From an uncultured Verrucomicrobiae bacterium (GTDB taxonomy: Bacteria; Verrucomicrobiota; Verrucomicrobiia; Chthoniobacterales; JAATET01): 64,000 nt of DNA. The notes under the pieces are model-generated. The model did no database searches. It saw nothing but the letters and a program-made list of their open reading frames with translations, and was not told the DNA's origin. The stretch covers positions 672,001 to 736,000 of the forward strand of contig CAVRCI010000013.1 of NCBI GenBank assembly GCA_963719495.1, given 5' to 3'. A program made the translations under genes and the position numbers. This document shows positions 1-64,000 of the stretch, piece by piece (within the stretch, counting starts at the first letter, position 1; each line of letters opens with the position of its first letter).

Positions 1-1066
1 TAAAAGTGGTAGGCTCGGGACCTTCAATTACCAAGTTGACCTGAAATTTGAATCGGTGGTCATTGTCGTGATCGTCCTTACTTGCCTCATCGAACTGATG
101 GTTGGCGTCATTCGGGGAGGAGGAATCCCTTTGCTGGTCATGTCACGGTCAGGCGCTGGGGGTTATGGTGAATATCGAATTGGATTTCTAACGGTGGTAA
201 CGCAAGGCTCTGCGAAATTCTTGTTTCTGTTTCTCGTCATGAAGTACCTGACGGCAAGGTTGTCTCTGCGAGGCTTTTTGCAAAAGCACAGGTTCCTGAT
301 CTTGGCGGTTGCTGCCTGTCTCCTAATGAACGCTTTGGGTGGCCTCCGTAATCTTGTCCTAGTCCCGAGCGTTCTGGTGCTTTATGTGCTCATCGAACGG
401 ATTAAGGTAACTTGGCTGAGTAAAGCACTTTTGGTCGGGGTATCTACGTCGGTCGGTTTGGTAATATTTGTTATAGTCGGAAATTTCAGGGATGCTTCTG
501 GAAAATTTTTGGGGGATATTCTCAGGGCGTCATCGGGAATTCCGGCGATAGATTCCCTTCTTTCCTGGATCTATTTATACGCGGTGCCCAATGTGCTTAA
601 CCTGAATAGCATCTTGGATCATACAAATATCACTCAGAATGGAGCCTACCTCCTCACGTTGGTTGTCCCTGATCAGTTCCTCTTACTGGCGGGCATAGAA
701 CCCGGGAATTCAGCGATCTACTTCTTGAGGGGGCAACTGCTTCTACCCTACACGGCATCGACGTTTGTAACGGCCTTAGGTGATTTGTATGCTGATCTGG
801 GATGGACGGGTTCACTTGTCGTCGGAGCGTTGTTTTTTCTCGTCCCGGTCGCATTTTACAATTTACGCCACTTCAGGCCTATATTTCTATTTCTTTTCTT
901 GAATTCGTTTAAAGGCCTATATTTCTTTGCACTAAAGTTTTCGTTTCTGACGCCATACGAGTTCCTCCCAGTCGTATTGTTTCTGTTGTTGGTCAGAATA
1001 AGACGCCGCCCGCCGATCGCCCGCATGGCGGAGTCACGAAAGCCGTCTCGTGGAGCGCTTACTTGA
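1..1066 (+). CDS. Polysaccharide polymerase (Wzy-like) membrane protein, 5' end outside window
   Basis: Frame open from position 2; many hydrophobic segments; late 'F.T..GDLYAD.G..G' motif typical of O-antigen polymerases; coupled to GT genes. Confidence 0.65.
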   Translation, partial: KSGRLGTFNYQVDLKFESVVIVVIVLTCLIELMVGVIRGGGIPLLVMSRSGAGGYGEYRIGFLTVVTQGSAKFLFLFLVMKYLTARLSLRGFLQKHRFLILAVAACLLMNALGGLRNLVLVPSVLVLYVLIERIKVTWLSKALLVGVSTSVGLVIFVIVGNFRDASGKFLGDILRASSGIPAIDSLLSWIYLYAVPNVLNLNSILDHTNITQNGAYLLTLVVPDQFLLLAGIEPGNSAIYFLRGQLLLPYTASTFVTALGDLYADLGWTGSLVVGALFFLVPVAFYNLRHFRPIFLFLFLNSFKGLYFFALKFSFLTPYEFLPVVLFLLLVRIRRRPPIARMAESRKPSRGALT

Positions 1067-2232
1067 AAATTCTTGCAGTAAATTCTCTCACCGTTACAGC
1101 GGATGCAGAAGGTGGTGCGGAACGATCCGTCCAGTTAACGTGTGAAGCGTTGCGCAAGCGCGGAGTCCGCGCCTACATAATTGGCTTTTACAAGGAAAGG
1201 CGCGTCACGATTCGATGCGTAAATGGAGTCCCTGTGGTTCGGGTTCCCTTGGTAAATATATATTGGCCGTTTGGGAGTAAACAACGAGGTCAATTAAAGA
1301 GGACGATTTTCAACATTTTGGATTTGTGTAATCCGATCAGCATTGTCTTCGCTGCTCTTGCGATCAGACGAATCAAGCCGGACGTGATCTGGACGAACAT
1401 GATCAAAGGGTGGTCCCCAACGGTCTGGTTGCTGGCTCTTCTAATGAGAGTGCCGGTTGTGGCAACGGTTCGAGAATTTGGTCTCATTTATACCGGATCA
1501 TCGGTCCTCTCAAATCCGGAGGCTCCGAAAAAGCAGCCATTTGTCTGGCGTTTCAACCGATCAATGTCGGGACTGCCAGCGTCTGCGGTTGCTATCAGCG
1601 ATGCAATGGCGGAAATTTACAGGAGCCACGGTTACTTTCGACGACATATCTCCGTAGTCGGGAACCCTGTGGATGGCCCATTTGTGGGGACGGCCAAGAG
1701 CCGGAAGTCCGTCGACGTTGTTCATGTCGGTTGGCTGGGGAGATTTAGCGCGGAAAAGGGTTTGCAAGTTTTTTTGTCGGCCGTGCGTGAGGCGCAGACG
1801 GAGAAACGTTTGCAGTTTCACGTTGCGGGAGATGGAGACGATGGCTTGCTAAGTGCGGTGGAGGAAATGTCCGATTCCGGGGAGTTAAATTATGCGGGTT
1901 TCGTTGACAGTACGGAGTTTTTAAGGAGAATGGACGTGTTGGTCGTAAGCTCCCTCTGGCCGGAACCGTTTGGACGCGTAGTGGTTGAAGCATTCCGATG
2001 CGGGTGCTTTGTGGTTAGCAGCGACAGGGGCGCATTGCCGCAAATCAATGCCAATCCCAAGTGCGGCATGGTGTATGACGGATCTGTCGGAGGGTTGACA
2101 AAGAGCCTTGAAGCGTTGCTCCCGTGGGAGCCAAAAGACCCTCAGGATTTTGCAAATCAAATATCGGCTTATATTCCGGATGCGATTGCGGCCCAATATG
2201 AGGCAATCTTTAATGAAGTGCTATGCCGGTAA
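1063..2232 (+). CDS. Glycosyltransferase family 4
   Basis: GGAERSV N-terminal motif, GRFSAEKG, EPFGRVVVEA (EX7E) GT-B motifs. Confidence 0.9.
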   Translation: MKILAVNSLTVTADAEGGAERSVQLTCEALRKRGVRAYIIGFYKERRVTIRCVNGVPVVRVPLVNIYWPFGSKQRGQLKRTIFNILDLCNPISIVFAALAIRRIKPDVIWTNMIKGWSPTVWLLALLMRVPVVATVREFGLIYTGSSVLSNPEAPKKQPFVWRFNRSMSGLPASAVAISDAMAEIYRSHGYFRRHISVVGNPVDGPFVGTAKSRKSVDVVHVGWLGRFSAEKGLQVFLSAVREAQTEKRLQFHVAGDGDDGLLSAVEEMSDSGELNYAGFVDSTEFLRRMDVLVVSSLWPEPFGRVVVEAFRCGCFVVSSDRGALPQINANPKCGMVYDGSVGGLTKSLEALLPWEPKDPQDFANQISAYIPDAIAAQYEAIFNEVLCR

Positions 2233-2399
2233 CGCCAGGCTCGATTGATTCTTTGGTGTCCGCGCTCACTTCTGTAACGGCAATGCCAAACCATAAAGAA
2301 ATCCAGCGTCGGGCATTTGATACGGCAACCAGTAAGTTCGGTCGAGAGCGCTTTATCTCCGAATTCAAGGATATCGTAGAGGGGCTTCTCAAAGCATGA
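2229..2399 (+). pseudogene. Orphan C-terminal remnant of a GT4 glycosyltransferase
   Basis: Reads VTPGSIDSLVSALT...RAFDTATSKFGRERFISEFKDIVEGLLKA*; stop overlaps next ATG (ATGA); N-terminal part absent. Confidence 0.6.
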
Positions 2400-3571
2400 A
2401 GTTGATGACCATTTTGATAAGCGGGTTTGCTTATCCGTTTGTGGAGGGTTCGCAAATCCAGGCTGGAGAATGGATGAGAATACTGAACCGGGAAGGCTAC
2501 GAAATCAATTTCTGCTTTTTGCAAGCTCCGCGCGGCATTGTGGACGAAGCGAGGTTTAGAGGAGAGTTTCCATTTGTAAAGGAGTTCGTGAAGCTTGGTG
2601 AAGGGCAGTTTTACGGCTGGGATATCGTCCGTGTCATGATTGGGAGGAGAGCCTATTTGAGGAAAATTGAAGCATTGAGGCGTGATTCGGCTGATGGGGA
2701 GCTTGCAATTATGTTAATTGTTGGACTGCCTTGGGCGGGGCTTCTTTGGAATCTTCGCGGTGACTCTCGAATAACGTTCTCTCCAATCGATAGCTACGCA
2801 TTCAGGTTCAGCCGGCAAAGAGAGGCTGCTCAGGGAGTCCTGGCAGCAGTGAAAGCGACCTTATCAACTTGGTTTGCCAAGGTTATCGAAAAGAACTCTT
2901 ACAAATACGCGAGTCGGATTTTTGTGGTCGGAAAATTAGATGCGGTCTGCTTGGAGGGCCTTCTTGGCCGCGAGGTAAATACCGTTCCTCTCGTAAAGAG
3001 AAAGGCCTCGATTGGAACTCCCATTACAGGGGAGAGGGCGATCGACATTCTCTTACTGGGTAACCTTGCTTTTGAGCCTTTGTATCACGGAACCGAGGAG
3101 TTTCTTTCGTGCTGTGCGGATAAAATGCTAAAATTGAGAGAAGATACCCGGATTGTTGTTCAGTCTAGGGCCGATAGCTATTTAGAGAAGTTGGAGGGAA
3201 AATTTAAAGGGGTTGAGTTTGTAAGTTACGTGGATGACTTCGATCAGCTTCTGTCAAACGCTAAAATTGTAGTGCTTGCCGATCTTTCAGGGACCGGTTT
3301 AAAGAATCGAATTCTTGATGCTTTCAGGAACGGCTGTTGCGTAGTATCCACAAAATGGGGGACTGAAGGAATGGGGCTGGAGTCGGGGCGCGATGTAATC
3401 GAGGTGGGCCGTCCATCTGAGATGCTCTATCCATTGATGGATCTTCTTGGAAATGACCTTCGCCGTGCGGAATTGGTGGAGAATGCGGGGCGAACAATCG
3501 ACTCAGCATTTTCATTTGAGAGTGTCAGTCAAAAACTTTTGGAGGCGATGAACTTGCCCGGCAATAGTTAG
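2396..3571 (+). CDS. Glycosyltransferase family 4-like
   Basis: GTGLKNRILDAF...VVST..G.EG motif; C-terminal FSFE helix. Confidence 0.85.
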   Translation: MKLMTILISGFAYPFVEGSQIQAGEWMRILNREGYEINFCFLQAPRGIVDEARFRGEFPFVKEFVKLGEGQFYGWDIVRVMIGRRAYLRKIEALRRDSADGELAIMLIVGLPWAGLLWNLRGDSRITFSPIDSYAFRFSRQREAAQGVLAAVKATLSTWFAKVIEKNSYKYASRIFVVGKLDAVCLEGLLGREVNTVPLVKRKASIGTPITGERAIDILLLGNLAFEPLYHGTEEFLSCCADKMLKLREDTRIVVQSRADSYLEKLEGKFKGVEFVSYVDDFDQLLSNAKIVVLADLSGTGLKNRILDAFRNGCCVVSTKWGTEGMGLESGRDVIEVGRPSEMLYPLMDLLGNDLRRAELVENAGRTIDSAFSFESVSQKLLEAMNLPGNS

Positions 3572-3601
3572 CATCGTTCTGAAACTTGAGTAGTTTTTTA
3601 A

Positions 3602-3777
3602 ATGGATCAGAGTCGCATTCATAACAAACTGTTTAATTCAGCTGGGATGGAGCGTGGGGCGTCTAGTTTTTTGGAAATTTTATGGTATGGAATAAAGGTG
3701 ATGGTGTTTCTCTCGGTCGTCCCTCGGCCTAAGCTTGCTAAGCGTTAGATCCTGATCCGTTTCGGAGCCATGATTCT
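3602..3777 (+). pseudogene. Truncated WcaF-like polysaccharide acetyltransferase N-terminus
   Basis: MDQSRIHNKLFNSAGMERGASSFLEILWYGIKVMVFLSVVPRPKLAKR*ILIRFGAMI resembles WcaF-family RGAS...LW...F...P.P..K..L..FGA.I; in-frame TAG; rest deleted. Confidence 0.6.
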
Positions 3778-3804
3778 AAATAATAAAACTGAATCTAACC
3801 GATT

Positions 3805-4525
3805 ATGGAAAATCTTACATCCCTCCGACTCCGCAAGCTCGCTACAGCACTCGTGAATCCGGTGTGCTGGCGGCCGCTGGCCTGCGGGGTCGCGCCGACA
3901 GTGGATCATCTGCCCGTTCTCCGAAATCTGGATGTGGACCTGATCCTCGACGTCGGGGCGAATCGAGGTCAGTTTTCCCTCGCTAGTCGCATCGCTAAGC
4001 CGGGCTTGCCCATCGTTGCGTTCGAGCCGATTCCCGGCGAGGCAGCGTCTTTCGAAAGGTTCATGATGGGTGTCCATGCGTGCGGTTGAACGAGATCGCG
4101 CTCGGGTCGGAGGATGGCGACGGCAACGCTTCACGTGAGTCGTCGGGCGGACAGCTCGTCGCTCCTGCCGATCGGGCAAGGCACAGCGGGAGATTTTTTC
4201 AGGGACGGAGGAGGCGGGCACGATAGCGGTGCCAGTGCGGAGGCTGGATGGGTATTTGAGTGATCTCGGGGACTTTTCGAAAGGCCTGCTCAAGCTCGAC
4301 GTTCAGGGCTTCGAACTCAAGGTCTTGGAGGGCGCGACGGAGACGCTGACCCGCTGTGCCTACGTCTATGCGGAATGCTCGGCGCGGGAACTTTACGAGG
4401 GACAGGCTCTCTACGGTGAGGTCGCGGGATTTCTCGCCGAGCACGGTTTTCGTGAGATCTCGCGTCATAATGAAATGCTCATCGATGGGGATCTTGTCCA
4501 GGCGGATTTCCTTTTCGGGAGATAG
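3805..4525 (+). pseudogene. FkbM family methyltransferase, multiply frameshifted
   Basis: LDVGANRGQF, FEPIP, IALG, DSSSLLP, VRRLD and LLKLDVQGFELKVLEG motifs lie in different frames. Confidence 0.85.
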
Positions 4526-4527
4526 GT

Positions 4528-4660
4528 GTGATTTTGCCGCTGCTGGTGGAAGGACTGCAAATTTTCATTCCGACCCGGACAGCTTCGATGCTGGATGACG
4601 GTTGGGGTTGGCTCGGGGCGTTGATCGGGCTGGCAGTCGGACAGCTTTGCTGCCGTGGCT
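4528..4660 (+). pseudogene. VanZ-like C-terminal fragment (copy 1)
   Basis: EGLQIFIPTRTASMLD..WG.LGA motif; N-terminus missing. Confidence 0.6.
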
Positions 4661-4797
4661 GGTGGCGGATGACGAGAGCCAATGACAACAATACGAATAC
4701 GGTTTTGAACAGAAGGTAGCGAAGGTAGCGAAGGGATTCAGGGGGGAGTTTCTAATAACCAATAACCATGAACCAACAATCGTTTGTCGGGCGATAG

Positions 4798-4828
4798 GCG
4801 GAAGAGCTTTTGCTCTTCCGCTTTTTTT
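4798..4828 (+). terminator. Intrinsic terminator (related copy at ~28052-28082)
   Basis: GCGGAAGAGC-TTTT-GCTCTTCCGC followed by T7. Confidence 0.75.
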
Positions 4829-6931
4829 GTGTCTTGATCCGGGGGTGGGGAAGGGAAAATCAGTAGCGGTCGGAAAATGGTGGCTGCCGTTGTCCGTGGC
4901 GCTTGCGCTGACCGTCGGCTTCTTCGTTTCAATCTTCTTCCCGGTCCCGTTCGAGACTCACCCAAGAGCAGGCATCGGCTCGCGCGACGCGTCCCGCGCC
5001 GGAGCTCTCGACGCTCAACGCTCGACCCTCGACACCCCCCCCCTGACCTCCGGTTGGGGGGTCGATTCGATCCAATCAGCGGTCGTGCCGCTGGCTGAAC
5101 TGCGCAAGTTTATCGATCGGTTGGGCGATGGCCGCCTGCGCTATCTCCGCGAGCGGGGTCATCCAGCGGTCGATGATGCGGAGGCTTGGACTAAGGGAGT
5201 TTTTGCCTCGTATCGAAAGCTGCAGGCTGCCGGATACGACGTGGTCGGCTGGGCGGGCACACCGGGGCTGACGGCGAGTCATCCCTGGAACTCGCTGCCG
5301 GAGGATTTGCTGGCGGTCTACCGATCGGCGGAGGAATTGGGGCTGAGGACGGCAGATCTGGTGCGGGTCTGGGAGATGCCGAACGAACCGGATATCCTCT
5401 ACTGGGATCTGCCGGATCAACTCGTCGCCTATCAGAAGGCGCTTTATCTGGGTCTCAAGGATGGGGGGAGCGGTGCGGAGGGGCAGGATCAACGTGCAGA
5501 GATCGGAATTGAGCCGGGAGTGCTGATGGGGGCGCTGGGCTTATTTCCGGGGCCCTGGCTCGAGCGGGCGGCCGAGAATGGACTCTTCGACTACACGGAT
5601 GGCCTGAACCTTCATTTTTACGGTCATGCCCGGGACCTGCCGGGCGTCATCGAGTCCCAACGCGAGGTGGCGGCGAGGTGGGTCGACGACCGAAAACTGC
5701 CGGTGTGGCTGACCGAGGTCGGACTGAACGCCCAGCCGTACGGCGAAGTGGAGGACGCGCACGGTCGCGAGTTGCAGCGGGCCTTCACGCTGGAGACGGC
5801 GAAGACGGCGATCTCGGAGGGGGTGGCGGTGTTCATGCCCTTCGTTTTCGTGTAGCCGAACGACAGTTGGTGGGCGTTGGTGCGCGCGTACGGAGAGCCG
5901 TATCCAGCGTGGACGGAGTGACGCCAGGCTGACGCGCGAAGCGGAACTCCAGCGCCAACCGGCGCTGGCTCCTCCCGAGTCGGTGAGTCGGGTGGTTCTG
6001 CAGTGGCGGCCGGATTTCAAAACCTGCATTCCGCAGAAGGTGAGTGCCACCTACTGGTTTCGGGAAAATGGTGGGGTGGCTGAGGCGATGGAGGGGGATC
6101 TGGTGGTCTACAACCTGGCCGGGCACACCGTGGTGGGAGAGGTCGTGCAATGGCGGGGGACGGATTCCGGTGAGCGGTGGAGGCGAACGGTGGAAGTGCC
6201 GCCATTCTCTGCGGTGAGTTTGCCGGTCGAATTCGCTGGCGCGGATCAGGGGTATTCGCGGGAGAAGGTGCGATGGGGATTCGTGCCCCGGGGGGGGGAG
6301 CATCCCGAGTCGTGGTGCGTCATCGGGATCGAGACCCAGCCGAGCGCCGATCGATTGCCGAATGCGGTCGGCGTGCGCGGGACTCGTCCGGTCGGAGGAC
6401 TTCGAAGTGGGCACCAGCGGGGACTTCGAATGGATCTGGGCTCCGGAGCCGTTTGACGTCAGTTCCAGCGGAGGGCCATGGATTGGGATCAATGGTGTCC
6501 AAGTACGAACGAACTCAGAGGCGACAGCGGGGGATTTGGCGGCAGGGGCTGGATTCTCCGTTGACGAGGCGCAGACCAGTCCGACCCGGCCGACGATGGC
6601 GGTCACGAAAGTCGAGGGGCTGCCGACGGTGGAAAACGGATTCGTGCGATTGCGCTTTCCGCGCGGATTCCGGGGTTGGTTGCGGGTTGATCTCATCGAT
6701 GAGGTGGGACAACGCTTCACGGTGGCGCAGGGTCTTGGGCGCAATCCGCACCTGGAAAACGCCGACACCATCTGGCTCGGATACAAAGATTTCCACATCT
6801 ATTCCTTTGGACGGATCACGGGGGACCCGGTCTTCCGACCAGAGGCGATTCGCGAAATCCAACTCCGATTCTACGGGCAGCCCGGGGATGATCCCGTGCG
6901 GGTGAAGTTGGACGTGGTGAGTGACGAGTAG
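4827..6931 (+). pseudogene. Clan GH-A-like glycoside hydrolase, interrupted
   Basis: WEMPNEPD, LNLHFYG, PVWLTEVG motifs; TAG at 5853-5855 and later frameshifts split the C-terminal part; start uncertain. Confidence 0.65.
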
Positions 6932-6949
6932 TTGGTGGCTGGTGGCGAG

Positions 6950-7411
6950 CGGCGGGGTACCAGTTTCATATCGTCTTCTGTTACTAATCAGCTTCTTCGT
7001 TCCCTTCGTTCTCTTCTATAAAAATCGCATTGGTCTTGTCGCGGCTTCTTCGGATTTTGGCTGGTCTCCTGGCGGTCGGGGGTTTTCTCGCGTGCGGGGC
7101 ATTGCCGATGCTGATGGCTGAGTTTCGGTTCATCAGTAAATCCGTCGACGGGGTCGGTCATTCATATTGACACATTTGGAGCTATCGGCATCGGATGACT
7201 GGTGAATGATCATTGGTAGCGGGGTGCCGGTTTCGTCTCGTCTTTTGTGACTATTCAGCTTCTTCGTTTCCTTCGTTCTCTTCTGTAAAATTGCATTGGT
7301 CTTGTCGCGGGTGCTTCGGGTTTTGGTCGGCCTTCTGGCGGTCGGGGGTTTTCTCGCGTGCGGGGCATTGCCGATGCTGATGGCTGAGTTTCGGTTCATC
7401 AGTAAATCCGT
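6950..7411 (+). repeat. Two near-identical ~190 bp direct repeats separated by the 70-bp motif
   Basis: ~6950-7144 vs ~7218-7411 share CAGCTTCTTCGTT.CCTTCGTTCTCTTCT...GGGGGTTTTCTCGCGTGCGGGGCATTGCCGATGCTGATGGCTGAGTTTCGGTTCATCAGTAAATCCGT. Confidence 0.85.
7144..7216 (+). repeat. ~70 bp dispersed motif GGGGTCGGTCATTCATATTGACACATTT...GGATGACTGGTGAATGATCATTGG
   Basis: Co-oriented copies at ~7144, 7611, 9124, 12056, 26465 and (degenerate) 30501. Confidence 0.9.
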
Positions 7412-7465
7412 AACGCCAAAGCTCTCGACGCTCGTCCCTCGTCACCACACCGAAGCAGCTCCGTC

Positions 7466-7499
7466 TTGACGAACAAGTAGGAAATCCTACTGTAGTGGT
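7466..7499 (+). promoter_or_regulatory. Putative promoter with palindromic operator for AbrB-type antitoxin
   Basis: TTGACG at 7466 followed by inverted repeat AGTAGGA-AA-TCCTACT just before ATG 7500. Confidence 0.55.
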
Positions 7500-7612
7500 A
7501 TGAATGCCGTCCTTTCTGAAAAAGGTCAGATCACCATCCCCAAGAAACTCCGCGACGACCTCGGGTTGCTTCCCGGATCGGTCCTGGACTTTCGGGAAGA
7601 GGCTGGCTCCGT
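7500..7612 (+). pseudogene. AbrB/MazE/SpoVT antitoxin, truncated
   Basis: MNAVLSEKGQITIPKKLRDDLGLLPGSVLDFREE, cut at the 70-bp motif. Confidence 0.8.
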
Positions 7613-8071
7613 CGAGGGGTCGGTCATTCATATTGACACATTTTCAGCCTTCGGCATCGGATGACTGGTGAATGATCATTGGTGGTTGGGTAGAGTTCTG
7701 GACAGAAGGGAAAAAAGAATGCGGCGTTTTTGAGTTTTCGGTGCGCGGGCCTTCCCTGCCCTCCGAAATCGGAATTGCCGCCGCGATCCTCTCCGAAGTC
7801 CAGCGTCGTAATCTCGCTACCAGCCGCCTACCACCTCAAACGCCCGGCTTGGCTCATTGTTGGCTCAGCGCGTGCACGACAAGGCATCCGAAGGAAAGGT
7901 GTGCTTGAATTGCAGCAGAAAAAGCTTCTCAACCTACCTGAGATGCGAGTACCCGTGATCTGTGGTTTGGGAGAAACGCCCCGGAGAAAATCCTTTCGAG
8001 GATCATCACAAGACTTACCGGAAGGCAAAAGAGCTGGTCAGCGGGATGTCAGAAGCAGATCTGGACACGGA

Positions 8072-8731
8072 TTGGATCCAGAACAAGCGATCGAACGGTG
8101 GCTCGCGTTCGCCTCGCAAGCCAGCCACGTTCGTGTCACCGGGCAGCGGCAATTTGTTTCGGATCTAGAGTTGATCGAGACCATGGACGCCGAGGCGGCG
8201 AGCCTTTACGCGTTCGTTCGGAGTGACGATTCGACATTTGTTTGCGACGTCCGCGAAGTTGTTCGGCGTGACCTGCCGATTCGCGAGGGCAATGAGCATC
8301 GAGTGTATCGCGCCAACCTCCGAGGAGAAGCACGCGTGATTAAAATCACCCATCCTGGCAAATATGGTCGACGAGAACACACTCCGTTCCAGTATCTCCT
8401 TCGATGGAAGCTGCTCAACCGATTTGCACCGATCATCGATGCCCGGTTGGAGGATTGCTTCATGACCGAGGAGGGCGACTTGTCAATTATCACGAGCATG
8501 CTGTATTTTGCTGGAAAGCACCCGGACGCACTGGTTGCCGATCAATTTGTCAAATCCTTGGGATTTCAACCCCTTCGCGATCCCAGCTCGACTCTCGACT
8601 ACGTGGACTGGAATCGAGGGTTGATCATTCGGGATTGCCATGCTGGTAATTGGATCGTCGCTGGTGACGCGCTGATTCCGATTGATATCATTCCCGAGCA
8701 AATCGGCTCATTGGATGCGGAGGATCACTGA
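8072..8731 (+). CDS. Putative polyvalent-protein-type Ser/Thr kinase (Kinase-PolyVal-like), copy 1
   Basis: GNEHRVY, KITHPG, TPFQYLLRW, DCHAGNWI, PIDII; start TTG 8072 inferred from alignment with copy 3 (ORF open from 7730). Confidence 0.6.
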   Translation: MDPEQAIERWLAFASQASHVRVTGQRQFVSDLELIETMDAEAASLYAFVRSDDSTFVCDVREVVRRDLPIREGNEHRVYRANLRGEARVIKITHPGKYGRREHTPFQYLLRWKLLNRFAPIIDARLEDCFMTEEGDLSIITSMLYFAGKHPDALVADQFVKSLGFQPLRDPSSTLDYVDWNRGLIIRDCHAGNWIVAGDALIPIDIIPEQIGSLDAEDH

Positions 8732-8827
8732 AGCACCGCTGCAATGATAGTCTGAATTCGGACCAGGTGAAGAGCTGACGGTTTCCCACGACAATTCGGG
8801 GAAGCGGCTCGAGGACGCGATCCGCGA

Positions 8828-8935
8828 TTGGTGGCAGGACTGCAAACCTACATCCCGCCCCGGACGGCTTCGATGCTGGACGTCGGTTGGGGGATCCTGG
8901 GAGCCTTCGGAGGATTCGCGATTGGTTTTACCCTT
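8828..8935 (+). pseudogene. VanZ-like C-terminal fragment (copy 2)
   Basis: GLQTYIPPRTASMLDVGWGILGA, homologous to 4528 fragment. Confidence 0.6.
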
Positions 8936-9852
8936 CTTTCGGTGAGATTGACCGCGAATCGACGCGAATTGACGCTAAGGTCAGGAGGCAGCGGCGACAC
9001 GCTCGGTCAAGCGGGAGTCAATGGCGGGTGACGGGGAGTTTCCAATAACCAATAGCTATCAACCAATTATCACCTCCGCCAGAGCGCGTCGGGTCGGGGT
9101 CGGGCGGCATGAAAGGCCGGGTCGGGGTCGGTCATTCATATTGACACATTTGGAGCTGTCGGCATCGGAGGACCGGTGGATGGTCACTGGTGGCGGGGGC
9201 AGCGGAACTTCAGTAATTCGGTAGTTCAGAGTTCGGAGGTCAGTGGGTCTTGAGCACAGCGCCGGTGACAGGGCGGTCGCGGGAGCGACCGAGTCAACGA
9301 AGGAAACGAAGGGTGAGAGTTCGGTTTCTGAGAGATCCGGGAATGCGGCCTGATGCCTAATCGAGCGCAGGGGTGCCAGTTTCGTCTCGGTTTCTGTGAC
9401 GATTCAGCTTCTTCGCTTCCTTCGCTCCCTCCTGTTAAAGATCGCATTGATTTTGTTGCGGGTTTGCCAAGGCGTGATGGGTCTGGTCGCGCTCAGTTTT
9501 CTGAGTGCCAGTTTTAAATTTTTCCCTGGCTGCCGACTTGGCTCACCGCTTGGGCAGCTTCGGGACTGATGAAGTTGCCCGCGAAACACGCGAATCGACG
9601 CGGATGCGTGACTCGTGAAAACGCGATCAATAAAACCGATGGGGTCAAATACGTGCAGAAATCCGAAATCAGCAGCCGGGTTGAGACTCAGCGGACTGAG
9701 TCGGTCGGCCCGGCACTGGATTCGGTTGGTCGGTTGCCGGGAATGAGGATCGTTACGGGCGGCGCGAAGTTTGCTCAGATAAACTGCGTGAGTCTGGACG
9801 ACTCCCGATCCTAGTATGCGGCCCCGATCTCACGACCGGGGCCATTTTTATT

Positions 9853-10629
9853 TTGCGAAACAATCATTTGACCATTCTCGGGATCCGCTTCGACGTGGGC
9901 GGATCGGACCTCGTGGGATCGTTGCGCGCGGGAGGACTCGTCCAAGTGCCCTCGGGCCCTGGGCTGGCCGACGATTTATCGAACCTTTCCGCCTACCGGG
10001 ACGCGTTGCTGGGCGCGGACTTCGTGATCCCGGACAGCGGGTTGATGGTCCTCGCCTGGAATCGGTTCCTGCGTCGACCGGACCAGCCGAGACTGGAGCG
10101 TTACTCGGGGCTGAAACTCCTTCGCGATCTCCTGCCGGAGGCCGACGTGAAGCGGGCGGGGGCGTCGTTCTGGGTGATGCCGACGAAGGCGGAACAGGAG
10201 CACAATCTGGCTTGGCTGCGAGGACGGAGTCACGCGCTAACCGATGACGATTGCTACCTGGCTCCTTATTACCGCGACCGTCTGGGACCGGACGGCGGGG
10301 TGACGGATGCGGAGTTGCTGGCGATGATCGAGCGTCGGAGGCCGGCCTACGTCTTCGTGAATGTCGGGAGCGGGGTGCAGGAACAGCTGGGCTGGTATCT
10401 GCGGAAGCACCTGTCCTACAAGCCGGCGATCCTTTGCACGGGCGCGGCCATCGCGTTTCTCACCGGCGGTCAGGCCCCGATCCCGCCGTGGGCGGACCGG
10501 TTCTACCTCGGGTGGTTGCTGCGGGTGATGCGGAATCCGGCTCGCTTCGGGTCGCGGTATCTGAGCGCGTTCAAGCTAGTGCCGTTGATGCTGAAGTATC
10601 GGGAGCGGCTGCCGCCGCTGAGGGGCTGA
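9853..10629 (+). CDS. WecB/TagA/CpsF family glycosyltransferase (only intact copy)
   Basis: ADFVIPDSG, VFVNVGSGVQE, CTGAAIAF, IPPWADRFYLGWLLR...P.RF..RY. Confidence 0.85.
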   Translation: MRNNHLTILGIRFDVGGSDLVGSLRAGGLVQVPSGPGLADDLSNLSAYRDALLGADFVIPDSGLMVLAWNRFLRRPDQPRLERYSGLKLLRDLLPEADVKRAGASFWVMPTKAEQEHNLAWLRGRSHALTDDDCYLAPYYRDRLGPDGGVTDAELLAMIERRRPAYVFVNVGSGVQEQLGWYLRKHLSYKPAILCTGAAIAFLTGGQAPIPPWADRFYLGWLLRVMRNPARFGSRYLSAFKLVPLMLKYRERLPPLRG

Positions 10630-10963
10630 GGGCCGGAAATACCAATGCGGGACTCGCGCAGAGGCGCAGAGGCGCGGAGAATGATGTAATTGCGGATGCG
10701 GAAGAACTGCGGGAATGTGAATACGGTTTTTGAACATACGATCGCAAAGTTCGCGAAGAGATGCAGCGGGATTGGCCGCAAAACGTCTTAAAAAGGGGTG
10801 ATGAGGAATACCAATACAGGGATTCGCGCGGAGGCGCAGAGACGCAGAGTTGCGAGTGGCGAGTGGCGAGTGGCGAGTGGCTGGGGTTGTTTCTGTCGAT
10901 TTGGCGGAGTCGAATAGTGGTTTGTGGCTGGTGGCGAGCAGACTGTCGTGAGAGAGTTTTGGA

Positions 10964-11320
10964 ATGAAGGTCGGAGAAGCTTCGCAATCGGGCATCGGTG
11001 ATGGTGGTGTCGATGAGTTCATCGCCGATACCGTATCCAGACTCCGGAAGGGTTTGACCCCGGACGCGATTTACTTGTTTGGATCCCATGCACGGGGCGA
11101 TACGACCCCGGACAGTGACGTGGATTTTCTGGTGGTGATTCGCAATTCTTCTCTTCCGCGGCATAGGCGTAGCCAGCTCGCGCGAGCCGTCGCGGCCAAC
11201 ACGTCGTTCTCCAAGGACATCGTGGTCCTCACTCGGGAGGAGTGGGAGCGGGGATTGAGGATTCCGGTTTCCCTGGCCAGCACGGTCCAGCGGGAGGGGC
11301 GACGATTGTATGAACGCTGA
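10964..11320 (+). CDS. Minimal nucleotidyltransferase (MNT) antitoxin, copy 1
   Basis: IYLFGSHARGD...DSDVDFLVV (GSX10DXD). Confidence 0.9.
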   Translation: MKVGEASQSGIGDGGVDEFIADTVSRLRKGLTPDAIYLFGSHARGDTTPDSDVDFLVVIRNSSLPRHRRSQLARAVAANTSFSKDIVVLTREEWERGLRIPVSLASTVQREGRRLYER

Positions 11321-11714
11321 CAAGGCCAGCGAAGTTGCAGCTTGGTTGGCAAAATCCTAACGTGATCTCGAGGCGGCGCGACTGCTTGCGAGCGCCGAGT
11401 CACCAAAGCGGGACGTCGCTGTTTACCATTGTCAGCAAGCGGCCGAGAAAGCAGTGAAGGCGTGGCTGGTGGCCCGGGACATTCCCTTTGCGAAGACGCA
11501 TGATCTTGAGCGGCTTCTAAAGATGGATGGCGAGACTGACGGGTTGGACTCTCTGGCTGAAGCCGCCAGGCTACTGACACCCTATGCGACCGAATTTCGA
11601 TATCCCGGAGATGTCTTCGAACCGGAGCCATCCGAGTGTGATGAGGCTATTGCAATGGCAGCTGGAATTATCGAACAGATAGTCGAAATGGTCGATGGGT
11701 TGAGTGACGAGTGA
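11310..11714 (+). pseudogene. HEPN domain toxin with premature TAA
   Basis: W..K..DL..A, YHCQQAAEKAVKA, KTHDL, RYPG; TAA at 11358-11360 where paralog has CAA. Confidence 0.85.
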
Positions 11715-11867
11715 CGGAGGTCGGGGGGCGGGGTGTGAAGAGGATAGAGGATAGAGGTAAGAGGGAGGATGGCCTCGCCGGCGCTTGGAATGAAGAGCCG
11801 GGTTGCGGTCCCGTAACCCTGGACACGTGAGTTGGCGGCGGTAGCCCGCGGCCAATTTTATTTGGAC

Positions 11868-11960
11868 ATGAGTGAATCAATAATTTTTGGAGGCGAAGGC
11901 TTCATTGGGAGACATGTCGCCGAGCAATTGCTCGGCGGTGGGACGAGCGTCGAGAGTCGA
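11868..11960 (+). pseudogene. NAD-dependent epimerase N-terminal fragment
   Basis: MSESIIFGGEGFIG, same as 20895 copy; ends at heptamer tract plus ~90 bp element. Confidence 0.75.
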
Positions 11961-12976
11961 GAGCATTAGTCCCGTGGTGGCGGGACGAGGCAGACTGCAC
12001 CGGCTCTGCAGAGCAGCCCGCAGGGCAAGACGAGCGGGAGCGAGCGAGTCATGCGGTCGAGGGGTCGGTCATTCATATCGGCACATTTTAAGCCTTCGGT
12101 ATCGGATGACTGGTGAATGATCATTGGCGGCGGGGATGCAGACTTCAGCTTCTTCGTTCCCTTCGTTTTCTTCTGTAAAAATCGCATTGATGTTGTCGCG
12201 GGTTCGCCAAGTTGTGATCGGTCTGGTGGCGCTCAGTTTTCTGAGCGCCATTTTAGATTTTTTTCTGGCTGCCGACTTGGCTCACCGCTTGGGCAGCTTC
12301 GGGACTGATGAGGTTGCCAGCGAAACACGCGAATCGACGCAAATGCGTGACTCGTGAAAACGCGATCAATAAAACCGATGGGGTCAAATACGTGCAGAAA
12401 TCCGAAATCAGCAGCCGGGTTGAGACTCAGCGGACTGAGTCGGTCGGCCCGGCACTGGATTCGGTTGGTCGGTTGCCGGGAATGAGGATCGTTACGGGCG
12501 GCGCGAAGTTTGCTCAGATAAATTGCGTGAGTCCGGACGACTCCCGATCCTAGTATGCGGCCCCGATCTCACGACCGGGGCCATTTTTATTTTGCGAAAC
12601 AATCATTTGACCATTCTCGGGATCCGCTTCGACGTGGGCGGATCGGACCTCGTGGGATTGCTGCGCGCGGGAGGACTCGTCCAAGTGCCCTCGGGCCCTG
12701 GGCTGGCCGACGATTTATCGAACCTTTCCGCTTACCGGGACGCGTTGCTGGGCGCGGACTTCGTGATCCCGGACAGCGGGCTGATGGTCCTCGTCTGGAA
12801 TCGGTTCCTGCGTCGACCGGACCAGCCGAGACTGGAGCGTTACTCGGGGCTGAAACTCCTTCGCGATCTCCTGCCGGAGGCCGACGTGAAGCGGGCGGGG
12901 GCGTCGTTCTGGGTGATGCCGACGAAGGCGGAACAGGACCACAATCTGGCTTGGCTGCGAGGGCGGAGTCACGCGC

Positions 12977-14463
12977 TGTCGGCGACTGTTCAAAAGCGGA
13001 ATTCTCGCCTGTTCAAAAGCGAACAGCGATTTTAGAGGCTGAAGTGGCCTAGAATGGGGGGCCAGACGGTTTTGGGAGGGTGTTCGACGACCCAGAAACG
13101 GCTTCCGGGATGGTGGACGATGGTGACGCTCTTGCGCTGGGTGTTGGAGATCTCGTAGTTGGAGCCATCGAAGTCGATGGTGTGGTCATTGTTCACCCGG
13201 CGGGAGCAGCGGATTGAGAGGTGTAAGTCTAGGAGCGCGGAAGGCGGGATGGGGCGCATGCGCCCGCTGTCGCCAAGCGACTGCGCTTCCCACAGATGGA
13301 GCGGGACCTTGCCGGTGGAGCGATTGACGGTACGGTTCTGCCTGGCAATCTCCATCTGAAGAATTTCGTCGGCCTGGGGCCAAGTTTTGGCGCTGGCATG
13401 GGCGAGTAGTGTGACGAGCCGTCTCTGGAAAGTCCCGAAACGGCGCTCGATCTTACCCTTAGCTTGTGGGGTCGGTGCCACTAAGTGAGCGACGCCGAGT
13501 CCGCGGAGGGCGCGTTGGAATTCACTCTTAGGATCGCAGTGATCGCCGCTGGAACTTGGCCCGAAGAGGCTGAGGCCATCAGTGTAAACGATCTGCGGCA
13601 GGCCCCAGGTCTCGAAGGATTCGCGGAAATGTCCGAAATGGTTCCAAGTGGTATCGGATTCCACGAAGCGACCTGCTAGATTCAGGCCCGAATGGTCGTC
13701 GACGGTGAGCAGTAAAGTCTGTTTAGCGGCGGCGGGCCACCATTGGTGGATCGAACTGTCGTGCTGCCAAAGTTCGCCGATGCGAGCGCGACGGAAGCGC
13801 CGATAAACGCGAGGCTTGCGGGTCGGCGAGGGCACCAGATGGGCGTAGCGCGCTTTGACGTGGGTCTCGACGACCGAGCGCGCCCGAACGAATCCGCAGA
13901 GTCGCTCAAGTTCGTCGGCGACTAACTGGTAATTGGGTGGGTTCTGAAGCGGCAGAAACTCTTGGAGAAAGCGTTCAACTTCGGGCGGCCAGTCGGCGCG
14001 ACGAGCGCCCCCGCTGGCAGCCGGGGCGTAGGAATTACGATTTGCGAGGTAGGCCGTGCGGAGTTCATAGAGCCTGGTTTTGCCGATGCCTAACTGGCTT
14101 GCGGCATTGCTGGCATCGAGAAGTCCTGCATTGAAATCTGCAAGTGTGCGACGGACTAAATCTGGCGGGAGACGGTGGGTAATCTGCTTCTTTTCAATCC
14201 GGGATAATCGACCAGGCGAGCGCGCAAGCCAGCGCGTTCCACAAACGCTTCACCCCAACGGCTGGTATCCTTGGGGCACTGGGGCCGGGGAGCAGGCGCG
14301 CACGCGGGAAGCGCCTCTCCGTCAGCCTCCGCTACGCTCCGGCCTCCTCCGAGGCGCTTCCCGCGTCTCCCAATACAACGCCCCAAAACCCCCAATCCAC
14401 TTTTGAACAGTCTCTCATTCCGCTTTTGAACAGTCTCCGTTCACTTTTGAACAGGCCCCGACA
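12977..14463 (-). mobile_element. IS1202/ISNCY-like insertion sequence, copy 1 (1487 bp, 16-bp TSD)
   Basis: TIRs TGTCGG.G.CTGTTCAAAAG; repeated subterminal CTGTTCAAAAG; TSD GGGCGGAGTCACGCGC at 12961-12976 and 14464-14479. Confidence 0.9.
13032..14198 (-). CDS. DDE (rve-type) transposase with N-terminal HTH
   Basis: LWQHDSSIHQW, VDDHSG, YTD, PQAKGKIERRFGTFQ; frame open to ATT at 14198 including HTH-like AASQLGIGKTRLYEL; start uncertain. Confidence 0.85.
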   Translation of the reverse strand: MEKKQITHRLPPDLVRRTLADFNAGLLDASNAASQLGIGKTRLYELRTAYLANRNSYAPAASGGARRADWPPEVERFLQEFLPLQNPPNYQLVADELERLCGFVRARSVVETHVKARYAHLVPSPTRKPRVYRRFRRARIGELWQHDSSIHQWWPAAAKQTLLLTVDDHSGLNLAGRFVESDTTWNHFGHFRESFETWGLPQIVYTDGLSLFGPSSSGDHCDPKSEFQRALRGLGVAHLVAPTPQAKGKIERRFGTFQRRLVTLLAHASAKTWPQADEILQMEIARQNRTVNRSTGKVPLHLWEAQSLGDSGRMRPIPPSALLDLHLSIRCSRRVNNDHTIDFDGSNYEISNTQRKSVTIVHHPGSRFWVVEHPPKTVWPPILGHFSL

Positions 14464-14921
14464 GGGCGGAGTCACGCGCTAACCGACGACGATTGCTACT
14501 TGGCTCCTCATTACCGCGACCGTCTGGGACCGGACGGCGGGGTGACGGATGCGGAGTTGCTGGCGATGATCGAGCGTCGGAGGCCGGCCTACGTGTTCGT
14601 GAATGTCGGGAGCGGGGTGCAGGAACAGCTGGGCTGGTATCTGCGGAAGAACCTGTCTTACAAACCGGCCATTCTTTGCACGGGCGCGGCCATCGCGTTT
14701 CTCACCGGCGGTCAGGCCCCGATCCCGCCGTGGGCGGACCGGTTTTATCTCGGGTGGTTGCTGCGGGTGATGCGGAATCCGGCTCGCTTCGGGTCGCGGT
14801 ATCTGAGCGCGTTCAAGCTAGTGCCGTTGATGCTGAAGTATCGGGAGCGGCTGCCGCCGTTGAGGGGCGCAGCGGAGTTGCGGTGACGAGCTTCGGGAAT
14901 GCAAATACGGTTTTTGAACAT

Positions 14922-15011
14922 AGCACCGGAGCCGCGGGACGGCTCGGGGCAGACTGCGCCGGTTCTGCGGTGCAGCCCGAAGGGTGAGACGAACAGGCGT
15001 GAGCGAATCAA
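14922..15011 (+). mobile_element. ~90 bp miniature element AGCA(C/T)CGG...GGCAGACTGC...GCAGCCCG.AGGG...GAGTCAA
   Basis: Copies at ~11962, 14922, 20472, 24214, 24849 (longer), 30452 (partial), 31043, 58623; absent at the paralogous sites ~23860 and ~27826. Confidence 0.8.
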
Positions 15012-15281
15012 CGTCGCAAAGGTCACAAAGGGATACAGGGGTGGCTAGTGACGCGTGGCGCGTTGGATCTGACCCGTCACCGGCTATTCGTAACCCGCAA
15101 CTCATCGCCATTCCTCCGCGTCTCGGCGCGAGATGACTTCCTCTCAACTCTCAACTGGGGCGACCGGGTCCGAGAGCGGTATTTCCAATCACCAACAACT
15201 ACCAACCAATAACTTTGGGGAGGTCGGTGGACCGCTTTTCCTGAGTTTGACATCTGGATCTGGCTGTGGGAATTTCCCACG

Positions 15282-15524
15282 GTGGAAGCTGTGACCAAAT
15301 TAGATTCCAGGAGGCGGGGGGTGTTTCCGGCTCCGTTTCAGCCGGGTGATATTCTGGTGAGGGATGCGCAGGACGCTGAGCGGGTAACATTTCGGCTCAT
15401 CAAGCCGGGGGAAGTGGAGTGTGTGGAGGTGACGACACGCGGAGGAAGGACAATGCTGCCGCCGACGAGGGCCGCTGCGGAGACGATCGCTGCTGCGATT
15501 CGTGCGGAACGCGATGCGAGGTAG
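15282..15524 (+). CDS. AbrB-like antitoxin
   Basis: KLDSRRRGVFP.PFQPGD; overlaps PIN gene; preceded by TTGACA and palindrome GTGGGAATTTCCCAC. Confidence 0.6.
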   Translation: MEAVTKLDSRRRGVFPAPFQPGDILVRDAQDAERVTFRLIKPGEVECVEVTTRGGRTMLPPTRAAAETIAAAIRAERDAR

Positions 15525-15918
15525 TCGACTCTATTGGGATGCCTCGGCGTTGGTGGAAGCCTTGCAGTCGGATGGAGTGAGGGATCGACTGGAGGCAGGT
15601 GGTGGTTGGACGAGGCCGCATTCGCTGGCGGAGGTGTTTTCGACTCTCACCGGTGGCCGACTGGGGTTTCGGTGCCAGCCGGACGATGCGTTCCGAATGA
15701 TTCGCGAATTAACGGTTTCCGTCGAACTGGTCGAACTGGACGGGGAGGACACTCTTGCTGCCTTGTCTCATTGTCAGGAATCGGGCGTGCGTGGTGGACT
15801 GGTGCACGATCTCCTTCACGCGGCTGCCGCAGAAAAAGCGAGCGCTGAACGGATCCTGACGCTGAACAAGCGGGATTTTCTGAGCTTCGGATGCCGACTT
15901 CCGCTTGAATGTCCCTGA
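15514..15918 (+). CDS. PIN domain (VapC-like) toxin
   Basis: YWDASALV, HSLAEVFSTLT, GGLVHDLLH, ILTLNKRDF. Confidence 0.85.
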   Translation: MRGSRLYWDASALVEALQSDGVRDRLEAGGGWTRPHSLAEVFSTLTGGRLGFRCQPDDAFRMIRELTVSVELVELDGEDTLAALSHCQESGVRGGLVHDLLHAAAAEKASAERILTLNKRDFLSFGCRLPLECP

Positions 15919-16002
15919 ACGAATGAGGACGAGGCGACGTTGTCGCGTTGGCGTGGAGGGGGTAGCGGGAGTCAATGACGAGTGCGGTGTCTCCTACAAC
16001 TA

Positions 16003-17216
16003 GTATCCTGTAACGACTAAAGCTGCGGATATAACCGTCTCAATTTGACCCGCGCGTCGGCGGTGGTGAAGCGCCACGAAGTGGTGCGGGCGGCTTCGTT
16101 CCGGGCGGCCTCCCAAGCCGCGACTTCCGAGCGCAGCGTTTCAATGTTAGGAATGCGACGATTCAGGCATTGGGACTGAAGGACACTGAACTCGATCTCA
16201 GCGACATTGAGCCAACTGCCATGTTTTGGGGTGTAGTGGATTTCAAGGCGTTCGGCCAATCGGCGAGCTTCTTGGGGAGGGAATGCCTCGTAGAGCGAAG
16301 CGATGTTGTGCGTGTTGGGGTTGTCCATGACCAAGCGCACCTTGGTCGCGTGGGGATAGCGTTCGTCGAGCATGCTGCGAATGAACTGGGCCCATTGGAT
16401 GCGGGTGCGGCGTTCGGTGATTTCCAGATGTCTGCGTCCGCCCAGCGGCTCGACTTCGAGGAAAATTTCGGCCACGCCGTTGCGGACGTATTCGTGGTCT
16501 TCGATCCGCGCCCTGCCGGGAGCGCTGGCGATGGGCGCGTGGACTTCGCCAACGAGTTGCTTGCTCGACTCATCCATACAGACGAGGGGGAAGCGCGCAT
16601 CGTAGGGTGCGTGATAGAGTTCGAGAACGTCCTCCATGCAAGCAACGAAAGCGGCGCTGCCGTCTGGAGGGATCTTCCAATATTTGCTCAGATGAGGGCG
16701 TAATTCGTTTTTTTTAGAGACCGCTGAATGGTCATCGTCGAAACGCTGGGGGCAATCTTGAGTTCCACGACTTTGTCGGCGAGAAGACGGACGGTCCACC
16801 GGGCGCGTCCATCGGGAGGATCGGAGCACGCCAAGGCGGTCACCCTCGCGTCAAAGGCTCCATCGAAGGTAATCCTCGGAGGACCGGTTCTCGGCTTGCG
16901 TCCAAGCGCTGCCTCCAACCCATCCTCCACGAAGCGCTCCTTGATGTGTTCGACGGTGCGAACGCCGATCCCCAGAGCACTGGCGACATCCGCCACCCTC
17001 CACACTGTTCTACCTGGCGCGTGCTCGCCAACGTCGCAAAGTAAAAGCGTTCGAGCATGCACACATCGCTTGGCGTCGGTTTTGGAAGTCCGGCCCAGCG
17101 CGCTCAAATACTCACGTTCGGACTCGGTTAAAGTGATGCGATATCGATTTGCCATCCACCCACATACCGCTCCGATGAGCGCGACTCAATACGCAATATA
17201 GCGCGTTACAGGATAC
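16003..17216 (-). mobile_element. IS630 family insertion sequence
   Basis: IRs GTATCCTGTAACG / CGTTACAGGATAC, flanking TA duplication in a CTAG target. Confidence 0.9.
16017..17155 (-). CDS. IS630 transposase, two ORFs joined by a likely -1 frameshift
   Basis: HTH ORF 17155-16688 (RWTVRLLA) and DDE ORF (MDE, VMDN, TPKHGSWLNVAE) overlap at an A8 run (16708-16715). Confidence 0.9.
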
Positions 17217-17513
17217 TAGTAACCAGTAACAATCAACTGTATCTCAGCCCTCCGCGTCTCAGCGGTTGCTGGCCTGGCCGTTGCTGCGCATCCGTTGCAG
17301 CGGCGGGATAAAAGTATTAATACAGGGACTCGCGCAGAGACGCCGAGGCGCAGAGTGGCGAGTGGCGAGTGGCGAGGGTGTCTCCAAGAACCAACAACTA
17401 TCAACCAATAGCCAGTGGCTGGTGGCTGGTGGCTGGTGGCGTGGGTCTGAAGTCTGAAGTCTGATGTAAGAGGTTCGGAGGCAGTTCGCCCGTCATCCTC
17501 GGCGCGCCAGCCG

Positions 17514-17927
17514 TTACGCTGGGACAAAAATGGTCCGATCCGGCCAGTGCTTGACCAATCGCGCGTCTCGCGTTGCGAGTTTGCACCCGGCTTCCGTCGC
17601 GATTTGAACGAGGTAATTGTCCTGAATCTCTCGATGACGTCCGGCAGAAGTGATGAATTCCTCCTGGGGTGAATTTGACACAATCCACCTGGGTGCGGGT
17701 GCTGAGACGAATCTTTGAAGCATCGTCCACGCTTGAAGTGCGGTCAGTGGAGCCTGATTCATGACATCTGGGTTCATCGAAAGCCGCAGATAAGCGAGTC
17801 GGACTTCCAAACAGGTCGCCAGACCCGATCTCCGATGACCGACGATCCAATGCCGGAACGCGCGATGGTGCGGGTGGGCTTCCGTGATCGCGCCGAAGAC
17901 GATGTTGGCATCGAGCAGGAACTTCAC
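17514..17927 (-). CDS. PIN domain (VapC-like) toxin
   Basis: FLLDANIV, H.HH, D.YL..IA, LATRD. Confidence 0.85.
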   Translation of the reverse strand: MKFLLDANIVFGAITEAHPHHRAFRHWIVGHRRSGLATCLEVRLAYLRLSMNPDVMNQAPLTALQAWTMLQRFVSAPAPRWIVSNSPQEEFITSAGRHREIQDNYLVQIATEAGCKLATRDARLVKHWPDRTIFVPA

Positions 17928-18178
17928 AAAATTTCGTCGAGTGCTTGATCGATGGAATTTTGGTCGATGAGTTCCTCCGGGCGGGTTCGCCGAACGGTTG
18001 GAAAGTCCGAATCGAGATCCAACGCTCGAGTGCTCGAATCAGATTTGCACCCGAATTTTGCTCGCACGGCTTCTGCGACAAGAAGCGAGAGGGGGGCCCT
18101 CCCGCGCCCGCCTCGACGAGCGGATTCGTGGCGCAAAGTGGCACTCACATCCTGAAGCAAATCCAGGGTCGTCCGCAT
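17924..18178 (-). CDS. VapB-like antitoxin
   Basis: MRTTLDL... RHH-like start, 4-nt overlap with PIN gene, TTGACA upstream. Confidence 0.75.
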   Translation of the reverse strand: MRTTLDLLQDVSATLRHESARRGGRGRAPLSLLVAEAVRAKFGCKSDSSTRALDLDSDFPTVRRTRPEELIDQNSIDQALDEIL

Positions 18179-18230
18179 GGTTATGCGTTTATGGTATCGC
18201 GATGGCCATGTCAACGGAACGTTTCGCGGG

Positions 18231-19717
18231 TGTCGGCGACTGTTCAAAAGCGGAATTCTCGCCTGTTCAAAAGCGAACAGCGATTTTAGAGGCTGAAGTG
18301 GCCTAGAATGGGGGGCCAGACGGTTTTGGGAGGGTGTTCGACGACCCAGAAACGGCTTCCGGGATGGTGGACGATGGTGACGCTCTTGCGCTGGGTGTTG
18401 GAGATCTCGTAGTTGGAGCCATCGAAGTCGATGGTGTGGTCATTGTTCACCCGGCGGGAGCAGCGGATTGAGAGGTGTAAGTCTAGGAGCGCGGAAGGCG
18501 GGATGGGGCGCATGCGCCCGCTGTCGCCAAGCGACTGCGCTTCCCACAGATGGAGCGGGACCTTGCCGGTGGAGCGATTGACGGTACGGTTCTGCCTGGC
18601 AATCTCCATCTGAAGAATTTCGTCGGCCTGGGGCCAAGTTTTGGCGCTGGCATGGGCGAGTAGTGTGACGAGCCGTCTCTGGAAAGTCCCGAAACGGCGC
18701 TCGATCTTACCCTTAGCTTGTGGGGTCGGTGCCACTAAGTGAGCGACGCCGAGTCCGCGGAGGGCGCGTTGGAATTCACTCTTAGGATCGCAGTGATCGC
18801 CGCTGGAACTTGGCCCGAAGAGGCTGAGGCCATCAGTGTAAACGATCTGCGGCAGGCCCCAGGTCTCGAAGGATTCGCGGAAATGTCCGAAATGGTTCCA
18901 AGTGGTATCGGATTCCACGAAGCGACCTGCTAGATTCAGGCCCGAATGGTCGTCGACGGTGAGCAGTAAAGTCTGTTTAGCGGCGGCGGGCCACCATTAG
19001 TGGATCGAACTGTCGTGCTGCCAAAGTTCGCCGATGCGAGCGCGACGGAAGCGCCGATAAACGCGAGGCTTGCGGGTCGGCGAGGGCACCAGATGGGCGT
19101 AGCGCGCTTTGACGTGGGTCTCGACGACCGAGCGCGCCCGAACGAATCCGCAGAGTCGCTCAAGTTCGTCGGCGACTAACTGGTAATTGGGTGGGTTCTG
19201 AAGCGGCAGAAACTCTTGGAGAAAGCGTTCAACTTCGGGCGGCCAGTCGGCGCGACGAGCGCCCCCGCTGGCAGCCGGGGCGTAGGAATTACGATTTGCG
19301 AGGTAGGCCGTGCGGAGTTCATAGAGCCTGGTTTTGCCGATGCCTAACTGGCTTGCGGCATTGCTGGCATCGAGAAGTCCTGCATTGAAATCTGCAAGTG
19401 TGCGACGGACTAAATCTGGCGGGAGACGGTGGGTAATCTGCTTCTTTTCAATCCGGGATAATCGACCAGGCGAGCGCGCAAGCCAGCGCGTTCCACAAAC
19501 GCTTCACCCCAACGGCTGGTATCCTTGGGGCACTGGGGCCGGGGAGCAGGCGCGCACGCGGGAAGCGCCTCTCCGTCAGCCTCCGCTACGCTCCGGCCTC
19601 CTCCGAGGCGCTTCCCGCGTCTCCCAATACAACGCCCCAAAACCCCCAATCCACTTTTGAACAGTCTCTCATTCCGCTTTTGAACAGTCTCCGTTCACTT
19701 TTGAACAGGCCCCGACA
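18231..19717 (-). mobile_element. IS1202/ISNCY-like insertion sequence, copy 2 (transposase has nonsense mutation)
   Basis: Matches copy 1 except CAA->TAA at 18999; TSD CGGAACGTTTCGCGGG at 18215-18230 and 19718-19733. Confidence 0.9.
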
Positions 19718-19841
19718 CGGAACGTTTCGCGGGTGGCGGGCTGCGGTGATCCGAGTCATTTGGTTGACCAAGAATGGGGAGTTCGATGGTAATTGCTGAA
19801 TTCAATGAGGGAATCGCGCGGAGGCGCAGAGGGGGGGGGCG

Positions 19842-19925
19842 GAGGTCTGAGGTCTGAGGTCTGAGGTCTGAGGTCTGAGCGACGGCGTTACCAAAAACCA
19901 AAAACCAAAAACCAGGAACCAAGGA
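19842..19925 (+). repeat. Heptamer tandem tracts (GAGGTCT)x5 and (ACCAAAA)x3 plus variants
   Basis: Directly visible; example of many 7-bp tracts across 4750-33740. Confidence 0.9.
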
Positions 19926-19989
19926 CTGCTATTGGGTAACGAGTGGTTTGTGGCTGGTGGCGAGCAGACTGTGGGAAGAGAGTTTTGGA

Positions 19990-20346
19990 ATGAAGGTCGG
20001 AGAAGCTTCGCAATCGGGCATCGGTGATGGTGGTGTCGATGAGTTCACCGCCGATACCGTATCCAGACTCCGGAAGGGTTTGACCCCTGGCGCGATTTAT
20101 TTGTTTGGATCCCATGCACGGGGCGATACGACCCCGGACTGTGACGCGGATTTTCTGGTGGTGATTCGCAACTCTTCTCTTCCGCGGCATCGGCGTAGCC
20201 AGCTCGCGCGAGCCGTCGCGGCCAACACGTCGTTCTCCAAGGACATCGTGGTCCTCACTCGGGAGGAGTGGGAGCGGGGATTGAGGATTCCGGTTTCCCT
20301 GGCCAGCACGGTCCAGCGGGAGGGGCGACGATTTTATGAACGCTGA
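19990..20346 (+). CDS. MNT antitoxin, copy 2
   Basis: Near-identical to 10964-11320 (DSDVD -> DCDAD). Confidence 0.85.
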   Translation: MKVGEASQSGIGDGGVDEFTADTVSRLRKGLTPGAIYLFGSHARGDTTPDCDADFLVVIRNSSLPRHRRSQLARAVAANTSFSKDIVVLTREEWERGLRIPVSLASTVQREGRRFYER

Positions 20347-20820
20347 CAAGGCCGGCGAAGTTGCAGCTTGGTTGGCAAAATCCCAACGTGATCTCGAGGC
20401 GGCGCGACTGCTGGCGAGCGCCGAGTCACCAAAGCGGGACGTCGCTGTTTACCATTGTCAGCAATCGGCCGAGCATCGGCGGCAGGGATGGCGCGGGGCA
20501 GACTGCGCCGGCTCTGCGGTGCAGCCCGCAGGGCGACATGAGCGGGAGCGAAGGAGTCAAAAACGGAGCTTGGGATCGCCCGGGACATTCCCTTTGTGAA
20601 GACGCATGATCTTGAGCGGCTTTTGAAGATGGATGGCGAGACTGACGGGTTGGACTTTCTGGCTGAAGCCGCCAGGCTACTGACACCCTGTGCGACCGAA
20701 TTTCGATACCCCGGAGATGCCTTCGAACCGGAGTCATCCGAGTGTGATGAGGCTATTGCAACGGCAGCTGGAATTATCGAACAGGTAGTCGAGATGGTCG
20801 ATGGGTTGAGTGGCAAGTGA
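20336..20820 (+). pseudogene. HEPN toxin copy 2, disrupted by the ~90 bp element
   Basis: Segment encoding KAVKAWLV replaced by element 20472-20560 plus short filler. Confidence 0.85.
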
Positions 20821-20894
20821 CGGAGGTCGGAAGGCGACGTTGCGACCGGTAGTATCTGCGCAAATCCGCGCTATCTGTGGTGGGTCTGTAGTCA

Positions 20895-21913
20895 ATGAGT
20901 GAATCAATAATTTTTGGCGGCGAAGGCTTCATTGGGAGGCATCTGGCCGAGCGGTTGCTCGGGGAGGTCAAAAGTCCAAGGTCGAAGGTCGATAATGAAT
21001 CGCCGGGGCGATTGGAAGTAGGTTCGGTCGTGTCGGTGGATTTGGCGGAGTCGGATCGGCCGCAGGGCGCGGCTCGTCAATTTGTTCAGCATGACGTCCG
21101 GGAACCCCTTTCGACCCTCGACGCTCGACTCCCACCGCTATCTATAACTTCGCTGCCGTTCATCGGACGCCGGGGCATCCGGAGCGGGAGTATTTCGAGA
21201 CGAACCTGCTTGGCGCGGAGAATGTGTGTGCGTTTGCCCGGCAGAACGAGGTGCGGACGATTGTCTTCACGAGTTCGATTGCGCCCTACGGGGCCTCGGA
21301 GGTGATCAAGACGGAGGACACGCTACCTTCCCCGAACACGGCGTATGGAATCTCGAAGCTGGTGGCGGAGCACATTCACCGGACTTGGCAGGCGGAGCGC
21401 TCGGACGAACGTCGGCTCGTGATCGTACGGCCGGGGGTGGTCTTTGGTGCGGGCGAGGGCGGAAACGTGACGCGACTCGCAGGGGCGATGGCGCGGAAGC
21501 GATTTGTGTATCCGGGACGTAAGGACACGATCAAGGCCTGCATCTACGTGAAGGACCTGGCGCGGCTGCTGATCGAAATGGCAGCCCGACCCGAGCCGGG
21601 CGTGTTTCTCTATAACCTCACGTATGAGCCCGCCCCGACGATCGAGGAGATTTGCGGCGCGATCTCGCGGGTGACCGGTGCGCCGGAACCGAGCCTGGTC
21701 GTGCCGGGCGCGGCTCTGCGAGCGGTCGCCGCGGCTTTGACCCCGCTCCAAGGTCTCTGTGGCGGGTTTCACCCGGATCGCGTGAAGAAGCTGATGATCT
21801 CCAACAATATCTCCGGCAAGCGACTGTTGGAGGATGGGTATGAGCTGCAATTCCGGCTTGAAGAAGCCCTGCGCGATTGGTGGATGGACTGTGGGGAGAA
21901 GGGGCTCGTTTAG
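20895..21913 (+). pseudogene. NAD-dependent epimerase/dehydratase with one frameshift
   Basis: GGEGFIG, then in another frame IYNFAAVHRTPGH, FTSSIAPYG, YGISK (YxxxK); shift lies at or next to heptamer tract ~21110-21135. Confidence 0.85.
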
Positions 21914-22274
21914 CGGCAATAAGGCGCAAGAAGCTGAATAGGGAATTCGTAATACCAATGCGGAACTCGCGCGGAGGCGCAGAGACGCAGAGGATGATAT
22001 AAATGCGGATGAGGAAGAGCTGAAAACAAAGAACGGATGAAATCCAAGGAAGCTGAATCTTTAAAAAATTCCCTCCGCGTCTCAGCGGTTGCTGGCCTGG
22101 CCGTTGCTGCGCATCCGTTGCAGCTGCGGGATAAAAGTATCAATGCAGGAACTCGCGCAGAGGCGCCGAGTGGGGGGCGGGAGTCGGAAAGCGGAGGCCA
22201 GTGGTTCAGAGGCCAGTGGGTCGGTAGGTGGTTCGGTGGTTCGGTAAACACGGTGGGGTTGCGTCGATCGTGAA

Positions 22275-22940
22275 ATGATGGATACTCCAGAGGATGAACG
22301 AACCCGCGCGCGAGATCGAGGAATTGCTCCAGAGACGGCCGCCGCCGAACTCCGAGCAATTCTGGAGGCAGGTGGAGAAGGCTCGGGAATACTCGCCCAA
22401 TCCCGGGGACTCGTCCGATGGGCGGGTTCGCGAGGAACCCTCCTCGGAGCTGGCTTCGACGTAGGCGAATTTCGCGATGGCGGTCTGGTGCATCGGATCG
22501 CGTTTGATGAGAGCGCGGGCATTGTTTACAAACTGACGTATGGTGCGGGGTTCGGCCGGACGTGCCGTGATCCGCGGCGAGGTTTGGCTCCGGCGACGCC
22601 TCTGGAGTATCTCGACCGCTGGTCGATTCACAATCGGTTGTTTGGGCGAATCACGTGGATCGTCGGAGTGCTGAATCCTGAGGGAGACGATTTTCCGCGA
22701 GTGGTGGTGGGGCAGACTGCCATTCGGGGCGAGTTGCCAAGCGTCGAGCGCGTCGCGGCATTCATGGTGCACGCTGGTTTTACCCCGCTCGGCTGGGGTC
22801 AATACTCCTGGATTGCTAGCAAACAGAGAATAGCGATCTTCGATGCCCGTCCGGCGAACTTCGTCGGGGTCGAGGAGCTGGCAGTTCCTTTCGATCTTAT
22901 TCCGGTTCGATCTTGGGATTCGTGGGCGGAGGTTCGGTAG
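22275..22940 (+). CDS. Putative polyvalent-protein-type kinase, copy 2 (divergent)
   Basis: GLVHRI, VYKLT, ATPLEYLDRW..HN.LFG, FDARPANFV, PFDLI. Confidence 0.65.
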   Translation: MMDTPEDERTRARDRGIAPETAAAELRAILEAGGEGSGILAQSRGLVRWAGSRGTLLGAGFDVGEFRDGGLVHRIAFDESAGIVYKLTYGAGFGRTCRDPRRGLAPATPLEYLDRWSIHNRLFGRITWIVGVLNPEGDDFPRVVVGQTAIRGELPSVERVAAFMVHAGFTPLGWGQYSWIASKQRIAIFDARPANFVGVEELAVPFDLIPVRSWDSWAEVR

Positions 22941-23035
22941 ATCAGTAGATCAGTAGATCTTCTGCGTGCGTTCCGCCTCGTTGCGGTTGAAGATGCGAAT
23001 CCCCGGTGCCTGCGCCCGGGGATATTTTTTTGATT

Positions 23036-23829
23036 TTGGATAACGAACACTTAACGATTCTGGGCCTCCGGTTTTAAACGGGAGGGAGTGCGATCGAAGA
23101 GCGCCTGGCCGATGGCGGGTTGGTGCTCGTGCCCTCCGGGCCGGGTCTGTCGGCTGATCTGCCGAATAAGGCCGTCTACCGCGATGCGGTGCTCCAGGCG
23201 GACATCATCATTCCCGACAGCGGGCTGATGGTTCTGCTCTGGAATCTGCTGAATCTGAACCGGAGCCACGTGAGGATCGCGCGGTATTCCGGCCTTAGGC
23301 TGCTGCGCGATCTGCTGCCACAACCGGAAGTGCGGACTGAGGGGGCTTCGTATTGGATCATGCCCGATCAGGTGGAGATCGACCGTACGGTGGCTTGGCT
23401 GCGGAGAGCGGGGTATGCGGATCTGTCGGAGGAGGATTGCTACCTGGCACCGTTTTACCGGGATCAATTGAACGCGGATGGCGGCGTGGAGGATGCCGTG
23501 CTGCTGGCGAAACTCGAGGAGCGACGGCCAGCCTACATCTTCGTCAATGTCGGGAGTGGGTCTAGGAACAGCTCGGCTGGTATCTGCGGAAGCACCTGTC
23601 TTACAAGCCGGCGATCCTTTGCACGGGCGCGGCCATCGCGTTTCTCACCGGCGGTCAGGCACCGATCCCGCCGTGGGCGGATCGGTTCTACCTCGGGTGG
23701 TTGCTGCGAATTCTTCGGAACCCGCGGCGATTCGGGCGACGTTATCTGAATGCGTTCAAGCTCGTGCCGCTGCTGGTTAAATATCGCGAGCGGCTGCCGC
23801 CGTTGAGGGGCGCAGCGGAGTTGCGGTGA
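23036..23829 (+). pseudogene. WecB/TagA/CpsF glycosyltransferase copy 3 (divergent 5' half, frameshifted)
   Basis: HLTILGLRF, VPSGPGL, IIPDSGLM; frameshifts near 23080-23110 and 23560. Confidence 0.85.
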
Positions 23830-24063
23830 CGAGCTTCGGGAATGCGAATACGGTTTTTGAACAGAAGATAGCAAAGGTCACAAAGGGATACAGGGGTGGC
23901 TAGTGACGCGTGGCGAGTGGCTGGTGGCTGGTGACGGGCAGCTCCGCTGCAGTGGCTGGTGGCTGGTGGCGCGTTGGATTTGCCCCGCTACCCGTGACTC
24001 GGAACTGACGGCGCCGGAGGCGGGGTTTCCAATAACTCGGGGTCGAGGGCTTTGGCCTGCTGG

Positions 24064-24495
24064 TTACCAGGTCAGCAGCGAGAGGCCGTCGACGCGGTCA
24101 AAGTGGCTGTCGCGTTGGGCCAGCGGCATGGAGCATTCGAGGGCGACGGCTGCGATCCAGATGTCGTTTTCGGGGATGGGCGTTCCGCGGGACTCGAGCG
24201 TGGCGGCGATCTGAGCATCGGCGTGCTGGGAGCGCGCGAGGCAGCCTTGAGCGTAGCGAAAGCCCGGAGGGCGACACGAGCGGGAGCGAGGGAGGCAACG
24301 TCGGTCTGTAGAAATTTCGAGCTGCGCTTTGGTCTTCTCGGGAACGCTGGATTTGAGGACGCCTTTGTAGAGCTCGCCCAAGGCGGTGAGCGGCAGGAAG
24401 AGCGGCTCGGCCGGAGGAGCTTTCTCGGCGAGGTTAATCCGGCCGCGTAGGTGCTCGATGACGACGCTGGTGTCGAGCAGGATGCCCTGGAGCAT
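24064..24495 (-). CDS. VapC PIN toxin carrying an in-frame ~90 bp element insertion (possibly inactive)
   Basis: LLDTSVVI, GELYKG, GTPIPENDIWIAA, RDSHF; non-family segment matches element 24214-24298. Confidence 0.8.
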   Translation of the reverse strand: MLQGILLDTSVVIEHLRGRINLAEKAPPAEPLFLPLTALGELYKGVLKSSVPEKTKAQLEISTDRRCLPRSRSCRPPGFRYAQGCLARSQHADAQIAATLESRGTPIPENDIWIAAVALECSMPLAQRDSHFDRVDGLSLLTW

Positions 24496-24719
24496 TACGA
24501 TTCGAGGCGGCGGCCACCGAGCATCGCGGCCTCGAAGGAGTGTCCGTCTTGTTCGGTGAGGACTCCGTGAGTCTGACGAAGAAGCGCCTGACGGTTTTTC
24601 TGGTCGGCCTCGCTGAGGCCGTGGACGTAGCGGGCCACCTCGACGAGTTTGGGCGTCGGCAGACTTTGGAGGTCTTTCAGGATGGATTCGATCACGTTCA
24701 CAGAAATTAATTGTAGCAT
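24495..24719 (-). CDS. Putative antitoxin
   Basis: Small helical ORF coupled (TAATG) to PIN gene; start uncertain. Confidence 0.6.
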   Translation of the reverse strand: MLQLISVNVIESILKDLQSLPTPKLVEVARYVHGLSEADQKNRQALLRQTHGVLTEQDGHSFEAAMLGGRRLES

Positions 24720-24742
24720 TGGAAGCAGCAAAGGCGAGTGGC

Positions 24743-24804
24743 GAGTTGCAGTTCACGCTTTAAGAGGCCCTGCGCGATTGGTGGACCGATTGCGGGGAGA
24801 AGGG
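24743..24804 (+). pseudogene. Epimerase C-terminal micro-fragment
   Basis: ELQFTL*EALRDWWTDCGEKG vs ELQFRLEEALRDWWMDCGEKG at the end of 20895-21913; bracketed by heptamer tracts. Confidence 0.7.
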
Positions 24805-25140
24805 GTGTTGGCGTGAATGGTGAATGGTCAATTGTGAATGGTGGGGTAAGCACCGGAGCCGTGGGACGGCTCGGGGCAGACTGGAGCAAAGCGACGGCCC
24901 GCAGGGCGACATAATGGAGCCGGAGGGTGTCGAGCGACATAGCCTGCCGCGAGGCAGCCCGAAGGGCCGAACTGCGGGAGCAGCGCGGGCAACCGGGAGC
25001 GAAGGAGTCAATCGAGTGTTTACAATAACCATCAACTATCAACCAATAACCAGTGGCTGGTAGCGCCCGGAGATCCCCAGTGGGTCGCAAGCGTAATTTT
25101 CCAGGTTGATCAGTTCTTTCAATGGATCTATAGAAATCTA

Positions 25141-25395
25141 ATGAAAGCTACGTATTCCGTTTCCCAGGCGCAGGCGGCACTTCCGCGCATCTTGAAGGAA
25201 GCAGAAGATGGTCTCATCGCGGTCAGCCGTCGCGATGTGACGGTGGCTTTCGTCGTTTCCCGCGATCGGATGGAGGCGATATTGGAAACAATGGAAATCC
25301 TGGCCAATCCGACGGCCATGAAACAGATTGAAGATTTCGAAGCAGGAAAGTTGAGTTTTCGCGATTTTTCCGCTCTCGATGACTTGGACGAATGA
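25141..25395 (+). CDS. Phd/YefM family antitoxin
   Basis: YSVSQAQAALPRIL...ETMEILAN. Confidence 0.8.
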   Translation: MKATYSVSQAQAALPRILKEAEDGLIAVSRRDVTVAFVVSRDRMEAILETMEILANPTAMKQIEDFEAGKLSFRDFSALDDLDE

Positions 25396-25667
25396 TTCGT
25401 CTTTCACGTCAGGTCGAAGATTTCGTTCGATGTCTCGCGCCAGTTCCGCGCCGCAAACTGAGATTGGCGATTCGCGATCTTGGTGAGAAATCCGCGGACG
25501 TGAAAAGCCTCGAGGACCGTCTCTCTGGTTTTCAGCGACTGCGGTGTGGCAGCTATCGGGTGATCTTTGCAACGCGAGTCGTCGACGGTATCCCGGTCCA
25601 TCATTGCCTCTTTGCAGAACATCGTTCGATTGTTTACGAGGCATTTGAACGAATGATGGGAGAGTGA
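25392..25667 (+). CDS. RelE/ParE family toxin
   Basis: DVKSLE...RLRCGSYRVIF...HRSIVYE; ATGA overlap. Confidence 0.8.
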   Translation: MIRLSRQVEDFVRCLAPVPRRKLRLAIRDLGEKSADVKSLEDRLSGFQRLRCGSYRVIFATRVVDGIPVHHCLFAEHRSIVYEAFERMMGE

Positions 25668-26042
25668 GGTTTGGGGAAAGCAGCTCTGCTACGGAGGCTG
25701 GTGGCGCGTTGGATTTGCCCCGCTACCCGCTACCCATGACTCGTAACCCGCTACCCGCATCTTATCGCCATTCCCTCTGCGTCCCTGCGACTCTGCGGGA
25801 TAAAAGCATCAATACAGGAACTCGCGCGGAGGCGCAGAGACGCAGAGGATGATATAAATGCGGATGAGGAAGAACTGCGGGAATATGAATACGGTTTTTG
25901 AACATAAGATCGCAAAGTTCGCGAAGAGATGCAGAGGGGGATTTCTGAGGTTGCAAGCCTTCCTTCCCGCAACGGCAACAGGACCGAACCGGGATCATCG
26001 GTTTGACTGTCAGCCGCGACTGTTCCAGATTATCCAAAAACG

Positions 26043-26294
26043 ATGAAGACGAAATTCACTTTTTGGCAAGAGGCTGACGGAAAATATTTGGGATACTTGA
26101 ATGACTATCCAGATCACTGGACTCAGGGCGACGACATGCAGGATCTAAGAGAACAGCTCGTTGATCTCTTTTCGACTTTCTCTTCCGAGAGCTTGCCCGG
26201 GATTCGAAGCTCGAGATCGCTTGAAACGCCGGGATTTGATCACAAACATCGAAGCGGCTGGCTGCCTTCTTTTACGGCACGGTTCCCGCCATGA
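26043..26294 (+). CDS. HicB-like antitoxin (C-terminus probably frameshifted)
   Basis: GYLNDYPDHWTQG...L...L.DL; likely native end LEIA* at 26224 is out of frame. Confidence 0.7.
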   Translation: MKTKFTFWQEADGKYLGYLNDYPDHWTQGDDMQDLREQLVDLFSTFSSESLPGIRSSRSLETPGFDHKHRSGWLPSFTARFPP

Positions 26295-26403
26295 TATTTA
26301 TCACAACCCAGCGACAGGGGTATCTCAGCCGGTTCCACGTCACCGAGAAATCAATGAGATCCTTGCAAAGAAGATCATCAGAGATCTGACGAAATTTGAG
26401 TAG
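26221..26403 (+). CDS. HicA family toxin
   Basis: MKRRDLI...GC...RHGSRHDIY.NP...VPRHREI. Confidence 0.9.
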   Translation: MKRRDLITNIEAAGCLLLRHGSRHDIYHNPATGVSQPVPRHREINEILAKKIIRDLTKFE

Positions 26404-27001
26404 TGAATCCAATCGAACCGTTGCTTCCTTAAAAAAATTCCCTCCGCGTCTCAGCGCCTTTGCATCGAGGGGTCGGTCATTCATATTGAAACATTTGGAG
26501 CTATCGGCATCGGATGACTGGTGAATGATCATTGAGTGGCGGGGATGCAGACTTCAGCTTCTTTGCTTCCTTCGCTGTCTTCTGTTAAAGATCGCATTGA
26601 TTTTGTCGCGGGTTTGCCAAGTTGTGATCGGTTTGGTCGTGCTCAGTTTTCCGAGCGTCATTTTTAATTTTTGCCTGGCTGCCGACTTGGCTCACCGCGT
26701 GGGCAGCTTCGGGACTGGTGAGGTTGCCAGCGAAACACGCGAATCGACGCGGATGCGTGACTCGTGAAAACGCGATCGATTGAACCGATGGGGTCAAATA
26801 CGTGCAGAAATCCGAAATCAGCAGCCGGGTTGAGACTCAGCGGACTGAGTCGGTCGGCCCGGCACTGGATTCGGTTGGTCGGTTGCCGGGAATGAGAATC
26901 GTTACGGGCGGCGCGAAGTTTGATCAGATAAACTGCGTGAGTCCGGACGACTCCCGATCCTTGTATGCGGCCCCGATCTCACGACCGGGGCCATTTTTAT
27001 T

Positions 27002-27793
27002 TTGCGAAACAATCATTTGACCATTCTCGGGATCCGCTTCGACGTGGGCGGATCGGACCTCGTGGGATCGCTGCGCGCGGGAGGACTCGTCCAAGTGCCC
27101 TCGGGCCCTGGGCTGGCCGACGATTTATCGAACCTTTCCGCTTGCCGGGATGCGTTGCTGGGCGCGGACTTCGTGATCCCGGACAGCGGGTTGATGGTCC
27201 TCGCCTGGAATCGGTTCCTGCGTCGACCGGACCAGCCGAGACTGGAGCGTTACTCGGGGCTGAAACTCCTTCGCGATCTCCTGCCGGAGGCCGACGTGAA
27301 GCGGGCGGGGGCGTCGTTCTGGGTGATGCCGACGAACGCGGAACAGGAGCACAATCTGGCTTGGCTGCGAGGACGGAGTCACGCGCTAACCGAGGAGGAC
27401 TGTTACCTGGCGCCCCTTGTATCGTGACCGATTGAAGCCGACGGTGGGGTGGAAGATGCGGAGTTGCTTGCGGTGATCGAGCGTCGGAGGCCGGTCTGCA
27501 TCTTCGTGAATGTCGGGAGCGGGGTGCAGGAACAGCTGGGCTGGTATCTGCGGAAGAACCTGTCTTACAAACCGGCGATCCTTTGCACGGGTGCGGCGAT
27601 CGCGTTTCTCACCGGTGGGCAGGCCCCGATCCCGCCGTGGGCGGATCGGTACTATCTCGGGTGGTTGCTGCGAATTCCGAGGGACCCGAAGCGCTTCGGG
27701 CGACGGTATCTGAATGCGTTCAAGCTCGTGCCGCTGCTGGTTAAGTATCGAGAGCGGCTGCCGCCGCTGAGGGGCGCAGCGGAGTTGCGGTGA
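27002..27793 (+). pseudogene. WecB/TagA/CpsF glycosyltransferase copy 4 (chimeric, frameshifted)
   Basis: 5' half near-identical to copies 1/2; break near 27420; 3' end resembles copy 3. Confidence 0.85.
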
Positions 27794-28492
27794 CGAGCTT
27801 CGGGAATGCGAATACGGTTTTTGAACAGAAGGTAGCAAAGGTCACAAAGGGATCCAGGGGTGGCTAGTGACGCGTGGCGCGTTGGATCTGACCCGTCACC
27901 GGCTACTCGTAACCCGCAACTCATCGCCATTCCTCCGCGTCTCGGCGCGAGATGACTTCCTCTCAACTCTCAACTGGGGCGACCGGGTCCGAGAGCGGTA
28001 TTTCCAATAACCAATAAATACCAACTATGAACTGGGACCGAAGATCGCAAAGGCGGGAGAGTTTGCTCTTCCGCCTTTTTTGTGCCGGGATGGCGGTTGG
28101 TGGGGCTGGGACGGCGTTGGGTTGGTTGATGGATGGATAGGCGGCGCGTCGGGAGGAGGCGACGGCGGGTTTGGCAAAACCGCCCTACCAATTGGGAAGA
28201 TGGGACCGTTTGCCAAACGGTCCGTGGCTGGGGTCAGCTCCGCTTCCCTCTTTCCTCTTCCCTCGAATTCCAGTCGACCAATAACCATCAACCGCGTGCG
28301 CAGCGCGCAGATCCTGTCCGGTCGGTAATTGTTGCGAAAGATAGTAGTCGAAAGGTCCGGGAGGAGGCGCTACCGTCCTCTCGTTGAAACTGATACGGTT
28401 GTGCGATGGAATCCGTTTGGGGAACTGACTCCGATTTACGAAGAGGCGAGGAAGCAATCGCAGGCCGGGACGGAGGCGGAGATCGATGCGGA

Positions 28493-28804
28493 TTGGATTT
28501 CGAACAAGCGATCCGAGAATGGCTCGACTACGCGGCGCGGACCGGACACCTACGTATTACCGGCAAGCGGAAATTTGCTTCGGATCTAGAACTCATCGAA
28601 ACAATGGAGGCGGAGGCCGAAAGCCTCTTCCAATTCGCCCGGGCAATCGGTCTCGATTTGTCCGAATCACTCGATGAAATCATTCACCGAACTCTCCCGA
28701 TCCGTACTGGGAATGAACACCGGGTCTACCGCGCGACGGTGGCGGGAAGGCGGCGCTTCATTAAGATCACCCATGCGGGCAAGTATACCGGATCAACAGG
28801 ATGA
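28493..28804 (+). pseudogene. Polyvalent-type kinase copy 3, truncated
   Basis: SDLELIETMEAEA, LPIRTGNEHRVYRA, IKITHAGKY homologous to copy 1; ends after the N-lobe. Confidence 0.7.
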
Positions 28805-29074
28805 CTCGGAGGGTCTTACGAGGCTTCACTCGGTTACCCGGCGAGTGAATTGGGTTTCCGTTCGGAGGTTCTAGAATTCAATCCTCTCAATCCTCTCGAT
28901 CTTGTCAATTGCCTTTCAGGCTGTCTCCGCTGCGCTCCGGCTCTGTCCACCCCGGATTTAGGATAACGAACAATCATCAACCACGAACCAGAATCATTAT
29001 CTCGGTTTCCGAGATAGCGAGACCGACGGGTTCAGATCCAATATCCGAGGTTCTCGGCCTTGCACGCCTGATTT

Positions 29075-29540
29075 ATGCGTATCTACATCGAGACAACGAT
29101 TCCGAGCTACTTGACCGCCAACAGGGCCCGCGAAGTCGTCCAAATTGCTCTCCAACAGACAACGAAGGACTGGTGGTAGACCGAACGAGAGAAACACGGT
29201 TTGGATACTTCCTTGATCACTCTTCAGGAAGCGGGCGGTGGGGATTCTGAGGCTGCTCAACGCAGACTTGGTAGTTCTCAAGGGGATTCCGCTATTGGAG
29301 ATCACGCCTGAGGTCGAAGGAATGACATCTTCAATTGTGGATTCAAGGATATTGCCGCCCACAGCCGAGCGTGACGCTGCCGACGTCGCTGTTGCTACCT
29401 ACCATGAACTGGATATTATCCTGACTTGGGACTGTCGTCACATTGCCAACGCAACCATCCGTAAGCCTCTACAGAAGTTGATCGAATCGCTCGGCTACGA
29501 GCTTCCAATTATTTGCACGCCAGAGGAACTAATCTCATGA
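29075..29540 (+). pseudogene. PIN domain toxin with internal TAG and frameshift
   Basis: MRIYIETTIPSYL...QQTTKDWW*...AAQRRL / ...LTWDCRHIAN...ICTPEEL. Confidence 0.8.
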
Positions 29541-29779
29541 TCACCCAGGACTTCCCGTCAATTGCAGACGAGACAATGAAAGAAGTGTGGGAAATTAAGG
29601 ATTCTCTTTCACGAAGGTATAATCATGACGTTGGTTTACTTTTCAAGGGTCTGTACACAGAGCAGGCCTCCGACAGTGAGAACACGGTCAATTTGAAACG
29701 GAAAAATGCGGCCCAACGAAGTGCTGCATCTCGCGCAGAGGCGCAGGCGCGGAGGGGGTGGCTGGTGACGGGTAGCTGA
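29537..29779 (+). CDS. Small partner protein of PIN gene (putative antitoxin)
   Basis: ATGA overlap; DETMKEVWEIKD helical motif; C-terminus runs into repeat. Confidence 0.55.
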   Translation: MITQDFPSIADETMKEVWEIKDSLSRRYNHDVGLLFKGLYTEQASDSENTVNLKRKNAAQRSAASRAEAQARRGWLVTGS

Positions 29780-29840
29780 TAACCCGTGACTCTTGGCTCG
29801 TGACTCGCCTTCGCCACCGCAGCGGAGTTGCCTCGCGCTC

Positions 29841-30122
29841 TCACTCCTGGAGGCGCGATTGAAACACTTCGTAGACCCACCTCCGACTTTCGAGGAAGAC
29901 ACAGGTGATGGTGCGCGTTCCTTCAATGAAATCATACTGAAAGATCACCCGATAGCTGCCGACTCGACGGCGAAAGTAACCGTCGAGTTCGTCAACTAGC
30001 GGTCTGATGTCTCCTCGTTCTTCGCTCAGGCCTTTGATCGCCAATCGGATGGCGTGCCTTGGTTTGGGTGGGAGGCGACGGAGAGTCTCGAGCACGTCCT
30101 GCTGAACTCGGATCCTGATCAT
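29841..30122 (-). CDS. RelE/ParE family toxin
   Basis: Paralog of 25392-25667 (RLAI..L, DI..L, VGSYRVIF, R..VYE). Confidence 0.8.
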   Translation of the reverse strand: MIRIRVQQDVLETLRRLPPKPRHAIRLAIKGLSEERGDIRPLVDELDGYFRRRVGSYRVIFQYDFIEGTRTITCVFLESRRWVYEVFQSRLQE

Positions 30123-30367
30123 ATGTCATCGAGGGCGGAGACGTCGTGGTAAATGGCCTGACCGGCTTCGTGAGCGCGAATCGCGGTCATGGCTGCGGGA
30201 CTACTCAGGATTTCCATTGTCTCAGAAATGGCCTCCATTCGGTCGATCGAGATCAGAACCGCGACCGCTTTTCCTTGGTTGGTGATGGTGACCGGGTGAT
30301 CCAACGACTCTTTGACGACGGCGGAAAAACGCTGTTGGGCAGTTTTGATGGTGTAGGAATCGGCCAT
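30119..30367 (-). CDS. Phd/YefM family antitoxin
   Basis: YTIKTAQQRFS..V, PVTIT..GK.VAV, ETMEIL; upstream palindrome CACCCTTTTC...GAAAAGGGTG (~30380-30403). Confidence 0.85.
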   Translation of the reverse strand: MADSYTIKTAQQRFSAVVKESLDHPVTITNQGKAVAVLISIDRMEAISETMEILSSPAAMTAIRAHEAGQAIYHDVSALDDI

Positions 30368-30839
30368 GACACAAAATTACACCCTTTTCTCTGGAAAAGG
30401 GTGATGAAATTCTCGATTCAACTTTTAGAGTTTCCGAGTTTTTAGGTTCTGAGCATCGAGCCGCGGGAGCGGCTGAGGCAGACTGCGTCGTCGAAGGGTC
30501 GTCGAAGACTCGGTCATTCGTATTGACGCATTTTGAGCTTTCGACGTCGGATGATCGTTGGTGGCGGGAATGCGAAATCCGGGTTCTTCGCTCCCTTCTG
30601 TCGAAGATCGCATTGATTTTGTCGCGGGTTTGCCAAGTTGTGACCGGTCCGGTGGCGCTCAGTTTTCTGAGCGCCATTTTTTATTTTTCCCTGCGGGCTG
30701 CGCCGCATCTTGGGGAGATTGCCTGGCTGCCGGTTTAGCTCACCGCGTGGGCGGTTTCTCGCTCGGGTGAAGATTTACGGACGGCAGTGCCGTTTCTGCT
30801 GCTCGATGAGACGACGGGGCTGTTGTCGCGGTCCGGGCG

Positions 30840-30965
30840 GCGCGTGATCGTTTCAGCGGTGGTGCTCGTTGCCTTGGTGGTCCTGATCGAAGGCGCGCAG
30901 TATTTTGTTCCCGGTCGCACGGCGTCGAACCACGACGTAGGATGGGGGTCGCTTGGCGGATCGTC
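30840..30965 (+). pseudogene. VanZ-like fragment (copy 3)
   Basis: LIEGAQYFVPGRTAS..DVGWG. Confidence 0.6.
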
Positions 30966-31132
30966 TGATTGTCTCTTGGGTGTTTGCTGCGGAAACTTGG
31001 CGGGCGCGTTTATCCGTTGAGGACGAGCGAAGTTTAGCCGCAAGCACCGGAGTCGTGGGACGGCTCGGGGCAGACTGCATTGGCTCTGCAATGCAGCCCG
31101 CAGGGCGAGACGAGCGGGAGCGAGCGAGTCAA

Positions 31133-31888
31133 CACCGGACGCCGGGGCACCCTGAGCACGAGCATTCCGAGACAAACCTGCGCGGAGCGGAGAATGCGTG
31201 TGCCTTCGCCCGGGAGCACGATGTGCGGACGATTGTGTTCAGGAGTTCGATCGCGCCTTACGGGGCCTCGGAGCCGCTCAAAACCGAGGACACTTTGCCG
31301 CTGCCGAATACGGCTGACGGGATTTCGAAGCTGGTGGCGGAGCACATTCACCGGACGTGGCAGGCGGGGCGACCGGACGAGCGTCGGCTCGTGATCGTGC
31401 GGCCGGGGGTGGTCTTTGGTGCTGGCGAGGGCGGGAACGTCACGAGATTGGCGGGGTCGATGGCGCGGAAGCGATTTGTGTATCTGGTGCGCAAGGACAC
31501 GATCAAGGCGTGCATCTACGTGAAGGACGTGGCGCGCCTGTTGGCTGAAATGGCCGCGAGGACCGAGCCGGGCGTGTTTTTGTATAATCTGACTTACGAG
31601 CCCGCTCCGACGATCGAGGGGATTTGCGGGGCAATCTCGCGAGTGACGGGTGCGCCGCTGCCGAAGCTGGTTGTGCCCGGCTCGATGTTGCGAGCGGTCG
31701 CAGCGGTCCTTAAGCCGCTGCAGGGTCTTCTCGGAGAGGGCTTTCATCCTGACCGGGTGAAGAAGCTCATGGTCTCGAACAACATGGCGGGCCGGAAGCT
31801 CCTGGATGACGGCTATCGACTGGAGTTCAGCCTCGAGGAAGCACTCCGCGACTGGCAGCAGGACTGCGTGGGTGGTGATCTAGTTTAG
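31133..31888 (+). pseudogene. NAD-dependent epimerase, 5'-truncated paralog
   Basis: Starts at HRTPGHP right after the ~90 bp element; catalytic YGISK changed to DGISK; 3' end diverges from 20895 copy. Confidence 0.85.
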
Positions 31889-32088
31889 CGGGCAAAGGGG
31901 AGCGGGGCCGTCCCGTCCCCGAGCTGGAATTGAATTCGCGAGGACGGATGCCCTTACTCCCGGCGCGAAAGATGCGGACGGTATACGGTCGGTTTCGTTC
32001 GGCGAATGCGAATTGACTGCGGTTGTCTGAATCCGGCGGTTGCCGGACTCCGGATGCCGCTCCTCGAGCGATTCATTCCTCTCAACTC

Positions 32089-32358
32089 TCAACCCTCAAC
32101 CCAGGAGTTCCGTAGCGGGTCTTCACCGAACTGGCACTGGATCAACCGGACGAACCTGCGAGCATGCTCGATCTCTGGAAATGCGATATCGGTCGCGGTC
32201 AATAATGCCTTCAGCATTTTCTCCGCTGCCTGCTGGCAAAGATAGACGCCGGTGTCGAGTCGCTGCCTGAAACCTTCGATCAGGATCTCGGCGGTTTCGA
32301 GATCGCTGGAAGCCTTGTCGATCCACGCCTGGACCAATTCCCGCTTTTCAGCGTTCGT
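32089..32358 (-). pseudogene. HEPN toxin copy 3 (start ATG->ACG, 3' truncated)
   Basis: W..KA..DL..A, YLCQQAAEKMLKA; ends at CTCAAC(T/C) heptamer tract. Confidence 0.75.
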
Positions 32359-32690
32359 AGAGAAGGCGTCCCTCCCGCGCCACCGAACTGGCCAGAGAGA
32401 CGGGCACCTTGAGTTGGCGTTCCCATTCCTCCTTGGTGAGCACGATCACGTCTTTTGGCACGCGGATATCGGCGACGAGCTCGAGGGCCTCGACCGGGCG
32501 CTGATACCGGGATTTCGACGACGTTGGAACGACGGCGAGGAGATCAATGTCACTGTCGGCTGTGGCCGCTCCCCGGGCAACGGAGCCAAACAACCAGATC
32601 GCATCGGCCGCCATCGCGCTCCCCAGCCGATTGGAGACCAGCTCGGCAAGTTCCGGAAGCCGACCGGTCCATTGAAAGGCTGTCGACCGA
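32348..32690 (-). CDS. MNT antitoxin, copy 3 (divergent, start uncertain)
   Basis: IWLFGSVARG...DSDIDLL; C-terminal SLAS.V.REGR.LYER shared with copies 1/2. Confidence 0.85.
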
Positions 32691-33427
32691 TCCGCGTTGC
32701 CGGGAGGTGAAAGTGCCTTCACGGCTGAGACGCTATCCGATAGCGGGTCAATCCAAAGAGAACATCCAAAGAGAAATGACGCGCTTGACCGCGGTGCCCG
32801 TGGTGGCGATTGGCGCCACGATGAGGGAGGAGAGCGGGTTGGAGCCGCCTCGCCGCGCAGGGGTTGAGTGAATGGGATGTCGAAGATGAGACCGGAAAAC
32901 AGGACCTGGCAAAAGGCTGGCCCGCGCATTGCCGACTTCGGCGGCAGGATGGCGCCGCTCCTTGGAAGGACCTCCGACCTCTCCTCTCAGCCCTTGACCA
33001 CCCGACCTCCGCCGCCCGACCTTTGACCTCCCCTCGTCTCCCACCGATCCCGGTCGCAGGCTTCTCGCCTGTGGCCTTTTTTTGTGCCCTGATGAGGCGA
33101 TGATTCGGGTTGCGGTGTGATTTTTGTTGCTGGTGGGCAGCTGGCTCCTGTCGGGCTGTGGGGATTTGGAGATGGGTTGGCCAACGCACGAGGGCGTCGA
33201 TGGGTCGACGCTTGAGCAACAGGCTCAATCTGCGGCGCGGACGCTCCTCCTGCTGCGAGCTCACCCGCGGGTGAAGGGGGGCTGGTGGAAATGGCACTGT
33301 TTTAAGCCGATTTTCGGTGAAGAGCGCAAGGCGGTGAGGACGGCTTGGAGGCCGTCCCGCGCGAGATCATCGGCAACCGGGGTCTTTTCGATCAACGCTG
33401 GCGGTGTTGGTGGGGTGAGCGCGAAGT

Positions 33428-33518
33428 TGTAGCGGCGCGTCTGTGACCGCCGCGAACCATCTCGCTGGGTTCACGCACCCGGGTTTGACGACTCCGGCGG
33501 TCACAGACCGCCGCTACA
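33428..33518. repeat. GTAG-type REP doublet
   Basis: TGTAGCGGCG..TCTGTGACCGCCG and its inverse; also 39936-40025 and a single copy at 48316. Confidence 0.85.
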
Positions 33519-33785
33519 GTCGTGCCGACGATTCGCTTAAAACAGTGCCATTCGGGTCTGGTGGCGAGAGCCGATGACAACAATACGAATGCGGTTTTGA
33601 ACAGAAGGTCGCGATGGAAGCGAAGGGATTCATGGGTGGAGTGTCCAATAACCAATAAACTACCAACCAATAACTTGGGGGAAGTCTGACGGCTGAACTT
33701 CTGACATCCTGCCCTCGCCACGCGCCACGCGCCCGCTTTTCCTGAGTTTGAGATCGGGATCTGGCCGTGGGAATTGTGCCGCGGC

Positions 33786-35351
33786 TCAGAACTTGATCCC
33801 GGCGCCGAGGACGATGCCGGATTCGGCGACCTGATAGACGACGCCCGTGCGCTCGTAGTCGACGTAGTAATAGCGGTAGCCGAGTTCGCCGAAGATGTTG
33901 CGGGTGAAATTCACGCCGACCGAGCCGTTGAGGTTCCACGCGACCGACGAGCCGGCTCCGAAGCCGCCGACGTCGCATTGCGTGGATAGATACAGCCAGC
34001 GCGTGAGGTTCACCTGTGCACGGACGCCGACGATGGGGTCGACCCACCAACGGTCGCCGTCCGCGCGCGTCGGCAGTTCGTCTTCGAGCTTCTTGGTGAT
34101 CGCTTTGGCCAGCTTCTTCTCGGCCTTCGCGACGTCGGCTTCCAGTCCCTTGGTGTCGACCGAGCGGCTCAGGTCGTCGCGGTTGGCTTCGGCCGCGGCG
34201 AGGCGGGCGCGGGAGGCGGCGACGAGCGAGCGGGCGGCTTGGCGTTCCTCGCGGCCGGCTTGGTTGATTGTCTTCTCGAGGAGGCGCTCGGCGGCGTCGA
34301 CGCGTTGTTGGCCGAGGGCGACGACTTCGTCCGCGAGGCGGGCGGCAGTGGCGGTCCGGGCCGTGGCGACCTGCTGGCGGACGCGGGCCTCGACGAGGTC
34401 GCGGAATTCCCGCCGCACCGGCTCGAACACGCGGTCCAGTGCGCGGCGGTCGAGGGTCCGCCGGACTTCGCGCGGCGCCTCGGCCCAACGCTCGACCAAC
34501 GCGACGCCGACGTCGCGGCGGACGTCCGCGCGCACCGCCTCGCGCACGTCGTCGAACCGGGCGACGTCCGCGGTCACCCCGCTCTGGAGTGCGTCGGTGA
34601 GTTGGGTCTGCAAGGTCTGGAGGCGGTCGATGTCGGCGCGTTCGCCGCGCCGGATTGCGCGCTGGATTTCCCGCTGCACGTCGTCGAGTCGGGTCGCTGC
34701 AGCCGCCCGCGCGTTGGCCGCGGCGGCGGTGGCCTGGTCGCGCAATTCGGTCGCGCGGCGGGTGATGAGTCGATCCGTCGCCTCGGCGAGGCGGTTGGAG
34801 ATGCGTTCGCTGGTGTCGTCGCCGACGCGGGCGATGCCGCCGGCGTCCTGGTCGGCGCTGACGGTGAGGCCGAGGTAATTGTAGCGCGCGCCGACGTAGA
34901 AATCGACGAAGCCGCGCCGATCCTCGATGAGGCGGTAGGCGAGCGCGAGCTGACCCACGCCCTGCTGGACGCCGACGCTGGCGGATTCGTAAAGGGTGCC
35001 TCCGAGGTCGCCGTCGGCCTGGAGGTCGACGAAGAAGCCGTCGGCTAGCAATCCGAAGCGCCCGTAGCGCGCCTCGCCCTCGAGGAACGCGCCCCAGCGG
35101 AGGTTCGCGATGAGCGTCCGCGCGCTGTAGTCGATGTGGCTCGCGGGGAGTCCGCGCACGCCGACGTCTCCGGCCAGCGAGGGGAGCCAACCGTAGGGCT
35201 GGATGGAGAACGACCACGGGGAGTCGCGGGACTCCAGCACGGTGATCTCTTTTCCGGGATACGGGTCGGTGTCGAAATCGAGTGATCCCGTTCCGGCCCA
35301 CGCCGACGCGGTGGCGAGCAGGCCAAATGTGGCGGCGAGGCGAATGCTCAT
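33786..35351 (-). CDS. Outer-membrane beta-barrel protein with long helical insertion
   Basis: Signal peptide; PYGWLP, GARYNY, WVDPIVG, DVGGFGAGS, C-terminal F. Confidence 0.75.
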   Translation of the reverse strand: MSIRLAATFGLLATASAWAGTGSLDFDTDPYPGKEITVLESRDSPWSFSIQPYGWLPSLAGDVGVRGLPASHIDYSARTLIANLRWGAFLEGEARYGRFGLLADGFFVDLQADGDLGGTLYESASVGVQQGVGQLALAYRLIEDRRGFVDFYVGARYNYLGLTVSADQDAGGIARVGDDTSERISNRLAEATDRLITRRATELRDQATAAAANARAAAATRLDDVQREIQRAIRRGERADIDRLQTLQTQLTDALQSGVTADVARFDDVREAVRADVRRDVGVALVERWAEAPREVRRTLDRRALDRVFEPVRREFRDLVEARVRQQVATARTATAARLADEVVALGQQRVDAAERLLEKTINQAGREERQAARSLVAASRARLAAAEANRDDLSRSVDTKGLEADVAKAEKKLAKAITKKLEDELPTRADGDRWWVDPIVGVRAQVNLTRWLYLSTQCDVGGFGAGSSVAWNLNGSVGVNFTRNIFGELGYRYYYVDYERTGVVYQVAESGIVLGAGIKF

Positions 35352-36007
35352 CGACGGCTCCACGAGACGGATCCCCGCCGACCGGAGGCACTGCCGGAGC
35401 CACCGCCCCAGGCGGCGGAGCCCCGCGGACCGCTCACTGATCCCGAGCCGTAGTGCACCACACTCGGACCGTAGCGACCGCAGGAATAAGCTCCCCGCGC
35501 GTATCCGCGGCGGTAGCCGCGGCGGGCGGCTCCGGCGTAGGAGATCGGGGTGAGCGGCATACCGATGATGTCGATGAAGAGCGAGGCCGCCCCGTCGCCG
35601 ACGGTCGGCGCGCCTTCGAGGAACTCGATGTCGTAGGTCAGATTGCTGCCGGTGAGCCGGGGGTTGCGGAGCACGACGACGACGCTCGTGACGGTGTCTC
35701 CGTCCAGCACGGAGAGGGTGGCGTTCGGCGGGTCCTTCAGGAAGCTGTTGGCCCCCTCGCTCCACATCGGCACGAGATCGCGGGTGGGCATCGAGCCGGC
35801 GAGCCGCTCGGGCCGATCACTGAACGCGATGGTCGAATCGGAGACGCCGCGGAGCGTCATCGTGCCTTCGGAGAATCGGACGCTCTTTGCGTTTTGCACG
35901 AAAAGCAGGTCGGCTTGTTAGAGGTCCGAGCTTCCCGATTCCGGGGACGTCGCGCAACCGGTGACCAGCAGCGTGGCGAGGAGGGTGATGGCGAGTGGTG
36001 ATTTCAT
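35348..36007 (-). pseudogene. Putative lipoprotein with premature TAA at codon 30
   Basis: MKSPLA...LLVTGC lipobox; TAA 35918-35920; LFVQNA, FSDRPER.AG, DPPNATLS. Confidence 0.7.
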
Positions 36008-36070
36008 GGGAATTGGGTCGGTTTGGGTTCGAAGTCCTCTGAGAATCTCTTCGGTGATCGGTGGGGAAAT

Positions 36071-37543
36071 CTATTTCGCCTGCACGATCCCGGGCGGATT
36101 CCAACTGCCGCTGCCGGCGGGCAGGATCGACGGGGCCTCCGTCTTCGGCCAGTAGAGGCGCATTACGAGGTAGATCGGGCCGTCGGGCGCGGGCAACCAG
36201 TTGGCTTCCTTGTCCGCACCGGGGCTGTCCTTTTGGATGAAAAGCGTCACCGAGCCGTCGTCGTTCGTCTTCATCCCGGGGAGCATCGGGGAGTTGATGA
36301 GGTAGCGGTCGATCGGGTTTTCGATCAGGAGCTGCGTCTTGGCGTCATACATCGTGACGGACCAGAAGGAGTTGACCGGCGGGAGCTGGCCCTTGGCGAA
36401 GGTGAGCGTGTAGTCGTGCTTGCTGCCGTCGAGCGTGTCCCCGTCGGCGTCGTTGCGGGTGATCGGGTAGGTCGCCTCGGTGGCGTCGTTGCCGTAGATC
36501 CCGGCTTTGGCGGCGACGGCGCGGCGGAGCCAATCGCCGTCGTAATGCGCGGCGTCGCCGGGCATCGAGCCGACGCGCCAGCCGTTGATGGCGGTGCCGA
36601 CGTTGGCGACGGCCTCGGTGATTTTGCGGTCGCCCTCCTTCATCGCGAGGCCGACTTCGACCTTGTGCGCGTCGGACAACTCGGCGAACTCGAACGTCTT
36701 GCCGGGACCGACTCCGATCCGGGCGAGCTTGGCGCGGATTTCTTTTTCGTTCTCCGCGGCGGGAGCGAATTGCAGGGCGAAATCGAGGTGCTCGAAGAAA
36801 TTTTTCTTCGCGAGTTCGTCGTCGACCTTCGGGAAGTCGATCTCGGGCGCAGCGGGTGGCGCGGGTTTTCCGAGAAAGCCCGACAGCGGCTGGACACCGT
36901 AGCCCGCTTGCACTTTTTCGACGTTGGGCATGTCCGCCGGGTCGAAGAGTTGGGTGCGGAAGATCGCGATGGAAAACTCCGTCGAGGACGTGAAGACCTG
37001 GTCGATGCCCGCCGGCTTGTCGCCCGTCCAACCGGGGCCGGTCACCAGATACTTCCCGGCCTCGCTACCCGTCGCGCGGCTGCCGATGTAGCCGTAGTTG
37101 TAGGTATTCCCGTCGCAGAGTTGGACGGAATAGTAGCGATCCTTCGGCACAGCCGGGACGGTGATCACCATCGGCTCGGCTCGCAGATCGAGCCAGAGCA
37201 TCGAGTAGGGGGTGTCGCTGTTCGGCGTGACGACCGCCGTGTCCTTGTAGGTGAAAGTCTTGTGCTCGTTCTCGAGCTCGTTGAACGGCGCCTTGAACTG
37301 CCCCGAATCCTGTTCGACGGCAAATTGATACATCACCGTGTAATTCATCACGATGGGCAGACCGTAGATGAATCCGGCCTCGGCGATTTCCGCCGTCTCG
37401 GCGATGCCGGGCGCCTCGACGCCGTCCTGACGATCTGCCGCGTCGGCGGCAGCGATGGGGTCGGCGGTTTCCGCGAAGCCGGGTTGCGGGATGGCGATCA
37501 GGAGGCTCGCGAGCGCGAGCGGGAGGAGGCGGGTTGGAATCAT
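36071..37543 (-). CDS. DUF1254/DUF1214 domain exported protein
   Basis: IYGLP, TPNSDTPYS..WLDL..EP, PPVNSFWSVTMY, NWLPAP, MRLYWP. Confidence 0.9.
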   Translation of the reverse strand: MIPTRLLPLALASLLIAIPQPGFAETADPIAAADAADRQDGVEAPGIAETAEIAEAGFIYGLPIVMNYTVMYQFAVEQDSGQFKAPFNELENEHKTFTYKDTAVVTPNSDTPYSMLWLDLRAEPMVITVPAVPKDRYYSVQLCDGNTYNYGYIGSRATGSEAGKYLVTGPGWTGDKPAGIDQVFTSSTEFSIAIFRTQLFDPADMPNVEKVQAGYGVQPLSGFLGKPAPPAAPEIDFPKVDDELAKKNFFEHLDFALQFAPAAENEKEIRAKLARIGVGPGKTFEFAELSDAHKVEVGLAMKEGDRKITEAVANVGTAINGWRVGSMPGDAAHYDGDWLRRAVAAKAGIYGNDATEATYPITRNDADGDTLDGSKHDYTLTFAKGQLPPVNSFWSVTMYDAKTQLLIENPIDRYLINSPMLPGMKTNDDGSVTLFIQKDSPGADKEANWLPAPDGPIYLVMRLYWPKTEAPSILPAGSGSWNPPGIVQAK

Positions 37544-37806
37544 GGTCGTTCGTGTTTCGGGTTCGAAAGAGGTCAGGAAATAGGAGCACTCGATCATCGG
37601 TGGATTGACCGACCCGACCAACTCACTTGCGTATCCCGAAAACGCAGTTTCCAGTCCGGTTCCCGCTGTCGAAGGAAATGCGGGCTTGGCGATGAATCAT
37701 CGCACGTCGGCGAGGAGGTCTTTCCTTGTTTGGTCCGTGGACGTAACGCGGATAAAACCAAGGCGCGGATATTCGATTTCGCGCACGACGCAGACGCAGA
37801 GAGCAA

Positions 37807-38124
37807 TCACGGCGGCGGGTGGATGCTCGTGGCGGCGGCGCGTTTGGTCATGATTTTGCTAATCGCGTTTAGCGAGCCGAGCAGCAGCGTGGTCAGCGAC
37901 GAACCGCGACGAACCGCGACGCCGCACCCGAGAACGTGAACGCGATCAGCAGCCCGAACAGCCCAAACACCGCACCCTCCACCGCGTCGGCCCCAACCGT
38001 GGACCCTTCGCGGTCCACCGCCCGCCGACGCTGACCCACCCGGCGGCCGAGCTCGAGGAAGAGCAGTACGCCGACGAGCAACGCGATCGCGAAAGGCAGG
38101 GATTCGATGGGGATGGGAGTCATT
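37807..38124 (-). pseudogene. DUF4239-like membrane protein remnant
   Basis: ELGRR.G...VEGAVFGLFGLLIAFTFSGAASRF, then frameshift and deletion. Confidence 0.6.
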
Positions 38125-38190
38125 GTGTTCTGCGGCGATTTGCGGCGGCGGGACGCCGCCGCCCGCACCCGGGACGGGCGCGCTCCCCAC

Positions 38191-38340
38191 CTATTTCGGG
38201 AAGAGAAACTGACCCTGGAGCCGGATCGACCAGTCGGGGCCGAACTCCGGCGCCGTCGCGTTGAGCGGGAGTTTGCCGAGGTGCATGATCTTGCCGCCGC
38301 CGCCGCCGAGCGGCACCGTCCAGCGGTCGTCGACCTCGGT
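38191..38340 (-). pseudogene. C-terminal remnant of an outer-membrane barrel protein
   Basis: DDRWTVPLGGGGGKI..LGKLPLN...GPDWSIRLQGQFLFPK*. Confidence 0.6.
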
Positions 38341-38421
38341 TTCCAAAAATTCGAGTCCGTAAGTTCCGTCGACCTGACGATTTGAGCGAAGAATGAGCGT
38401 ATCCGAAAAACGCAGTTATTA

Positions 38422-39495
38422 ATGACCTTGCGGGCTCATCCGAGGCCTGTCAGGAAATGCCAGATGCTTCCTCCGCACACTGTTGCGATGCAAATCGACG
38501 GTCCCGAGATGCTTACGGAGGCAATCCGAAACGCCCACATCGACCCCCGGCTACTCGATGCCCGCCCCGGGCGCAGCCGCATCGCGCGGGTGCCCTTCAA
38601 CCGGACGTGCCTGGACCTCGTTTCTCTCGACTCACCCTTCCGGTTCACCGGGGCGATGCCGAAGGATGCCTACACGTTGATCTTCATCCTCGCCTGTCCG
38701 GAGACCGGTCACGCCTTCAACTTCCCCGCGTCGCACACCGACGGATTCCTCGGTTTGTTTGCGCCGGGGGGCGACCTCGACGCCATCACCCCGTCCGGCT
38801 ACGCCAACGCCACGCTGACCGTCGCCGTCGACGAATTCCACGCGGCGATGACGCTGGTCTGCCCGGAGCTCCCGGATCGGGCGCTCGCGGAAGGCCTCGC
38901 GATGCGCGTCGGTGCCGCCGAGCAGGCGCGTCTGCGCACGCTGATCGCCGCCGTCGAACGAGAGATTTGGGACCCGCGATCGTTCGCCCGAGATCCGTGG
39001 ATCTACCTGGACCTCGAGCGCGACCTGATCCACGCGTTTCTCGACTGCGTGCGGAGCGGCGTCGGTGCGGTCGTGGCGGCACCCCGGCAGTGCGTGACGA
39101 GACGGCACCGCAAGCTCCGGCTCGTGGAGGAATTCATCGAAGCGAACGCCACGGCCGGCATCGATATCGGTCAACTGTGCGCCGTCGCCGATCTGAGTCA
39201 TCGGGGACTCGAAAATCTCTTCGGCGACTTCGTTGGGATGGGTCCGATGGCCTACCTCAAACGCCATCGACTCCACCTCGCCCGGCGCGCCCTCATCGAC
39301 CACGGACCCGCCGTCGGCATCGTCAAACGGGTCGCCCTCGACCACGGCTTCTGGCACCTCGGGCACTTCGCCGAGAGTTACCTCGGTCTCTTCGGAGAGG
39401 GGCCCGTTCAAACGGCGAATCGTGCGCTTCGCCCCAAGAGCCGCTGGCCCGGCTGGCGCGCACCGGCGAGCCAGAACGGCTCGACGCGAGCATGA
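38422..39495 (+). CDS. AraC family transcriptional regulator (EutR-like)
   Basis: I.QLC...LS.RGL...F....GMGP.AYL...RL..AR; VA...GFWHLGHFA..Y..LFGE.P; start may be 38482. Confidence 0.9.
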   Translation: MTLRAHPRPVRKCQMLPPHTVAMQIDGPEMLTEAIRNAHIDPRLLDARPGRSRIARVPFNRTCLDLVSLDSPFRFTGAMPKDAYTLIFILACPETGHAFNFPASHTDGFLGLFAPGGDLDAITPSGYANATLTVAVDEFHAAMTLVCPELPDRALAEGLAMRVGAAEQARLRTLIAAVEREIWDPRSFARDPWIYLDLERDLIHAFLDCVRSGVGAVVAAPRQCVTRRHRKLRLVEEFIEANATAGIDIGQLCAVADLSHRGLENLFGDFVGMGPMAYLKRHRLHLARRALIDHGPAVGIVKRVALDHGFWHLGHFAESYLGLFGEGPVQTANRALRPKSRWPGWRAPASQNGSTRA

Positions 39496-39893
39496 CAACG
39501 CTCCACCGCTCGCCCCGCGGCAACGTGTTCATCGATCCGCGCGGGCTGATCGAGGTCATCGTCAACAACGACGCGAACCTGGAAATGACCGACCTGCGCG
39601 ACATCTCGCGGCTGCTGGTCGGTCGAGGCATCGCCGCGATCCCCGTCCTCGTCACCCGGATCAATTCCTACCCGGCGCCGACGGATTTCAACATCCTCGA
39701 CCTGCACGAGATCGGCGACTTGCGGGTGACGCGCATCGCCTACTACGCGCTCTCGCCGAGCGACCAGATCGTGTCGAACCTCATGCGGCTCACGGCGTTT
39801 CGAAACGTGGAGTCGCGGGTCGTCGCCGATCGATATCTCGCGGTGGACTGGCTGCTGAGCAAGGACGCCGCACCCTCTTTCTCATCATCATAA
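39492..39893 (+). CDS. Hypothetical protein (possibly STAS/SEC14-like)
   Basis: ATGA coupling to AraC gene; alpha/beta pattern ending AVDWL. Confidence 0.55.
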   Translation: MTTLHRSPRGNVFIDPRGLIEVIVNNDANLEMTDLRDISRLLVGRGIAAIPVLVTRINSYPAPTDFNILDLHEIGDLRVTRIAYYALSPSDQIVSNLMRLTAFRNVESRVVADRYLAVDWLLSKDAAPSFSSS

Positions 39894-40103
39894 TCTTTGT
39901 CTTACACCAAATCCCACGATTGACCTGACCATTGCTGTAGCGGCGGTCTGTGACCGCCGCCGTCGTCTCGAGCAGCGTCAATTTCCAGGTCGCAAGATCT
40001 GCGGCGGTCACAGACCGCCGCTACATTTATTACCGTATTCGCAGTGCCGGGCGGGGGTGAGGTGAGGGGCGACGAAGACAATGATTAGGATTGAGAGACG
40101 GAG

Positions 40104-41912
40104 TTATTCGCCTTCGGCGGCTTTGCGCTTTTCTTCGAGTTGCTCCCAGCGGGTGAAGGCGGTTTGGGTTTCGCGTTCGATCTCGGCGATTCTCGCCTGG
40201 AGGCGGGGGATTTCGCCGGGTTCGTCGCGGTAGAGTTCGGGGGACGCGAGGCGTTCGGAGACGGCGGCGTGCTCGGTTTCGAGGCCCTCGATTTGGCCGG
40301 GGAGGCCTTCGAGTTCGCGGCGCTCGACGTTGAGGAATTTGAGTGCGGCCTTTGGCCGGGGTTGGGTTGGTGATCGGCTGGAAGCCGATTCCACGGGGGC
40401 GGGGGCGAGTTTTTTCTTTTCGCGTTGGTGGAGCCAATCCGCGTAGCCGCCGACGTATTCGTTGACCGTTCCCTCGCCTTCGAAGACGAGGGTGCTGGTG
40501 ACGACGTGGTCGAGGAATTCGCGGTCGTGGGAGACGAGGAGGAGGGTGCCGGAGTAGTTGACGAGGAGCTCTTCGAGGAGCTCGAGGGTCTCGGCGTCGA
40601 GGTCGTTCGTGGGTTCGTCGAGGACGAGGAGGTTAGCCGGTTGCAGGAAAAGGCGGGCGAGGAGGAGGCGGTTGCGCTCGCCGCCGGAGAGGGCGCTGGC
40701 GGGGAGGCGGATGCGATCGCTGCGGAAGAGGAAATCCTGGAGGTAGCTGTGGATGTTCTTCGGCTTGCCGTCGAAGTAAACGGTGTCGGCCTCGCCGGCG
40801 ACGTTCTCGGCGACGGTCTTGCTGTTGTCGATCTGAGCGCGGAGCTGATCGAGGTAAACGACGTCGAGGTTGGTGCCGACGGTGATCTCGCCGGTGGTGG
40901 GGGCGAGGCGGTCGAGGAGGAGTTGGAGGAGGGTGGTCTTGCCGCTGCCGTTGGGGCCAATGATGCCGATCTTGTCGCCGCGCCAAATGGTCGTGTCGAG
41001 GTCGCGGATAATGGTCTGGTCGCCGTAGGAGAAGGAGACGGCTCGCGCATCGATGACCTTCTGACCGGAGGTGCCGCCGGCGGCGACGTTGAGGGTGGCA
41101 GTGCCTTCGCGCTCGCGCCGTTGGCCGCGGGTGCGGCGCAGGGCTTCGAGGGCGCGGACGCGGCCTTCGTTGCGGGTCCGGCGGGCTTTGACGCCCTGGC
41201 GGATCCAGGCTTCTTCCTGGGCGAGCTTCTTGTCGAACGTGGCCCATTGTTTTTGTTCGGCGGCGAGGGCGGCGGCTTTTCGTTCCAGGAAGGTGGTGTA
41301 ATCGCAAGCCCAACTGGTGAGTTGGCCGCGGTCGAGCTCGATGATGCGGGTGGCGACGCGGCGAAGAAAGGCGCGGTCGTGCGTGACGAAAAGGAGGGTG
41401 GGCTTGGATTCGAGGAGGAAATTTTCCAGCCAAAGAATGGAGTCGAGATCGAGGTGGTTGGTGGGCTCGTCGAGCAGGAGGACGTCGGGCTGGGCGGCGA
41501 GGGAACGGGCGAGGAGGACGCGACGCTTGAGGCCGCCGGAGAGGTCGGCGAAGGGAGCGTAGGGGGGGAGGTTCATCGTCTCGGCGAGGTCCTCGAGGCG
41601 GACGTCGGATTCCCATTCCTCCTCGTGACGGTCGGGGCTCAGGCCGGAACGGAGGACGTCGATGACCTCGCCGCCGATGTCGCGGGGGACCTCCTGCTGG
41701 AGGCGGGTGAGGACGGTGGCGGGCGGGTGGATGACTTCGCCGGCGCTAGGGGTTTCCTCCCCCCCGATGACACGGAGGAGGCTGGTCTTGCCGGCTCCGT
41801 TGCGGCCGAGGAGGCAGACGCGCTCGCCGGGATCGATCTGGAGGTCGACGCCGTCGAGGATCGGGTCGCCGCCGTAGCTGAGGGTGACGTTGCGGAGTTG
41901 GAAGAGCGGCAT
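40104..41912 (-). CDS. uup: ABC-F family ATPase Uup
   Basis: Two ABC domains (GRNGAGKT, LSGG, DEPTN), WIRQGVKARRTRNEGRVRAL linker, C-terminal coiled coil. Confidence 0.9.
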   Translation of the reverse strand: MPLFQLRNVTLSYGGDPILDGVDLQIDPGERVCLLGRNGAGKTSLLRVIGGEETPSAGEVIHPPATVLTRLQQEVPRDIGGEVIDVLRSGLSPDRHEEEWESDVRLEDLAETMNLPPYAPFADLSGGLKRRVLLARSLAAQPDVLLLDEPTNHLDLDSILWLENFLLESKPTLLFVTHDRAFLRRVATRIIELDRGQLTSWACDYTTFLERKAAALAAEQKQWATFDKKLAQEEAWIRQGVKARRTRNEGRVRALEALRRTRGQRREREGTATLNVAAGGTSGQKVIDARAVSFSYGDQTIIRDLDTTIWRGDKIGIIGPNGSGKTTLLQLLLDRLAPTTGEITVGTNLDVVYLDQLRAQIDNSKTVAENVAGEADTVYFDGKPKNIHSYLQDFLFRSDRIRLPASALSGGERNRLLLARLFLQPANLLVLDEPTNDLDAETLELLEELLVNYSGTLLLVSHDREFLDHVVTSTLVFEGEGTVNEYVGGYADWLHQREKKKLAPAPVESASSRSPTQPRPKAALKFLNVERRELEGLPGQIEGLETEHAAVSERLASPELYRDEPGEIPRLQARIAEIERETQTAFTRWEQLEEKRKAAEGE

Positions 41913-42010
41913 TGGGTCGGGCAGGGTAACCGAACGCGGTCGCTCGGCAACTTCCGAGCGCGCAATTGGGGTTGCCGGTGCGATGCTAGTGCAAAATAAC
42001 CCTCTCGATC

Positions 42011-42565
42011 ATGGAAGAAATCAGCACCAACCTCGCCGTCAATCCGGCCTTCGGCCCCGTCCTCACCATCGTCGGAGGGGCGCTGCTGCTCCTGCTGGGG
42101 CGGAAGCTTTACTGGGTTTTTGTGGGCGTGATCGGGTTCCTCGCCGGAATGAAGTTCGGCGCGGAGCTGGTCGCGGGTCAGCCGGAATGGGTGTTGCTGG
42201 TGGCGGCGGTGATCGTGGGACTGGTGGCGGCGTTGCTGGCGGTGGTGTTGCAGCGGATCGTGATCGCGATCGCGGGGGGTTACGCCGGCGGATTGATGGC
42301 GATGGAGTTGGCGATCGCGTTTGGCGTCGTGACGCAGTCGGTGCAATGGATCGCCTTTGCGGTGGGGGCGGTGATCGCGGCGATTCTGGTGTCGCTGGTG
42401 TTCGATTGGGCGCTGATTCTGATCTCGTCGCTGCTGGGCGCTCTGGTGATCGCGCAGAGTCTCGGGCTGGAGGCCGCGCTGTTGGCGGTGGCGGTGGTCG
42501 TGCTGGCGGCGATCGGGATCGTGGTGCAGATGGCGCTGTTGCGGCGTGGATCGGCTGCTGTTTGA
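42011..42565 (+). CDS. DUF4203-like membrane protein
   Basis: LLGRKLYWVFVG..GF; highly hydrophobic. Confidence 0.7.
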   Translation: MEEISTNLAVNPAFGPVLTIVGGALLLLLGRKLYWVFVGVIGFLAGMKFGAELVAGQPEWVLLVAAVIVGLVAALLAVVLQRIVIAIAGGYAGGLMAMELAIAFGVVTQSVQWIAFAVGAVIAAILVSLVFDWALILISSLLGALVIAQSLGLEAALLAVAVVVLAAIGIVVQMALLRRGSAAV

Positions 42566-42613
42566 AAAAAGTTTCGACTGGCGCCCCGCCGAATACCGTC
42601 GACGGTGCGACTC

Positions 42614-43135
42614 ATGGCAAAAAATCTCTGGACCACGCAATTCCGTTCACTGCACGCAAAAGCGGTCGACCGCTTCGGTAAGGGTGAGCGGACGGCGGAC
42701 GATCTTTTCGACTCGGCGGAAACTGCATTCCTCGCGACCCTCGGGCTGAGACCGATTTTTCTGTTCGATCACGCGGAGGACCTTTGCGGGCGGGGGGCTC
42801 CGGACTACGACACTTCGCTGCTGATCGCATCGGCGCGACGGGATTATTTTCTGAATGTCCAGGGGGGGCACTGGACCAACCAGGGTTTTGACGTCGAGGG
42901 GTTGCCGGCCCGGGAGGATGAATACGACGGGATCGCGTGGTTGCCTCGGATCGTCCAGAAAGCCGAGGGTTTTCTTTCCGGAAATTTGCCCGCGGACATC
43001 ATGTATTTCTGCGGCGGCGACCGAAAATTTCTCGCCGAGCACGACGTTCACCCAGCGGATTTTCTGCGCGCGACGTGGGCGGAAGAGGGAAAAATCGACG
43101 GATTACGCGCATTTTTAAGGAAATTTGCCGCTTGA
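42614..43135 (+). CDS. DUF5069-like protein
   Basis: GIAWLPRI..KA..L.G.LP.DIMY.CGGDR.FL. Confidence 0.65.
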   Translation: MAKNLWTTQFRSLHAKAVDRFGKGERTADDLFDSAETAFLATLGLRPIFLFDHAEDLCGRGAPDYDTSLLIASARRDYFLNVQGGHWTNQGFDVEGLPAREDEYDGIAWLPRIVQKAEGFLSGNLPADIMYFCGGDRKFLAEHDVHPADFLRATWAEEGKIDGLRAFLRKFAA

Positions 43136-43299
43136 TCGAATAGGGGAATCTCCTAAAGCAATCCACAGGCGTAGCTTGCGGCAGGGCAATCATCGCCCTG
43201 ACAAAAGAAAACTCGCTCAACGCAAAACTTTTGCTTGTGAGCGGCCTGACTATTAATAATGTCAGAAGTCAATACAGTTAACCTAATCAGAAAAACCAT

Positions 43300-43888
43300 T
43301 ATGGCACTCAATCCAACCAACGAACTCAAAGAACTCCCCCGTTACGACCGACTCATCGAAGCGGCCCGCAAGCAGCCCGGTCTGAACCCCGACGCCTGCG
43401 AATTATTCCTCACGGTCGTTCGCACCGGCGATGCCGTCGCTGCGATCGAAGCTCAATACCTCTCGCGTCACGGCATCAGCCCGGGACGTTTCGCGGTGAT
43501 GATGCTCCTCTCGATGGAGGAGTGCGTGATGCTCAAGCCGAGTGAACTCGCCGAGTCGACGGGCGTGACCCGCGCGACGATGACGGGTCTCCTCGACACG
43601 CTCGAGCGCGACCGGATGGTCAAACGCTCCGCCGATCCGAAGGATCGCCGCGCCCTGCGAGTGAGCGCGACGCCCGAAGGCAAGGAGATCTTCCGCGAGC
43701 TGCTGCCCGGATACTTCAAGCTGGTGACCGCCATCCCGGCAGTGCTCAGCGACAAGGAGCGGTCGCAATACAACGCGCTCTCGAAGAAGATTCGCGACGG
43801 GCTCAAGTTGGTCGAGACGCAGGTCGGACGCGGTCGGGCCAACGGCAACGGCGCCGTGAACGGTGCCCGTGCGAGCCTCAATGCTTAA
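43300..43888 (+). CDS. MarR family transcriptional regulator
   Basis: PSELA...GVTRATMTGLLDTLE, DRR; alternative start 43259. Confidence 0.9.
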
Positions 43889-45008
43889 GCGGTTCCTCAT
43901 CATGCTGGGGACGGTCTTCGTGATCGTCCTCATCATCGGATTTTTCAAGTTCCGGCAGATCCAGGCCGGGATGGCGATGGGGGCGAAGTTCGCTCCGCCC
44001 CCGTCGGCCGTCTCGACCTTCTTGGTCGACCAGCAAGAGTGGCAGCCCACCCTGTCGGCGATCGGTACGGCCAACGCCGTGCAAGGCGTGATGGTGTCGT
44101 CCGACCTGCCGGGGATCGTCCGCGACATCACGTTCCAATCCGGGACGTCCGTCGAGAAGGGCCAGGAGCTCGCGAAGCTCGACACCACGCAGGAAGTCGC
44201 GCAGCTCAACGCCGCGAAGTCGCGTCAGGATCTGGCGAAGGTGAATCTCGGCCGCGTCCAGGGTCTGCTGAAGAAGCGGGTCGGCTCGCAGTCGGATTAC
44301 GACGCCGCCGCGGCCGAATACAAGCAAGCGTCCGCCGCGACGCGCGAGGTCGAGGCTTTGATCGAACGCAAGACGATCCGCGCTCCCTTCTCGGGCGTGC
44401 TCGGCATCCGGATGGTCGACCTGGGGCAATACCTCACCAGTGGCGACCAGGTCGTCCCGCTGCAATCGCTCGACCCGATCTACGTCGACTTCAGCCTTCC
44501 GCAGCAGTCGCTCGGCCAGCTCCAGCCCGGCCGCACCGTCGAAGTGCGGGCCGACGGCCTGCCCGACGACAAATTCTCCGGCGAGATCACCGCGATCGAC
44601 CCCAACGTCGACGCCACCACGCGCAACGTCCGAGTCCAGGCGACGCTGAAAAATCCCGACGGCAAATTGCGTTCCGGCATGTTCGTCAATACGTCGGTCC
44701 TCCTGCCCATCCGCGAATCCGTCGTGGCCATCCCCGCGTCGGCCATCGACTACGCGCCCTACGGCGATTCCGTTTTCATCGTCGAAGAGATCATTTCGGA
44801 GGAGGGCGAACCCTTCCTCGGAGTGCGTCAGCAGTTCGTGAAACTCGGAACCTCCCGCGGCGATCTCATCGAAGTGACCGAAGGCCTCGAGCCCGGTCAG
44901 GAGATCGTCAGCTCCGGCACGTTCAAGATCAAGGACGGCGCTCCGGTCAACGTGAACAACGACATCCAGCCCGGTGCCGAGCTCGCGCCGACCGTGACCG
45001 AGAGCTAA
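43881..45008 (+). CDS. RND efflux periplasmic adaptor
   Basis: N-terminal TM, lipoyl-like G.V..I.F.SG, IRAPFSG..G, LRSGMF. Confidence 0.9.
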   Translation: MLKRFLIMLGTVFVIVLIIGFFKFRQIQAGMAMGAKFAPPPSAVSTFLVDQQEWQPTLSAIGTANAVQGVMVSSDLPGIVRDITFQSGTSVEKGQELAKLDTTQEVAQLNAAKSRQDLAKVNLGRVQGLLKKRVGSQSDYDAAAAEYKQASAATREVEALIERKTIRAPFSGVLGIRMVDLGQYLTSGDQVVPLQSLDPIYVDFSLPQQSLGQLQPGRTVEVRADGLPDDKFSGEITAIDPNVDATTRNVRVQATLKNPDGKLRSGMFVNTSVLLPIRESVVAIPASAIDYAPYGDSVFIVEEIISEEGEPFLGVRQQFVKLGTSRGDLIEVTEGLEPGQEIVSSGTFKIKDGAPVNVNNDIQPGAELAPTVTES

Positions 45009-45012
45009 GCGC

Positions 45013-48000
45013 ATGAGATTCACCGACCTGTTCGTCAAGCGGCCCGTCCTGGCGATCGTCGTCAATCTCGTGATCCTGATCGCCGGCTTCACGGCGATCC
45101 AGTCGCTGAACGTCCGCCAATATCCGCGCAGCGACATTTCGGTCGTCACCGTCACGACCGTCTACGTCGGCGCGAATGCCGACCTCGTCCGCGGCTACAT
45201 CACGACGCCGCTCGAGCGCGTGATCGCCAGCGCCGACGGGATCGATTACATGGATTCGTCCAGCGCGCAGGGCGTCAGCACGATCTCCGTCCACCTCGAG
45301 CTGAACTACGACACCAACGCCGCGCTCACCCAGATCCAAGCCAAGATCGCGCAGGTCCGCAACGACCTCCCGCCCGAAGCCGAGGCTCCGACGGTCGAAG
45401 TCGAGAACGCCGACGACCGGTTTGCGTCGATGTATTTGAGCTTCTCGTCGACCGAACTCGACTCGAATCAGATCACCGATTTCCTGACCCGCGTCGTCCA
45501 GCCCAAGCTCACCGCCGTCGCTGGCGTCCAGCGAGCCGACATCCTGGGAGCGCGGAATTTCGCGATGCGCATCTGGCTCGATCCGCAGAAGATGGCGGCC
45601 TACGGGCTCTCGCCCACCGAGATCCGCGACGCCCTCTCGTCGAACAATTACCTCTCCGCCATCGGACGCACCAAGGGCTCGATGATCTCGGTGAACCTGG
45701 TCGCGAACACCGACCTCACCTCCGAGGCGGAGTTTCAGCAACTCGTCGTCAGCGAGCAGGACGGCGTGATCGTGCGCCTCGGCGACGTCGCCAAGGTCGA
45801 ACTCGGAGCCGAGAGCTACGATGAAGACGTCCGCTTCGACGACAAGGCCGCCACCTTCATCGGCATCTGGGCGCTACCCACCGCGAACAGCCTCGACGTC
45901 ATTCAGCGCGTGCGCCTCGCGCTGCCCGCGATCGAAAAATCCCTCCCGCCCGGGATCGAGCTGAGCATTCCCTACGACTCGACGAAATACATTCAGAACG
46001 CCATCGAGGACGTCATCAAGACCCTCGGCGAGACGTTGCTCATCGTCATCATCGTCATCTTTCTCTTCCTCGGTTCCCTGCGCTCGGTGCTCATCCCCGT
46101 CGTCGCGATCCCGATCTCGCTCGTTGGCGCGGTGTTTCTCATGCTCATCGCGGGATTCACGATCAATCTGCTCACGCTACTGGCCATCGTCCTCGCCGTC
46201 GGACTCGTGGTCGACGACGCCATCGTCGTCGTGGAAAACGTCGAGCGGCATTTGCAGAACGGCATGTCCGGGTTCGACGCGGCCATTCGCGGAGCGCGGG
46301 AATTGTTCACGCCGATCATCGCGATGACGGTGACCCTCGCCGCCGTCTACACGCCGGTCGGACTGCAGGGCGGATTGACGGGCGCGCTCTTCCGCGAGTT
46401 TGCCTTCACGCTCGCGGGCGCGGTCCTCATCTCCGGCGTCGTCGCGGTGACGCTGTCGCCGATGATGTCGTCCAAGCTCCTGCGCAAGGGTGACTCCGAG
46501 CGCGGATTCGCCGGTTGGGTGAATCGCCGACTGAACTGGGTGCGGGAAAAATACCTGAAGCTGCTCGCCGGCTCGCTGAACTATCGCCCCGTCGTCTACA
46601 CGCTCTGGATCATCGTGATGCTGCTCGGCGTCGTGTTTTTCCTGTTCGTGAATCTGTTCAAGGAACTCGCGCCCAAGGAGGATCAGGGCATCGTCTTCGG
46701 AATCGTGCAGACCGCCGCCACCGCGACGCTGGATCAGGTGTCGCTCTACACCAAAAGCGTCTACGATGTCTTCGCGTCGTTCCCGGAGACGGACCACGTC
46801 TTCCAGCGCACCGGCCCGGGCGGCGGGTTCTCCGGCATGGTGACCAAGCCCTGGAGCGAACGCGACACCGACACCGAGACACTGCAATTCGCCGCCAACG
46901 CCGGAATCGCCAAGATCCCCGGCGTCCAGGTCTTCGTCACCACACCGCCGCCGCTCCCGGGCGGTAGTCAATTTCCCGTCGAGTTCGTCATCTCGTCGAC
47001 GGCGGAGCCCGAAGATCTCTTCAAGATCGGCCAGGAACTCGAGAAAGAAGCCATGGCCAGCGGCCTCTTCATCTTCACCAACCTCGACCTCAAATACGAC
47101 CAACCGCTCACCGAGATCGTCTTCGACCGTGACAAGGTGGCCGCGCTCGGCCTCGACCTCCGACAGGTCGGCGCCGACCTCGGCACGATGGTCGGCGGCA
47201 ACTACGTCAACCGCTTCCAGATCCAGGGCCGGAGTTACAAGGTGATCCCGCAGGTGACCCGCGAGAGCCGCTTGAATTCGAATCAACTGCTCGACTACTA
47301 CGTGAGCGGCCCGAACGGAAATCTCGTCCAGTTGGCAACCTTCGCGAGCTTGAAAACCAGCACCGAGCCGCGCGAGATCAAGCGTTTCCAGCAATTGAAC
47401 TCCGTGACGCTCGCCGGCGGCGTGCGTCCGGGCGCCACGGTCGACGAAGCGCTCACCTTCCTCGAAGGCAAGTGCGCCGAGATCCTGCCAGCCGGCTACG
47501 TCATCGATTACGCCGGCGAGTCGCGGCAGCTGCGCGTCGAGGGCAGCAAATTTCTGCCGATGTTCGCCCTCTCGTTCATCCTGATTTTCCTGGTGCTCGC
47601 CGCTCAGTTCGAGAGCTTCCGCGATCCGTTCATTATCCTCTTCGGCTCGGTGCCGCTGGCGCTTGCGGGTGCTTTGCTCTTCCCATTCCTCGGGTTCACG
47701 ACGCTCAACGTTTACAGTCAGGTCGGCTTGATCACGCTCGTCGGTCTGGTCTCGAAGAACGGCATTCTGATCGTGGAATTTGCGAACCAGCTCCAGCTCG
47801 AGGGCAGGGACAAGCTCACGGCCATCATCGAGGCCTCCGGCACGCGGCTGCGACCGATCCTCATGACGTCCGTCGCCACGGTCGCCGGGCATTTTCCATT
47901 GATCCTCGCCAGTGGCCCGGGAGCGGGCGCGCGCAACAGCATTGGTTGGGTGCTCGTGACTGGCATGGTGATCGGCACGGCCTTCACGCTCTTCGTCGTG

Positions 48001-48111
48001 CCGTCGATCTACATGCTGATCGCCCGGGATCGTCGAAACGACCGCCAGGAAGGGGGGCGCGCGCGTGAATTGGAGCCCCGCCCGTCGGCTCCGGCAGCCG
48101 TCCCGGCGTAG
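45013..48111 (+). CDS. RND efflux permease (AcrB/MexW-like)
   Basis: FVKRPVLA, GLVVDDAIVVVEN, KNGILIVEFA, RLRPILMT; 1032 aa. Confidence 0.95.
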   Translation: MRFTDLFVKRPVLAIVVNLVILIAGFTAIQSLNVRQYPRSDISVVTVTTVYVGANADLVRGYITTPLERVIASADGIDYMDSSSAQGVSTISVHLELNYDTNAALTQIQAKIAQVRNDLPPEAEAPTVEVENADDRFASMYLSFSSTELDSNQITDFLTRVVQPKLTAVAGVQRADILGARNFAMRIWLDPQKMAAYGLSPTEIRDALSSNNYLSAIGRTKGSMISVNLVANTDLTSEAEFQQLVVSEQDGVIVRLGDVAKVELGAESYDEDVRFDDKAATFIGIWALPTANSLDVIQRVRLALPAIEKSLPPGIELSIPYDSTKYIQNAIEDVIKTLGETLLIVIIVIFLFLGSLRSVLIPVVAIPISLVGAVFLMLIAGFTINLLTLLAIVLAVGLVVDDAIVVVENVERHLQNGMSGFDAAIRGARELFTPIIAMTVTLAAVYTPVGLQGGLTGALFREFAFTLAGAVLISGVVAVTLSPMMSSKLLRKGDSERGFAGWVNRRLNWVREKYLKLLAGSLNYRPVVYTLWIIVMLLGVVFFLFVNLFKELAPKEDQGIVFGIVQTAATATLDQVSLYTKSVYDVFASFPETDHVFQRTGPGGGFSGMVTKPWSERDTDTETLQFAANAGIAKIPGVQVFVTTPPPLPGGSQFPVEFVISSTAEPEDLFKIGQELEKEAMASGLFIFTNLDLKYDQPLTEIVFDRDKVAALGLDLRQVGADLGTMVGGNYVNRFQIQGRSYKVIPQVTRESRLNSNQLLDYYVSGPNGNLVQLATFASLKTSTEPREIKRFQQLNSVTLAGGVRPGATVDEALTFLEGKCAEILPAGYVIDYAGESRQLRVEGSKFLPMFALSFILIFLVLAAQFESFRDPFIILFGSVPLALAGALLFPFLGFTTLNVYSQVGLITLVGLVSKNGILIVEFANQLQLEGRDKLTAIIEASGTRLRPILMTSVATVAGHFPLILASGPGAGARNSIGWVLVTGMVIGTAFTLFVVPSIYMLIARDRRNDRQEGGRARELEPRPSAPAAVPA

Positions 48112-48133
48112 GCCGGGTGCGGGGAAAGAGGAG

Positions 48134-48205
48134 AGCCGGTTGTCGGACTCGAACCGACGACCAGCTGATTACAAATCAGCTGCTCTACCACTGAGCTAAA
48201 CCGGC
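48134..48205 (-). tRNA. tRNA-Thr(TGT)
   Basis: GCCGGTTTAGCTCAGTGGTAGAGCAGCTGATTTGTAATCAGCTGGTCGTCGGTTCGAGTCCGACAACCGGCT; CCA not encoded. Confidence 0.95.
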
Positions 48206-48565
48206 GACAGCAGCCCATGATCTACCGCCGTCCAGCGCATCGGGCGAGGCGAATTTTATCGGAGATCTGGATGATTGGTTCTCATAACAAATCGCACGAT
48301 GAACCCAACCGTGGCTGTAGCGGCGGTCTATGACCGCCGGCGGCCTGGCAAGAGGGGAAGATTCAATTGTCGCGGAAATCAGCGGGAGTCCACTGATCTT
48401 CGAGATTTGGTATCACGCGGATGCTCGGCGGCGCCGAGATCCGGATAACCGGATAACGGGTGCATTTCTCCGAGCCTCCGCGCTTCCGCGTAAGAAAAGT
48501 ATTCCAACCATCCCTTCCCCCTTTCCCGGTCGATCTCATGTGGTAGATTTCCGACCCTTCGATAT

Positions 48566-49540
48566 ATGGCAGCTCAGTTCCGCGACTATTACCAAACTCT
48601 CGGCGTTTCCAAGACGGCGAGTCAGGACGAAATCAAAAGCGCCTTCCGCAAACTCGCGCGCAAGCACCACCCCGACACGGCGACCGACAAAGCGTCGGCG
48701 GAGGAGAAATTCAAGGGCATCAACGAGGCTTACGAAGTGCTCGGCGATCCGGACAAACGAAAAAAATACGACGAATACGGCCAGCACTGGGAGCGCGCGG
48801 GCGCGGGTGGGGGCGGATTCCCGGGCGGCGGCGGACGCGGGGCGGCGGGCGGCGGATTCGACTTCGGCGGCGGCGGCGGCGGCGGCGCGGGAGTGGATTA
48901 CGAATTCGGCGGAACGGGGTTCAGCGATTTCTTCGAGCAGATGTTTGGGGCTCGTCGATCGGGCGGGCGTTCCGCTGGCGCCGGGATGGGCGGTTTCGAA
49001 AGTGCCTACGGCGGCGGTCCGCGGAAAGGGGCCGACGTGGAGGCCGACGTGATGGTGACCCTGGAGGAGGCATTCGAGGGGGCATCCCGGCAGATCAGCT
49101 TGCGGCGCGGCGACGCGAAGGACGTGCAGACTTACAACATCAAGATTCCCAAGGGCGTGCGGGACGGGCAGCGGATCCGGCTGGCGGGTCAGGGCAGCCC
49201 CGGGACGGGCGGCGGAGCGACGGGGGATCTGTTTCTGCGGATGAAGCTGCAGAAGCACCCTTATTTCGACGTCGATGGCAGCGATCTAAGGGTCGAGGCG
49301 GAAGTGCCGGCGTGGACGTGCGCGCTCGGTGGCGAGGTCGAGGTCCGGACGCTGGAAGGTCGGGCGAAGCTGCGGCTCAAACCCGGCACGCCGAACGGAA
49401 CAAAGATGCGGCTGGGTGGGAGAGGTTTCCCCAGGACGGATGGGACGCGTGGCGACTTATTCGTGCGCGTGGCGGTGATGATTCCCACGTCGATTTCGGA
49501 TGAAGAGCGCAAGCATTGGGAAGCACTGGCAGGACAGTGA
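48566..49540 (+). CDS. DnaJ-class chaperone (CbpA-like, no zinc finger)
   Basis: J domain with HPD, G/F-rich linker, DnaJ C-terminal domain. Confidence 0.9.
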
Positions 49541-49579
49541 GGAGGGACCTGGCGGCGCAAGCCGCCCCGTCGAAGAGAA

Positions 49580-50558
49580 GGGTAGGGAATCCGCGCCGCC
49601 GGGTTGCCATTTTGGTTACGGGTGGTTGGGGGCTTTCGGAGCGTTTTCGGTAGGCTCGGGGGTGCGCGGCAGGGCGGAGCGCCGGGGTGGTTCGGGCGGG
49701 CGGTGGTGATGGTCACGGAACCCGGGGCCCGGCTTCCCTACCCGTATTGGACGAGGGCGCGGCTTCGCCGCGAGGAGGCGATCTTCGTGGAAGAGAAGCC
49801 GTTGCCCAGCGGCGGTCGGCGCGTGAGCGCCATCGTTGGGAGGGTAGGGAATCTGCGCCGCCGGGTTGCCATTTTGGTTACTGGTGGTTGGGGGCTTTCG
49901 GAGCGTTTTCGGTAGGCTCGGGGGTGCGCGGCAGGGCGGAGCGCCGGGGTGGTTCGGGCGGGCGGTGGTGATGGTCACGGAACCCGGGGCCCGGCTTCCC
50001 TACCCGTATTGGACGAGGGCGCGGCTTTGCCGCGAGGAGGCGATCTTCGTGGAAGAGAAGCCGTTGCCCAGCGGCGGTCGGCGCGTGAGCGCCATCGTTG
50101 GGAGGGTAGGGAATCCGCGCCGCCGGGTTGCCATTTTGGTTACTGGTGGTTGGGGGCTTTCGGAGCGTTTTCGGTAGGCTCGGGGGTGCGCGGCAGGGCG
50201 GAGCGCCGGGGTGGTTCGGGCGGGCGGTGGTGATGGTCACGGAACCCGGGGCCCGGCTTCCCTACCCGTTTTGGACGAGGGCGCGGCTTCGCCGCGAGGA
50301 GGCGATCTTCGTGGAAGAGAAGCCGTTGCCCAGCGGCGGTCGGCGCGTGAGCGCCATCGTTGGGAGGGTAGGGAATCCGCGCCGCCGGGTTCGCATTTTG
50401 GTTACGGGTGGTTGGGGGCTTTCGGAGCGTTTTCGGTAGGCTCGGGGATGCGCGGCAGGGCGGAGCGCCGGGGTGGTTCGGGCGGGTGGTGGTGATGGTC
50501 ACGGAACCCGGGGCCCGGCTTCCCTACCCGTTTTGGACGAGGGCGCGGCTTCGCCGCG
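49580..50558. repeat. 262-bp tandem array (~3.7 units) built on inverted GTAG-type REP pairs
   Basis: Units start 49580, 49842, 50104, 50366; each has GGGTAGGGAA...TTCCCTACCC; extra REP at ~50659-50682. Confidence 0.95.
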
Positions 50559-50682
50559 TTTCGTGACTGTATGCGGTTGGCTTGCGGGTGAACGCTGTCG
50601 CGCTGGCACAGCCAGCCTCAAGCTTTGGAGAACGCAACCGGTGACCAAAACTAGGATCGCGGCGGCGCGGCTTCCCTACCCG

Positions 50683-50952
50683 CTAACGCCCGCGGACCTT
50701 TTCCTTTTTGGCTTCGGACTCGTCTTCCAGGCGGCCGATTTCGCTGGTGAGCTGCTTTTGAAGCATTTCGGTTTCGGCGGGGTTGCCGGCGGCTTTGGTC
50801 ATTTCGCCTTCGAGGAAGACTCGGCGCTCGGCGACTTTGCTTCGGTAGAGGTTGTCGATTTCGGCGATTTCGGCGCGCTGGGCGTCGGATAATTTGGCAA
50901 CCGGGGCCTCGGCGTCGAGGCGGCTCATGGCGATTTCGTAAGCGGATTTCAT
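50683..50952 (-). CDS. Small helical hypothetical protein
   Basis: MKSAYEIAMSRL...AEID..Y..K.AE, coiled-coil pattern. Confidence 0.7.
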   Translation of the reverse strand: MKSAYEIAMSRLDAEAPVAKLSDAQRAEIAEIDNLYRSKVAERRVFLEGEMTKAAGNPAETEMLQKQLTSEIGRLEDESEAKKEKVRGR

Positions 50953-51036
50953 GGACGGGAAGCAGAACAGAGTGGGCGGAAAATGGGAACCGTTTCGCTC
51001 TTGTCGGATGCGGGAGCGCTGCGAAGAGTGACGGCC

Positions 51037-51819
51037 ATGAGCGAGCGGATACGATTGATCAGCACGGATTTCGACGGGACCCTGATCGTGCACCCAGCCG
51101 ATTTGACGTGCGGTGAGGAATTGGCGGCGGCGCTGACCGCCTTCAAGGCCGGCGGCGGATTGTGGGCGGTGAATACGGGGCGCTCCCTGGCGCACGCCAT
51201 CGAGGGGCTGGAGGTTTTCGGGGCCCCGGTCGAGCCGGACTTCATCCTGACGAACGAGCGGGACATTCATCTTCCCGGGACGGCTGGCGGCTGGGATCCG
51301 CTCGAGCCTTGGGTGACGACGTGCCGGGAGCGGCACGCGGAGCTGTTCGAGAGCTCGGGCGCGATCTTCGATCAAATTTTGGAGCGGGTGGAGAAATCAC
51401 CGGACGTGACGGTGATTCGCGAGGGCGGGCTGCCGGTCGGGTTGATCACGACCGACGAGGCCGCGATGGAGGAGGTGACGGCCAGCCTGACCGCGGTGCA
51501 GCGGGCTTTCCCGGAGTTTAGTTATCAGCGCAACACGATCTACCTGCGGTTCTGCCACGTGGACTACCACAAGGGCGCGGCGTTGGCGGAACTCTGCCGT
51601 CACGTCGGCGTCAGCGCGGCCGAGACGTTCGCGGCGGGGGATCATTTCAACGATCTTTCGATGCTCAGCGAAGCGGTGGCGGGTGTCGTGGCGTGCCCGA
51701 GTAACGCGATCGCCGAGGTGAAATCGGTGGTGTCGTGGCAGGGCGGATTTGTCGCCGAGCGGGAAGGTGGATTGGGGATGGCGGATGCGCTGAATGCGCG
51801 GGTTCTGGGGACGGGGTGA
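51037..51819 (+). CDS. HAD-IIB family hydrolase
   Basis: TDFDGT, NTGR, KG.AL, GDHFNDLSML. Confidence 0.9.
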   Translation: MSERIRLISTDFDGTLIVHPADLTCGEELAAALTAFKAGGGLWAVNTGRSLAHAIEGLEVFGAPVEPDFILTNERDIHLPGTAGGWDPLEPWVTTCRERHAELFESSGAIFDQILERVEKSPDVTVIREGGLPVGLITTDEAAMEEVTASLTAVQRAFPEFSYQRNTIYLRFCHVDYHKGAALAELCRHVGVSAAETFAAGDHFNDLSMLSEAVAGVVACPSNAIAEVKSVVSWQGGFVAEREGGLGMADALNARVLGTG

Positions 51820-52022
51820 GGCGGTGTCGCGTCGAGCGGGGTGGTGGGCCGCTGATGCCAGGTGGTATCAAGGATTGGACTCACGCGAAGGCGCGAAGGG
51901 GTGCCTTTGTATCCTTCGCGGCTCCGCGTGACCATCGGGACGTTTTTTTCTGGTGGTGCGGTTTGCGCCGTCCGCTCGCAAAGGCGGCTCGATGCGTTTG
52001 CGGACGGTTTTGAAGTGTGGGT

Positions 52023-52052
52023 CAGAGATGCTTCACTTCGTTCAGCATGACA
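52023..52052. repeat. REP-like repeat GAT(G/T)CTTC.CT.CG.TCAG.ATGACA
   Basis: Copies at ~52023, 52807, 58541; latter two share upstream GCGAATGCAGTGTAAGCCA. Confidence 0.75.
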
Positions 52053-52093
52053 GATTTTAGGGGGGCGCTTCGCGGTCTGGGGTGCTGCGTAGA

Positions 52094-52130
52094 CAAAAAA
52101 AAGCCGCGCCCGGGGTCCGGGCGCGGCGGT
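52094..52130 (-). terminator. Intrinsic terminator for 52155-52643
   Basis: A8 + GCCGCGCCCGG-GGT-CCGGGCGCGGC. Confidence 0.8.
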
Positions 52131-52154
52131 TGAAATGACTTTTTTGTTTGGGTG

Positions 52155-52643
52155 TTAGGCGGCGAGAGCGTAGCGGGCTTCGCCCACTTTGCTGATACCT
52201 TCGACTTTCTTGCCGGTGGTGCTGAACCAGACGTGAACGTTCTGGTTCTTGACGCCGAGCTTCTCGGAGATGTCCTTGACGGCCATTCCTTCAGGACCAG
52301 CGGACTGCAGGAGGCCGGTGATCTGCTCTTTCATCGCGCCGCGCTTGCTGCCCTTGGCCCGGGGGGCGCGGGGCTTCTTCGCCGCTTTCGGTGCGTCGGC
52401 ATCTGGCTCGGAGGAGCCATTCGTGGCGGCTTTGGGAGCGTTCTTCGAGCCGGGCTTGCGGCCGCGGCGCTTGCCGGGAGCCTTGGGGGCCGCGGCGGTT
52501 TTCGTTCCGCGAGGGAGCTTGCCGCTGGAGAGCGCGGCGATCTGTGAATCGACGGCGGCGACCTGCTCCATGAGGTTTTCGCGGGTTTCGCTGAGTTTGA
52601 GGAATTCCCGAATGAGTGCGGGATCAATTTTTGTGAAGTCCAT
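52155..52643 (-). CDS. Lys/Arg-rich putative nucleoid-associated DNA-binding protein
   Basis: N-terminal coiled coil, KRRGRKPG basic linker, C-terminal wHTH-like domain. Confidence 0.7.
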   Translation of the reverse strand: MDFTKIDPALIREFLKLSETRENLMEQVAAVDSQIAALSSGKLPRGTKTAAAPKAPGKRRGRKPGSKNAPKAATNGSSEPDADAPKAAKKPRAPRAKGSKRGAMKEQITGLLQSAGPEGMAVKDISEKLGVKNQNVHVWFSTTGKKVEGISKVGEARYALAA

Positions 52644-52860
52644 AAGGCCTAAGCTAAATAGCGCTTGGCTTGCGCTTGCAAGAGAAAGTTTGCGAAAAAC
52701 TAATTTTATTTTGAGGGTGGTTTTGGCGTTTGCTTGAAAAATGACGGGACGGTCGGAGCGAAACGGCGCTGGCTTTTGATCCAAGTGCGAATGCAGTGTA
52801 AGCCACGGATTCTTCACTTCGTTCAGAATGACAGGTTGGGAAGATTGCAAATAGCGGTTC

Positions 52861-53586
52861 ATGGCAGGCGAAAAACGGGAGGGAAATGGAGGTCTCGAGT
52901 CCGCGTGGCAAAGCCGCCGGATCGGTTCGGTCGAATGCCGTTCGGGCGACGTTCTGGTCTGGTGGGTCGACCGTGAAAGCGCCATTTGCGGCGACCTGAC
53001 TTCGGCCGAGGAGGCCGAATACTCTGGATTCGTCGCCGGGCCGGTGCGCGAGACGTGGCGTCGGTCGCGGATGGCGGTGCGGTCGATTCTTTCGGGTCTG
53101 GCGAAGGTTGATCCGGTCGATTTGACGATCGAGCGGGGCGGGGCGGGTAAACCATTTGTCGCGGGGGGGGAGTTGGAGTTCAGTCTCTCGCATTCCGGCG
53201 GGCAGATCGTGGTGGCGGTCGGTCGGCGGGCTGTCGGGGTGGACGTCGAAGCCGGTGACCGGGAACGACCTTGGTTGGAGCTGGCGCGACGTTATTTTCC
53301 GCCGGCGGAAGCGGAGGCGCTGGCGGCTCTGCCGCCGGGCGAGCGGCGGGCGGAATTCCTGCGGATGTGGGTTGGCAAGGAGGCCGCTTTGAAGTGTCTG
53401 GGGACGGGGCTGGCGGGGTATTTGGAGCGGGCGGTATGCCGTCGTGTGGGCGGGGACGTGCGCGGGGTCGGCGTGGACTCGCGCGAGCTGGCGGTGGTGG
53501 GATTTCACCTCCCCGATGGGTCGCCGGGGGCGGTGGCCTGGGAGGGGGGGGCGCGGCGGGTTCGGCTTTTGCGGCCCGTTTGGTGA
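52861..53586 (+). CDS. 4'-phosphopantetheinyl transferase (Sfp type)
   Basis: GKP, FSLSHSG, VGVDVE, W..KEAALK..G.GL; start uncertain. Confidence 0.9.
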   Translation: MAGEKREGNGGLESAWQSRRIGSVECRSGDVLVWWVDRESAICGDLTSAEEAEYSGFVAGPVRETWRRSRMAVRSILSGLAKVDPVDLTIERGGAGKPFVAGGELEFSLSHSGGQIVVAVGRRAVGVDVEAGDRERPWLELARRYFPPAEAEALAALPPGERRAEFLRMWVGKEAALKCLGTGLAGYLERAVCRRVGGDVRGVGVDSRELAVVGFHLPDGSPGAVAWEGGARRVRLLRPVW

Positions 53587-53652
53587 GTGGGAAGTGTTCC
53601 GCTTTGCGGAATAGGGTTGGTGCGGCGGCTGGAAGCGCGCCGTTCCTCGAGC

Positions 53653-54030
53653 TTATGCCGAGAAGCTTTCGCCGCAGCTGCAGTGGGCGACGGCGTTGGG
53701 GTTGGTGACTTTGAAACCACCTTTTTGGAGGTCGTCGCTGTAGTCGAGTTCGGAGCCGCTGACGAAGAGCGCGGTCTTGGGGTCGACGACGACGCGGACT
53801 TCGCGGGACTCGACGAGGATGTCGCGGTTCGCGGGTCCGTCGACGAGATCCATCTTGTATTGGAGGCCGGAGCAGCCGCCGCCGATGACGGCGACGCGCA
53901 GGCCGCCGGTCTCGAAGCGACCCTGGCGGGTGAGCAGGGTTTTCAATTTCGTGCCGGCGGATTCGGAGACGCGGATGAGCTTCTCGTTTCCGACGCGGTA
54001 TTGAATTCCGTTTTGTTCGACGACTGCCAT
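53653..54030 (-). CDS. Fe-S cluster assembly accessory protein (HesB/IscA family)
   Basis: GGGCSGLQY, NPNA...CSCGESF. Confidence 0.95.
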   Translation of the reverse strand: MAVVEQNGIQYRVGNEKLIRVSESAGTKLKTLLTRQGRFETGGLRVAVIGGGCSGLQYKMDLVDGPANRDILVESREVRVVVDPKTALFVSGSELDYSDDLQKGGFKVTNPNAVAHCSCGESFSA

Positions 54031-54146
54031 GGGGGTTCTATCGGGCAAGATGGCTCCTCACACAAGGGGGTTCGCGCCGGAGGGTTGTCCGTTCGTGGGG
54101 CGTTATTGGGAGTTTCGTTCGGTGCGGGTCTGGGTATCCTGCAACG

Positions 54147-58512
<4,366 letters not shown>

Positions 58513-58866
58513 GATTCCGTTGAGCGAATGCAGTGTAAGCCAGAGATGCTTCGCTGCGCTCAGCATGACAGGTGGGGGGGTCGGCAGTTGCGGGCGGTCT
58601 CGAGGTCATGATTTTTGAACAGAGCACCGGCGGCTGGGAAGCCGCGGGGCAGACTGCGTCGGCTCTGCGATGCGGCCCGAAGGGCGGGCCGAGCGGGAGC
58701 GAGCGAGTCAACATCAGCGGGCCGGATCGGGCGGCCAATCGAGGAAATGCAAATACAGATTGGAACAGAAGGGCGCAAAGGTCGCAAAGGGGTGAAAGAA
58801 TTTCTTCCATGAATGCCTTTTCTTCGCGCCCTTTGCGTCCTTTTGTTCAAATCTGTATCATCACTT

Positions 58867-59229
58867 ATGGCATCGAACGTTTTAGGCACTGAATTGGAGT
58901 GTTGCTGCATGGACCCGCTGACCGGGTATTTCCGGGATGGGTTCTGTCACACCGGGCCGGGGGACGTGGGGCTGCACACGGTGTGCGCGGAAATGACGGA
59001 GGAATTCCTGCGGTTTTCGTATGAACGGGGGAACGATCTGGTGACGCCGCGGCCGGACATGCGGTTCCCCGGTTTGCAGCCGGGGGACAAGTGGTGCCTG
59101 TGCGTGACGCGTTGGCAGGAGGCGCTGGAGGCGGGCGTCGCTCCGCGGATTTTTCTCAACGCGACGCACGCTTCGGCCGTGGAGTTCGTTTCGCGGGAGG
59201 ATTTGTCGGCTCACGCGGTGGATGAGTGA
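58867..59229 (+). CDS. DUF2237 family protein
   Basis: NVLG..L..C..DPLTGYFRDG.C, GNDL.TP.P, GDKWCLC. Confidence 0.9.
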   Translation: MASNVLGTELECCCMDPLTGYFRDGFCHTGPGDVGLHTVCAEMTEEFLRFSYERGNDLVTPRPDMRFPGLQPGDKWCLCVTRWQEALEAGVAPRIFLNATHASAVEFVSREDLSAHAVDE

Positions 59230-59275
59230 TTTTTGACCGCGGATGGACGCGGATTTACGCGGATGAGGTTTTTTT

Positions 59276-60541
59276 ATGGAGCATGATGTTCTGATTATTG
59301 GTGCGGGGGTGGCCGGGTTGTGTGCGGCGGATTCGCTGCTGGCGGGGGGGCATCGACCGCTTGTTGTCGAGGCTTCGGATCACGTGGGGGGGCGGGTGCG
59401 GTCGTTGGACAGTTTTGGCGACGTTTCGATCGAGCTGGGGGCGGAGGAGGTGCACGGGATGGACAACGCGGTGGCGCGGTTGGCGGCGGAGCAGGGGATG
59501 GATCTCATCTCGCACATGACGCTCAACGACCTGCTGCGGCTCGACGGGGAGTTGCGGACTCTGGATCAGGCGCAGATGGATCCGGCGGTGCGGCGGGCTT
59601 TCGATTTGATCGATTCGCTGGGGGATTACCGGAGTGAGAATTGGTCGGCGGAGGAATTTCTCATCCGGTCCCACTTCCCGCGGCGAGCCTGGCATTATTT
59701 GTCGTCTCGGCTGGGGGTGGAGCACGGGACGACGCTCGACCGGTTGGCGATGCGGGGGTTTGCGAGTTACCAGAAGGGGTGGGAGGCCCGGGAGACGAAT
59801 TACACGCTGGCGGGGCGGTATTTGGATTTGTTCGAGCCGATGACGAAGCGGCTGGAGGGCGCGATTCGGCTCAATACGCCGGTGGCGGCGATCGATTGGT
59901 CGGGCGAGCCGAGCGTGCGGCTGCAGAACAGCGAGGAGCTGCGGGCGAAGGCGGTGATCGTGACGGTGCCGCTGCCGATTCTCACGGAGCGGCTGATCCA
60001 TTTTTCCCCGCAATTACCGGCGGAGAAGATCGCGGCGGCGGACAGCATCGGGATGGACACGGGGATGAAAATCATCCTGAAATTCAAGCACCGCTTCTGG
60101 GACGAGCACCTTTACTTCATCCACACGGACGGGTTCCTGCCGCAGTTCTGGGCGCCCTGCAAGGGGCGGTCGGAGACAACGTTCGTGCTCACGGCGTTCG
60201 TCGGCGGGACGCGGGCGGAGATGCTGGATACGATGAGCGTGGATCCGGTGCGGTTCGCGCTGGAGGAATTGGACGAGCTTTTCGGCGACAAGATCGCGTC
60301 GCGGTCGTTCGAGCGGGGATTGGTGTCGGATTGGGGCGCGGATCCCTGGGTGCGGGGGTTGTATTCGTATCCGACGGTGCGGACGACGGAGGCGAGCCGG
60401 GATGCGCTGGCGCGGCCGTTGGCGAACAAAATTTTCTTCGCGGGCGAGGCGACGAACACCTATGGCGCGAGCGGCACGGTGCACGGGGCAATGGAGACGG
60501 GGTGGCGCGCGGCGAACGAGGTCGAGGCGGTGCTGGGGTAG
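59276..60541 (+). CDS. Flavin monoamine oxidase family protein
   Basis: GAGVAGL, EA...GGR, W..DP...G.YS, FAGEAT, TVHGA..TG. Confidence 0.9.
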   Translation: MEHDVLIIGAGVAGLCAADSLLAGGHRPLVVEASDHVGGRVRSLDSFGDVSIELGAEEVHGMDNAVARLAAEQGMDLISHMTLNDLLRLDGELRTLDQAQMDPAVRRAFDLIDSLGDYRSENWSAEEFLIRSHFPRRAWHYLSSRLGVEHGTTLDRLAMRGFASYQKGWEARETNYTLAGRYLDLFEPMTKRLEGAIRLNTPVAAIDWSGEPSVRLQNSEELRAKAVIVTVPLPILTERLIHFSPQLPAEKIAAADSIGMDTGMKIILKFKHRFWDEHLYFIHTDGFLPQFWAPCKGRSETTFVLTAFVGGTRAEMLDTMSVDPVRFALEELDELFGDKIASRSFERGLVSDWGADPWVRGLYSYPTVRTTEASRDALARPLANKIFFAGEATNTYGASGTVHGAMETGWRAANEVEAVLG

Positions 60542-60648
60542 CGCGGCGGGTTGTCGGCGGCTGGTTGGTTTTAGGGTCGCTTGGTGGATTAGCCACGGCT
60601 CGGCGGGAGCCTCGCCTTCCGGGGGGGCTTTACGGTCACTGGGTTTGA

Positions 60649-61311
60649 TTAGTTCGATTCTACTGCGACTTCGGTGAAGAAGATGCGGACGTCGTCTGTT
60701 CCCCGGTGGTCGGTGGCGATGCGGATCGGGCCGAACTTTTCGGGCTTCGACCAGGTGGTGGCCATGGTGACTTCGTCGGATCCTCCTTTGCGAAAGGTCC
60801 AGGCTTGGACTTCGTTTTTCTCGTCGAGGTAGAGGTCGTAGGCGTCGCCGGGGGTGTAGCCGCCTTCGGTGGCGTATTGGATGGTCAGGGATTTTGCGGC
60901 TTCGCCCTCGCCGACCGGGAGGGGGAGCGGGCCGGCCTTTTCGGTGATCGTGGTGCCGCTGTCCCAGACGAGGTGAAAGGGGAAGAGGAGCCAATAGCTG
61001 TCGTTGATGAATTGCTGGTCGATGGCGGCGAGGGTCTCGTCGGTCGGGGTGCCGGCGCGCTGGTAGGTCGTCGTCTTGTCTTCGGCGTCGGTGAGGGTGA
61101 CCTGATTCGTCTGGGGTTCCCAGACCCAGTGGCGGGTGACGGTTTTGTTGGGGAGCTGGGCGTTGAAGGTGAACGTGACGCGCTGGACGCTGGGCCAGGC
61201 CTGGATTCCGTAGGCGTCGGCGATGGCTTGGACGGTGGATGAATCGCCGGCCCGGGCGGCTGGGATCAAAATGGCAACGACGAGGGCGGCGAGGAGCGGA
61301 AGTGGGCGCAT
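60649..61311 (-). CDS. Exported hypothetical protein
   Basis: Signal peptide; FINDSYWLLFPF and GYTPGD.Y motifs. Confidence 0.75.
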   Translation of the reverse strand: MRPLPLLAALVVAILIPAARAGDSSTVQAIADAYGIQAWPSVQRVTFTFNAQLPNKTVTRHWVWEPQTNQVTLTDAEDKTTTYQRAGTPTDETLAAIDQQFINDSYWLLFPFHLVWDSGTTITEKAGPLPLPVGEGEAAKSLTIQYATEGGYTPGDAYDLYLDEKNEVQAWTFRKGGSDEVTMATTWSKPEKFGPIRIATDHRGTDDVRIFFTEVAVESN

Positions 61312-61411
61312 GGGAGGACGGTTGGGCGAATCGGGCCGTCTGCCAACCGAAAAGATTGCATCCAAGCCGACCCACGCGGATGGGTGGGGCGTGCCGAATC
61401 AACGCGACGAT

Positions 61412-61909
61412 ATGAATTTTGAAGTGCTGCCACCCGACAAGGACCGGGACCAACCGAATTTGTCGAAGCTGATGGCTTACGTGCTCGACGATCTCATCCC
61501 GATCCCGGGGACGAAGTTTCGCATCGGGCTGGATCCGATCATCGGATTGATCCCGGGTGTCGGGGACAGTTCGACGGCGGTGTTTTCGTCGATGATCATC
61601 ATCAACGGACTGCGGTCGGGATTGCCGCGCGTGGTGCTGCTGCGGATGGTGGGGAACGTGCTCCTCAACACGGTCGTCGGCGCGGTGCCGGTGGTGGGTG
61701 ACGTTTTTTCGGCGTGGTTCAAATCGAACAACAAAAACTACGCTCTGCTGCGCGAGCACCAGGGTGGGAAGCGGCGGGCGAGCAAGGCGGATTGGGGCGT
61801 GGTGCTGGCGATGCTGGCGGGTGTGTTGATCGTGCTTTTCGCGTTGGCCGTGTTGGTTGGCTGGATCACGGTGCGGTTTTTCGCGTGGCTCACGGGCTCC
61901 CTCGGGTAG
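61412..61909 (+). CDS. DUF4112 domain membrane protein
   Basis: LDD.I.IPGT.FRIGLDPIIGLIPGVGD, G.VPVVGD.F...FKSN. Confidence 0.9.
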   Translation: MNFEVLPPDKDRDQPNLSKLMAYVLDDLIPIPGTKFRIGLDPIIGLIPGVGDSSTAVFSSMIIINGLRSGLPRVVLLRMVGNVLLNTVVGAVPVVGDVFSAWFKSNNKNYALLREHQGGKRRASKADWGVVLAMLAGVLIVLFALAVLVGWITVRFFAWLTGSLG

Positions 61910-61921
61910 GATCGCCGACCT

Positions 61922-63355
61922 ATGGATGAAACAGCACCCCCCGCGGAGAAGCGGAGTCAATTTTTCGAATCGGTCTGCTCGTATTTCGACCGCGCGGCGG
62001 CGCTGAGTGAGTTTTCGCCCGGCATTCTGGATCAGGTGAAGACGTGCAACAGCGTCTACCGGATGAAATTTCCGGTGAAGGACGACGACGGCAACGTGGT
62101 CGTCGTCGAGGCCTACCGGGCGGAACACAGTCATCATCGGCTGCCGTGCAAGGGCGGGCTGCGCTACAGCCTGTCGGTCACTCTGGACGAGACCATCGCC
62201 TTGGCGGCGCTCATGACCTACAAGTGCGCGCTGGTCGGGGTGCCGTTCGGCGGGGCGAAGGGCGGGGTGGTGATCGATTCGCGGGCGTCGTCGGTGGGGT
62301 TCCGGGAGCGGGTGACGCGGCGGCTGACGGCCGAGCTGAACAAGAAAAAGTTCATCGGACCCTCGATCGACGTGCCCGCTCCGGATTACGGGACGGGTGA
62401 GCAGGAGATGGCGTGGATCGCGGACACGTATCGGGCGCTGAACTTCAACGACGCGAATCCCTACGCCTGCGTGACGGGCAAGCCGCTCGACATGCACGGC
62501 ATCCCGGGCCGCAAGGAGGCGACGGGGCTGGGTGTTTATTTTGGAATCAAAGAATGTCTGTCGCACGCGGAGGACATGGAGCCGCTGGGGCTGACGCCGG
62601 GCGTCGAGGGGAAGCGCGTGATCGTCCAGGGTCTCGGCAACGTCGGCGAACACGCGGCGCATTATCTGCACGAAGCGGGGGCGCTCGTCGTGGGGATCAG
62701 CGAGCTGGGCGGCGGGATTTACGACGCGGCGGGGATCGACGTCGCGAAGGCGGTTGGGCATTTTCGTGAGCACCGGTCGTTCGACGGATTTGGGGCGGGA
62801 GAGTTCGTTCGCGACCCGGGCAAGGTGCTCGAAATGGAGTGCGACATCCTGGTGCCGGCCGCGCTGGAGAATCAAATCACCGCGGACAACGCCGGGCGGA
62901 TTCAGGCGAAGATCGTGGCGGAGGCGGCGAATGGGCCGGTGGATTTCGAGGGTCAGCAAATCCTGCTGGAGAAGGGTGTGCTGGTGATTCCGGATCTGTA
63001 TCTCAACGCGGGTGGGGTGACGGTTTCGTATTTCGAATGGCTGCGGAACTTGTCGCACGTGAGCTTCGACCGGATGAATTCGCGCTACATCGAGCACTCG
63101 CGCACGCAGATGGTCGAGGCGGTCGAGGGACTGACCGGTCGGGCGTTCGACCCGGACACGCGGAAGGATCTGACGACCGGGCCGCACGAGTTGGACTTCG
63201 TCCGGACGGCGCTGCAGGAGACGATGGCGCTCGCCTACAACAACGTGCGGACGATCTGGAAGACGAAGGACATGCCGGATTTACGGACGGCGGCGTATTA
63301 CTTCGCGATCGACCGGGTGGCGCGGCACTACGTGGCGAACGGGATCTTTCCGTAA
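61922..63355 (+). CDS. Glu/Leu/Phe/Val dehydrogenase (glutamate dehydrogenase)
   Basis: KGGLRY, MTYKCA, PFGGAKGG, DVPAPD, QGLGNVG, NAGGVTVSYFEW. Confidence 0.95.
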   Translation: MDETAPPAEKRSQFFESVCSYFDRAAALSEFSPGILDQVKTCNSVYRMKFPVKDDDGNVVVVEAYRAEHSHHRLPCKGGLRYSLSVTLDETIALAALMTYKCALVGVPFGGAKGGVVIDSRASSVGFRERVTRRLTAELNKKKFIGPSIDVPAPDYGTGEQEMAWIADTYRALNFNDANPYACVTGKPLDMHGIPGRKEATGLGVYFGIKECLSHAEDMEPLGLTPGVEGKRVIVQGLGNVGEHAAHYLHEAGALVVGISELGGGIYDAAGIDVAKAVGHFREHRSFDGFGAGEFVRDPGKVLEMECDILVPAALENQITADNAGRIQAKIVAEAANGPVDFEGQQILLEKGVLVIPDLYLNAGGVTVSYFEWLRNLSHVSFDRMNSRYIEHSRTQMVEAVEGLTGRAFDPDTRKDLTTGPHELDFVRTALQETMALAYNNVRTIWKTKDMPDLRTAAYYFAIDRVARHYVANGIFP

Positions 63356-63414
63356 GTCGGTGACGAGGCGTTTACGCTTCGTGCGTCGAGTGGGTGCGCC
63401 GCCCTGACGGCAAA

Positions 63415-63478
63415 CGGGGTGAGGGCGTCTCGCCCTCGATATCTCGTTTGAACGCGAGGACGAGACGTCCTCACCCCG
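63415..63478. repeat. REP-like inverted doublet
   Basis: CGGGGTGAGGGCGTCTCGCCCTCG ... CGAGGACGAGACGTCCTCACCCCG. Confidence 0.7.
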
Positions 63479-63564
63479 CTTCTGCGTTCACTCGTAGGAC
63501 GGGGATTTTGCTCTGATCCATCTGGGGATTGACGCGAAGTGCCCGCGCCGAGAGCATTCGATGC

Positions 63565-63792
63565 GTGCGAACGACCCTGGATATTTCAAAGTCGGTGATG
63601 GAGGAATTGCGGAAGTTGAAGAAGATCGAGGGGAATTCTTTGGGTCGAATCGCATCGCGTTTGCTGGCCGAAGGTTTGGCGGCGCACTCGCGGCGCGATA
63701 GTGGCTCTGTCTGGAACACTCGCGCGATGAACGCCCGCGTGAATCTCGCGAACAAAGACGAGGTTTATCGGATTCTGGACGGACGCTCATGA
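63565..63792 (+). CDS. VapB-like antitoxin (orphan)
   Basis: MRTTLDI....EL......G.SLG..AS.LLAE.L. Confidence 0.7.
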   Translation: MRTTLDISKSVMEELRKLKKIEGNSLGRIASRLLAEGLAAHSRRDSGSVWNTRAMNARVNLANKDEVYRILDGRS

Positions 63793-64000
63793 CCATTGGG
63801 ACGATCAAAGGCGTCGAAGGATTTCGCATTCTGCTTTGCCGACTTGGCGACGCGATTCGGGACGCGGTGATCGCGGGGCGGGACGCGGCTTCCCTGGAGT
63901 CGATGAGCGCGGTGGCGCACGAGTCGGCGGCGGATACGATCTACGCGATCGACAAGGTGAGCGAGGAGGCGATCGCCAAATGGTTCATCGCGGTGTGGCC
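63789..64000 (+). CDS. Possible inositol monophosphatase family protein, truncated by window end
   Basis: ATGA overlap; DTIYAIDKVSE motif. Confidence 0.5.
   Translation, partial: MTIGTIKGVEGFRILLCRLGDAIRDAVIAGRDAASLESMSAVAHESAADTIYAIDKVSEEAIAKWFIAVW

Follow-up and report, generated by a model that had tools for sequence, protein, structure and literature searches.

How does one stretch of a bacterial chromosome come to hold toxin-antitoxin (TA) modules of several superfamilies, in both orientations, among broken pieces of the same few polysaccharide genes? The question is raised by positions 4500..33800 (unstranded) of the window, the whole 64,000-nucleotide stretch of DNA analysed here. Pfam scans and cross-genome comparison identify this region as the decayed second of two TA arrays that the genus keeps within an exosortase-linked polysaccharide locus, and the arrays have apparently been swapped and reordered among related species by means of a DNA hairpin that recurs along them, not by an integron integrase. 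Such hairpin-jointed TA arrays may be an undescribed way to stock and shuffle defence or addiction genes.

A patchwork in two sub-arrays

The region is a patchwork of TA-like modules, kinase genes or fragments, plus-strand pieces of VanZ, WecG and epimerase genes, and three insertion sequences (IS). The preliminary description had recognised this patchwork correctly but had taken it for a single array; its partner, sub-array 1, is found some 15 kb upstream of the window, at 646-662 kb of contig C13 in the genome of the window (G000), and both sub-arrays carry the hairpin that we call site A. Ten of the 12 MNT matches of the genome fall inside C13:647-705 kb; PIN genes are not concentrated, with 3 of 30 in the locus.

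Pfam scans covered 342 stop-to-stop frames of at least 55 amino acids, after exclusion of 18 frames within the second IS copy, and returned, over both orientations, three MNT/HEPN, three PIN, two Phd and two Kinase-PolyVal matches together with one HicA and one AbrB/MazE. With tblastn, and counting the broken module at 29075-29779, we arrive at 11 TA-like modules from four superfamilies and three kinase genes or fragments, in line with the roughly ten modules, four superfamilies and three kinases in both orientations described earlier. The toxin is lost or broken in five of the 11 modules.

7500..7612, plus strand: AbrB antitoxin, cut short precisely at a REP copy's 5' edge; the PIN gene paired with it, lost here, is retained in G004 and G005
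7730..8731, plus strand: Kinase-PolyVal kinase 1, 72% nucleotide identity to a G005 unit
10964..11714, plus strand: MNT-HEPN, with a stop at HEPN codon 17
15282..15918, plus strand: AbrB-like/PIN pair, intact, 94% identical to G004 and G005
17514..18196, minus strand: antitoxin/PIN pair U16, intact, 98%, 96% and 95% identical to G001, G003 and G004; single-copy in each genome and confined to this locus
19990..20820, plus strand: MNT-HEPN duplicate, its HEPN interrupted by a 90-bp element, with an identical insertion in G001
22275..22940, plus strand: Kinase-PolyVal kinase 2 (Pfam)
24064..24719, minus strand: antitoxin/PIN pair with a 90-bp element remnant in PIN, 90% identical to G003
25141..25667, plus strand: Phd/RelE pair, intact; the Phd partner at 25392 is RelE-like (ESM Atlas 0.96)
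26043..26403, plus strand: HicB/HicA unit U20, HicB frameshifted here, A arms on both sides; common to all five genomes at 89-98%
28406..28804, plus strand: kinase fragment, 50% identical to kinase 1
29075..29779, plus strand: broken two-gene module, PIN-like by eye, with no Pfam or NCBIfam match
29841..30367, minus strand: Phd/RelE pair, intact; this second Phd partner is 42% identical to the RelE-like protein at 25392
32089..32720, minus strand: MNT-HEPN, HEPN truncated and with an ACG start

Every tblastn match to the VanZ, WecG (four copies) and epimerase genes is on the plus strand, as had been described for these VanZ/WecB-TagA/epimerase pieces.

9853..10629, plus strand: WecG/TagA copy A1, the sole intact copy
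20895..21913, plus strand: epimerase, frameshifted (tblastn match 21024-21907); second copy at 31133-31888 (tblastn match 31082-31867) and a stub at 24743-24802
23036..23826, plus strand: WecG/TagA copy B, divergent and broken
30625..31034, plus strand: VanZ-like gene; the other tblastn matches, at 4528-4647 and 8822-8959, are 3' pieces

The block containing A1 recurs at 12144-14868, split by an IS, and at 26553-27775, frameshifted. The WecG copies are mosaic: copy B matches copy A at 63-75% in its 5' part and at 85-95% in its 3' part, and A4 is 96-100% identical to A1 over the 5' half and 95% identical to B at the 3' end. With three of the four WecG copies broken and the epimerase at 20895 frameshifted, a link to surface variation, as suggested previously, is not borne out.

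The region also holds the following mobile and repeated elements.

7611..7690, plus strand: 70-bp motif, one of six copies (7145, 7611, 9119, 12056, 26464 and 30501)
12980..14466, minus strand: ISNCY-like IS with a ~16-bp target duplication; a second copy at 18234-19716 is 99.9% identical, and the genome holds 8 copies
14922..15012, plus strand: 90-bp element, a genome-wide passenger
16000..17220, minus strand: IS630-family IS with a TA/CTAG target duplication, 6 copies in the genome

The IS duplications are clean and the second IS is missing at the homologous junction of G001, in agreement with the earlier view of the three IS as late passengers. The 90-bp element had been put forward as a joint, a role at odds with its distribution, since 66 of its 70 genome copies (at the BLAST threshold used) lie outside the region and four within. 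The first ~30 bp of the 70-bp motif are a REP-like repeat with 44 occurrences genome-wide, often as inverted pairs, one of which flanks the gene for a 311-aa Y1 transposase (PF01797 match) at C13:309.6-310.6 kb. Period-7 tracts are likewise genome-wide (616 rows across 158 bins of 30 kb), and the three bins of the locus rank as the top three, with 14, 13 and 11 rows. Integrase, RT and Cas families had zero matches in the Pfam scans of the region frames, as described earlier, and there is no recombinase in cis.

Units shared among relatives and the hairpin between them

Four congeneric genomes carry the same locus, and the comparison with relatives proposed in the preliminary description reveals TA units in common, in other orders. 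From 80 units listed by hand across five genomes we obtained 44 clusters, of which 19 are common to at least two genomes, mostly at 90-98% identity; 6 of 60 unit adjacencies recur. As gyrB/gyrA identity among these genomes is 80-88%, the closer identity of the shared units indicates exchange between species. All 19 shared clusters stay within their own sub-array; modules move between species and change order, keeping sub-array and orientation. The exosortase gene is 94-98% identical between G000 and G004, against 59-90% in windows upstream, and G000/G003 identity climbs from about 85% to 92-99% at its 3' end.

Where the relatives preserve the array best, it is built of directly repeated copies of site A, a ~75-bp hairpin composed of an octamer right arm, an AT-rich directional loop and an octamer left arm. 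Between the repeats lie empty spacers of ~80-110 bp (empty units measure ~145-175 bp), TA modules of two genes each, or a GxxExxY gene. The same arms flank one group of GxxExxY nuclease genes, and such a gene (TIGR04256) sits between A sites at L047:19425-19805 in G003 and L064:2046-2426 in G004. Exact matches to site A all fall in the locus and on one strand (4/4 in G000, 16/16 in G003, 6/6 in G004 and 40/40 in a later search); site A is also a dispersed hairpin in several phyla. The window retains one complete copy and several remnants.

10637..10672, plus strand: left half of site A, downstream of the stop codon of WecG; another left half lies at about 10812-10845
17303..17347, plus strand: loop and left arm, the right arm at 17248 interrupted
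22126..22170, plus strand: loop and left arm, with an interrupted right arm at 22071; an empty arm-to-arm unit, of a ~153-bp type frequent in G003, comes before it at 21953-22087
25770..25850, plus strand: the sole complete copy, with a single-stranded DNA hairpin fold (z -6.7)

In two relatives, site-A brackets enclose 7 of 12 modules apiece, and in G000 2 of 25; A arms on both sides were found at 0 of 9 modules in G001 and 1 of 18 in G005. By eye, all four GxxExxY genes and 8 of 9 four-helix-bundle matches in G000 have arms. A search for candidate trans-acting factors flanked by the same tracts had been suggested earlier; REP brackets the Y1 transposase gene, and none of the four GxxExxY genes of G000 has A arms.

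Of the 33 cross-genome breakpoints, 30 are intergenic. Compared with random intergenic positions, they are not closer to 7-9-bp tracts (p 0.14-0.69), and 9-bp doublets occur at 1 of 33 against 1.1 expected, that is, without enrichment. A-arm words lie within 10 bp of 9 of 33 breakpoints against 2.7 expected for intergenic positions (p 0.001), a result whose word lists were picked after the breakpoints had been seen and whose breakpoints are non-independent, with alignments running through shared repeats. Repeats probably mark the joints, as proposed earlier, but the 7- and 9-bp repeats named for that role are not supported. The HicBA breakpoints vary by genome pair, taking four left and four right positions. 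Judged from sequence, the best candidate for the joint is the ~75-bp site-A hairpin, in one orientation and confined to the locus.

Proposed homology-driven exchange and its alternatives

We favour homology-driven exchange at repeats, similar to that of neisserial NIME arrays, over a dedicated enzyme acting in trans, and regard it as a somewhat better than even explanation of the array, on the strength of the confinement of the 19 shared units to their sub-arrays and the high-identity tracts that extend into backbone genes. Under this model, an arm-bracketed GxxExxY element would have expanded in tandem, and the site repeats and flanking backbone genes would act as portable homology. A congener's incoming DNA, or a sister chromosome, would recombine at these repeats through RecA-type crossover, so that whole units are gained, lost or duplicated and WecG/VanZ/epimerase debris is left on the plus strand, and TA modules would build up because a cell that loses an active one dies or pays a cost. 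The sites of G000 have eroded, many of its toxins are now dead, and the array has been invaded by arms of other families (GxxExxY and four-helix-bundle), Y1-associated REP, the 90-bp element and IS. Several observations sit less easily with homology-driven exchange: U27 (GxxExxY) and U16 (PIN) are shared between G003 and G004 almost exactly site-to-site, which, like the conserved, strictly directional loop, would also fit a site-specific enzyme; A-bracketed modules are few in G000, G001 and G005; and exact site A was absent from the viral and metagenome contigs searched.

Less likely is a dedicated integrase-free cassette system acting in trans, in which an A-armed GxxExxY PD-(D/E)XK nuclease recognises the arms that match it, nicks or cuts the hairpin and drives excision and insertion of arm-bounded units, among them TA modules; a Y1/RAYT-like transposase may do likewise at the REP-headed motif, where the AbrB gene is cut exactly at the REP edge. 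Such an enzyme can coexist with homology-driven exchange as the initiating step. We would entertain only tentatively the wider scheme in which every GxxExxY group recognises an arm word specific to it and cuts the hairpin, and arm-bounded TA modules are captured, multiplied and passed from one species to another. On a tree, the A-armed GxxExxY proteins group together (3 label changes against 10.4 when shuffled, 32 rows), a clustering that is partly ascertained, as the outside rows were found by an arm search. Other GxxExxY groups bear other arm words present in the window, the two genomes with an A-armed gene in the array hold most full sites (39 and 11, against 5, 4 and 3), and the lack of A arms on the four G000 genes agrees with this pattern. 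Hairpins of this kind adjoin GxxExxY genes at 6 of 50 loci in metagenomes and 2 of 56 in genomes, one metagenome gene being followed by four sites at a ~146-bp period, and a GxxExxY unit between gyrB and gyrA is missing from G003 and G004. Against an enzyme, zero shared units cross between sub-arrays, and G005 and G002 hold an A-armed gene elsewhere, yet their array is eroded or there is none. A 6-bp loop duplication, a possible cut footprint, is weakly tied to cargo (9/11 against 23/48, p 0.05); no GxxExxY activity was reported in the literature searched, and no solved structure of a relative was found.

It is improbable that we are dealing with a simple TA island, in which a hypervariable polysaccharide locus offers a neutral insertion hotspot, TA pairs and several repeat families accumulate independently of one another, and the repeats travel as passengers. 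Mixed-class TA islands are known (available text of PMC2701414), heptamer tracts, the 90-bp element and REP are all genome-wide, PIN genes occur throughout the genome, the majority of window modules have no A brackets, and G002 has a TA cluster behind another exosortase without an A site, which makes site A dispensable for TA clustering. Set against this are the regular site-unit-site alternation in G003 and G004, the locus-confined sites in one orientation with A arms enriched at breakpoints (post hoc words), and an unrelated Verrucomicrobia MAG (L111) with the same layout around a DUF4160/DUF2442 pair. Mis-assembly of strain variants in this metagenome-derived genome, as the origin of the long duplications (three WecG-A blocks and two MNT-HEPN copies), appears very improbable: parts of the copies are 97-100% identical, many genes are frameshifted and the best sequencing run found holds 0.28 of the sampled words, but the copies diverge by 3-8% overall and have distinct lesions, the independent G001 assembly repeats several junctions (U16 to MNT-HEPN to epimerase; HicBA to REP), and relatives have their own backbone stubs and duplicated units. 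Least credible, and largely refuted, is a CALIN, an integrase-less attC array served in trans by the integron integrase of the genome. An IntI above the TIGR02249 cut-off (425.6 bits) is present on contig C2 and site A folds into a hairpin; however, an attC scan that recovered nine matches (six distinct sites) upstream of this IntI as a positive control found none in sub-array 1 or in either G003 array, and its three matches in the window are all inside a glycoside-hydrolase-like gene. Site A has no R-box pair, and units occur in both orientations with their own upstream regions. With this positive control working, the integron-like platform of the preliminary description is not supported.

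The available text of PMC2701414 leaves open how mixed-class chromosomal TA islands are assembled, and this locus makes the question testable by supplying a boundary sequence, cross-species units, and both a well-preserved (G003, G004) and a decayed version (the window). The uncharacterised GxxExxY family gains a candidate natural substrate and cargo, and the arrays are a compact TA-pair library for phage-defence tests, with 44 unit clusters in five genomes that include MNT-HepT, DUF433/DUF5615, UPF0175/DUF3368 and DUF6036. If homologous recombination acts alone, this would still be a NIME-like mechanism beyond Neisseria, carrying whole gene modules; if the enzyme reading is true, it would be an integron analogue made of a PD-(D/E)XK nuclease and host recombination, and the window an array decaying since its cognate nuclease was lost.

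Comparison with known systems

In integrons, attC sites follow the cassettes and consist of complementary R boxes that close a hairpin, and the crossover base is fixed, hence the identical ends of shared cassettes. The locus resembles an integron or CALIN in its one-orientation hairpin site between variable units, its TA-rich content and its varying order among relatives. U27 and U16 are shared site-to-site in G003/G004, and the ends of HicBA vary. Unlike an integron, the locus lacks attC boxes and has no IntI beside it, its units lie in both orientations and are confined to their sub-array, its backbone genes are co-duplicated and its crossover is apparently unfixed. A CRISPR array, with its constant short repeat, unique spacers of even length and cas genes, was considered and rejected, as the spacers recur as near-copies and reach lengths of 1.5 kb, and the region scans hold no cas family.

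Compared with REPIN-RAYT systems, as described in the available text of PMC5581495, only the 5' half of the 70-bp motif is alike, in its inverted pairs and Y1 bracket; the REP copies in the array are single and all on one strand, and site A is tied to a PD-(D/E)XK gene instead of an HUH transposase. From Geobacter metallireducens, tandem octamer and heptamer sites are reported that come in pairs on opposite strands; they are read there as regulator binding sites and, in the available text, tied to no gene family (PMC2700814). They share their architecture with the arms of GxxExxY (TIGR04256, PF13366) and four-helix-bundle (PF05635) genes, but in our locus the arms are chained into arrays with TA cargo.

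TAS islands are close clusters of mixed TA classes, which the available text explains by multi-TA cassettes being preferentially inserted or transferred (Makarova et al. 2009, PMC2701414). The locus shows the same excess of close mixed-class pairs, from four superfamilies and with the MNT concentration given above. The main text of that paper gives no boundary sequence or mechanism and does not contain the words 'repeats', 'integron' or 'polysaccharide'; beyond such islands, the locus has a specific joint and cross-species sharing of units.

Parallels also exist in Neisseria, with its NIME arrays and minimal mobile elements (PMC1797815). In the neisserial NIME arrays, dRS3 repeats alternate with RS spacers of 50-150 bp and are proposed to aid recombination with incoming DNA, by homology or a repeat-specific recombinase; according to the available text, they are specific to Neisseria (PMC1797815). 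Common to both are a short inverted repeat with spacers, synteny, variable length and a position next to surface genes. Unlike NIME arrays, the locus belongs to a host in the Verrucomicrobiota (by nearest protein clusters), its site A differs from the dRS3 consensus (PMC1797815) and is confined to one locus, its units include whole TA modules and a nuclease gene, and its exchange extends between species that are 12-20% diverged.

Gene content of the two arrays

The window (C13:672001–736000) belongs to a genome of 4.5 Mb that is assembled into 16 contigs, and the protein clusters closest to its products point to Verrucomicrobiota. Pfam scans over 342 listed stop-to-stop frames of the region studied (window 4500–33800) identified three MNT/HEPN, three PIN, two Phd, one HicA, one AbrB and two Kinase-PolyVal genes, with RelE-like partners for both Phd genes. 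Counting one broken module that was matched by no profile library and has no library name, the region holds 11 toxin-antitoxin (TA)-like modules, of which four are intact pairs and two are altered, whereas in the other five the toxin is lost or broken. This agrees with the preliminary description of about ten TA modules and three kinases, the third kinase being a fragment only. The reported plus-strand orientation of the VanZ, WecG and epimerase pieces holds for every piece, and the scans matched no recombinase, RT or Cas family in the region, in keeping with the reported lack of integrase, RT and Cas genes. TA and kinase genes occupy 28% of the region, pieces of the polysaccharide backbone genes 26% and IS 14%. 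The three IS, previously regarded as late passengers, each carry a target duplication and have 6–8 copies across the genome, and one is missing from the congeneric genome G001 at the corresponding junction.

Features of the window and its surroundings
C13:646000–662000 (L044:14000–20000, L045:1–11000): sub-array 1, a TA array downstream of an exosortase gene
Window 12980–14466 and 18234–19716: ISNCY-like IS, below the NCBIfam cut-off, TGT...ACA ends; target duplication of ~16 bp, unusually long; 8 genome copies
Window 33290–33552: 260-bp element, terminal inverted repeats enclosing a REPIN-like pair; 9 genome copies, and an inverted copy within the G001 array
Window 49579–50558: 262-bp unit in tandem, 3.7 copies, 98% matches
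Window 3805–4525: FkbM methyltransferase gene, apparently broken by frameshifts or stops
Window 4827–6931: glycoside-hydrolase-like gene (labelled by reading, no Pfam match), apparently broken by frameshifts or stops

The array had been described as a single unit of ~29 kb; the array region is real, but this extent is too small, as a second array lies upstream of the window. Ten of the 12 MNT matches in the genome fall within C13:647–705 kb. Seven of these ten lie before the start of the window, in sub-array 1, which also contains MNT-HepT, HicBA, PIN, DUF6036 and UPF0175/DUF3368 genes and a four-helix-bundle gene. Pieces of the latter and of the downstream backbone gene are duplicated there, and the gene that follows this array is tentatively labelled EpsI-like. 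PIN genes, unlike MNT, are scattered genome-wide (3/30 in this locus), and the module set as a whole has a single weak match (70%) elsewhere in the source genome (G000). On contig C4 of a second congeneric genome, G002, a TA cluster (DUF433, PIN, MNT, HEPN; L209:11200–17800) is found downstream of another exosortase gene, with heptamer tracts present.

Exchange of units between species

The locus is present in comparable form in four of five congeneric genomes. We listed 80 units by hand across five genomes, and these fall into 44 clusters, 19 of which are common to at least two genomes, mostly at 90–98% identity. Since gyrB/gyrA identity between the source genome (G000) and the same genomes is 80–88%, the shared units are more alike than the housekeeping genes, indicating that their exchange postdates the separation of the species. 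A GxxExxY cassette lies between gyrB and gyrA in the source genome (C14:136015–136353, L026), with a full-length match in G001 and G002; G005 also has a gene in this position, and the cassette is absent from G003 and G004. Only six of 60 unit adjacencies recur between genomes, so the arrays of relatives are reordered and identical structure, which would have spoken against shuffling, is not what is seen. An antitoxin/PIN unit, U16, occurs once each in G001, G003 and G004, confined to this locus. Shuffling of units between related genomes is therefore real. Mis-assembly of the window is unlikely, because several of its junctions are seen again in the G001 assembly.

Candidate joints between units

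For the analysis of joints, we compiled 33 merged cross-genome breakpoints, excluding capped extensions and an IS-made end; 30 of them are intergenic. The 7-bp tandem tracts and 9-bp doublets proposed as unit boundaries had to be rejected, as strict 7–9-bp tracts are not enriched over the intergenic null (p 0.14–0.69); hand-picked heptamer words occur at 6/33 breakpoints against 2.9 expected (p 0.06), and 9-mer words at 1/33. Period-7 tandem rows number 616 genome-wide, densest in this locus. Most have 4–5 copies, inverted pairs are frequent, and the rows resemble four-helix-bundle arms without the gene. The 9-bp doublets match the arms of other GxxExxY groups of this genus. The 90-bp element, also proposed as a boundary, was likewise set aside, with 66 of 70 copies outside the region and two toxin genes invaded.

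The whole 70-bp motif is restricted to this region (6/6 copies), and it was rejected as a hairpin site since its folding is no better than that of shuffles (z about 0.4). Its REP-like first 30 bp, which head the WecG duplications, have 44 genome copies, often as inverted pairs; inverted copies flank a gene for a 311-aa Y1 transposase (C13:309596–310597, L065:4596–5600), a family with 12 matches in the genome, and an AbrB gene is cut at the edge of one copy.

The best joint is a hairpin of ~75 bp not clearly named in the earlier work, which we call site A. Its right and left arms consist of octamers (CTCTGCG and CGCAGAG words, respectively) and enclose an AT-rich directional loop; its predicted folding as single-stranded DNA gives z −4 to −8. 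A-arm words are enriched at breakpoints (9/33 against 2.7 expected, p 0.001), the words having been chosen post hoc and the breakpoints being non-independent. A 6-bp loop duplication, tried as an insertion footprint, gave p 0.05. Full sites, read on one strand of the loci, number 39 in G003, 11 in G004, 5 in G000, 4 in G005 and 3 in G001, and sub-array 1 contains four full copies; in both-strand searches, all exact matches lie in this locus and on one strand (8/8 in G000). Sites in G003 and G004 alternate with empty units of ~145–175 bp, TA modules and one GxxExxY gene. Modules are bracketed by A arms in 7/12 cases in both G003 and G004, against 2/25 in G000 (1/18 in G005, 0/9 in G001), so the window is an eroded version of such arrays.

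Mechanism, spread and known systems

The array had been read as an integron-like platform. The attC scan of the arrays found no site, save three matches within a coding region, although the same scan detects sites beside an integron integrase (IntI) on contig C2, away from the array (C2:166000–177350, L046), with at least six attC-like sites of 126–127 bp upstream; an attC or CALIN reading is therefore rejected. Downstream of this integrase gene, a ~290-bp tandem repeat was observed. The proposed link to surface variation is not supported either, because the backbone copies are broken (WecG keeps a single intact copy out of four) and look like debris. Overall, the observation made earlier is borne out in part, and its interpretation is supported in part.

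As judged from sequence, we lean towards recombination at repeats and backbone anchors, in which exchange would be driven by homology. This is favoured because all 19 shared clusters keep to their own sub-array, though site A occurs in both, because high-identity tracts run on into the exosortase gene, because WecG copies are mosaics and because HicBA ends vary between genome pairs. A dedicated nuclease-driven system, with GxxExxY acting in an analogue of an integron, appears less likely, and the integron analogue itself is to us a tentative proposal. U16 and the GxxExxY gene unit U27 are shared site-to-site between G003 and G004, which would also fit such a system; A-armed GxxExxY proteins group on the tree (3 changes versus 10.4, partly ascertained, with rows <85 aa excluded), and the A-armed gene is absent from G000, whose array is eroded. 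Yet G005 and G002 possess this gene while lacking a good array, and the TA cluster of G002 exists without A sites. No PDB entry gave a significant match to the GxxExxY protein of the array. Homology-driven recombination and a nuclease-driven system can be combined. Retention of the TA modules by addiction would be expected from established TA biology.

Searches for exact site A gave no match in 11 further genomes from the family or in metagenome contigs, and a looser pattern occurred in one of 301 genomes of the order, G003 alone; carriage by phage was rejected, with 0 exact matches in viral contigs. Within the genomes covered by these searches, exact site A does not extend beyond the genus. 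A looser hairpin occurs, mostly solitary, at 56 loci in genomes that span several phyla and at 50 metagenome loci, beside GxxExxY at 2/56 and 6/50, and beside TA cargo (24 query proteins) at 0/56 and 1/50, respectively. An unrelated Verrucomicrobia MAG (L111:3700–7500, JAJFLQ010000079.1) has the same layout of octamer-arm hairpins and empty units, and also holds an unnamed two-gene unit; its DUF4160/DUF2442 pair, presumably a TA system, was missed by the 24 queries and recognised by reading and Pfam. On one metagenome contig (L196:1–800), a GxxExxY gene is followed by four arm hairpins with a ~146-bp period, resembling the empty units of G003.

The literature searched, mostly open papers, yielded no account of TA arrays with arms of this kind as joints, and no description of such arrays appears in the portions of PMC5581495, PMC3184786 and PMC6393860 consulted. 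For Geobacter, octamer and heptamer sites in pairs have been described and interpreted as regulator sites (PMC2700814); the alignments of that study (Figures S3–S5) may show related arms. The window array is a variant of repeat-mediated cassette arrays. TAS islands (PMC2701414) may come about through arrays of this kind, and the system most alike in working is that of the neisserial NIME arrays (PMC1797815).
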